The notes beneath the pieces are model-generated. The model was not told the origin of the DNA, made no database searches, and was given only the letters and a program-made list of their open reading frames with translations. From the IMG/VR virus record IMGVR_UViG_3300044551_000118: 32,397 nt of DNA. The stretch is one strand, 5' to 3'. This DNA is from a virus (Duplodnaviria; Heunggongvirae; Uroviricota; Caudoviricetes). Positions within the stretch are counted from its first letter, which is position 1. Each line of letters starts with the position of its first letter. Shown here in pieces: positions 1-32,397 of the stretch. A program made the position numbers and the translations under genes.

Positions 1-41
1 TGGTCGCATCGCGTCGCAGGAAGAGATAGCCGACCAAGACA

Positions 42-89
42 TAAGTAGAGGGGCGGCGTCGCAAAGCCGCGATGCCGCCCCTCTACTTA
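42..89. terminator. 21-bp stem inverted repeat, likely bidirectional terminator
   Basis: TAAGTAGAGGGGCGGCGTCGC / GCGATGCCGCCCCTCTACTTA with one wobble, just downstream of the minus-strand lipoprotein gene. Confidence 0.75.
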
Positions 90-106
90 GCAGAAGCCTC
101 TGAGGA

Positions 107-661
107 CTACTGCCTGATCAGCGTCATCCTGTCCGGTTCCTGGAAGGACTTCCAGTCCTTGGCGGTCTTGGCATACGGATACGCCCAAGGCAGATAGGTC
201 TGGTGCTCGGAATTCCTGAGCTGCCCGATTGCGAAATTCGGCAAATAGGGAAGAAGCTCGATCTGCGAGCCGCCATCCTTTACTTTGACAAGCAGCTCAT
301 TGAGCTCGATGTTCTCCGTGGCGCCTTCTACGCAAGGCCCCTTCGGCTTGTCGCTGATCCGGCATGTGGCATCCGTGTCGTCGAACGTGATGGCGAACAG
401 CCCTCTCTGAACCGGCTTGTCTGACAAGGAGTACGCGACCTTCTGGTCTTCTCCGTAATCCTGATAGGTCATGACGCCATTATCGAAAACCAGTTTGTCC
501 TCAAGTTTGGCCTTGCGGACGTATGTGCCGGAGATTTCAGGCTTGTCCGACGCCGCTGCGGTCTTGTGGGCGTTCGCACTGCCGCCCGCGCCTCCGCATC
601 CCGATAGCAGCATCATCGCCGCCAGCGCCACCGCTCCCAAGGCTCCCAGTTTTCCCTTCAT
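107..661 (-). CDS. Lipoprotein, tandem paralog 1 (184 aa)
   Basis: SD GAAGGAG before ATG 661. Signal peptide II with lipobox LSGC. Shares SGTY, SDKP, paired Cys and TL(I/V)(R/K)Q with its neighbours. Confidence 0.85.
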   Translation of the reverse strand: MKGKLGALGAVALAAMMLLSGCGGAGGSANAHKTAAASDKPEISGTYVRKAKLEDKLVFDNGVMTYQDYGEDQKVAYSLSDKPVQRGLFAITFDDTDATCRISDKPKGPCVEGATENIELNELLVKVKDGGSQIELLPYLPNFAIGQLRNSEHQTYLPWAYPYAKTAKDWKSFQEPDRMTLIRQ

Positions 662-664
662 AAT

Positions 665-746
665 CCATTCTCCTTCTTGCATCGTGTTGGGCGACTTCAA
701 GCATACAGCCGAAAGGAAAAGCCGGCCGGAGCGGGCTTTGAAGTCG
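665..746 (-). repeat. 82-bp intergenic unit, copy 1 (terminator-like hairpin plus RBS)
   Basis: Matches 1361-1442 with 2 mismatches. Outer inverted repeat CGACTTCAA/TTGAAGTCG encloses an inner hairpin with a T-rich tail on the minus strand. Confidence 0.85.
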
Positions 747-763
747 AAACGGCGGATGCCAAG

Positions 764-1357
764 TCATTGCTTGACCAGCGTCATCCTATCCGGCTCTTGG
801 AAGGACTTCCAGTCCTTGGCGGTCTTGGTATCCGGATACGACCATGGGATATTGGTTTCCTGCTCAGTGCCCTTAAGACGACTTGGAGCAAAATCGGGAA
901 GATAAGGAAGCAGCTCGATTTGATTTCCGTCCTTTGATGGCTGAATCAGAAGCTCATTAAGGACGTAGTTCAGCCGCACCGAATTAGGGTCATCCTGATC
1001 GAAGTCCGCGGCGCAGTCTTTAGACGGCTTGTCACTAATCATGCAGCGCGAGCCTCCGTCATCCCAATCCGATTTCCCGCGCATTGTCATGGAGTACAGT
1101 CCGTTCATAACGGGCTTGTCTGAGATCGAGTAGGTGGCCTTATATTCCTGATGCTCCTCGGAATACGCAAGAACCCCATTATCGAAAACCAACTTGTCGT
1201 CAAGATTGCCCTTAATGATGTATGTGCCGGAGATTTCAGGCCTGTTCGTTGCTGCGGTCTTGTGGGCGTTCGCGCTGCCGCCCGCACCTCCGCATCCCGA
1301 TAGCAGCATCATCGCCCCCAGCACTCCTACTCCAAAGGCTCCCAGTTTTCCCTTCAT
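764..1357 (-). CDS. Lipoprotein, tandem paralog 2 (197 aa)
   Basis: SD GAAGGAG before ATG 1357 and lipobox LSGC. N- and C-termini are nearly identical to paralog 1 (KTAKDWKSFQEPDRMTL); the middle is divergent. Confidence 0.85.
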   Translation of the reverse strand: MKGKLGAFGVGVLGAMMLLSGCGGAGGSANAHKTAATNRPEISGTYIIKGNLDDKLVFDNGVLAYSEEHQEYKATYSISDKPVMNGLYSMTMRGKSDWDDGGSRCMISDKPSKDCAADFDQDDPNSVRLNYVLNELLIQPSKDGNQIELLPYLPDFAPSRLKGTEQETNIPWSYPDTKTAKDWKSFQEPDRMTLVKQ

Positions 1358-1360
1358 GTC

Positions 1361-1442
1361 CCATTCTCCTTCTTGCATCGTGTTGGACGACTTCAAGCAT
1401 ACAGCCGAAAGGAAAAGCCCGCCGGAGCGGGCTTTGAAGTCG
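1361..1442 (-). repeat. 82-bp intergenic unit, copy 2
   Basis: Near-identical to 665-746; period 696 bp. Confidence 0.85.
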
Positions 1443-1455
1443 GAACAGGGGGCAA

Positions 1456-1995
1456 TCACTGCCTGATCAGAGTGCCGCAGTCAGGGTCCTCCAGAGCACC
1501 CTTCGTCATGTCGTAATCGCAGTTCTTGAAAGGCGCAGCCATAAAACCTTGCCTAGGAGCCAGAAAGCTCTTCGCCCTAGCCTGATCGAAGTCGGGGGTG
1601 AGCACCAGCTGTTTCCCGTCGCCGGATGCCTTCACGGAGAACTGATTGATAAATATTGTATTTTCGGCCCCCTTGCGGCATGTCGAAGGCTTTGAGGTTA
1701 TGCAAGCATTAGTATCGCCATTAAGAGTGGTAATCGTGTAAAGACCGTTCCTGCCCGGCTTGTCCGACAGCGTATACGTCCCACTATCGACGTAGTCGCC
1801 CTCTACGAACTTATCTACGCCATCCTTCAATGTAAGTTTAATCTGCCGTGGGACATCCTTGAAGACATACGTTCCGTTAAGTTGCGGCTTTGGTGCCGCG
1901 GCTGCGGGAGCCGGGCTTCCAGAACCACCGCATCCCGAGAGCAGTGTCATCGCCGTCAGCATCGCCGCACCTAATGCGAGCATCCTCTTCTTCAT
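1456..1995 (-). CDS. Lipoprotein, tandem paralog 3 (179 aa, more divergent)
   Basis: Purine-rich RBS before ATG 1995, lipobox LSGC, motifs NGTY, YTLSDKP, GLY, paired Cys and terminal TLIRQ. Confidence 0.8.
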   Translation of the reverse strand: MKKRMLALGAAMLTAMTLLSGCGGSGSPAPAAAAPKPQLNGTYVFKDVPRQIKLTLKDGVDKFVEGDYVDSGTYTLSDKPGRNGLYTITTLNGDTNACITSKPSTCRKGAENTIFINQFSVKASGDGKQLVLTPDFDQARAKSFLAPRQGFMAAPFKNCDYDMTKGALEDPDCGTLIRQ

Positions 1996-2039
1996 GGTTT
2001 CCTCTTCTCTCCAATATCGAAAATGACATTTCATTGTCT

Positions 2040-2061
2040 TATGCGTCGGCCTAGGCGCATA
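2040..2061. promoter_or_regulatory. Back-to-back CGCATA motifs (TATGCG-N10-CGCATA) between divergent genes
   Basis: Same arrangement recurs at 23362-23382 (N9) between another divergent gene pair. Confidence 0.55.
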
Positions 2062-2103
2062 GCGCCATCGTAGATTGCCATTTGGACGCGGAGGAGTTGC
2101 ACG

Positions 2104-5100
2104 ATGTCGCTGATTGTCGCCATGGGCGGTTTGCAGAAAATGGGACCGAACCTGCCGGTGCTGCGCTGGGCCGATGTCGCGGGCGTCCTGTCCAACCGCG
2201 CGGACGGACTTATTGAGCAGATCACCAGTCTGTTCACGAACATACCGCTCAACATCGAAGGGACGTTCCTATCCTTGGGCAACGAGCTGTGGGGCGCAGC
2301 GGCGTGGATGGTCTCCATGTCGCAGAGCAAGTCCGAGGGGCTCAAGGGCGTGTTCGGACCCGCGATGAACACGTTCGCAGGGAAGATCTACACGGCCATC
2401 AACACATCGTTCATGGTCCCCTTCCTCATCATCATGCTCGCGGCGCTGGGCGGCATGTGGGCCGTGTTCCGGGGGCAGGGATCCCGCGTGCTGATGAAGA
2501 AGGTCGGCGCCATGGGCCTCGGACTCGGCCTGTTCCTGAGCATGGGCGCGGCATCGGCGGCGCATCCGACCACCGATGCGCCGATGACCCCGTACTGGAC
2601 CGTGAACCAGGTCTCCAACATCGTGACGCTGGCCGGCAGCCGGCTCTCGGATGCCTTCGACGCATCGCTGACCACTGGCACCACGAGCTTCCTGAGTTCG
2701 ACGGCTCCGGGCATCGATCAGCTCTCCTGCCGCCGCTATGTCGCCCAGCTCGAGCGGAACTCCAAGGACGGCGAGGACGGAGTAGGCAAGAGCGCGACGC
2801 TCATCGCGCTCAATCGCATGTGGGAGGAGACGGGCCTGCGCATCTGGGCCCGCGCCCAGTACGGCCCCGGCGACAACAGCATGCAGGTGTTCTGCCGCGC
2901 ACTCGAAGCGCGGGGAGGCGTCTCCGGCTTCGATCAGGGAAAGATTGCCCAGGCCGCTGCGGGAGGACATGCTCCCATTAATCGCAATGCCGCCGCATGG
3001 TGGCCCAACATGCTCGTGTCCGCCGAGAAGAATCCGACCTCGAATCAGATGCTCGACCGCGCCGTGACCATGTTCGACGTATGCGGGCTTAAGGACGGGA
3101 AATTCTACGCGCGCCCGGGCTTCGGATTCATCCAACTCCTCACAGGCGGGCACCGCGGCCTGTCGAAGACCGTTACCGACTCCACAGGCGTTGACCTTGG
3201 TGCCACCAGCGGCTTGCCTGACGTAGAGGAAGTATCGCTTCCTCTCTCTGATCAGTGCTCGGCCGCTATCAACGGGCGTGTCGCCGGACAGAGGTGGAAC
3301 TATGAGATTCTCCAGCCGCCCGGGAAGGTCGCCCACTCGAAGATCAGGGGCCAGAAGTGGAACTGGGATTCTTCAGGCAATGATGCGGGTGGCGACTCGC
3401 TGCGCGCCATCGTCAACAAGTTCGACATCAAGAGCGACTCCGCCGCTGGGTGGAATGGCGATCAGATCGACTGGCAGACCGCTGCGGCCAGCTCCGACTC
3501 GAATAATGGCAACTCGCTGCAGAACAATGCGGCTATCAACACCATCAACTCCCAGCACGGCGTCTCGGGACTGACCGACATCGGCGGGTCGATCGTCTTC
3601 GCGCTCTCCGGGCTGGTGAACTTCGTCATCTGGGGCCTTGGGCTGGGGCTTCTCCAGATGCTCGCGGTCGCCATGAGCTTCCTGCTGGCGGGCGTCGGAC
3701 TCTACTTCGGCTTCCTGATCTGGGCGGTCATGCCCGACAAGGGCTCCAAGGCGGTCGGGAACGCCGTCAAGCAGATGGTCGCCGCATGCGCGGGCATCAC
3801 CATCATCAGCATCATCGCATCGGTGCTCAACACCATCATCAACGCCTTCATGGCGGCCCTGGGCGTCATCGACGGCAACGGCAACACGACCGGCACGGTC
3901 ATGACCATGTCCGTCGCCTCGCTCGTGCTTCCCCCCGCCGCCATCATGCTCCTCAAGTACATGTGCACGAACGTGTGGAAGATAGGCAACCCGTTCTCCG
4001 CCGAGGGGCTTGGCGCGCTGGTCGGCGGCGGAGCGATCCTCAAGGGCGTGGGCAACGCGGCCAAGGGGCTGGCCGGGGGAGCCATCGGCGGAGCGGCTGC
4101 GCTCATGGGAGGCGGGGGCGTCATGGCCGCTCTCGGCGCGGCGAGGTCCGGGGCGGCATCCGCGGCCTCGGGCAAGGGCGTCATGGGCACCGCGGGAGGC
4201 CTGGCGGATGCCGCCGGGCGCGGGCACGGCGCCGGGCAGATGGACAGGTTCTACCGCGAGCGCAACGAGAGCATGGCCGAGAAGGCCGTGGGCGGCGGCG
4301 AAACGAAGGACCGCAATCCGACCGAGGGCGAGAGCGTGCCGGGTTCCGACGCGGAGCCGAAGAGCGCCGAAGAGACGGCCCGAGACGATGCCATCGGCGC
4401 ATCCGGGGCGGACAAGGCGAAGGACGGCGAGGAGCCGGTCACAAGCGAAGCCGAGGCGGCCGCCACGGGCGGCGACCCGACTCTGAGCATGGACGGCGAG
4501 GAGCCGGAGGACGAGCCCGAGCTGGACGAGAACGGCGAGCCTGTGGCGAACGAGGCCGAAGGCGCCGTCGAGGGCGAGCCCGAGCTGGACGAGAACGGCG
4601 AGCCTGTGGCGAACGAGGCCGAAGGCGCCGTCGAGGGCGAGCCCGACCTCTCGGAGGGCTCGGACGATACGAAGGCCGCGCTCTCCGGCATCGCAGGGTC
4701 GGTGAAGGGCGACCTGCGCGAGATGAAGGACGATCTGACGGACAAGGCCCACGCCGTCGCCGACAGGACCTCCGAGCGGGCGCATGCGCTGGCGGATGGC
4801 GCGGTCGTGCATATGCGCCGGCACGCCGTCGGGCGCGTGGCGCTGGCCGCGGCCCCGATAGCCGCGCGGGCGTCCAAGGCCGCGGGGCGCGGCGCTCTGC
4901 GCTCCGCGGCGTCCGTCGCCAAGGGGGCCACCAAGTTCGCCTCCAAGCATCCGGTGCTCGCCACCGCAGCCGTGGGGGCGGTCGCCCCCTGGGCGCTGCC
5001 CTTCGCCGCGGGCGGGGCCGCGCTGGCCCACTCCGCGCTCTCCAAGGGCCGGGTCGTAGGCCATAACAAGGACGGCTCCGACATCATCAAGGGCCGGGGC

Positions 5101-6630
5101 TTCCTCAACCGCGGCGCCGAGGTGGCGCGGAACAGCTACCCCGCCATCAGGGAGCGCGTATCCGCCGCCGGATCGAAGGTCGGCGGGGCCGCGCACTCCG
5201 CCGCCGATGCGGTGGCGAACGGCGCGCACGCCCTGCGCGATGCACGCAATGAGTTCCGCGGCAACATGACCGCCCAGTCCTGGGCCAGGGATCGGGATGC
5301 GAGCGTGAAGGCGGACAAGGACCGCCAGAGCGCCGCGTTCGCCAAGGCCGTGGCCGACGGCGGTGTGAAGAGCGAGGACTACGCCCAGTTCAAGGCCAGG
5401 GCCATCCTCGCCAACCGGGCCGGCGCGGCCCCCGAGGCGCGCAGGGCCATGGATGCGGGGATTGCCGGGGCGGCGGCGGACCGCGAGATGGCGGACATGG
5501 CGCGCGGCATCGCGCTGCAGAACAGCGAGCCGATGCCCGCGCGTGCGAGCGTGAACAGCGCTCTGGGCGGCGCGGACATGGCGCTGGCGAACACCGGCGC
5601 CAGGCAGCAGTACGCTTCGGTCGCGGGGCATGTGACCTCCGAGAGCATTGCGACCACGCCGGCCGCAGCTGTGGATGACCGCATCTACGGCGGCGAGCGC
5701 CGCTACGCGCAGGCCGGGCCCGGCTCCACGGTGAACGACAGCATCTACAACGCCTCCGAGGCCGCGGCTGCAGCAACGCAGAGCGTCAATGCGAACAACG
5801 GGCCTTCCGCGGAACGGATGAAGCAGGCGCGCAGCGCCGTGGAGGCGCCGCAGGCCATGCCTATGGGGCAGGGCATGCAGAGCGCCGCGGGCATGGCGCA
5901 GCAGGCCGCATTCGCGAGCGACAATCGCGCCGCAGGGCCTATTCCAGTCACGAATCAGAGCGCGCCCGTGGACAGCGGCAACATGCGGCCTCAGAGCGCG
6001 CCCGTGGACAGCGGCAACATGCGGCCTCAGAGCGCGCCAGTGAGCAACGGCAACATGCAGCAGGTGCCCGTGAACAGCGGCAACATGCGGCCTCAGAGCG
6101 CGCCAGTGAGCAACGGCAACATGCAGCAGGTGCCCGTGAACGCGGGCAGCGTAGGCCAGAGCGCGCCCGCTAATAACGGCAACATGCGGCCTCAGAGCAC
6201 GCCCGTGAACAGCGGCAACATGCGATCTCAGAGCGCGCCAGTGAGCAACGGCAACGCGCAGCAGCACGCCGTGCAGCAGACCCTGCCGGTCGACTCGGGA
6301 GCCATGCACGACCGGCAGTCCAGAGCGCAGACCATGTCTGCGGACAGGAGCAAGCCATCCGGGGACGCCGGGCTTAACGACCGCAAAGCGGCGTTCCTAG
6401 ATGACTCCCGCCCGAAGCTCGCCGAGACGCGGCGCTTCGCTCAGACCGCGCCGGAGCCCGGAGCGCAGAGCTCTCTCGACGATAAGGCGCCGGGAGGCGG
6501 CTCTCGCGGCCCGGGCCTCGCGAACACAGGCGAAAACGAAGCGCGGGTGGCGTTCGAGCGGCGGCAGAGCGAGATGGACGCCGCAATGGACGACGCACCC
6601 GACTGGGCCGCCAACGGGTTCGGCGACTGA
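2104..6630 (+). CDS. Large VirB6/TrbL-like polytopic conjugation membrane protein with a long low-complexity C-terminal tail (1508 aa)
   Basis: SD GAGGAG. N-terminal TM pairs, a large soluble loop, a second cluster of TM helices, a Gly/Ala-rich linker and an Ala/Gln/Asn repeat tail. Family call is from architecture only. Confidence 0.6.
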   Translation: MSLIVAMGGLQKMGPNLPVLRWADVAGVLSNRADGLIEQITSLFTNIPLNIEGTFLSLGNELWGAAAWMVSMSQSKSEGLKGVFGPAMNTFAGKIYTAINTSFMVPFLIIMLAALGGMWAVFRGQGSRVLMKKVGAMGLGLGLFLSMGAASAAHPTTDAPMTPYWTVNQVSNIVTLAGSRLSDAFDASLTTGTTSFLSSTAPGIDQLSCRRYVAQLERNSKDGEDGVGKSATLIALNRMWEETGLRIWARAQYGPGDNSMQVFCRALEARGGVSGFDQGKIAQAAAGGHAPINRNAAAWWPNMLVSAEKNPTSNQMLDRAVTMFDVCGLKDGKFYARPGFGFIQLLTGGHRGLSKTVTDSTGVDLGATSGLPDVEEVSLPLSDQCSAAINGRVAGQRWNYEILQPPGKVAHSKIRGQKWNWDSSGNDAGGDSLRAIVNKFDIKSDSAAGWNGDQIDWQTAAASSDSNNGNSLQNNAAINTINSQHGVSGLTDIGGSIVFALSGLVNFVIWGLGLGLLQMLAVAMSFLLAGVGLYFGFLIWAVMPDKGSKAVGNAVKQMVAACAGITIISIIASVLNTIINAFMAALGVIDGNGNTTGTVMTMSVASLVLPPAAIMLLKYMCTNVWKIGNPFSAEGLGALVGGGAILKGVGNAAKGLAGGAIGGAAALMGGGGVMAALGAARSGAASAASGKGVMGTAGGLADAAGRGHGAGQMDRFYRERNESMAEKAVGGGETKDRNPTEGESVPGSDAEPKSAEETARDDAIGASGADKAKDGEEPVTSEAEAAATGGDPTLSMDGEEPEDEPELDENGEPVANEAEGAVEGEPELDENGEPVANEAEGAVEGEPDLSEGSDDTKAALSGIAGSVKGDLREMKDDLTDKAHAVADRTSERAHALADGAVVHMRRHAVGRVALAAAPIAARASKAAGRGALRSAASVAKGATKFASKHPVLATAAVGAVAPWALPFAAGGAALAHSALSKGRVVGHNKDGSDIIKGRGFLNRGAEVARNSYPAIRERVSAAGSKVGGAAHSAADAVANGAHALRDARNEFRGNMTAQSWARDRDASVKADKDRQSAAFAKAVADGGVKSEDYAQFKARAILANRAGAAPEARRAMDAGIAGAAADREMADMARGIALQNSEPMPARASVNSALGGADMALANTGARQQYASVAGHVTSESIATTPAAAVDDRIYGGERRYAQAGPGSTVNDSIYNASEAAAAATQSVNANNGPSAERMKQARSAVEAPQAMPMGQGMQSAAGMAQQAAFASDNRAAGPIPVTNQSAPVDSGNMRPQSAPVDSGNMRPQSAPVSNGNMQQVPVNSGNMRPQSAPVSNGNMQQVPVNAGSVGQSAPANNGNMRPQSTPVNSGNMRSQSAPVSNGNAQQHAVQQTLPVDSGAMHDRQSRAQTMSADRSKPSGDAGLNDRKAAFLDDSRPKLAETRRFAQTAPEPGAQSSLDDKAPGGGSRGPGLANTGENEARVAFERRQSEMDAAMDDAPDWAANGFGD
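4513..4646 (+). repeat. In-frame 63-bp tandem repeat, about 2 copies (EPELDENGEPVANEAEGAVEG)
   Basis: Units start at 4513 and 4576, with a partial unit at 4639. Confidence 0.9.
5956..6256 (+). repeat. In-frame mosaic repeats of QSAPV(D/S/N)(S/N)GNM(RP/QQ)
   Basis: Exact 36-bp units CAGAGCGCGCCCGTGGACAGCGGCAACATGCGGCCT plus variants. Confidence 0.85.
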
Positions 6631-6640
6631 CGACAGCCGA

Positions 6641-6687
6641 GCAGCCCCCTCGGAGGTTTTCGTAACGAAAATCTCCGAGGGGGCTGC
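6641..6687. terminator. 22-bp stem inverted repeat after the VirB6-like gene
   Basis: GCAGCCCCCTCGGAGGTTTTCG-TAA-CGAAAATCTCCGAGGGGGCTGC, one wobble. Confidence 0.75.
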
Positions 6688-6813
6688 CGTCTCATATACG
6701 GGATGCCCAGATACAACGCCAGTAACGGAAGCGCACCGATGCACATGCGCAGAAGCATGACGAACGCGAAAACCAGGGAGTGATGCATCCGTCTCGGCGC
6801 ATAGCACCGGACC

Positions 6814-7617
6814 ATGGATATTCTCTTCGACATCAGCCCCTACTGGGCGGGCGACGTGCTCGCCTCCGACGCCGCGGCGAAGGACCTGGCATCCGTGAGC
6901 ATCGGGGACGGCCCGATCGACGGCTCTGCGCTCTCCTCGCTGCCATGCAGCCCGCTGGCCGTGCTCACGCCGCTGGCCGCGGCCTCCGAGCGGCCCGAGC
7001 GGCGCTACGGCATCCTCCTGACCCCCTTCCCCTACCTTCCCGACGAGGTGTGGATGCGCCGGCCCGGCGAGGGCCTGCCGGGCTATCACATGCGCATCCT
7101 CATCGCGCTCGACGCGCTGGGCCTGATCGAGGCGGACGAGCGAGACATGCCGCGCCTCGCCGCCATCGATGGCGCGCCGGAAGACACGGCGAGTGCGCAG
7201 GCGATGCTCGCCGCCTTCGACCGGCGAGGCGACGACGACCGATTCGACGCCATCCGCGAGCGCATCGCCCAGAGCGCCCGGGCGGCATGGCCCGAGGGCT
7301 ATCCCGCGGACGCCGAGATGGTCAACGGGCAGCTCATCGCGAGCCTGTCCATGACCGGCAGCGCGGTCGTCGCCGCGCAGCGCGCCGTGGCCCTGGGCGC
7401 CCTGGGCCCTGAGGGGGCGGCGCAGGCCGTCGCCCTGCTCAAGCGCATCCAGGAGTCGTACGGGCCGCTCTTCGATCCCGAGGCGATGGATCCCCCGCAC
7501 ATCGCCCAGTGGGTCATCGCCAACAAGGGCCGCGCCATCGACATGCTCTCGCAGCTCGCGGAAGCCGGTTTTGAGTCGCAGTCCACCGTGGACGCCGCCC
7601 GTCAGGTGTTCGCCTAA
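6814..7617 (+). CDS. Hypothetical protein (267 aa)
   Basis: Strong GC3 codon bias. No SD; CGCATA ends 10 nt before the ATG. Confidence 0.75.
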   Translation: MDILFDISPYWAGDVLASDAAAKDLASVSIGDGPIDGSALSSLPCSPLAVLTPLAAASERPERRYGILLTPFPYLPDEVWMRRPGEGLPGYHMRILIALDALGLIEADERDMPRLAAIDGAPEDTASAQAMLAAFDRRGDDDRFDAIRERIAQSARAAWPEGYPADAEMVNGQLIASLSMTGSAVVAAQRAVALGALGPEGAAQAVALLKRIQESYGPLFDPEAMDPPHIAQWVIANKGRAIDMLSQLAEAGFESQSTVDAARQVFA

Positions 7618-7762
7618 GCTCTCCGCTTCATCGACAAGCGCCTCCGCTCTCTCTTCACGGGAGGGCGGAGGCGCTTGTCGTTCCCGATGCATAGCCATCT
7701 CCCATAAGGAGGCGGCGTGCCGCGCGTCCATCCGGGGCGCTTCGTGCCATGCCGCGCATATC

Positions 7763-7900
7763 ATGAGCGATCGAGACGACGACCGGGAGCGGCGCAAGTT
7801 CACCTCCGACTCCAGCAAGGAGAAGTGGGGTCTGTGGGCGGGGGCGGTCCTGCTCTTCGTCGTGCCCATCTCCCTCATCCTGGGGATCTTCGGGCAATGA
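7763..7900 (+). CDS. Small single-pass membrane protein (45 aa)
   Basis: MSDRDDD...WGLWAGAVLLFVVPISLILGIFGQ; ATGA overlap with the next gene. Confidence 0.6.
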   Translation: MSDRDDDRERRKFTSDSSKEKWGLWAGAVLLFVVPISLILGIFGQ

Positions 7901-8718
7901 GCATCAGAGGCAAGATCGACGATGTATGGCGCGCCTACAAGCTGTTCCGCGTGCTCGGCTCGATGGGCGTCGGGCTGGGCGCGCTGGGGCTCGGGGGGCT
8001 GGGCACGTGGGGAGCGAGCGTCTGGCGCGGGCATGTCGTCAGGGCCACGGACAGCCCCGAGTACATGACCAATCAGACCACCGCGCCGGACGCCACGGTC
8101 GCGCCCGCGCCGAAGCTGCCGTTCTCATGGGGCGCGTTCCTGTCCTCGAACGGAATGAAGACCGTCGTTGCGCTGCTCGTGCTCACCATCATCATCTGGG
8201 CCGTCGCGCACTGGCCCATGAAGCGGCCCAACAACCCGTTCAAGCGCGACGAGCGACGGGAGTTCTCCAAGGCCGACCGGGCATGGATAGGCGAGTGCGC
8301 CGACCACCGCTGCGAGCACCGATACTGCTTCGGGCTGCTGCGCTGCGGATGGCGCGAGGGGGACGACGGCAAGACCGCACAGCTGGACCACTGGTACCCG
8401 CACTCCAAGGGCGGCGCCACCGACCGGCACAATCTCGTCTACCTGTGCCCGAAGCACAACAACCGCAAGTCCGCCCACGTGCCCACCGTCTGGGCCACGC
8501 GGGCGCTGGAGCGGGCGCGGCTCAAGTACTTCCCGGCCCGCTGGCGCGCCTACGCGCGGCCCGACGGCATCGACCATCGCATGGACGAGCCGGACATCCC
8601 GAAGGACGAGCCGAAGGCGCCGATCGAGGACATGGACGCCGAGCGCGCGCCATGGGAGGACGACGAAGAGGACGACTACCGGGACGCATTCCGGGGCTAT
8701 GACGACGAAGAAAACTAG
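7897..8718 (+). CDS. Membrane-anchored HNH endonuclease (273 aa)
   Basis: Two hydrophobic segments, then RCE...C...QLDHWYPHSKGGATDRHNLVYLCPKHNNRKS, an HNH motif with zinc ligands. Confidence 0.85.
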   Translation: MSIRGKIDDVWRAYKLFRVLGSMGVGLGALGLGGLGTWGASVWRGHVVRATDSPEYMTNQTTAPDATVAPAPKLPFSWGAFLSSNGMKTVVALLVLTIIIWAVAHWPMKRPNNPFKRDERREFSKADRAWIGECADHRCEHRYCFGLLRCGWREGDDGKTAQLDHWYPHSKGGATDRHNLVYLCPKHNNRKSAHVPTVWATRALERARLKYFPARWRAYARPDGIDHRMDEPDIPKDEPKAPIEDMDAERAPWEDDEEDDYRDAFRGYDDEEN

Positions 8719-9625
8719 CCTGTTCGCGCTCGCCCCGCTGCTTGCGGGAGCGCTCCTCACAGCCGCTCCGGTCCACGCCGAGGCGGCTTCCGTCCGCTCG
8801 GGGGCAGACGGCGGCGCGAGCGCCGTGCAGGCCCATCGGAAAGCGCTGTCCGATGCCCAGACGCGACTGGCGAAGGCGGACGAGGCGCTGGCGGACGCCC
8901 GAGCCAGAGTCAAGGATGCGATGGGCGACCGGTCCGCATCCAAGCAGTCCCTTCAGGCTCTGGGCAGAGCGGCGCAGGCGGCGGACGGGGCGATGGATGC
9001 CAGTCCCGCGCCCACCGGCTTCCAGCTCTTCCGAGGGGCGGCGCAGCCCGCCTCGTTCCGCGGCGACATCGATGCGGCGGACGCCCGCGCCAAGGCCGAG
9101 AACGATGCCGCGAGTGCGCTGACGAAGGCCGCTCGGGCGGTCGCGGACTCCCATCCCGTGCAAGTAGTGCCGCAGGGCGCCCAAGCCCCGCAGAGTGCCG
9201 TTTCCGGCCCGATTCAGGGCACGTACGCGACGCGGGCGCAGAACGCCCCCCAGTCGCAGCCCCCCGCGCCCGCGCAGCCGCAAGTAGCCACGCTGGATGT
9301 CACCTCCGCCACCACCTGCTCCGACTCCGCATGCGCCCAGAGCGCGGTGGACGCCGGGGGAGCGGCGTACATCGACTACTCCGGCTCCGGCTCCGGCTCC
9401 GGCTTCTCTGAGATAGCCGGGCATTCGGGAGGCGCGGCGGGCCTCATCGCCTCGTTCGCGCCCGGACAGACTGTGCGCACGACGGGGGCGCTGCCGGGCC
9501 TATGGCGCATCACGGGGCTGAGCGACATCCCGCTGAACGCCCGCGCCATACCATCCGGAGGGTTCGCATTTCAAACCTGCGTGGGCAACGTGCTGCGGCT
9601 GGCCTACGCCACCCGCATCGGCTGA
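8699..9625 (+). CDS. Secreted coiled-coil protein with a C-terminal sortase-fold domain (308 aa)
   Basis: Sec signal with AxA site, Ala-rich coiled coil, Pro/Gln linker, then IAGH...FQTC...R matching the sortase His/Cys/Arg triad. Confidence 0.65.
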   Translation: MTTKKTSLFALAPLLAGALLTAAPVHAEAASVRSGADGGASAVQAHRKALSDAQTRLAKADEALADARARVKDAMGDRSASKQSLQALGRAAQAADGAMDASPAPTGFQLFRGAAQPASFRGDIDAADARAKAENDAASALTKAARAVADSHPVQVVPQGAQAPQSAVSGPIQGTYATRAQNAPQSQPPAPAQPQVATLDVTSATTCSDSACAQSAVDAGGAAYIDYSGSGSGSGFSEIAGHSGGAAGLIASFAPGQTVRTTGALPGLWRITGLSDIPLNARAIPSGGFAFQTCVGNVLRLAYATRIG

Positions 9626-9633
9626 ACGCCGCA

Positions 9634-9679
9634 TGCGAAAGGCCCGCCGCCGGAATCATCCGGCGGCGGGCCTTTCGCA
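9634..9679. terminator. Perfect 21-bp stem inverted repeat
   Basis: TGCGAAAGGCCCGCCGCCGGA-ATCA-TCCGGCGGCGGGCCTTTCGCA. Confidence 0.8.
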
Positions 9680-9742
9680 ACCTTCGCCGCATAGCCGTCG
9701 CGCATCATCAACCGACGATACGACAACGAAAGGCGGCCAGTC

Positions 9743-10135
9743 ATGGTTGCATTGCAGGCGCGCAGGCCATCAGGAAGCCCCGCATCCACGGGCGGCGAGT
9801 TCGACGGAAGCAGGAGCATGGGCGGGGCCGATCTGCCGCGCATCAACCAACGGGGGGAGAGGCGCGGACGCCCTCGCCACACGCCCAGCGAGAGCGAGCT
9901 CAACGCCGCCCAAGAGGTGAAGACCCAAGTGGACGCGCTGGCCGCGAGCGGCGATGCGCAGGGCGCGGCCGCGCTGGCGAAGCGCAACGGGGCGTTCGTG
10001 CCCGGCGAGCCGCTGCCGTTCGGGCAGGGGGCGGTCGCCGTGTTCGACGGGAAGCGGCTTGAGACCGCTGATATCAACGGCTACGAGGTCACGGAGCGCG
10101 ATTTCGACCCTACGACCCTGCGGGTCAAGGGATAG
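9743..10135 (+). CDS. Hypothetical protein (up to 130 aa; start uncertain)
   Basis: Best-fitting ORF between the terminator and the SSB leader; GAAAGG precedes the ATG. Confidence 0.55.
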   Translation: MVALQARRPSGSPASTGGEFDGSRSMGGADLPRINQRGERRGRPRHTPSESELNAAQEVKTQVDALAASGDAQGAAALAKRNGAFVPGEPLPFGQGAVAVFDGKRLETADINGYEVTERDFDPTTLRVKG

Positions 10136-10342
10136 GAGACAGGACGCATTGAGAGGGTGCTTCGATGCCCCGGCTCGCCACGTACACCCAAAGGACAATC
10201 GGCATCAGAGCATCCTCCTTTCCGGTCGACGCCAATCTGCCGACGCATAGGGCGACATGTCAAGCGAAAAACCTTTCGCGGGGCATGCCGCCCTTCTTGT
10301 TGATAGACGGCATCAAGAAGCAAGAACCGAAAGCAGGACATC

Positions 10343-11122
10343 ATGCCGCAGGAAACCAACAGCAAGCGCACCTTCATCACAGAGAACCTCACCATTCCGA
10401 ACGCGCGGACCCAGTGGGCCATCCGCCTGTTCACGCCGGACACGGAGGGGCAGTACGCAGACGGAAAGTACTCCGTCATCCTCCTCATCGACAAGTCGGA
10501 TACGGAGACCGTCGCCGCCATCCGCAAGGCCATCGCGGAGGACATCAAGAAGGCGATCGAGGCCAAGCTGCTCGACGGCCCGGCCACTGTACAGTACGTC
10601 CAGCGCGTGAACGCCGGCGACTATGACGAGGATTTCGCCTATCCGCTGCACGACGGCGACCTGGCTACCAAGACTGACAAGGAGACCGGAGAGCGGGTCC
10701 TCCGCAAGGATGCAGGCGAGCCCGAGCTGGCCGGCCACTGGTACATCACCGCCAAGTCCGCAAAGAGGCCCCGCATCTACTCCGCGCTGGCCGTGCAGTA
10801 CGACCTGAACGACCCCGCGCAGCTCGACAAGGCGAAGTCGGACATCTACTCCGGCTGCCGCGTGAACGCCCGCGTGACCTTCAACGCCTTCGGCCCGTCC
10901 CGCGCCGTGCGCGGCGGCGGCGTGGGCGTCTGGCTCAACGCGGTGCAGAAGTTCGCGGACGATGAGCGGCTGGGCGGAGGCCCGGTCGACGACGGATTCT
11001 CGCCGGTCGCCGGCGCGGTCGCCAACACCGACGGGTTCGCTCCCGCCGGAGCGCAGGCTCCCGCAGCCGACAGCGAGCCGAGCGCGGACGCCGATGCGAT
11101 CTACGCCGCCCTCGGGGTCTGA
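10343..11122 (+). CDS. DUF2815 / Enc34-type (T7 gp2.5-like) single-stranded DNA-binding protein (259 aa)
   Basis: Characteristic motifs KYSVILLIDKSD, PLHDGD, GHWYITAKS, IYSGCRVNA and GVGVWLNAVQKFADDERLGG, plus a flexible acidic tail. Confidence 0.9.
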   Translation: MPQETNSKRTFITENLTIPNARTQWAIRLFTPDTEGQYADGKYSVILLIDKSDTETVAAIRKAIAEDIKKAIEAKLLDGPATVQYVQRVNAGDYDEDFAYPLHDGDLATKTDKETGERVLRKDAGEPELAGHWYITAKSAKRPRIYSALAVQYDLNDPAQLDKAKSDIYSGCRVNARVTFNAFGPSRAVRGGGVGVWLNAVQKFADDERLGGGPVDDGFSPVAGAVANTDGFAPAGAQAPAADSEPSADADAIYAALGV

Positions 11123-11138
11123 CAGCCGACAGCCAAGC

Positions 11139-11188
11139 GAGAACCCCCCGCCGCAGGTCCTGTGAAAGGATCGGCGGCGGGGGTTCTC
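11139..11188. terminator. Inverted repeat after the SSB gene
   Basis: GAGAACCCCCCGCCG...CGGCGGCGGGGGTTCTC, imperfect long stem. Confidence 0.7.
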
Positions 11189-11230
11189 CGTATCTAGGAC
11201 GCATGCCGCTCGTAAACGAAAGGAAGCGTC

Positions 11231-11368
11231 ATGGACAGCATCGCCGATATAGCCGAGGAGCAGTGCTTCGGGCCTGTGGAGACGAAAGCGCTGGCGCTGG
11301 CGGACGCCGCGTCGGTCATGCTGGGCGAGGAGCCGCTATGGCTGATCGACCTTAAGGCCAAGGCATGA
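11231..11368 (+). CDS. Small acidic hypothetical protein (45 aa)
   Basis: SD GAAAGGAAG; MDSIADIAEEQCFGPVETKALALADAASVMLGEEPLWLIDLKAKA; ATGA overlap with the next ORF. Below the ORF-track cutoff. Confidence 0.6.
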   Translation: MDSIADIAEEQCFGPVETKALALADAASVMLGEEPLWLIDLKAKA

Positions 11369-11649
11369 GGGGCGTCCGTCTCGTCGCGGCTCTCGCCGCC
11401 GTCTCATGCCTCTCCAGCTGCGGGGGGCGGGTCGCCGCGCAGCCATTCATCAAGCTCGCCCCGTCATGCGTCAGGACGACAGCTGCGGCAAACGTTTACT
11501 CGTCCGACGAGGGGCTGGCACAGCTGCCAGATGTCTGCAATCCTATACTGCCGCTGGGCGATGCCGACGACAACGAGTGGGGGGCGAGAAGACGACCTGA
11601 AGCCATGCGCCTGGCAGGATGCAGTCGCTCCTTCGGGAGCGTGGATTGA
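11365..11649 (+). CDS. Small putative lipoprotein (94 aa) whose stop codon lies inside the solitary CRISPR repeat
   Basis: MRGVRLVAALAAVSCLSSCGG lipobox-like start, translationally coupled; the TGA is within GGATTGAAAC. Confidence 0.55.
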   Translation: MRGVRLVAALAAVSCLSSCGGRVAAQPFIKLAPSCVRTTAAANVYSSDEGLAQLPDVCNPILPLGDADDNEWGARRRPEAMRLAGCSRSFGSVD

Positions 11650-11652
11650 AAC
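11624..11652 (+). CRISPR. Solitary type I-C-like CRISPR repeat unit (not an array)
   Basis: GTCGCTCCTTCGGGAGCGTGGATTGAAAC has the I-C signature: 5' GTCGC, a hairpin (CGCTCC-TTCG-GGAGCG) and 3' GTGGATTGAAAC. No second repeat at spacer distance and no cas operon. Confidence 0.8.
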
Positions 11653-11680
11653 CCGCAAGAGCTGATCTGACGTTCAGCCC

Positions 11681-11729
11681 ATACGGCAAGGCCCTGCGAA
11701 CGCTTGACGTTCGCGGGGCCTTGCCGTAT
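11681..11729 (+). terminator. 22-bp hairpin 28 nt downstream of the solitary repeat (terminator or RNA 3' end)
   Basis: ATACGGCAAGGCCCTGCGAACG-CTTGA-CGTTCGCGGGGCCTTGCCGTAT, one U-G wobble. Confidence 0.7.
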
Positions 11730-11820
11730 AGCATTGCACGGGACGCATTGCCATCGCGAACAGCGCCATAGGGCGAACCGCGTCCGGAAGCGGACGCAAG
11801 AACGAAAGGAAAGGGCCTTC

Positions 11821-12243
11821 ATGACCGAAATCTGGAACACCATCGAGGACACGCCGAGCGAAATAGGAGCCAAGGAGTTCCGCCTGCGCGCCTCTCATGT
11901 CATCAAGGCGCTCGCGCAGGTCGACCAGAGCTGGGCAGACAATGCCGCACAGCGGCTCAAGGGCTCCGAGATCGACGATGGGCGGGACTGGGTGCACCCG
12001 CTCGACCGCACCATGCTCCACGTCTACGAGCTATGGCTGCTTGAGCACGACGGCGTGAGGCAAAGCCGCCACCCCGGCGCATGGATCTCGGCGGACGGGC
12101 TGATGAATCTGGGCGGCGACACGCAGGAGTCGCTGGAGGAGGCGCAGGCCATCGCCGATCAGGAGCATCGTCTGGTGCGCCTGTGGATGCGTCATCCGGG
12201 TGCCGTGCCCGGGGCCTTCGGGCTCTTCGCGCCGAGCGAGTGA
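11821..12243 (+). CDS. Hypothetical acidic protein (140 aa)
   Basis: SD GAAAGGAAAGG before ATG 11821, typical codon bias, flanked by hairpins. Confidence 0.8.
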   Translation: MTEIWNTIEDTPSEIGAKEFRLRASHVIKALAQVDQSWADNAAQRLKGSEIDDGRDWVHPLDRTMLHVYELWLLEHDGVRQSRHPGAWISADGLMNLGGDTQESLEEAQAIADQEHRLVRLWMRHPGAVPGAFGLFAPSE

Positions 12244-12264
12244 CGCACAGGTCAAGACCGAGAG

Positions 12265-12305
12265 AGGCGCCGCTGGCTGCAAACCGCAGTCGCGGCGCCT
12301 TCTTT
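12265..12305 (+). terminator. Intrinsic terminator
   Basis: AGGCGCCGC...GCGGCGCCT stem followed by TCTTT. Confidence 0.6.
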
Positions 12306-12307
12306 GC

Positions 12308-12328
12308 GCCCTAGAACGCACGGAAACG
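12308..12328. repeat. 21-bp exact dispersed intergenic repeat, copy 1
   Basis: GCCCTAGAACGCACGGAAACG, identical at 20213-20233. Confidence 0.85.
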
Positions 12329-12350
12329 CCTCTCTGAGAGGCGAACAGCC

Positions 12351-12524
12351 TCAGTGGCGCTCCCAGCGACCGCAGGGCCCGATCTCGGTTCTGAACCGGT
12401 ACGGCGCATCCCCGAACGGAGGCTCGTCTCCGCCCAGCGGCATGAAGCCGTCGTTGAGCATCAGCGCCTCCTCGTCGTCCGCCGCGCCTACATCCCGCTT
12501 AACGCTCTCCGAAACATGCGTCAT
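12351..12524 (-). CDS. Small acidic hypothetical protein (57 aa)
   Basis: MTHVSESVKRDVGAADDEEALMLNDGFMPLGGDEPPFGDAPYRFRTEIGPCGRWERH; ATGA overlap with the upstream gene and a GAGGG RBS. Below the ORF-track cutoff. Confidence 0.6.
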   Translation of the reverse strand: MTHVSESVKRDVGAADDEEALMLNDGFMPLGGDEPPFGDAPYRFRTEIGPCGRWERH

Positions 12525-13138
12525 CCAACCCTCTTTTCCAGTTCATCCAGCGCCGCCATGAGCGCCTGCCACCATGATTCGCGGGTCTGCGCCGGCGCCA
12601 TGCGGGCGAATGCGAGGGCCCAGCACAGAACGCGGATGGCGTCCGAGAGCCCCGCTTCGCCAAGGCCCGTCATGTCAAGCGCGGCGAGGGCCGCGATGGC
12701 ATCCCTGGCACGCTTCCGTTCGCTCGCAACCCTGTTCCATTCCTCGTCCGACCAGTGGGATTCGTAGTCGAGCAGGGTTGCGAGCGAACGCCGGGCGAGC
12801 GCATCGGAGCCAGGAGTCCCGCCGCTCTTCGGTTCAGTCCATCCGCTCGCGAGGCCGGACAGCGCGCGAAGCGCTGCGAGCGCCTCGGGTTCGGGGAGCA
12901 GCGCCGCGTACCCGTGCATCGCCCAGCATGCAATCCTGTCGTCCGCCTCGAAGAGGAGCTGCTCCGGGAGGCGGGAGAGCGCTTCGCGCAGATCGTCCCA
13001 CCCCTCGCCCGAGACGCCGAGCCAGGAAGCGCGGGCGGCGCACTCCGCCGCAAGCGCGGCCATATCGCCGCAATCAGCGCGCAGCGCATCCAGCCGCTCG
13101 GGATGGGCGATGCCCTCAGGAAGCGCTGCCATCCGCAA
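12521..13138 (-). CDS. Hypothetical alpha-helical protein (about 205 aa)
   Basis: Co-oriented ORF overlapping both neighbours in an operon-like chain. Confidence 0.65.
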   Translation of the reverse strand: MRMAALPEGIAHPERLDALRADCGDMAALAAECAARASWLGVSGEGWDDLREALSRLPEQLLFEADDRIACWAMHGYAALLPEPEALAALRALSGLASGWTEPKSGGTPGSDALARRSLATLLDYESHWSDEEWNRVASERKRARDAIAALAALDMTGLGEAGLSDAIRVLCWALAFARMAPAQTRESWWQALMAALDELEKRVG

Positions 13139-13553
13139 GCAGATGCCGTGCGCATGCCTGCGCGAGGCATGCTATAGCATGGAAGTCGCCCGACCCGCGC
13201 AGGGATGCGATCAGATACGAAGGCGTGGCATCGGGCTTGACGGAAAGCATCACCGCGAACCGCGCATACACCGCCGCCTGAACGATGGAGACGATCTCGT
13301 CACATCGGCACAGACCACCCGGCAGCGACTGGAGGATATGCTCCGCCTGCCCAAAGGCGAGCATGTCATGGCCTTCGTCCAGATCGGCTCCGAGCAGAGC
13401 GTTCGGAAGCTCTTTCAAACCATCCAGAAGCGGGCCGTGATTGCGATAGCCATCCTCTGGGATCAGTCCCTTGGGGCTGAACGCCTCGTACGCCTCGTCC
13501 CATTCCGCGCCTCCCGGCTCGGCATCCTCATGGACGTAATCAAGCAATTCCAT
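13116..13553 (-). CDS. Hypothetical acidic protein (145 aa)
   Basis: SD GAAAGGA before the ATG; directly downstream of the replicase. Confidence 0.7.
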   Translation of the reverse strand: MELLDYVHEDAEPGGAEWDEAYEAFSPKGLIPEDGYRNHGPLLDGLKELPNALLGADLDEGHDMLAFGQAEHILQSLPGGLCRCDEIVSIVQAAVYARFAVMLSVKPDATPSYLIASLRGSGDFHAIACLAQACARHLLADGSAS

Positions 13554-13594
13554 CAGAGTCCTTTCGTCATATGATGCTCAGCCGACCACATGCG

Positions 13595-16186
13595 TCAGAC
13601 GTGATGCAGCGGGCAGTTCGTCGTGATGCCGGACATCTCGCACGCCGAGGTCACGCACGTGCAGAAGTCGCTGGGACTGGTCCTCCAGTGGCGCTCGGGC
13701 ACGGCGTCGTAGAGCCGCCGGTACTCGCGATCAATCCACTCCTGGGACTTGTGGAACTTGGCAGCGATTCCCCCGATGCTCAGGGCGTGATCGCGCATCG
13801 GCTTGTGGGTGTCGCCCTTGGTCATGGGGGGGATGTCCAGCGGAGCATCCCGTCCGCCCTGCGCCATGGCCGCATCGGGGATGACGTAGGGAGCATCCTG
13901 CCCCACTGGCGTGAATCCGTCGATGTTGCCCTTGCGGCTGTCGAGCTTCGGATCGTAGGCGTTATGCACGGCGGCCATCGGCTCCGCGGGCGCCGGGGCG
14001 CCCTTCGAGCCGGGCTTGAGCATGCCGACCGAGCCAAGCCACCCGACCATCGCATCGCTCATCGTCGCCACCTGGGAGTCGTCGGCCACGCGGTAGTCGC
14101 CGGACTCCTCCCCGTTGTCCATGTGCGATCCGGGGGCCAGGACATAGCCCTCGCGCTCGCACCGGGTATCGATGTGGAAGCCTCCGATATGGGTGTTGGT
14201 GACCACATGCACGCCCTCGGGGAGGCGGTAGTAGGCGTGGACGCCGCCGCTCGGGGTGCGCGTCAGGAACGTCTTGGGGAAGTCGAGCGTCCCGTATTCG
14301 CCGATCGTCCTCTCGAAGGAGTCCCAGCCGTTCTCGTCGGCGTACTTGGAGCCGGATCCCTTGGCGTCCATGTCGAAGTCGAGCACCGCGAAGCCGTCAT
14401 GAGGCACGCACGCCCATGCCGCGGCGTTCTGCGGCGGCTTGGGGAGGTGCGGGTTCCTCGCCTTGTTCTCGTTCTGCCAGCCGTAGCATGACTTGTCGAG
14501 GTTCGCCCGCACGTAATGGCATCCGAAGCCACGCTCGTCAGGGTTCGTAGCCACGCCGTCCAGCGGTTCGGGCGGGGGAGTGGGCGCGTCGTTCTCGATC
14601 TGGGCCATCACGTACTTGCGGAAGTCGGAGAATCGGTCCTCGTCCTCGACGACGTAGACGCTGACGCGATTGCCATCCACGGTTTTCTGCTTCGACTTGA
14701 GCCCGAGCTTGCTGATGGCGTTGGTCTTGTCGCTCTGGCTGGGCCGGTATGGGTTGTCCGGGTTGTAGACCCAGCCGCGGGCTATGATCTCGGAGACCAT
14801 CCACTGCTCGGCATCCGTGAGCATGTCGGGACGGTTGATCTGCACCTTCCTGATTTCCGCCTCGCCGGGCGTCCCCTCCTCGAACCACGCCTGGCACGAG
14901 CGCATGATGAAGCCGTCCGCGCCGAATTGGGAGATGAACGCGCGCATGAGGTCGAAGTCCTTCGCCTTGCGCCCGTCCTTCATGCGCACGAAGACGAAGC
15001 GACGCTTCATGGAATCGTCCATCGAGGTGACGAACGAGAGATTGGTGGCGATGGACAGCGTGGCCTCGGGGCGGAAGGTGACCATGTCGTGGCCCAGGCG
15101 CCGGGCGTTGAGCCCGTCGCCGGTCGAGAGCTTCTTCAGCCGCTCGGTCTGCTGCGCGGACAGGCTCCCCGCATCCTCGTCGAAGGCCCACATCCGCCCG
15201 ATGAGCTTGGCCGGCTCCTGCTCCAGCACCGTGGAGGACACCTTCGCCCCGCCGGTCAGGTTCACCGCATCTACGGTCGTCGCCAGCGAGCGGGTGCTCC
15301 GCCCTTTGACGAAGGCGTTGAAGAACGTCCCCTTGCCGTTGCCTCCCTCGCCCGCCAGCACGAAGGTCTTCTCCTTGAACTGCTGCAGGAACGGCGCGGC
15401 GGGAAGATACTCCAGATTGTGCAAGCTCTTGGCGTCGTCGGTGATGTCCTGCATGAAGTGCCGCGCATGGAGCACCAGCCTCTCCTCGAAGTCGCGATCG
15501 ATGCTCAGCTCGAAGGGATCGCTGAACACGGCGTCCCCGGGCCTGAAGATGCAGGGCTTCTCCCTGAGCCCCGGCTCCGCGTACCAGCAGTACGCCTTGT
15601 TCGCGAAGCGGATGCCATGCCTGATGCGCAGCGGGCGCCCGTCGAAGGTCACGAGCTTGGCGCATTCGATCTTGAGCAGCCGATCCCACTCCGTCTTCGA
15701 CTCGGCGGAGCGCACATCGTAGCAATCCGCGAGCGAGGCGATGGCGGTCCATGACTCCAGGCGCCTCATGCCCATATAGTCCACGTCGCGCACGAACAGC
15801 ACCCCCGTCTCCGCGTCGTCGCCCTTGAGCACGATGTCGCCGTGCTTGAAATCCCACAGGGCCTGCGCGTACCCGAAGGGCACCAGCATCTCGGCCTCGC
15901 CCTTGGATGTCTGCCTGCGGGGCACGACGACCTCATTGCCCACGCGATCGGTGAAATCGCCCTGCCTGCCCTGCTCGGCGAGACGCAGCCCGTCATACGT
16001 CGCCTGCACGTTGCGCGGCATGCGCGGCATCGCCGCGAACTGCCATGTGTCCAGATTGTTGGGATCCATCGCCCGACTCCTTTTCAGCTTGTCTGCAATG
16101 CCTATATGCGTCGGCGCAGAAGCAGGGAGGGAATCGACGGATGCAGGAGTGCGCTCGAACGGGAGGAGTGTGTCGAATTCGGGCAT
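13595..16186 (-). CDS. Replicase: SF3 (D5/P4-like) helicase fused N-terminally to a bifunctional primase-polymerase domain (863 aa)
   Basis: Walker A GEGGNGKGT, Walker B AFDED, motif C IATN, then Prim-Pol motifs AVLDFD, TRTPSGGVHAYY and IDTR...GYVLAPGS. Confidence 0.9.
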   Translation of the reverse strand: MPEFDTLLPFERTPASVDSLPASAPTHIGIADKLKRSRAMDPNNLDTWQFAAMPRMPRNVQATYDGLRLAEQGRQGDFTDRVGNEVVVPRRQTSKGEAEMLVPFGYAQALWDFKHGDIVLKGDDAETGVLFVRDVDYMGMRRLESWTAIASLADCYDVRSAESKTEWDRLLKIECAKLVTFDGRPLRIRHGIRFANKAYCWYAEPGLREKPCIFRPGDAVFSDPFELSIDRDFEERLVLHARHFMQDITDDAKSLHNLEYLPAAPFLQQFKEKTFVLAGEGGNGKGTFFNAFVKGRSTRSLATTVDAVNLTGGAKVSSTVLEQEPAKLIGRMWAFDEDAGSLSAQQTERLKKLSTGDGLNARRLGHDMVTFRPEATLSIATNLSFVTSMDDSMKRRFVFVRMKDGRKAKDFDLMRAFISQFGADGFIMRSCQAWFEEGTPGEAEIRKVQINRPDMLTDAEQWMVSEIIARGWVYNPDNPYRPSQSDKTNAISKLGLKSKQKTVDGNRVSVYVVEDEDRFSDFRKYVMAQIENDAPTPPPEPLDGVATNPDERGFGCHYVRANLDKSCYGWQNENKARNPHLPKPPQNAAAWACVPHDGFAVLDFDMDAKGSGSKYADENGWDSFERTIGEYGTLDFPKTFLTRTPSGGVHAYYRLPEGVHVVTNTHIGGFHIDTRCEREGYVLAPGSHMDNGEESGDYRVADDSQVATMSDAMVGWLGSVGMLKPGSKGAPAPAEPMAAVHNAYDPKLDSRKGNIDGFTPVGQDAPYVIPDAAMAQGGRDAPLDIPPMTKGDTHKPMRDHALSIGGIAAKFHKSQEWIDREYRRLYDAVPERHWRTSPSDFCTCVTSACEMSGITTNCPLHHV

Positions 16187-16256
16187 ATGCGCCGTATGCG
16201 CCGGCTAGCACCCGTATGCGTTTTTCGGCGTTTTTTCAACGAAAACAAGCAAAAAC

Positions 16257-16434
16257 GCATACAGAACATACGGGTGCATACGGCCCATATGCACCCCTCA
16301 TCCCTACTGCCAGTAGGGCTTTAGCCCCCCTGCATATGAGCATATGGTTTATAGAGGCTTTGGCATGTTTAAGGGCTGTTTCGGGGGTTCTATAGGAAAA
16401 GCCGTATGCATATGCAGTCTCGTGCTTTTCGGAG
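16257..16434. repeat. 178-bp AT-enriched direct repeat, copy 1 (candidate replication origin)
   Basis: Matches 17500-17677 with 3 mismatches. Many GCATA(C/T) motifs in both orientations and the palindrome CCCTACTG-C-CAGTAGGG; directly upstream of the replicase. Confidence 0.9.
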
Positions 16435-16480
16435 GCAATCGTCGCAGGAGAGAAGATCGCGCGTGGCATAGCCCGAGGCC

Positions 16481-17302
16481 ATGCTCAAGCCTTTCGTCGT
16501 CACGTTCGCCGTCCCCGCCCGCAACTGGCTGACGACCACCGGCGACGAGAACAGCTCCCGGCGAGCGAAGGTGAGGCACGATCTGCGCGCCTACGGCAAG
16601 CGGGTGTGGTCCGATGCCCTCAGAGCCGGCTGCCCGCGCGTGGACCGCTTCATGCTATGGGTGACCATCGGCGGGCGCCGGGAGTCGCCGGTGCTCTCCG
16701 CTGAGACGCTGAAGCCCCTCATCGACGCCGCGACCGACATGCACGTATGGCCCGACGATGACCCGTACCATCGCGTCTGCACCTGCTACATGCCAGACCC
16801 GCGCCAGGCTCCGCAAGGCAATGCGATCGTGTCCATGTGGGTCATTCCGCTCGACGAATTTGAGAATCCGGCCATGGAACTCATCGCCTCCGTGCCCGGC
16901 GCCCGAGGGACGGGCTTCACGCTGGAGGTGCCCGACCGCGACTGGCTCACGTCGAACATGAAGCTGTCCGCCCCCGAGCGGAAAGCGAAGCAGGGCCGCA
17001 TCATGCGCTCGGCGGCGATGCTCTGGAATGAGGACGCGCCGCTCGGCGCCGATGCGGCGGTGCTCTTCGGCGTGCGCTACCCCGACTCGCGCAAGAAGTA
17101 TCAAGGGGATCCCGACAACACCGCGGAGACGGCCACGGCCATATGGGGCGCGGGCGCGGCGAAACTGCTGTGCCCGGCCTCGCCCTCGCTCTTTGGCTTC
17201 TATCTGCTGGGCAGGCATCCGAGCAGACCGAAACACCACGAGATGGCAATGACGGCATTCACCGTGCCGAAGGATTACAGCTGGCTCGACCGGCTGAAGT
17301 GA
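16481..17302 (+). CDS. Tandem RusA-like Holliday-junction-resolvase-fold protein (273 aa)
   Basis: Two related halves, each beginning VPxRxWLT. Half 1 has ETLKPLIDAATDMHVWPDDD; half 2 has GDPDNTAET. Confidence 0.55.
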   Translation: MLKPFVVTFAVPARNWLTTTGDENSSRRAKVRHDLRAYGKRVWSDALRAGCPRVDRFMLWVTIGGRRESPVLSAETLKPLIDAATDMHVWPDDDPYHRVCTCYMPDPRQAPQGNAIVSMWVIPLDEFENPAMELIASVPGARGTGFTLEVPDRDWLTSNMKLSAPERKAKQGRIMRSAAMLWNEDAPLGADAAVLFGVRYPDSRKKYQGDPDNTAETATAIWGAGAAKLLCPASPSLFGFYLLGRHPSRPKHHEMAMTAFTVPKDYSWLDRLK

Positions 17303-17499
17303 GAGAGAGATGCCGCCGGGGCGACCCTGATCGCATTCTGGGCGGTCAGCGCTCATGCATGGCATACGGCCCGTGAAAGCGCATCGAACAGGGGGGGGTC
17401 TGGTACTTTATTGCTCTGAATATGGGCACATGGGCCGTATGCAGTGACTAGTATCCATATGCGTTTTTCGCGGATTTCTGGCGGAAAACAGCCGAAACT

Positions 17500-17677
17500 G
17501 CATACAGAACATACGGGTGCATACGGCCCATATGCACCCCTCATCCCTACTGCCAGTAGGGCTTTAGCCCCCCTGCATATGAGCATATGGTTTATAGAGG
17601 CTTTGGCATGTTTAAGGGCTATTTCGGGGGTTCTATAGGAAAAGCCGTATGCATATGCAGTTTCGCGCTTTTCGGAG
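17500..17677. repeat. 178-bp direct repeat, copy 2
   Basis: Near-identical to 16257-16434; period 1243 bp. Confidence 0.9.
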
Positions 17678-17719
17678 CTGTCCCCATGCTTCGCGGCCAA
17701 GCGACGCATAGCCGCCATC

Positions 17720-20200
17720 GTGCCCTTCAATCCGTTCAAGAACGCCCCGGCTCCCGCGCCCAAGGCGTCTCCCTCCGCGCTCGCGGCGCCGGAGGAGCCT
17801 CCTGCCGCGCCCTCGGCGTCTGCAGAGACTGATTCCTGGGAGTCGGCATGGGGCGCGGCGACAGGCGGGGAACCTGCCCCGCAGCCCGAGCCTCCTGTCT
17901 CCTCGAACCCGAAGGAAGATCCGGAGCAGCCTGCGCCCCCTCTTGTCGAGGAAGCGCCGACTGGGGCATCTGCGCCCGTTCCCGAAGAGCAGGCAGAGAT
18001 GTCGGTCGCCCCAGTTCGTCCGAAGGATGACGATGCCTCATGGTTCGCAGAAGACGAACCGGAGGACGAGCCTCCTGCCGTATCGCTGTTCGAGGAAGCC
18101 GAACCGGAGGACGAGCCTCCTGCTGTATCGCTGTTCGAGGAAGCCGAACCGGAACAGGCCCCCGCCGCGAAGCCCGCTGCCTCCTCGTGGCTCGATCATC
18201 TCGACGGCACCGACGACGCCGGCGATCTTGATTGGGGCGATGATGCCGCATCTGGCATGGGGCAGCCAGAAGCGAAGCCTACTCCTATCGCGGACGAAGA
18301 CCCCTGGGGCGCGGAGCGGAACGGCGAAGAGCCAACCGCCACAGACGAGCCGGAGGCGTCTGCGGCGGATGACGGCTTCTGGGGCAATGCTCCCGAAGCT
18401 CCTGCCTCGTCGCAGGAAGACGCAGATCCCGTCTCTGCGCATGATGACGACTTCTGGGGCGCTCCCGAAAGCGGCGAAGGCGAGAATGCCCCCCAGGACG
18501 AGTCTTCATCGCAGAAGGCTGCAGAGCCCGACTCGGCGGCGGAGGACGGCTTCTGGGGCGCGACGCCTGCTCCCGTTGAAAAGACGCCGCGGCGGAACGC
18601 CGCGCCCGATGATGATGATTTCTGGGGGGCCGCATCGGATGCAGGCGAAGACGCCCCTGCCCCGGCTGTGGGGCGGACGGAGCGGAAAGCCAGGCCCGGC
18701 GCGAATGAAGAGCCGGAACCGGCTGACGACTTCTGGGGCGCCTCCGCGCCGGACGGGGAAAACGGGCCGGAGGAGACGCCCCCTGCGCCCGCCCCTGCGC
18801 TCGATGACGGCAGCCAAGGCATATCGGAGGCAAGCGAGGAGAGGCGCGTGGAGCCTGCCTCGTCCGACGATGGCTTCTGGGGGCCTTCGGCCCCCTCCTC
18901 GAAGACGGATAATGCAAAGCCCTCTTCGGATGCATCCGACGACGACTTCTGGGGAGATGCGAACGAAGACGCTCCGTCCGCATCGGAGCCCCCCGCGAAC
19001 GCCGCGGAGACGGACGGCGAGAGCACGCAGATCATGCCGGGGCCGCAGCCCCCGAAATCCCACCCCTCGGATGAGGGCAATGACGGCTTCTGGGGCGACG
19101 CCGCGCAAGAGCGCGCCCGGGCCGTCGAAGAGAACGGGCGCGAGGCCGCATCCGATGGAACGCCTGCCGTCGTATCCTCCTCGCGCCCCGGCTTCTTCGA
19201 CGGCCCGTCCCTGCCCGTGCATCTCGACCTCTCCGAGAGCGACGACGAGGAGGGCGACGCCTCCAAATCCTCTGCGGGCGCGGGCGACCTGTGGGACGAT
19301 GCGCCCGCAAGGCCCGCAGCCGCCGCGAGCGCCCCGTTCGGCGTCGAGGATGAAGACGACGTCAGCGAGCACGAGGCGAAGCGCTCCTCTCCGCTCGCGG
19401 ACATCCCGTTCCGCCTCATCGCCATCGTCCTGGCCGCGGTGCTGGCGCTGGGCGCGGGCGGGTTCGGCGTGGCGACGTGGATGAGGCACCGCGCCGCCGA
19501 GAGAACAAAGGCGGAGAACGCGGCGCTGTGCTCCCAGCTCTCCGACGCCCGTGCATCGTGGAAGTCCAAGACGGCGCAGGTCAAGGGGCTGCACGCCCAG
19601 CCTCCCGCCGCGCCATCGTTCGCGTGCTCGTCCACCGGCAACGCCATGCGCGAGAGCCTCGGGCGCATCGCCGCCGCGGACAAGAGGCTCGACTCCGCCA
19701 TCGCGAAGGCCGTGCAAGGCGCGTGGAAGCCGACCGCAGACGGGCTCGCGGGACTCAAGACGAAGCGCCCGGAAGCCTCCGCGGACACGATCGACGCGGC
19801 CCTGACGCTCTCGAAGCAGAGCCCGAGGACCGCCGCCGACCTGCAGTCCATGCAGCGTCAGGCCAAAGCGCTGGACGACAAGGCGGCATCCGAGCAGAAG
19901 GCCGCGGACGCGAAGAAGGCGGCGGCGAAAGCCAAGGCCGACGCGGAGGCGAAGAGGAAGGCGGAAGAAGCAGCCAAGAAAGCCGCGGACGAAGCGGCGA
20001 AGAAGGCCGCGGAGGACGCCGCCAACGCGCCGCAGCCGCAGTACACCCCCGCGTATACGCCGACATATGTGCCCAGATATGCTCCTAGATACGTGCCGCC
20101 GGCCCCAGCGCCCAAGCCCGCCGCCCCGGCTCCGCCCGCCCCGGCTCCGCCCGCCCCGGCTCCAGCGTCTCCCAAAGGCAACTCCGATGCCAGCATGTGA
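17720..20200 (+). CDS. Single-pass membrane protein: long acidic disordered N-terminus with repeated D-D/G-FWG motifs, TM, TolA-like coiled coil and Pro-rich tail (826 aa)
   Basis: Eight FWG motifs; TM IAIVLAAVLALGAGGFGVATW; K/A/E-rich helix; YTPAYTPTYVPRYAPRY and PAPAP repeats. GTG start 9 nt after CGCATA. Confidence 0.8.
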   Translation: MPFNPFKNAPAPAPKASPSALAAPEEPPAAPSASAETDSWESAWGAATGGEPAPQPEPPVSSNPKEDPEQPAPPLVEEAPTGASAPVPEEQAEMSVAPVRPKDDDASWFAEDEPEDEPPAVSLFEEAEPEDEPPAVSLFEEAEPEQAPAAKPAASSWLDHLDGTDDAGDLDWGDDAASGMGQPEAKPTPIADEDPWGAERNGEEPTATDEPEASAADDGFWGNAPEAPASSQEDADPVSAHDDDFWGAPESGEGENAPQDESSSQKAAEPDSAAEDGFWGATPAPVEKTPRRNAAPDDDDFWGAASDAGEDAPAPAVGRTERKARPGANEEPEPADDFWGASAPDGENGPEETPPAPAPALDDGSQGISEASEERRVEPASSDDGFWGPSAPSSKTDNAKPSSDASDDDFWGDANEDAPSASEPPANAAETDGESTQIMPGPQPPKSHPSDEGNDGFWGDAAQERARAVEENGREAASDGTPAVVSSSRPGFFDGPSLPVHLDLSESDDEEGDASKSSAGAGDLWDDAPARPAAAASAPFGVEDEDDVSEHEAKRSSPLADIPFRLIAIVLAAVLALGAGGFGVATWMRHRAAERTKAENAALCSQLSDARASWKSKTAQVKGLHAQPPAAPSFACSSTGNAMRESLGRIAAADKRLDSAIAKAVQGAWKPTADGLAGLKTKRPEASADTIDAALTLSKQSPRTAADLQSMQRQAKALDDKAASEQKAADAKKAAAKAKADAEAKRKAEEAAKKAADEAAKKAAEDAANAPQPQYTPAYTPTYVPRYAPRYVPPAPAPKPAAPAPPAPAPPAPAPASPKGNSDASM
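18056..18152 (+). repeat. In-frame 45-bp tandem repeat (EPEDEPPAVSLFEEA x2)
   Basis: Read directly from the sequence; one mismatch. Confidence 0.85.
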
Positions 20201-20212
20201 TCGGCGGAACGT

Positions 20213-20233
20213 GCCCTAGAACGCACGGAAACG
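20213..20233. repeat. 21-bp exact dispersed intergenic repeat, copy 2
   Basis: Identical to 12308-12328. Confidence 0.85.
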
Positions 20234-20344
20234 GCACTCTAGGTGATTTTAACGCCGAACGGCATTCCATCGTCCGCGTCGGCATGCAGAATGCGGCAGA
20301 GGCCCGTTTCGCGCGACCGGCATGCCGGACGCATATGTGCCTGT

Positions 20345-20800
20345 ATGAAGCAAACCGAAATCACAGATTTACTCGACGATCCCGACGGCGCATCCGACGC
20401 GCTGCTCGCGCTGGCGGCGGACCCGCAGGGGCAGGATGCCCTGATCTGCATCGCACTGGGCGAGCGCGACGAGCGGCTGCTCTCCTCCATCATCCACGGC
20501 TCCGCCCTAGCGGCGCAGCGGGCCGTGAAGGGCGTGCTCTCCCGCCGCCTGCTCTCGCCCGACATGGCTTCGCTCGGCGCGTTCACCGACGCCGTGGCCC
20601 GGCTCGAAAGCCCGAACGCCGGGGTCCTCTCCGTGTCCGCATGGGCGACATGGGCGATGGGCGACGACGACTCGGCGCTCGATCTGGCGCACCGCGCGCA
20701 GGCCCTCGCCGCAGGCCAGACCGCGCTGGCGGGAGCCGCCATCGCGCTGATTGAGGCGGGGGAGACCCCGCAGAGCGCCGCGAAGGAGCAGAGCGCATGA
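20345..20800 (+). CDS. DUF4192-like helical protein, short form (151 aa)
   Basis: C-terminal AWATWAMGDDDSALDLAHRAQ...LAGAAIALIEAGETP resembles the DUF4192 C-terminus. No SD; CGCATA 9 nt upstream. Confidence 0.55.
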   Translation: MKQTEITDLLDDPDGASDALLALAADPQGQDALICIALGERDERLLSSIIHGSALAAQRAVKGVLSRRLLSPDMASLGAFTDAVARLESPNAGVLSVSAWATWAMGDDDSALDLAHRAQALAAGQTALAGAAIALIEAGETPQSAAKEQSA

Positions 20801-20952
20801 GCGAGCTCGACGACATGGCGATGCGGTTCGCCGCATCCGCACACACCCCATCCGATGCGGGCAAGCTGTCCGTTGATCTGGCGAAGTGGGCCGACGCGCA
20901 TCTGCGCGCCGCGAACGCCGCGCCGTCCGCGTGGGAGAGGGCCGCGGCATGA
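20797..20952 (+). CDS. Small hypothetical protein (51 aa)
   Basis: ATGA overlaps at both ends and a GAAGGAG SD. Confidence 0.65.
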   Translation: MSELDDMAMRFAASAHTPSDAGKLSVDLAKWADAHLRAANAAPSAWERAAA

Positions 20953-21701
20953 GCGGGGGGCATAAGCCCGCCCGCATGTGGCCCGGGGTGGCGCTGGCGA
21001 CGTTCCTGGCCACGCTGGCGTTCATCATCAGCTTCGACGCGCTGCGCACGCTGGGCCTTGCCTGCGGCATCAACAATGCGCTGGCGTGGATGTTCCCGCT
21101 CATCATCGACGGCTCGACGCTGGCCTTCACATGGGCCGCGTGGGCGTTCAAGACCCGCGCCCTCTCGACGTGGTACCCGTGGGCCGCGCTGGTGCTCTTC
21201 AGCATCTTCAGCCTCATCGGCAACGCGCTGCACGCCCACGCCGTGCGGGTCGGCGCGATGATGCTGCCAAGCTGGGCCCCATCGATCATCATGACCGTGC
21301 CGCCCATCGCGCTGCTTGCGACGACCCATATGATCGTGTTAGCGGCAAGCCGGACGTATGACGAGATAGCCGCTTCGGAGCCGGTCGCAGAGCCTGCGCA
21401 AGCTGCTCCAGAGCCGGTCATAGAGCCAGAGATGGCACCTGCGCAGGTGGAGGAAGAGACCGCCCCCGCAAGAGAGCCGATGCCGGAGCCGGACGACGAC
21501 CTCAGGGCGCTGGACGAGGCGCTGAGCGCCATCGATAAGCAGGAGCCAGTCGCATCCGAAGCGCATGAAGAAGAGCCTGAGCCGGAATCTCCCGCCCCGG
21601 ACGTGCGCGAGGAATGGCGACGCCGGCTGAGCGGGGACGGCGGCGAACAGCTGATCGACCTGCTGCTGGACAATCCGCAGAGTCTGCCGAACAAATCCTG
21701 A
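20949..21701 (+). CDS. DUF2637-domain membrane protein (SpdA-like, found on actinobacterial mobile elements; 250 aa)
   Basis: AFIISFDALRTL...AWMFPLIIDG...SLIGNALHA...TVPPIALLATTHM, four TM helices and an acidic Pro-rich tail. Confidence 0.8.
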   Translation: MSGGHKPARMWPGVALATFLATLAFIISFDALRTLGLACGINNALAWMFPLIIDGSTLAFTWAAWAFKTRALSTWYPWAALVLFSIFSLIGNALHAHAVRVGAMMLPSWAPSIIMTVPPIALLATTHMIVLAASRTYDEIAASEPVAEPAQAAPEPVIEPEMAPAQVEEETAPAREPMPEPDDDLRALDEALSAIDKQEPVASEAHEEEPEPESPAPDVREEWRRRLSGDGGEQLIDLLLDNPQSLPNKS

Positions 21702-21709
21702 CGTGACAA

Positions 21710-21755
21710 GCAAAAGGCCACCTGCCGAATCCCAATTCGGCAGGTGGCCTTTTGC
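21710..21755. terminator. Perfect 21-bp stem bidirectional terminator
   Basis: GCAAAAGGCCACCTGCCGAAT-CCCA-ATTCGGCAGGTGGCCTTTTGC, with A and T tracts on the two sides. Confidence 0.85.
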
Positions 21756-21974
21756 ATTGACGGGCAGCTGCGCCGGGGCAGCGTTGGATGAACGCACGTG
21801 AACTGGGCGCAATCGTCTGTCATGCCGTTATATGCGTCCGCAGACAAAAGGAGGAGGCCATGCGGTCCGTCTTCCCGCGCGAACGCGATGGAAGGACCAC
21901 ATGGCCTCTTGAGGGCGCCGCATCGCGTCTTGGGCTTGCGGACAAGACCTTGGAGCTTCGCGGCTGGAACGATG

Positions 21975-22139
21975 CTATGCGCCCGCGCCCTGCAGCTCCT
22001 TCGCGCGGCGGCGCAGCGCGTTCAGCCATCGTCCGATGGCATCTCGGGTCAGATTCGCACTCTCCTCGTCGCCCGCAATGATATCGGAGACGGAAGTCTC
22101 CATGCTCTCGATGCCGATGGCGCTTGCCGTAGCGGTCAT
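21975..22139 (-). CDS. Possible small hypothetical protein (54 aa)
   Basis: MTATASAIGIESMETSVSDIIAGDEESANLTRDAIGRWLNALRRRAKELQGAGA downstream of the clamp gene. Weak RBS and a competing plus-strand ORF. Confidence 0.35.
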   Translation of the reverse strand: MTATASAIGIESMETSVSDIIAGDEESANLTRDAIGRWLNALRRRAKELQGAGA

Positions 22140-22224
22140 GCCCGTCACATGCGTCTCTGGATGCGGAGCGGCGGCCCTCCGGACGTATCCGGAGGGCCGC
22201 CGCTCTCGTGAGTCCCGCGCGCCG

Positions 22225-23316
22225 CTAGTCGATGCGCAGCGGCACGACGATCTGGCGCACGAAGCCCGCATCCGACGCGAAGAGCGCCGGGGCCAGCCCG
22301 CCGCGCCCGTTCGCCTTCGCGCACAGGGTGACGACCTCGCCCCTGTCCGCCGCCAGCGCGTCGGTCAGGTACGCGGAGTTGAACGCCAGGCGCTTGGGCA
22401 GCGAGCCGTCCACGTCGGCATCCACCGACGTGCTGAACCCGCCCTCCTCCGCCGAGGCGGCGGTCGAGAGCGTCATCCGGTCATCCGCGAAGCGGAACTC
22501 GACCTTGGTGATGCGCTCGGACGACTGGTCGAACGCGCGGCAGCGCCTGACGGCGTCCAGGAGCATCGCGCGGTCGGCGCGTACGGTCAGCTCGGCGTCC
22601 GCCTGGTCGATGAACGCGCGGTCGATCTGCGGGAAGCCGCCCTCGATCACCCCCGACACGTCCAGGTCGGTCTCGGAGCTGAGCGCCACGGCGCGCTCGG
22701 TCACGCCGAACGACGAGACGCCCGCGGCTGCGCCCTTGAGCCAGGCGCCCGGCGCGATGACGTCGCACTCCAGCCCCTCGGCGGGGATGGAGGCGATGGC
22801 CGCGCGGTAGCGGTCGGTCGCCGAGGCGAACAGCCGCCCGTCCTGCGTGTGCAGCCGGATGCCGCCGAGCACCGCGTTGTTCGGGTCGCGCCCCACGGCG
22901 TGCGATACCGATGCGACCAGCTGCGCGAAGCCGCCGTCCTCCAGCGCCGTCATCGACGCAGGCATCGCGGGCATCTCGGGCGCCAGGGCGTCGGGCATGA
23001 TGCCGACGTAGCCGCGCCCGCGCGTCCCGTCGAAGCGCAGCCTCGTGCCGTCGAGCGTCCACGTCGCCTCGCCCGGCGCGCCGTTCGTCGCGGCTGCGGA
23101 CAGCCACGCGCCGTTCGCGTATGAGACGCCGCTCTCGCTCTCCGATGCGGGGATGGTCGAGCGGGAGAAGCCGGAGGGCGAGCTGCCCTCAAGCGTCACC
23201 GACCCGTCGCCCACGCTTATCTTCAGAGCGGCCCCTGCGGGGCTGGTGGTGTCCAGGATGCGCGAGACGTGGGCCGCGGCGCGCGCCAGCTCCCCCTGAT
23301 CGACCGTGAATTTCAT
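22225..23316 (-). CDS. dnaN: DNA polymerase III beta sliding clamp homolog, element-encoded (363 aa)
   Basis: SD GAAGGAG before ATG 23316. MKFTV start, LGGIRL...ATDRYR, IEGGFP, AFNSAYLTDAL and terminal IVVPLR; length fits a three-domain clamp. Confidence 0.9.
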   Translation of the reverse strand: MKFTVDQGELARAAAHVSRILDTTSPAGAALKISVGDGSVTLEGSSPSGFSRSTIPASESESGVSYANGAWLSAAATNGAPGEATWTLDGTRLRFDGTRGRGYVGIMPDALAPEMPAMPASMTALEDGGFAQLVASVSHAVGRDPNNAVLGGIRLHTQDGRLFASATDRYRAAIASIPAEGLECDVIAPGAWLKGAAAGVSSFGVTERAVALSSETDLDVSGVIEGGFPQIDRAFIDQADAELTVRADRAMLLDAVRRCRAFDQSSERITKVEFRFADDRMTLSTAASAEEGGFSTSVDADVDGSLPKRLAFNSAYLTDALAADRGEVVTLCAKANGRGGLAPALFASDAGFVRQIVVPLRID

Positions 23317-23361
23317 ATGCACTCCTTCAAGTGTGCTGCATGTCGTTGTGTCGGGCAATCG

Positions 23362-23382
23362 TATGCGTCCGCGAAGCGCATA
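23362..23382. promoter_or_regulatory. Back-to-back CGCATA motifs (TATGCG-N9-CGCATA) between the divergent clamp and coupling-protein genes
   Basis: The plus-strand copy ends 10 nt before the SD-less ATG 23393; same layout as 2040-2061. Confidence 0.6.
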
Positions 23383-23392
23383 GCCGCTTCCC

Positions 23393-25747
23393 ATGAAGAA
23401 TCCCAACTGGTATGAGCTCATTCCCGTGCCCACCGCCGCGGTGCCGACCGACGATCAGGCATCGTTCCTGCGCCGCGCCCGGCGCGCAGCCGAGGCGCTG
23501 GGGCTCTCGTCCCGTCCGTCGCTGGACTCCGCGGGCGATCTGCTCAGGCGCGCGGATGGCGTGACGCTGCTCGCCGAGGGACCGAGGCGCTATGTGGCCC
23601 TCGACCCGGATGCGTCCGACGACGCGGCGGCGATGCTTGCGCGCGCGTGCGACGCCACCGCGAAGCCGTGCGAACGGCCCGCCATCCTGGACGAGCGGCT
23701 CGTGTGGGCGCACGCGGTCGTCCCCTCGCTCTCGACGCTGGGGCGTACCGCGCAGGACGATCTGGAGACCGGCGACGACGTGCGCCTGGCCCCGAGCGAC
23801 GGCTCGCTCGTGTACGTGCACGTGCGCCGGCAGGGGTTCATGGAGGTGCACCGGGCGAAGCGGTGGCTGGCCGACGAGTTCAACATGCAGCCGGACACCT
23901 CCAAGCTCGTGCAGGCGGGCACAGGCGTGGCGCGCGTGGGCTGCGCCGCGCCGGACCGGGGCGCCGCGCTCAAAGGCGCGGAGCGCGCCGCCAACTCGCT
24001 CGACCTGGGGCTCACCCCCGGCGTCTCGAAGCACATCAGCCGCCCCGCGCTGGGATTGCTGTGCCTCTCGCTCGTCCCGCTCATCGCCTCCATAGCGCTG
24101 ACCATCTGGCTGCAGTGGCCGCTGCTCGTCCCGTTCGCCGTCATCCTCTTCGCGTTCGCGCTCGTGCGCTATCTGCGCACGCCGAAGAGCGCGGATCTAA
24201 GGCAGCGCCCAAGGCACTACTGGTCGCTCTCGGACAGAATGCGCAAGGCGAAATCCGACGATCTCAAGACCCGGAGCACGGGGGACGAGGAGGGGGCGGG
24301 GGCGCGCAAGCGCCGCGTGCATGCGTACAGCTACCAGCGCTCCACGCTGCCCGTGCCCGCCGCGACGCTCGCCGCGCTGGCGCGTCCGGCCCCCGCGGTC
24401 GAGGGGAGCCGCACGGCGCTGACCGAGGCCCCCGAGTCGCTTCTGAAGGCGCAGGGGCCTCGCGTGGGCGTGGATGCGGGCAGGCGCGACGTGCGCCTTG
24501 CCGCGAACACCTTGTACGGCGGCGTGTTCCTGATGGGCCGCATGGGCGGCGGCAAGTCGAACTCCATGCACGGGCTGGAGCGCTGGGCCGCAGAGCACGA
24601 TGCCCCCGGCGACGCGATGGTGGTCTTCGAGTCCAAGGGCGTGGACTCCGTGCCGCTGCTGCGCTCCCTCATGGGTGGACTGCACGTGGTCGACGTCAAC
24701 GACCCGGCGACCCCGATGATCGACCTGCTTGGGAGCGGCTCGCCGTCCGAGCGCGCGGAGCGCTTCGCCTCGCTGATGCGCGGCGCGCTGGGCGACGGGC
24801 AGATAGGCCCGCGCAGCCGCATGCAGCTGCGCGACGCCGTGTGGCTGGCCCTCGACGTGCTGCCGCTCGATTCCTTCGCGAAGAGCTGCGCCGCGGCGGG
24901 CGCGTCCGTACCGAAGAGCTGGGTCGCGTTCGCCATGGACATCCTGGCCGGCTCCGGCGTGGCGCAGGCCCGCGCGCTGGCGCATGCCGCGCGCATGGCG
25001 GACGACGGCCCCGAGGTCGCGCAGGCCGTCGAGCGCCTTCACGGGGGGGTGAACGAGTCGAGCGGACGCCCACTGGTCTCCGACGGGCAGCTGATCTCCA
25101 CGCTCTCGGCGCCGATGAACAAGATGAGCCTGCTCTCCCAGGCGCCGGCGATCGCCGCGCCGGGGCGCAGGTCGTTCGCATGGCGCTCGATGCTCAAGGG
25201 GTCGGCGCACGCGCCCGCGCGGCTGGTCGTGAACCTCGGCGGCACGGTGGGCGGCGCCCACGAGTCGCTGCCCGAGGACGTGAAGCGTCTGGTCGGCGCC
25301 CTGCTGCTGCAGGGGCTGCGCCAGGAGATCGAGGCGGGCTGCGCGGGCTGGCAGGCGCAGGGCCGGCACATGCGCCTGTTCGCCGACGAGCTCACGGAGC
25401 TGCTCGGCTCCGACGCGGGCACGGCGGGCGGCAACGCGGAGGCGTTCGGATGGATGCATTCCAAGGGCCGCGCCTACGGCGCCGAGCTCACGGCGGGCAC
25501 GCAGTTCCCCGAGCAATTGGATCACGTGACGCTGGCATTGGTCTCCGGCTTCGACGCGAAGCTGTGCTTCGCCATGCGCGCGAGTGATCAGGCGCGGGTG
25601 GCGGGCGACATGATGGGCGTGGAGCCCGAGCGGCTCCAGCAGCTGCCGCTGCACGTGGCCGCGGTGCGCGCGGTGGACGGCGACTTCGCGCTGCTCCCCG
25701 CCATGTTCCTGGCCGTGCCGCACTTCGACGGCGGAGACGCCGCCTGA
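23393..25747 (+). CDS. VirD4/TraD-like type IV coupling ATPase (FtsK-HerA superfamily; 784 aa)
   Basis: Two TM helices, Walker A GRMGGGKSN, Walker B LFADEL and TQFPEQL motif near the C-terminus. Confidence 0.75.
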   Translation: MKNPNWYELIPVPTAAVPTDDQASFLRRARRAAEALGLSSRPSLDSAGDLLRRADGVTLLAEGPRRYVALDPDASDDAAAMLARACDATAKPCERPAILDERLVWAHAVVPSLSTLGRTAQDDLETGDDVRLAPSDGSLVYVHVRRQGFMEVHRAKRWLADEFNMQPDTSKLVQAGTGVARVGCAAPDRGAALKGAERAANSLDLGLTPGVSKHISRPALGLLCLSLVPLIASIALTIWLQWPLLVPFAVILFAFALVRYLRTPKSADLRQRPRHYWSLSDRMRKAKSDDLKTRSTGDEEGAGARKRRVHAYSYQRSTLPVPAATLAALARPAPAVEGSRTALTEAPESLLKAQGPRVGVDAGRRDVRLAANTLYGGVFLMGRMGGGKSNSMHGLERWAAEHDAPGDAMVVFESKGVDSVPLLRSLMGGLHVVDVNDPATPMIDLLGSGSPSERAERFASLMRGALGDGQIGPRSRMQLRDAVWLALDVLPLDSFAKSCAAAGASVPKSWVAFAMDILAGSGVAQARALAHAARMADDGPEVAQAVERLHGGVNESSGRPLVSDGQLISTLSAPMNKMSLLSQAPAIAAPGRRSFAWRSMLKGSAHAPARLVVNLGGTVGGAHESLPEDVKRLVGALLLQGLRQEIEAGCAGWQAQGRHMRLFADELTELLGSDAGTAGGNAEAFGWMHSKGRAYGAELTAGTQFPEQLDHVTLALVSGFDAKLCFAMRASDQARVAGDMMGVEPERLQQLPLHVAAVRAVDGDFALLPAMFLAVPHFDGGDAA

Positions 25748-25766
25748 CGGACGCATACGCGCGCGC

Positions 25767-26636
25767 ATGCAACATCTGAGCCATGACATGCGCGACGAGC
25801 TGGACGCGCGGGTGAGAGCCATCGACTGGACTGACGCCGCGTGCGAGTACGACAGCCCCGAGCGCCATCTCGTCGCATCCTGGGCGGCGCAGAGCGATCT
25901 GGTGCCCTCCGCCCTGGGCCGGCTCTTCCCCGACGATCAGCAGCGCGAGCGGATGATCGAGTACACGATGGTGCGCGTCGTGGAGAAGATCCTGGGCGTG
26001 GCGATCGAGTCGAAGAGCGCCCAGTGGAACTGGGGCAACCTCTGGGACCCGCGCGAGGACACGTCCTTCTGCGGCTGGTGCCGGCGCCTGGCCTACTCGG
26101 TGGCGCGCACGAACGCAGGCCGCGTGCTTCACCCGAAGACGGTGAACGGCTCGGGCATGGAGAACGACGACGGGTACAACCCCGCATGGGACTCCAAGGA
26201 TTCCAAGCCGCTCATGACGGTGGCCCCGGACGAGCTGTTCGCCGAGCATCCCGATCTGGCGGTGCCGCGACCGGTGGGCGGCTCGCGCGAGCGCATGGAT
26301 GCGCTGCTGCGACTGAACGGCCCGGCGCGCACCCTGAGGTGGCTGCGCCGCTGCGGGTACTGGGACGCGTCGATGGACGGACTCGACCCGGACGTGGCAT
26401 TGGCGCTGCTCTCCGCCCCCGTGCCGCGAGCCCGCGCCAAGCAGCTGCCGCTGCTCTTCGCAGGACGCGAGCGCATGGCGGAGCTATACGCGCGCACGCA
26501 GACCGCGAAGCCGGACCAGCGCCACCTGGTCGAGCTGCGCCGCGAGGTCACCGCTGCGGCGCGGGAGAACGGCGAGCGGGAATGGCATGTGTGGACGCGC
26601 CTGGGCACCGCGGCCGCGCAGTTGGCGTCAGTATGA
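25767..26636 (+). CDS. Divergent sigma-70 region-2-like protein, candidate element-encoded sigma factor (289 aa)
   Basis: ERMIEYTMVRVVEKI...WDPREDTSFCGWCRRLAYSVARTNAGR resembles the ECF region-2 pattern DLxQExFL...FDPxxGxSFxTWLxxIAxN. No obvious region-4 HTH. CGCATA 9 nt before the ATG. Confidence 0.45.
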   Translation: MQHLSHDMRDELDARVRAIDWTDAACEYDSPERHLVASWAAQSDLVPSALGRLFPDDQQRERMIEYTMVRVVEKILGVAIESKSAQWNWGNLWDPREDTSFCGWCRRLAYSVARTNAGRVLHPKTVNGSGMENDDGYNPAWDSKDSKPLMTVAPDELFAEHPDLAVPRPVGGSRERMDALLRLNGPARTLRWLRRCGYWDASMDGLDPDVALALLSAPVPRARAKQLPLLFAGRERMAELYARTQTAKPDQRHLVELRREVTAAARENGEREWHVWTRLGTAAAQLASV

Positions 26637-27035
26637 CGATGTTCTGAACGCGGGCCATGGCGACGGCGCCGCCAGCTCGAAGCCCAGATCGAGGCCGACT
26701 GCGAGGCACCACGCGGCGAAGCGCGCGCCTCCCGTGCGTCCGTCGAGCAGCCATCCCATGTCGGCTTTCGCGGGATTGACTTCCGTTTCGCACCATGTCG
26801 CCGCCCGTTCGATGCGCCGGAGCGCGGCGATCCGACCGGTGCCGAAGATCGCCTGATCGGCCATCCACACGTGCAATGAGAGCAGCGCGGGGTCCGCCAT
26901 GCATCCCTCGACTAGCCGGGGCAGGCAGCGCGAGCCGTCGCTCGCGGACAGCGCGCGCAGTTCGGCGAGCATCGCTCCGCGCCGCGCGGCTGCGGCGGAT
27001 CGCGCCGCCGCCGCGTCTACTTGCGATGGAACCAT
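26628..27035 (-). CDS. Putative mIHF-like (H2TH) DNA-binding protein (135 aa)
   Basis: Real start is probably ATG 27035. AAAARRGAML...DPALLSLHVWMADQAIFGTGRIAALRRIER resembles actinobacterial IHF AAAARRERA...KMKVSALLESLPGVGKVRAKQIMER. Confidence 0.5.
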   Translation of the reverse strand: MVPSQVDAAAARSAAAARRGAMLAELRALSASDGSRCLPRLVEGCMADPALLSLHVWMADQAIFGTGRIAALRRIERAATWCETEVNPAKADMGWLLDGRTGGARFAAWCLAVGLDLGFELAAPSPWPAFRTSSY

Positions 27036-27802
27036 GAGCGCTTCTCGGGTGCCTTGAAGTCGTCGCGCCGTCCGCCCGCGAACACGGCGGCGCGCCGCAG
27101 CCAGTCGGGCTCGGCGCCCGCGTCGTAGCCGGGCCTGCGCGCGTCGAGCATCTTCGCGGATGCCTCGTCCCACACGTCCGAGCCGCCCCACATGCCCATG
27201 CCGTCGAGCAGACGCTCCCAGCTCTGGTCGGAGTGGGGCTTCAGCACTCCCGGCACCTGGGCGACGACCAACGTCTGGCTCGGTCGGCGGATGGCGTCCA
27301 GGGCCGCGAGCCCGTCGTCGAGCTGGGAGCCGGTCTGGCCTATCTTGAAGACGATGCGGGCGCCGCCCGACTGCACGAACGGGCGCATGACGCCGCCTGC
27401 GAACGTGGCGGGGTCGTTCCATGTGGAGCCGTCGACGCGGTCGGCGTCCACTATCACGATGTCGCACGCGCCGCGGAGCGCCACGAGCGAGGAGCCGTAC
27501 AGGTCGTTGATGCCGGGCGCGCGCGGCTCCAGAGGGCCGGGGAGCAGTGCGAAGGACGCTCCCGTGCCGCCGGCGCCGGGGCGGATCCATGCGGCCTTGA
27601 GTCCCTTCACCGCGGCGCGCTCCAGCCCCGCGCTGTCGCCCAGTGCGAGGAAGGCGCGCTGGGACTGCTGGCCCGGATTGCCGTCGACGAGCACGGTGCG
27701 AAGGCGCGTGCGCCCCAGCGCCTCGGCCACAGCCCGCGCGCTGGAACTCTTGCCCAGCCCGCCTGAGCCGCCTGTGAAGAATGTGATGGGAGCGCTTGTC
27801 AT
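27017..27802 (-). CDS. ParA/MinD/CpaE-family P-loop ATPase (261 aa)
   Basis: GGSGGLGKSS Walker A, VLVDGN A' and IVIVDAD Walker B. No SD; CGCATA 10 nt before the ATG. Confidence 0.8.
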   Translation of the reverse strand: MTSAPITFFTGGSGGLGKSSSARAVAEALGRTRLRTVLVDGNPGQQSQRAFLALGDSAGLERAAVKGLKAAWIRPGAGGTGASFALLPGPLEPRAPGINDLYGSSLVALRGACDIVIVDADRVDGSTWNDPATFAGGVMRPFVQSGGARIVFKIGQTGSQLDDGLAALDAIRRPSQTLVVAQVPGVLKPHSDQSWERLLDGMGMWGGSDVWDEASAKMLDARRPGYDAGAEPDWLRRAAVFAGGRRDDFKAPEKRSWFHRK

Positions 27803-27865
27803 GCGCTTGGCCTATGCGCCTGTAAAACCCCGTTATGCGCTCGTGCGTGGTTTGGACCCCTTGAT

Positions 27866-28640
27866 GGGATTATTGATTTATTGTTTATGTTTGATTTCAT
27901 GTCTGTTTGTTGCTGATTTGCTGTTCGTGCTGATTGTCTGTTTATGCTGTTTGATTTGTTCATGCTGTCTCTGTCTGTGCTGTCTATGTCTGTGCTGTCT
28001 ATTTTTGATTCGTTCGTTTTATGCCGTCTGTTGCTGTATTGCGTCTATGTGTTTCGTTTGTTGATTGCTTACGTGTGTTATGTGCGTTTCTGTTTGTTGA
28101 TTGCTTACGTGTGTAGTGGGAGATTTTTTCTTTTTGGCTTGTGCTTGCTTTGGCTAGGTATGTATCTGTTTGTTGATTGCTTGCTTTGGCTTTCCATGTT
28201 GAAGTGTGTTTTTGCTTGTGTGTGTTCTGTATTGGCTGTCTGTCTTTGCTCGGCTTTGGCTAGGTATGTATCTGTTTGTTTTTGCTTGCTTTGGTTTAGG
28301 TTATGTATGTTGCGTTTTCGATTGCTTGCGTTTGGTTAGGTTGATTATGTTGCGTTTGTCTTTGCTTGCCTTGGTTTAGGTTATGTATGTTGTGTTTGTC
28401 ATTGCTTGCTTTGGGTATGCTGCTTGCGTTGTTCCTTAAGTGTGCTGATGTTCTTCTTTAGGTATGTGCTTGAGATTGATCTTGAGGTTGTCTTCTGGAG
28501 TTCTCTGTGTTCTTCTTTATGAGGTTTTCTTTGAGCGTCTTTCTTTGCGTTCGTTTCTTTTTAGGTTTGCCAAGGGTGCTTTCGTTTTAGGGTTGCCAGG
28601 GGTGTTTTCTTTTCCTCTTCGCTTTCCGTTTGCGTTCGTG
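27866..28640. repeat. Non-coding, low-GC, extremely T/G-skewed tract with nested direct repeats (candidate centromere, iterons or oriT region)
   Basis: 23-bp exact pair at 28056-28078 and 28092-28114; 28-bp exact pair at 28147-28174 and 28253-28280; 32-bp pair at 28281-28312 and 28361-28392 with a degenerate copy between them; TGCTTGC core recurs about 7 times. Confidence 0.85.
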
Positions 28641-28819
28641 TTCGGCTTCCCGGCTAGCGCCGCATGCCATGCGCCCTTGCCGGGCGCGCGGGGCTTTTCG
28701 CTTCGCTTCTTCTTTCCGTTTTCGTCTGATTCTTCGCGCACGGCGTCCGCGTGACGCATAGTGCATCTCATGGACGCGCGGAGATGCCGTGCGCCGTCAA
28801 AGCGAAAGGAAGAGGCATC

Positions 28820-29416
28820 ATGTCCTTCTTCGATGGAAACGATCAGAGCTATGGCGAGGGCGTCCGGGATGAGGGCGTCGCGCCCGTCTCCTCGCTGTCC
28901 GACCTGGCCCAGGATGCGCCGAACGAGGATGCGCCTGCTGCAGAGCCGGTGGCCCAGGATGCGCGGGCTGCAGAGCCTGCGCCCGTCAAGCCGAAGCGCG
29001 CGCGCTCCTCGCGGCCCCGTGCGAAGAAATCCGATGGCGTGAGCGTCAGGGATGTGCGCGAGGTGCTGGACGCCCGCGCGAGGCTCGATGATCCGCGTCT
29101 TCGCGCCGCGCTGTCGGCGGTCTCCTCGGGCGATGACGATGCGTCGCTGGTCGTGGCGTACCTGGGCGGCGCGCTCAAGTCTGCGGGCGCTCTGCTCGTC
29201 GCGGCGCACGATGCCGAGAGCGAGGTGGCGCGCTCGTTCGCGCTCTTCCGCGCGGTGGACGCCGACGCCGCATCCGTGAAGACCGCCGCGAAGGTCGCGG
29301 TCGCGCTCGACGCTTCGCTTGCCGAGGCGCTGGATGTCTCCTCCGGCAGGCCGCTCGACCTGGCCGAGGCGCTGGCGCGCGTGGTCGGCTCGCTCGACGT
29401 GGAAGCGCTGAGGTAG
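28820..29416 (+). CDS. Hypothetical protein (198 aa) with acidic/Pro N-terminus and helical C-terminus
   Basis: SD GAAAGGAAGAGG before ATG 28820; typical codon bias. Confidence 0.75.
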   Translation: MSFFDGNDQSYGEGVRDEGVAPVSSLSDLAQDAPNEDAPAAEPVAQDARAAEPAPVKPKRARSSRPRAKKSDGVSVRDVREVLDARARLDDPRLRAALSAVSSGDDDASLVVAYLGGALKSAGALLVAAHDAESEVARSFALFRAVDADAASVKTAAKVAVALDASLAEALDVSSGRPLDLAEALARVVGSLDVEALR

Positions 29417-29419
29417 CCC

Positions 29420-29722
29420 TTGCTTCCCATGATGATGACCCGCGCCCAGGTCGCCGCGCTGCTGCACGTGCCCGAGCGCTTCGTCAGACTGCTCGTCGAG
29501 CGCCATGTGCTTGAGGCTCCGGGCGAGGACGGCTTCTCCGTGGCGTCGGTGCAGCGCTCGCGCGCGCAGCGCCCGTGGCTCAACGATCTCGCCACGCCGA
29601 TGAGCGACGGCGAGCTCTCGCGCATCGACTCGCGGCTGCATGTGCCCGACGGCATGGGCGCGGACATGGCGGGCCGGCGCTACGCGCCGCTCTGGCAGGT
29701 GCTCGACCGGCTCTGGCCGTGA
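29420..29722 (+). CDS. Excisionase/Xis-like (HTH_17, MerR-type) DNA-binding protein (about 100 aa)
   Basis: MMTRAQVAALLHVPERFVRLLVERHVL is a typical Xis-like HTH start. Confidence 0.6.
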   Translation: MLPMMMTRAQVAALLHVPERFVRLLVERHVLEAPGEDGFSVASVQRSRAQRPWLNDLATPMSDGELSRIDSRLHVPDGMGADMAGRRYAPLWQVLDRLWP

Positions 29723-29793
29723 GGCGCATCGGACGCATACGCGATGGCGCTCCGGCAGATCGCCGGAGCAAGTAGTGTGTCGCAATAAATCAG

Positions 29794-29840
29794 CAGCGCC
29801 CCCGAGCGGAAATCCCTCCGCCCGGGGGCGCTGTGTTTTT
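29794..29840 (+). terminator. Intrinsic terminator
   Basis: CAGCGCCCCCG...CGGGGGCGCTG followed by TGTTTTT. Confidence 0.7.
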
Positions 29841-29894
29841 CCGACGCATGTCTTTCGTATACATATCGGTCGGAACGGAAAGAGGGCATTGGCA

Positions 29895-30143
29895 ATGGAG
29901 AGCGAACAGGCGCGGTCGATCGTCGGACTGCTGCATGACGCGGGCGTGTGCGCCTACGTCGACGGCGAGCTGGGCATCGTGAACGCATGGGTCAACGGGC
30001 ATCCCGGGCGCCATATCGAGATAGGCGATGCGGGGGTGGAGCGCTGGCAGGGCGTGTTCTACAGCCAGCTCGCGCTCGACGGAGCGTTCGATCGCCGTGA
30101 TGCCGCCGAGTGCTTCGCGTGGCTGGCGGCCTCGCATGAGTGA
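29895..30143 (+). CDS. Hypothetical protein (82 aa)
   Basis: GAAAGAGGG RBS before ATG 29895; overlaps the start of the next gene. Confidence 0.7.
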   Translation: MESEQARSIVGLLHDAGVCAYVDGELGIVNAWVNGHPGRHIEIGDAGVERWQGVFYSQLALDGAFDRRDAAECFAWLAASHE

Positions 30144-32166
30144 GCCGGTGCTGACGTTCACGCGCGACGGCTTCGCGCACGTCGAGGGCGTGCGCCGCCC
30201 GAAGCGCGCGTCGTTCTCGGCGCTCGACAAGTGGCGCGACTGCCCCGGGCGCTGGATAGGCGAAAAGAAGTTCCCCAAGCCGCTTGGCTGGGCGAACCCG
30301 ATGACGCTGGGCGGCATCGTGCACGCCGCGCTGGAATTGGCGACGCTCGCGCCGGATGCCGAGCCCGACTGGGAGCGCCTGTGCCTGGACGGCATCGGCG
30401 TGGAGCGTGAACGGGTGCGCCGCCGCGGCTGGGGCGGGCCCGTGCTCCCGGAGGATGTGGCGATGCCCGACGGCGTCATCCCCTCCGACGCGGACTGGGC
30501 GCATGAGGCCGCGAAGAAGCTCGAAGGCTTCCGGCTCTCCGATGCGCTCGGGCGTCCGCTGCGCCCCGCGGCGCGCGAGCAGGAGCTGGAGGCCGAGCTG
30601 TGGGGCTCCATCCCCATGTTCGGCTCCATCGACTACCGCGACGCGGACGGCTCCGTGGTCGACTGGAAGACGGGCAAGGTGCCGCGCTTCAAGGACGGCG
30701 CCGAGCGCCACGCCGACCAGCTGCGCACGTACAAGGCGCTGCTCGAAGCCCGCGGCATCGTCGAGGTAAGCCACGCGCGCGACGTGTACGTGGAGCACTC
30801 GCAGTGGGTCGAGGCCGACCTCTCGAAGGACGCGATGGCGCACACCGGCGCGACGTTCAAGCGCGCGTGGGACGGCATCGTTCAGGCCACCGGGCGCGAC
30901 GGCGACGGCATGTACCGGCTCAATCCCGGCCCCCGGTGCGGCTGGTGCCCGCTGGCCGGCGCGTGCCCGCTGGCGCAGTTGCGCGGCGCGAAGTCGCTGG
31001 CCGCCGCGGCGGATTCCGTACAGGGCGACGACCCACGCATCGCGTACGAGGATGCCGCGGCCCGCCCGATCGCGCGCGGGAGCGACGACGGGCAGCCGGA
31101 GACGAAGGCGGGCGACGACGGCTTCAGGCCGACGCATCCGAGGGAGAAGACGAACGACAAGGAGAATGACATGGCAAACACGGATGATCTTCTGAGCATG
31201 CTGCTCGATGCGAGCGCGGCCCCCGCGCCCGACCGCAAGCCGAGGAAGAGCGCGGCCGCCGCGGCTGCGGACAACGCGAAGCGCAACCCCGACCCGTGGG
31301 AGAGCGAGGCGGGGCGCGACGCGATGGCGACGTGGGGCATCAGGCCCGAGGCTCCCGCGCCCGTGCAGGAGAGCGCTCCCGCGTTCGTCGAGGCAGCGGA
31401 GTTCGCGCCGAAGCGGCAGGTGAGGTCGCCGCGCCACGAGGAGAGGCGCGGCGAGGACCCGTGGGTGACGGTAGACGGAAAGGACGTGCCCAAGGCGCAG
31501 CCGGAGAGCGCGCCCGCATCGGAGAAGAGCGACCCGTGGTCGGCTCCCGCCGCGCCGAGGGACGACTGGACGCGCGCCGAGGAACGCGCGAAGGAAGCGC
31601 CGGGGGCCGAGCCGAAGCCCGCTCCCACCGCGCCGAGAGAGACGCCCGGGGCCGAGCCGAAGCCTGCTCCCGCCGCGCCGAGAGAGACGCCCCGGGCCGA
31701 GCCGAAGCCTGCTCCGGCACCCGCGTTCAAGCTCTCGCAAGGCCGTCCCTACGACCCCACGGACAACGGCAAGGGGTACATCAACACGGCGGGCTACGGC
31801 TTCGCGCATCTGCTCTCGACGTACGCGAAGGCGGCGCTCATGGTCGGCGCGAAGAGCGAGGACACGGGTGTGATAGCCGCAGCCCTGCTGCGCGCCCAGT
31901 GGGTCGCGGGTCGCGCCGCGTTCGGCGCCGCCGTGCCGGACGTGCCGGGCCTCATGGACGGCAGGCCCGAGCGCCATGCGCTCTTCATGTGGCTGGACGC
32001 GGCCCTGTGCCGCGATGCCGACCGCGCGCTGCGCGCGATGATGGATGACGATCCGAACCTGAAGCCCGAGGCGGCGCTTGGCGCGGACGAGACGGTGCGG
32101 CGCATCAACCTGTCGGCCCGGCGCGCGGGCGAGGCGCTGGGCGCCGCGATGGCATCGCTGCGCTAG
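30136..32166 (+). CDS. Cas4/AddB/RecB-like PD-(D/E)XK nuclease with an Fe-S staple and a long C-terminal extension (676 aa)
   Basis: SFSALDKWRDCP, GGIVHAALE, REQEL, GSIDY, VVDWKTG, QLRTY and CGWCPLAGAC, giving four Cys in the Cas4/AddB arrangement. Confidence 0.85.
   Translation: MSEPVLTFTRDGFAHVEGVRRPKRASFSALDKWRDCPGRWIGEKKFPKPLGWANPMTLGGIVHAALELATLAPDAEPDWERLCLDGIGVERERVRRRGWGGPVLPEDVAMPDGVIPSDADWAHEAAKKLEGFRLSDALGRPLRPAAREQELEAELWGSIPMFGSIDYRDADGSVVDWKTGKVPRFKDGAERHADQLRTYKALLEARGIVEVSHARDVYVEHSQWVEADLSKDAMAHTGATFKRAWDGIVQATGRDGDGMYRLNPGPRCGWCPLAGACPLAQLRGAKSLAAAADSVQGDDPRIAYEDAAARPIARGSDDGQPETKAGDDGFRPTHPREKTNDKENDMANTDDLLSMLLDASAAPAPDRKPRKSAAAAAADNAKRNPDPWESEAGRDAMATWGIRPEAPAPVQESAPAFVEAAEFAPKRQVRSPRHEERRGEDPWVTVDGKDVPKAQPESAPASEKSDPWSAPAAPRDDWTRAEERAKEAPGAEPKPAPTAPRETPGAEPKPAPAAPRETPRAEPKPAPAPAFKLSQGRPYDPTDNGKGYINTAGYGFAHLLSTYAKAALMVGAKSEDTGVIAAALLRAQWVAGRAAFGAAVPDVPGLMDGRPERHALFMWLDAALCRDADRALRAMMDDDPNLKPEAALGADETVRRINLSARRAGEALGAAMASLR
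31171..32166 (+). CDS. Probable nested in-frame gene: separately initiated C-terminal protein (331 aa)
   Basis: AAGGAG at 31159-31164, 6 nt before the in-frame ATG 31171, exactly where the nuclease domain and linker end. Confidence 0.5.
   Translation: MANTDDLLSMLLDASAAPAPDRKPRKSAAAAAADNAKRNPDPWESEAGRDAMATWGIRPEAPAPVQESAPAFVEAAEFAPKRQVRSPRHEERRGEDPWVTVDGKDVPKAQPESAPASEKSDPWSAPAAPRDDWTRAEERAKEAPGAEPKPAPTAPRETPGAEPKPAPAAPRETPRAEPKPAPAPAFKLSQGRPYDPTDNGKGYINTAGYGFAHLLSTYAKAALMVGAKSEDTGVIAAALLRAQWVAGRAAFGAAVPDVPGLMDGRPERHALFMWLDAALCRDADRALRAMMDDDPNLKPEAALGADETVRRINLSARRAGEALGAAMASLR
31600..31713 (+). repeat. In-frame 45-bp tandem repeat (PGAEPKPAPxAPRET), about 2.5 copies
   Basis: Read directly from the sequence. 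Confidence 0.85.
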
Positions 32167-32256
32167 GCGCCTCGCACTTCCCCCCATTCGCCGAGAGGCT
32201 GGGGGGGGGTGCATGTACGCTACGTAACAAGACATCAGAGGGAGAGGAGAATCGCC

Positions 32257-32397
32257 ATGAAGAAGGACGGAAGGCCCACGCAGGAGGAGCTGCGCATCGC
32301 CCGGGAGATTACCCGGCGGCGCAATCGCATCGCGGATGACATGGTGCGCTCCCTTGTTCGGAATCTCCGTGACCAGCGCAAGCAAGTCTCGATCTGA
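32257..32397 (+). CDS. Small basic hypothetical protein (46 aa)
   Basis: SD GAGGAG before ATG 32257; stop codon at the window end. Confidence 0.65.
   Translation: MKKDGRPTQEELRIAREITRRRNRIADDMVRSLVRNLRDQRKQVSI

Follow-up and report, generated by a model that had tools for sequence, protein, structure and literature searches.

A GC-rich box before start codons as a putative private promoter signal of a Bifidobacteriaceae mobile element

The window analysed here, a stretch of 32,397 nucleotides (IMG/VR record IMGVR_UViG_3300044551_000118), is part of a Bifidobacterium-type mobile element in which many genes have the hexamer CGCATA, hereafter the box, 9-10 nt upstream of the start codon. Two boxes stand back-to-back, 10 bp apart, near its left end: box 2040..2045 on the minus strand lies 44 nt before the Shine-Dalgarno (SD)-led ATG 1995 of a small secreted-looking protein, and box 2056..2061 on the plus strand lies 42 nt before the SD-led ATG 2104 of a 1508-aa orphan protein. 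Box 6798..6803 (plus) is followed after ten nucleotides (N10) by ATG 6814 of a gene without SD that encodes a protein of 267 aa (p267), and the orthologue in the related locus L001 has N9. Box 7755..7760 (plus) falls within the 5' part of the HNH ORF in its longest version (7717). In orthologues the alignment sets in no earlier than residue 61-88, so the box may be a promoter of a shorter gene. Directly 3' of a terminator-like hairpin, box 9688..9693 (plus) precedes the SD-led ATG 9743 by 49 nt, and in L003 the orthologous ATG has a box of this type about 47 nt upstream. The next one, box 10244..10249 (plus), lies 93 nt before the SD-led ATG 10343 of an Enc34-type ssDNA-binding protein.

Box 16105..16110 (minus) is found 35 nt before the SD-led ATG 16069, which is likely the true start of a PrimPol/DUF5906 primase-helicase. 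A start of this gene at 16186 is probably mis-called, since the alignment with the orthologues begins at residue 42-43, and a strong SD as well as a separate box precede ATG 16069. A cluster of four CGCATA copies (16186..16261) is embedded in arrays rich in GCATA(C/T) and TGCATATGCA. Such GCATA-type words occur at high density and in either orientation in 16180-16460 and 17350-17690, the latter including the minus-strand copy at 17458. These arrays look like binding sites of a DNA-binding protein and not like promoters, and the copies at 16186-16260 and 17458 are probably iteron- or operator-like instead of single promoters. The variant box GGCATA at 16465..16470 (plus) lies N10 before ATG 16481 (273 aa, no SD). 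Box 17705..17710 (plus) lies N9 before GTG 17720 (826 aa, p826, no SD), and the orthologues of this gene keep the box at N9 in L001 and at N10 in L002 and L003. Box 20330..20335 (plus) is located N9 before ATG 20345 (151 aa, no SD). The orphan box 21831..21836 (minus) faces the 3' end of a DUF2637 gene; the antisense ORF that begins with an ATG at N7 behind it is probably spurious, and an antisense transcript from this box is possible.

A further divergent pair separates the genes of a DnaN-like sliding clamp and a 784-aa Walker-type ATPase that is coupling-protein-like. Box 23362..23367 (minus) lies 45 nt before the SD-led ATG 23316 of the clamp gene, and a box 39-45 nt before the orthologous ATG is found in L001 and L004 and, as CGCATC, in L002 and L003, the spacing of about 40 nt being kept in the relatives. 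Box 23377..23382 (plus) lies N10 before ATG 23393 of the ATPase gene, and a box-like hexamer is found at N10 in all five orthologues of the latter (CGCATA, three times GGCATA, and CGTATA). Two genes from the clamp gene, in conserved synteny, box 25752..25757 (plus) precedes at N9 the ATG 25767 of the gene for the sigma-like protein p289 (25767..26636, plus; 289 aa), the candidate reader of the box. This box is kept in L001, L005, L011, L013, and L018, and as CGCATC in L002-L004, and is a candidate for autoregulation. The ParA-like ATPase gene starting at ATG 27802 is preceded by two boxes in tandem on the minus strand, 27813..27818 at N10 and 27834..27839 at 31 nt, and 5/5 orthologues have a box at N9-11. 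Box 28755..28760 (plus) lies 59 nt before the SD-led ATG 28820; in L002 and L003 the orthologous ATG likewise has a box, about 42 nt upstream. The last one, the orphan box 29734..29739 (plus), is located between the stop codon at 29722 and a strong hairpin with a T run (29794-29833), 288 nt before ATG 30028, and is a possible promoter of a short RNA or of read-through.

The first-pass annotation of this DNA had listed 17 copies of CGCATA, all of which are exact matches, and nine more copies are present at 3080 (minus), 4812 (minus), 13263 (plus), 16105 (minus), 16186 (minus), 16215 (minus), 16256 (plus), 17458 (minus), and 21976 (minus). The total of 26 copies on both strands of the window compares with 12.0 +/- 3.5 expected from dinucleotide shuffles, with none of 100 shuffles giving 26 copies. 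The extended box word GACGCATA occurs ten times against 1.2 expected. As the annotation had also stated, the copies are mostly intergenic: 23 of the 26 lie outside gene calls, i.e., in 19% of the window according to calls that may omit small genes. For 14 copies an annotated start is located less than 100 nt ahead, with the box oriented towards the gene. Chance or base composition as the source of the box is ruled out by the shuffles together with its conservation in a host of 45% GC.

The distance to the start codon is similarly constrained. In six GC3-supported ORFs without SD, 9-10 nt separate the end of CGCATA from the first start codon (N10 for 6814, 23393, and 27802; N9 for 17720, 20345, and 25767), where about 0.09 such coincidences are expected from approximately 23 gene starts and the non-coding frequency of the box. 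It had been proposed that eight genes without SD have the box 8-10 nt before the start; this applies to the six and, with GGCATA, to 16481, but probably not to 16186. Eight genes with SD carry the box 31-93 nt upstream, facing the gene, and the distances of 42-93 nt given earlier for 1995, 2104, 10343, 23316, and 28820 agree with the measured 44, 42, 93, 45, and 59 nt. Among 24 strict sites from six loci the spacer is always N8-11, and N9-10 in 20 of them. A constant distance to the start codon would also be expected if the box were active in the 5' region of the RNA and guided its processing or translation. However, the same box occurs far upstream of the SD-led genes as well, it is not complementary to the anti-Shine-Dalgarno, and divergent boxes 9-23 bp apart would each require a promoter within the neighbouring gene, which makes an RNA signal highly improbable.

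The box is not confined to the window. Related elements are present in five other Bifidobacteriaceae, where they are syntenic: Bombiscardovia coagulans (45% GC), B. canis, B. cuniculi, B. castoris (71% GC), and B. animalis. They span 45-72% GC and their proteins are only 26-57% identical. Despite this distance, N8-11 is kept before the orthologous starts of five orthologue groups, i.e., the coupling-protein-like ATPase, p289, ParA, p826, and p267. In the B. coagulans genome the box is approximately ten times denser within the element than elsewhere, and of the 45 occurrences of CGCATA-N9-10-ATG in this 1.7-Mb genome 15 lie within 78 kb around the element. Among 121 genomes of the family, GACGCATA-N9-10-ATG shows no general excess, the B. 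coagulans count being the highest. The gene of p289 was detected in two of these 121 genomes, and in both of them box clusters adjoin. Three regions with paired or clustered box matches from genomes without detected p289 (L022-L024) are devoid of homologues of the window proteins; one divergent box pair was observed in L022. A megablast search of 13595-20200 against plasmids and phages gave no match, and neither did PHROGs and NCBIfam for nine orphan proteins.

The consensus of the box is G-R-CGCATA-G. In the count matrix of the 24 strict sites, the only further bias is G at -2, a purine at -1, and G directly after the box. No position between -45 and -3 relative to the box is conserved, and T is found at the sixth position from the TA in only 3/24 sites, which bears out the earlier statement that the -7 T and a shared -35 are missing. 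The box thus lacks the housekeeping TANNNT pattern (A at -11, T at -7), and a search for sigma-70-type promoters in 16000-30000 found none. Moreover, the last A of the box varies at conserved sites in relatives, where CGCATG and CGCATC occur. The annotation had read the terminal TA as -12/-11 of a candidate -10 box; this assignment is weakened, as the last A is not invariant. Alternatively, the box may occupy -12 to -7 relative to a start that precedes the ATG by 2-4 nt. If transcription began on the ATG itself, the box would come to lie at -16 to -11, upstream of the usual -10 element. The region that would be melted is GC-rich in the window, e.g., cgcgcgcgc before 25767. A T7-like single-subunit polymerase promoter, considered for its likeness to ...CACTATA, was rejected, as conservation is lacking in the 9-10 nt that follow the box and Pfam and PHROGs gave no polymerase match in the window.

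In Actinobacteria, leaderless genes with a -10 element at fixed distance are frequent, and start-site maps of Mycobacterium, Streptomyces, and Corynebacterium place a TANNNT hexamer at a constant distance of 6-7 nt upstream of the start codon. The genes described here resemble these in having the start codon at a fixed short distance and no SD. In Bifidobacterium pseudolongum 15% of the starts are leaderless (PMC4782308). The box could be an unusual extended -10-like element for the host holoenzyme, with the main sigma or the single ECF sigma of the host and no element factor involved, its terminal TA representing -12/-11, and the examined hosts have only two Pfam-detectable sigma genes each. 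However, in addition to the missing -7 T and the G or C in place of the last A, it is the CGCA upstream of the TA that is conserved, host chromosomes show no enrichment of the motif beyond the element, and no box is found upstream of the host sigma genes. We consider recognition by the host holoenzyme alone decidedly unlikely.

A second possibility is an operator: a repressor or activator encoded by the element would bind the box as a half-site that overlaps weak host main-sigma promoters, so that the fixed position of the box would reflect this overlap and not the identity of the promoter. The GCATA-type arrays with words in both orientations would fit this, as would the inverted pairs 2040/2056 and 23362/23377. 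Furthermore, the related megaplasmid pMP7017, a large Bifidobacterium conjugative replicon, has a plasmid-specific 34-bp motif that is likewise located upstream of many transcription units and absent from chromosomes, overlaps -10 boxes, and was taken as a transcription factor site on host-type promoters (PMC10832533). That motif differs from the box in its sequence and in holding a canonical TATACT -10 (PMC10832533), and the coupling-protein-like ATPase is only about 23-26% identical to those of pMP7017-type plasmids. Most boxes are single and asymmetric, without dyad symmetry, and all face the gene. The spacing of the inverted pairs varies across the loci (9, 10, 15, 22, or 23 bp) instead of being fixed as between half-sites, and therefore the pairs behave as two independent divergent units. 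Since neither TANNNT nor a -35 accompanies the box, there is no host-type promoter with which an operator could overlap. An operator is unlikely, though it is the most probable of the alternatives.

As candidate reader of the box, p289 stands out by its predicted structure. The model (pLDDT 90.9) is helical with two domains: residues 1-125 adopt a sigma-region-2-like fold and are connected by a conserved disordered linker to a C-terminal domain (165-289). In a VIA comparison with known structures, sigma region-2 domains covering residues 1-125 made up most of the 34 best rows (Z 5.0-7.8, rmsd 2.4-4.6), among them RpoS (5h6x_B; Z 7.8, rmsd 3.4, 93 aligned residues), T4 gp55 (7d7d_F; Z 7.6, rmsd 3.2, 94 aligned residues), sigB, SigE, SigR, and sigma70. 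Values of Z below 8 fall in the caution range of the tool and are common for helical domains, so these matches support the assignment at the level of the fold. An Atlas structure search with p289 also returned Sigma70_r2 clusters among its matches. Foldseek found nothing in the PDB at E <= 0.001 (E-values 0.3 or worse), Pfam and NCBIfam gave no match at E <= 0.01, including PF04542 region 2, Sigma70_r2, r4, and r4_2, hhalign of the p289 profile against the profile of the host ECF sigma gave 0.14% probability, and the p289-family profile yielded only chance-level matches among PDB sequences. The C-terminal domain (pLDDT 97.2) has mixed matches with a best Z of 5.3, sigmaA domain 4 (4g6d_A) reaching only Z 4.5, and in the model it is not recognisably a sigma region 4. 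A complex prediction of the N-terminal domain with residues 1-480 of RPOC_BIFLO scored 0.01, which speaks neither for nor against binding. Going by the predicted fold, p289 is the most likely reader of the box.

Taken together, we give a probability of about 0.6 to the reading that G-R-CGCATA-G defines a private promoter class of a Bifidobacteriaceae mobile-element family, which is read by the element's own p289 and yields leaderless or short-leader mRNAs. A private class driving the replication, transfer, and partition genes had already been suggested for this element. The enrichment, orientation, fixed spacing, conservation at very different GC contents, restriction to the element, the lack of sigma-70-type promoters in 16000-30000, the gene with a predicted sigma-region-2-like product, and the different box that goes with the most divergent p289 homologue speak for it; the variable last A, the doubtful start 16186, the copies in GCATA-rich arrays, the far-upstream position of the box for a start on the ATG, the GC-rich stretch to be melted, and the low Z values and absent sigma sequence signature of p289 speak against parts of it. 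The box would be the sole core recognition element, without a -35 partner, and we infer that transcription starts approximately 6-11 nt past it. An ATG or GTG 9-10 nt past the box would then give an mRNA without leader or with a few nucleotides at most, for which no SD is needed, and a box 31-93 nt upstream would give a normal leader with SD. By displacing the host sigma on the host core RNA polymerase, p289 would act like T4 gp55 at single-box late promoters, and with a box before the p289 gene as well, the system would be self-reinforcing.

The T4 late promoter has the consensus TATAAATA. T4 gp55 reads these promoters together with gp33 and the gp45 sliding clamp (PMC2988020, PMC7892883; PDB 7d7d). 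Similar to T4, the element is a mobile genome with a very divergent, here predicted, sigma that shares little beyond the region-2 fold, it would use a single box near -10 without a -35, and a clamp gene is syntenic with p289. In contrast, its box is the GC-rich CGCATA instead of TATAAATA, with 9-10 nt between box and ATG, p289 carries a C-terminal domain of 125 residues that is missing from gp55, and the element looks conjugative or plasmid-like and not like a T4-type phage. ECF (group 4) sigma factors with autoregulated regulons are comparable in that p289 is small with two domains and a linker, has a putative target promoter before its own gene, and would read a short GC-rich motif. In ECF promoters, region 4 reads a strong -35 that is often GGAAC-like, whereas no -35 accompanies the boxes, the Pfam models Sigma70_r2, r4, and r4_2 miss p289, and its C-terminal domain has no clear fold match. 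As a more far-reaching and speculative idea, p289 might found an undescribed sigma family that reads a single GC-rich box without -35 and works with the clamp like gp55, so that transfer, partition, and replication genes would be activated solely on DNA undergoing replication or transfer, mostly as leaderless mRNAs.

An element-encoded sigma and promoter system is probably real and its variant probably new; a literature search of partial coverage on CGCATA promoters and Bifidobacterium ICE sigma factors returned nothing relevant, which does not prove novelty. New here are the sigma-like reader and the cross-species footprint of the box. With a sigma and a promoter code of its own, a mobile element can keep its genes silent in the host and activate them together, and here the code would be one box of 9-10 bp that also places the mRNA 5' end at or beside the start codon. 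If this is true, a sigma lineage without -35 exists beyond T4-like phages, the regulation of these large Bifidobacteriaceae elements is accounted for, and an orthogonal promoter/sigma pair becomes available for gene expression in bifidobacteria, a group with few genetic tools. The putative sigma escapes Pfam, and its family comprises only 35 sequence clusters. The locus of the most divergent p289 homologue, L006, has a different box, TTCCGC[ACG]CCATG, in eight copies that are all on the gene strand; the box word of this element type is TTCCGCNCCATG.

The CGCATA box is a real and conserved feature of the element. The first-pass annotation had placed 17 copies of the hexamer, all of which lie exactly at the positions it gave, and nine additional copies raise the number to 26 compared to 12.0 +/- 3.5 expected, with no shuffle reaching 26. 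In an unbiased k-mer scan, ACGCATA was found 13 times (2.8 expected) and GACGCATA 10 times (1.2 expected). The intergenic bias that had been claimed is present as well, since 23 of the 26 copies fall outside the gene calls, which leave 19% of the window uncovered, and coding sequence is depleted with three copies compared to about nine expected, on a gene map that may miss small genes. As proposed earlier, the box ends 9 or 10 nt (N9 or N10) before the starts 6814, 17720, 20345, 23393, 25767, and 27802, all six without a Shine-Dalgarno sequence, and ORF 16481 has the variant GGCATA at N10. These six coincidences compare with approximately 0.09 expected; the six ORFs are supported by third-position GC, with the first start codon used except for 20345, which is an in-frame one. 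Where a clear GGAGG- or GAAAGG-type Shine-Dalgarno sequence is present, as in eight genes, the box lies 31-93 nt upstream and is always directed towards the gene. The start at 16186 is doubtful as a leaderless case, as the alignment with orthologues begins only at residue 42-43 of this reading. For the primase, ATG 16069 is the most likely start, with a Shine-Dalgarno sequence in front of it and a box of its own at 16105.

Using a profile of the 784-aa protein starting at 23393, a Walker-type ATPase, syntenic loci were found in Bombiscardovia coagulans (45% GC), Bifidobacterium canis, B. cuniculi, B. castoris (71% GC), and B. animalis, which have the clamp, ATPase, p289, ParA, and nuclease genes in common. 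Protein identity is 26-57%, at which non-coding DNA is expected to be randomised, and nevertheless the box was kept. A box-like hexamer (CGCATA, GGCATA, or CGTATA) is present at N10 before the ATG of the ATPase orthologues in all six loci, at N9-11 before ParA in six of six, and at N9-10 before the orthologues of p826, the 826-aa product of GTG 17720, in four of five. The p289 orthologues have CGCATA or CGCATC at N8-11, and the Shine-Dalgarno-led clamp gene has the box about 40 nt upstream in relatives. In a matrix counting 24 strict sites, the only informative positions besides the box are G(-2), purine(-1), and the G right after it; nothing is conserved at the place of a -35 element, and the T at the -7 equivalent is missing. 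At conserved sites, G or C can replace the final A, which favours CGCAT over TA as the recognised core.

We consider the box a promoter element with a probability of roughly 0.8. Transcription would start at a fixed short distance after the box, because this is the simplest account of the split between N9-10 boxes without Shine-Dalgarno sequence and upstream boxes of Shine-Dalgarno-led genes. If the start were the A of the ATG, the box would span -16/-15 to -11/-10 with TA at -12/-11, as had been suggested before. For most -10 elements, transcription starts 6-7 nt downstream; such a distance from the box would give leaders of 2-4 nt, which would still behave leaderless-like. The main rival is that the box is an operator of an element regulator, which is kept alive by GCATA-rich arrays at 16180-16460 and 17350-17690. 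Back-to-back boxes are spaced by 9, 10, 15, 22, and 23 bp, and this variable spacing points to two divergent units instead of one palindrome. The arrays themselves are near-identical blocks flanking the 16481-17302 gene, dense in GCATAC, GCATAT, and the palindrome TGCATATGCA, in which TGCATATG occurs 10 times (1.1 expected); they have the GCATA core in common with the box and could act as iterons or as an operator with multiple sites.

For the promoter reading, the candidate reader is p289, the 289-aa product of gene 25767-26636, and we infer the pairing with about even chances of it being right. The family is small (35 clusters at 50% identity in a set of 1.8 billion proteins), and Pfam did not detect sigma region 2 in p289. 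The AlphaFold2 model (pLDDT 90.9, 34-sequence alignment) has helical domains at 1-125 and 165-289 with a disordered but conserved linker in between. In an exhaustive structural comparison with 48,161 PDB chains, sigma region-2 domains make up most of the best 34 rows, all over residues 1-125, among them RpoS (5h6x_B; Z 7.8, rmsd 3.4, 93 residues), T4 gp55 (7d7d_F; Z 7.6, rmsd 3.2, 94 residues), sigB, SigE, pro-sigmaK, SigR, sigma70, and many ECF sigmas, with Z-scores below 8, the caution level of the tool, and weak Foldseek E-values. An Atlas structure search points in the same direction. What carries weight for a predicted sigma region-2 fold is how uniform the list is, together with the full coverage of the domain. 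Modelled separately (pLDDT 97.2), the C-terminal domain gave no clear structural match (best Z 5.3); it might take the place of region 4. Among 121 family genomes sampled, p289 was found in only two, with boxes clustering around it in both, and its own gene is box-preceded in nearly every locus. As the putative reader, p289 would also bind RNA polymerase. Linker residues ~155-170 (26229-26276) contain the motif LF-x3-P-x-L-x-VPRPVG, with P169 invariant and R168 nearly so in 34 sequences, and F158, P162, L164, and V166 invariant in six close orthologues; this motif could be a docking peptide, e.g., for RNA polymerase or the clamp.

Loci of more distant p289 homologues retain the box with small changes, namely CGCATG and CGCATA at N8-10 in L007, GGACGCATA at N6-9 in L011 and L018, and TGCATA, GGCATA, and CGCATA at N9-10 in L012 and L013. 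In the locus of the most divergent homologue (L006; Logan ERR11534995 contig, 9061-17277), (A/T)TTCCGC[ACG]CCATG occurs eight times instead, always on the gene strand and mostly 27-40 nt upstream of Shine-Dalgarno-led starts, with CGCATA-type sites at background. This may be another promoter dialect of the system. The pattern is as would be expected from sigma-promoter co-evolution, but in one lineage only.

The closest working analogue is T4 late transcription (PMC2988020, PMC7892883), in which the phage sliding clamp activates gp55, a minimal, highly diverged sigma that uses a single box without -35. Like T4, the element encodes a sliding clamp, two genes from p289 and in conserved synteny, and clamp dependence of p289 is a speculation by this analogy. 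The geometry of the box is that of actinobacterial leaderless promoters, whereas the consensus is different. Size, two-domain layout, and putative autoregulation of p289 resemble ECF sigmas, but ECF promoters have a -35. A plasmid-specific motif of 34 bp in pMP7017 differs in sequence from the box and contains a canonical -10 (PMC10832533). No description of the CGCATA box or the p289 family was found in the searchable literature. The system is best read as a variant of a known theme, a mobile element with its own sigma and promoter code, the variant itself being new.

In the B. coagulans genome (1.7 Mb), CGCATA-N9-10-ATG occurs 45 times compared to 20 for the reversed control, and 15 of the 45 sites are within 78 kb around the element, about 10x the density elsewhere. 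There is no general excess of GACGCATA-N9-10-ATG among the 121 family genomes, of which B. coagulans has the highest count. Host sigma genes, of which the two hosts examined have only two Pfam-detectable ones each, have no box upstream, and a simple scan of 16000-30000 found no sigma-70 promoter. One Bifidobacteriaceae genome contains a divergent pair of GACGCATA-N9-ATG boxes (L022; G112:C1:1234735-1234831), with no p289 homologue at E <= 1e-5 in the genome and no window-protein homologue within 20 kb of the pair, which may be a stray module with this type of promoter.

At 21821-21836 (-), a box followed by an ATG at N7 points in antisense direction into the DUF2637 gene at its 3' end, possibly giving an antisense transcript. 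In the region 29734-29845, the box at 29734 has an 18-bp GC-rich hairpin (29794-29833) about 55 nt further on, with T runs on both strands. The hairpin might terminate transcription in both directions after the 29429-29722 gene, or the box might drive a short RNA of ~90 nt. Non-coding DNA of ~900 bp (27850-28740) separates the divergent ParA and 28820 genes; it is T/G-rich and A-poor (50% GC, AT skew -0.58) and full of degenerate repeats such as ctgtttgttgattgcttac and ttgcttgctttggcttaggtatgta. Rfam gave no match here, and the region may be centromere-like (parS) or an origin.

The window has a GC content of 65-72% and encodes few recognisable proteins, namely an HNH nuclease, Enc34-type ssDNA-binding protein, PrimPol/DUF5906 primase-helicase, DUF2637 protein, DnaN-like sliding clamp, ParA-like ATPase, and PD-(D/E)XK nuclease, while most remaining proteins have no family match in Pfam, PHROGs, or NCBIfam. 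The 784-aa protein has Walker motifs and ~27% identity to plasmid-borne proteins with a type IV coupling protein annotation, and its homologues are all from Bifidobacteriaceae. No DNA-level relative was found in plasmid and phage collections (megablast, query 13595-20200). A segment of lower GC (55%) at 107-1995 (-) contains three tandem paralogous small genes with starts at ~661, 1357, and 1995, each preceded by near-identical hairpins and a strong Shine-Dalgarno sequence and encoding a signal-peptide-like N-terminus (MKGKLGA...AAMMLLS).

Follow-up and report, generated by a model that had tools for sequence, protein, structure and literature searches.

A solitary type I-C CRISPR repeat unit on a large mobile element, tentatively read as a crRNA decoy

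CRISPR-derived RNA units carried by mobile elements without cas genes have been described in several forms. A Bifidobacterium prophage carries RacrIC1, a single type I-C repeat positioned 11 nt behind an acrIC5 homologue; the two are transcribed together, and RacrIC1 allows phages to grow again when type I-C targets them (PMC10651486). Solitary repeats of this subtype from viral genomes are given by the hundreds in table entries of the same paper (PMC10651486). The Cracrs are defined by a spacer-like stretch (psiS) that matches host CreR/CreA or a promoter over at least 9 PAM-proximal bp (10.1101/2024.10.29.618823), and partial pairing lets both Cracrs and host crlRNAs direct Cas complexes to promoters (10.1101/2024.10.29.618823; 10.1101/2024.12.27.630466). 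In the Nezha crlRNA, the 3' end is located inside the loop of a hairpin (bioRxiv 10.1101/2024.12.27.630466).

Characterised type I-C repeats are 32 nt long and fold into a 2-nt overhang, a 7-bp stem, a 5-nt loop and an 11-nt 3' overhang (PMC8524198). Cas5c reads the base of the stem, the U-G-G right after the cut and the 3' overhang, and reads neither the loop nor the 5' overhang; its cut leaves an 11-nt handle, and loop changes are reported as tolerated (PMC8524198). The mature crRNA consists of this 11-nt handle, a spacer of ~33 nt and a 21-nt 3' stem-loop (PMC8524198).

Here we analyzed a solitary repeat unit in a 32,397-nt stretch of DNA, referred to as the window. An earlier sequence-only reading had described a single 29-nt repeat followed by 28 nt and a 22-bp stem, and the sequence from 11624 to 11729 is arranged exactly in this way. 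The features of the locus are collected in Table 1, in which the repeat is termed psiR and the 28-nt stretch psiS; genes were picked by codon-position GC.

Table 1. Features of the solitary repeat locus and its surroundings, in window coordinates
Feature	Position	Strand	Details
ssb (Gp2.5-like)	10343-11122	+	PHROG 112, E 9e-32; PF10991
Hairpin closing the ssb unit, 3' of the ssb stop	11139-11188	+	15-17-nt arms, one bulge; read from the sequence
Promoter-like box	11197-11205	+	GGACGCATG; 26 nt ahead of the 45-aa gene; putative unit start
Gene for a 45-aa acidic protein	11231-11368	+	pI 4.05, GC3 0.83
Gene for a small lipoprotein	11365-11649	+	signal peptide, lipobox LSSC; 94 aa in the window copy
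Solitary type I-C CRISPR repeat (psiR)	11624-11652	+	GTCGCTCCTTCGGGAGCGTGGATTGAAAC; GU, 6-bp stem, UUCG loop, 11-nt handle
28-nt spacer-like stretch (psiS)	11653-11680	+	weak internal 5-bp hairpin, z -1.9
22-bp hairpin with 5-nt loop	11681-11729	+	21 Watson-Crick pairs and one G-U; -44.2 kcal/mol, z -10.6
Second promoter-like box	11741-11749	+	GGACGCATT; 12 nt past the 22-bp hairpin; starts the next unit
Gene for a 140-aa acidic protein, separate downstream unit	11821-12243	+	pI 5.05, GC3 0.81
Helicase/prim-pol gene, convergent	13595-16186	-	family match

The 29-mer is present in a single copy in the 32.4-kb window when up to 3 mismatches are allowed, and shuffled sequences are expected to contain none. 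Folded in isolation, it has a 2-nt overhang, then a stem of 6 bp rather than 5 that is closed by a UUCG loop, and an 11-nt tail, UGGAUUGAAAC; the energy is -10.6 kcal/mol. Both ends of the repeat, GTCGC on the 5' side and the 14 nt on the 3' side (GCGTGGATTGAAAC), recur unchanged in the 17-repeat array of a Burkholderiaceae MAG (G002), where the array shares a contig with cas8c. A scan of GTDB representative genomes for the 29-nt form, in which the stem and loop positions were left free, returned 12 loci, including a true 18-repeat array (L001) and variant repeats in ordinary arrays (L005, L006, L008, L011 and L012); both ends of the window repeat are identical to those of the arrays in L001, L005, L006, L011 and L012. 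By its sequence, then, the 29-mer is a genuine type I-C repeat, with a resemblance far beyond chance. Every position reported for Cas5c recognition (stem base, UGG and 11-nt handle) is intact, and the assignment to type I-C with an 11-nt handle made by the sequence-only reading holds. Compared with the canonical 32-nt repeat, the 29-nt window repeat has one stem pair fewer (6 bp) and a tetraloop in place of the pentaloop, with both overhangs kept. The published specificity places the predicted Cas5c cut between G11641 and U11642.

We found no second repeat: aligned locally with its 200-nt flanks, the repeat scores at best 12 against a random-window mean of 14.8. No cas family was found among the 29 ORFs scanned in the window; the repeat is therefore a solitary unit and not part of an array, in agreement with the earlier description of it as solitary and free of a cas operon. 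The exact 29-mer is absent from IMG/VR and from the GTDB representative genomes, and the metagenome collection gave loop variants only. A search of the locus against Rfam returned nothing at gathering level, with sub-threshold matches limited to a partial CRISPR-DR9 and chance miRNA-like matches on the hairpin.

Two trivial explanations were set aside. A chance resemblance to a CRISPR repeat was rated low, with 0 shuffle matches and both ends identical to array repeats. A decayed array was also rated low, given an alignment to the 200-nt flanks under the random mean. The earlier note had itself raised the remnant of a longer array; the flanks hold no trace of one.

The 22-bp hairpin had been proposed to stand in place of a second repeat, and for this part of the sequence-only reading an alternative is preferred here. 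Long hairpins are also found 3' of other genes of the element, at 9634-9679, 21710-21755 and 22166-22205. Together with the hairpin that closes the ssb unit, these are 15-21 bp long, GC-rich, mostly perfect and placed directly after stop codons, and in several of them the layout is A-rich/GGCC...GGCC/T-rich. They probably serve the element as terminators at gene boundaries. The other hairpins begin 8-19 nt past the stop codon, while the hairpin at 11681 begins 80 nt past it in intact relatives, and 57 of those 80 nt are the repeat and the 28-mer. The 22-bp hairpin is better read as one of these gene-boundary hairpins, and it probably terminates the unit and caps the 3' end of a crRNA-like product. 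It should be noted that the hairpin has no U tract and that a simple terminator scan finds nothing, the T run being missing, so termination at this site is not assured.

Upstream of the repeat, the ATG of the lipoprotein gene overlaps the stop of the 45-aa gene. The 45-aa protein has no family (Pfam, PHROG) or PDB match and no relatives outside the lineage, and its AF2 model shows three short helices (pLDDT 75). The lipoprotein has no homologues beyond its own cluster and no Pfam, PHROG or PDB match. In the window copy the lipoprotein gene runs into the repeat. Three near-identical contigs (L013-L015) have one base that the window copy lacks (a C inside the G run at 11579-11584; alignment A1), and in these contigs the lipoprotein is 78 aa long, with a stop that corresponds to window positions 11598-11600, 23 nt before the repeat. 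The overlap of gene and repeat is therefore due to a 1-nt deletion that shifts the frame (78 to 94 aa); judged from this alignment, the deletion is a real mutation or an assembly error, and the overlap is not a design feature. Downstream, the 140-aa protein has no family, PDB or homologue match outside the lineage and no relatives in IMG/VR, and its AF2 model is poor (pLDDT 47). None of the neighbouring proteins matches a known anti-CRISPR by Pfam, PHROG or PDB searches. The co-location of acr genes with Racrs is frequent but not obligatory.

A possible start of the unit is given by the box GGACGCAT, which has 10 copies in the window against 2.07 expected, a five-fold excess that no shuffle reached. 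The copies are located at 8682, 10142, 11197, 11741, 20327, 25749 and 29731 and, on the minus strand, at 21832, 23363 and 23610. Related CGCATA boxes precede many genes and lie 8-10 nt ahead of several start codons. From their number and placement, the GGACGCAT and CGCATA boxes resemble a promoter signal of the element itself, in many cases on leaderless genes. The box at 11197 precedes both genes of the unit and lies 427 nt ahead of the repeat; no sigma-70-type promoter match was found for the unit. The repeat has the same orientation as the flanking genes (+). On this arrangement, the simplest reading is a single transcription unit that would comprise the box, the 45-aa gene, the lipoprotein gene, the repeat, the 28 nt and the terminator hairpin.

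The genes around the unit, namely a Gp2.5-like SSB, a prim-pol/helicase and, farther out in the window, DnaN, a ParA-like protein and a PD-(D/E)XK nuclease, suggest a mobile element; a DUF2637 protein is also encoded in the outer part of the window, and three small minus-strand ORFs are among the genes in the surroundings of the unit. In the replicase, the helicase domain (DUF5906, residues 277-396) precedes the Prim-Pol domain (residues 594-709), the reverse of the usual order, and the same helicase-then-Prim-Pol order is seen in relatives L013 and L017. Upstream of the ParA-like gene (27017-27802, minus strand) there are ~800 bp (27860-28640) of T+G-rich, A-poor, repetitive, non-coding sequence, with a GC content of 0.50 and an AT skew of -0.58; these repeats are a candidate centromere or origin.

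Three contigs, a JGI contig of 209,659 bp (Ga0455833_0053) and two shorter ones, encode a 96%-identical ssb, and in all three the sequence of the repeat, the 28 nt and the hairpin is unchanged (alignment A1). Among the four carriers, 0/106 positions vary within the unit against 5/388 around it, a difference that is not significant, and the carriers are so nearly identical that this conservation says nothing on selection. No relatives were found in IMG/VR through the ssb and the 140-aa protein, and homologue searches returned only the near-identical copies and two distant ssb relatives (~50% identical) without the unit. The genes upstream of ssb are common to both distant relatives. In L017, one of the two, the primase is shared as well; there, ssb and primase are only 229 nt apart, and the gap has an ordinary terminator and contains neither the repeat nor a homologue of the small genes. 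This places the repeat in a lineage-specific island of 2.47 kb that lies between ssb and primase in the window.

Weak protein links connect the element with a Corynebacterium phage (ssb), a Bifidobacterium phage (primase), and a Streptomyces plasmid and an Arthrobacter phage (DnaN), and the nearest DnaN clusters in the ESM Atlas are mostly viral. These links to Actinomycetota phages and plasmids, together with the mostly viral DnaN clusters, point to a large mobile element, probably of at least about 210 kb, whose host is probably actinobacterial. The stem of the window repeat recurs in solitary repeats of Isosphaeraceae, which prompted the idea of a planctomycete host; no close relative of the primase was found in 301 genomes of the planctomycete phylum, and such a host is not supported. 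Spacers in the arrays of the compared loci gave only chance 15-22-mers against the element.

We tentatively favour, with a probability of about 0.42, a functional solitary repeat unit that acts as a Racr-type decoy, a crRNA look-alike that would occupy the Cas proteins of a host type I-C system. In this model, transcription would run from the GGACGCAT box at 11197 through the two small genes and the repeat and stop at the 22-bp hairpin, and host Cas5c, to judge from its published specificity, would recognise the stem base, the UGG and the 11-nt tail and cut at G11641/U11642. The resulting 88-nt 3' product (11-nt handle, 28 nt and the stable hairpin) would have the layout of a mature type I-C crRNA, with a shorter spacer and a foreign hairpin. 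It could keep Cas5c on the handle and, by analogy with RacrIF1 and RacrIC1, recruit Cas7 and Cas8c into a short, non-targeting Cascade-like particle that would draw Cas proteins off real crRNAs. The co-transcribed 45-aa protein and the lipoprotein might, more speculatively, be further anti-defence factors. The decoy is supported by the intact Cas5c determinants, the orientation matched to the genes, the bounded accessory unit and the location in a mobile-element island, as well as by the absence of a second repeat or a decayed array. Counting against it are the distance of 427 nt between the repeat and a box whose promoter function is putative, and the lack of a known acr neighbour.

The main rival to the decoy is a guide of the Cracr or crlRNA type, which we consider doubtful. 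In this case psiS would pair partially, beside a TTC PAM, with a host promoter or a rival element; the promoter could belong to a cas operon, a CreT-like toxin or another defence, and Cascade would bind it without cleavage and repress it. The succession of psiR, psiS and a non-repeat 3' hairpin is exactly that of the Nezha-regulating type I-C crlRNA (bioRxiv 10.1101/2024.12.27.630466) and also that of the V-A CracrVA1, and type I-C Cracrs have been reported in viruses and plasmids (10.1101/2024.10.29.618823). A unit that is alike is found next to host cas genes in an Isosphaeraceae MAG (G001), where at locus L023 (contig C56) a repeat at 8917-8930 on the minus strand is followed by ~32 nt and a hairpin, ~1.3 kb from cas8c (10284-11975). 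From its sequence, this latter unit has the form expected of a host cas-regulating crlRNA, with the same anatomy as the window unit. The short 28-nt guide of the window unit would, moreover, favour binding without cleavage by Cas3.

Against a guide, psiS has a small hairpin of its own and no target for it was found. The sequence-only reading had seen no convincing match to the 28-mer in the window, and our searches found no seed or full match there or in related loci; there was no match in IMG/VR (with every sixth base free) or in the phage and plasmid collections, and five genomes, four of them with cas8c, gave no match above control. The same reading had left the choice between decoy and guide open: the anatomy indeed fits both, and both correspond to published type I-C classes, but the search for a 28-mer target brought up none. 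A decoy needs no particular sequence 3' of the handle, so the anatomy does not separate it from a guide.

Next in our ordering, and unlikely, is a neutral relic, in which a repeat with part of a spacer was captured by recombination from a host array, or the last piece of a mini-array was left behind, without function. The carriers of the unit do form one closely knit lineage only, neither a psiS target nor a known acr neighbour was found, and the frameshifted ORF that runs into the repeat in the window copy suggests weak constraint nearby. However, the functional positions of the repeat are perfect whereas its loop and stem are remodelled to a compact UUCG hairpin, which is not the pattern of random decay. 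The repeat also has the correct orientation and a tidy place within a bounded unit, its 200-nt flanks contain no degenerate repeat, and no array with the exact 29-mer was found in IMG/VR, the GTDB representatives or the metagenome collection.

Solitary and mini-array forms of type I-C repeats were also found in five genomes, four of which encode Cas8c (PF09709, E 1e-172 to 1e-191). The Isosphaeraceae MAG (loci L021-L036) has 17 dispersed solitary type I-C repeats on 16 contigs; it carries cas8c and no array was seen. The Burkholderiaceae MAG (loci L037-L045) has 8 solitary repeats in addition to the 17-repeat array on its cas8c contig. Most of the solitary repeats in both genomes lie just upstream of a start codon (0-22 nt), a position that hints at Cas5c or Cascade sites in mRNA leaders. 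In the Burkholderiaceae MAG, the 8 repeats of loci L037-L044 end, rightward, a conserved module of ~115 nt in which TTCATCTAAAAC and a CCTCCCCC/GGGGGA hairpin come ahead of the repeat; judged by sequence, this module resembles a small dispersed element with a type I-C repeat at its end.

Other forms were seen elsewhere. Mini-arrays of two type I-C repeats are present in a Bacillota MAG (L007, 3573-3645) and in a Desulfovibrio MAG (L009, 970-1043), both of which encode Cas8c; each mini-array is followed by 20-40 nt and a U-tract terminator, and both are candidate crlRNA genes. A 1.2-kb metagenome contig (L018) carries, at 549-577, a solitary type I-C repeat with the stem of the window repeat and a CCGC loop, ~170 nt upstream of a Phage_lysozyme gene (751-1050; PF00959, E 5.5e-8), and therefore in a phage context.

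The leader repeats bear on an improbable reading, in which the window repeat is a Cas5c-dependent RNA switch: cleavage would part the two-gene mRNA from its terminator hairpin, and whether the 45-aa protein and the lipoprotein are expressed would depend on an active host type I-C system. The repeat does sit in the 3' UTR of the operon, ahead of a stabilising hairpin, and the abundance of solitary type I-C repeats in the mRNA leaders of the Isosphaeraceae and Burkholderiaceae MAGs, both with cas8c, hints at a wider use of Cas5c sites in mRNAs. On the other hand, the cleaved mRNA would still end in the stem-loop of the repeat itself, so destabilisation is not obvious, and we found no precedent in the cited papers on Racrs, Cracrs, crlRNAs and Cas5c. 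A related proposal, which we regard as no more probable, is that the 3'-UTR repeat serves as a sensor of host type I-C activity, its cleavage both setting the fate of the mRNA and releasing a short-guide Cascade particle capped by the terminator. If this were true, the element would use one RNA to tie the expression of its genes to whether the host has a CRISPR system, and the mRNA-leader repeats of the two cas8c-bearing genomes would represent the same kind of Cas5c-dependent control on the host side. The weakest explanation, that the repeat is the end of a small dispersed MITE-like element inserted at the locus, is very improbable: families of this kind exist, such as the eight copies of the ~115-nt module in the Burkholderiaceae MAG, but the window has one copy only in 32 kb, its flanks are unique and without similarity to those modules, the end of the lipoprotein coding sequence lies directly upstream, and the exact repeat occurs nowhere else in IMG/VR, the GTDB representatives or the metagenome collection.

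Since type I-C Racrs, Cracrs and single-repeat crlRNAs have already been published, the principle is known and the window unit is a clean new example of it; its modest peculiarities are the minimal UUCG hairpin, the probable use of an operon terminator as 3' cap and the orphan island around it. If active as a decoy, the unit would be a compact type I-C RNA anti-CRISPR, with a 29-nt UUCG repeat, from a little-known family of high-GC mobile elements of very large size, and the 2.5-kb island that separates ssb from primase would be a place to seek new anti-defence proteins. The minimal hairpin would also help to define the smallest RNA that Cas5c accepts.

Among the known systems, the mini-CRISPR arrays of viruses are likewise CRISPR-derived units on mobile elements without cas genes but hold a spacer between two repeats (PMC11656645); the window unit has no second repeat, and no protospacer was found for it in related or other elements. 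With Cracrs it has in common a psiR and a psiS on a mobile element and a probable terminator as in the V-A case, and it would, like them, compete for Cas proteins (10.1101/2024.10.29.618823). It differs from them in that its psiS has no match of the defining kind in five genomes, IMG/VR, phages or plasmids, and in that it has one repeat, whereas type I Cracrs are often arrays with two or three spacers (10.1101/2024.10.29.618823). The likeness to the Nezha crlRNA extends to the one repeat-like unit, the Cas5c cut (predicted for the window unit) that leaves an 11-nt handle, the spacer-like stretch and the non-repeat 3' hairpin (10.1101/2024.12.27.630466). The Nezha unit, however, is part of a host cas operon, and an adjacent promoter contains its 16-bp TTC-flanked target, whereas the window unit is on a mobile element, away from cas genes, and the Nezha product of 48-50 nt compares with at most 88 nt predicted for the window unit, or ~63 nt if it were trimmed in the loop.

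RacrIC1 differs from the window unit in several details. It is 34 nt long with one change in the handle (GGATCGAAAC), whereas the window repeat has 29 nt, a perfect handle and a UUCG mini-hairpin, and the gene upstream is an AcrIC5 homologue in RacrIC1, while no AcrIC5 homology was found in the window by the searches run. The exact window repeat is not among the SRU table entries of the Racr paper that were compared (PMC10651486). The two nonetheless agree in their general plan: both are single type I-C repeats on a mobile element with no cas genes nearby, both keep the hairpin and the handle (PMC10651486), and in both the repeat follows a small protein gene within a few nucleotides, 11 nt in RacrIC1 and 23 nt in the intact relatives of the window, and is co-transcribed with it in RacrIC1 and probably in the window.
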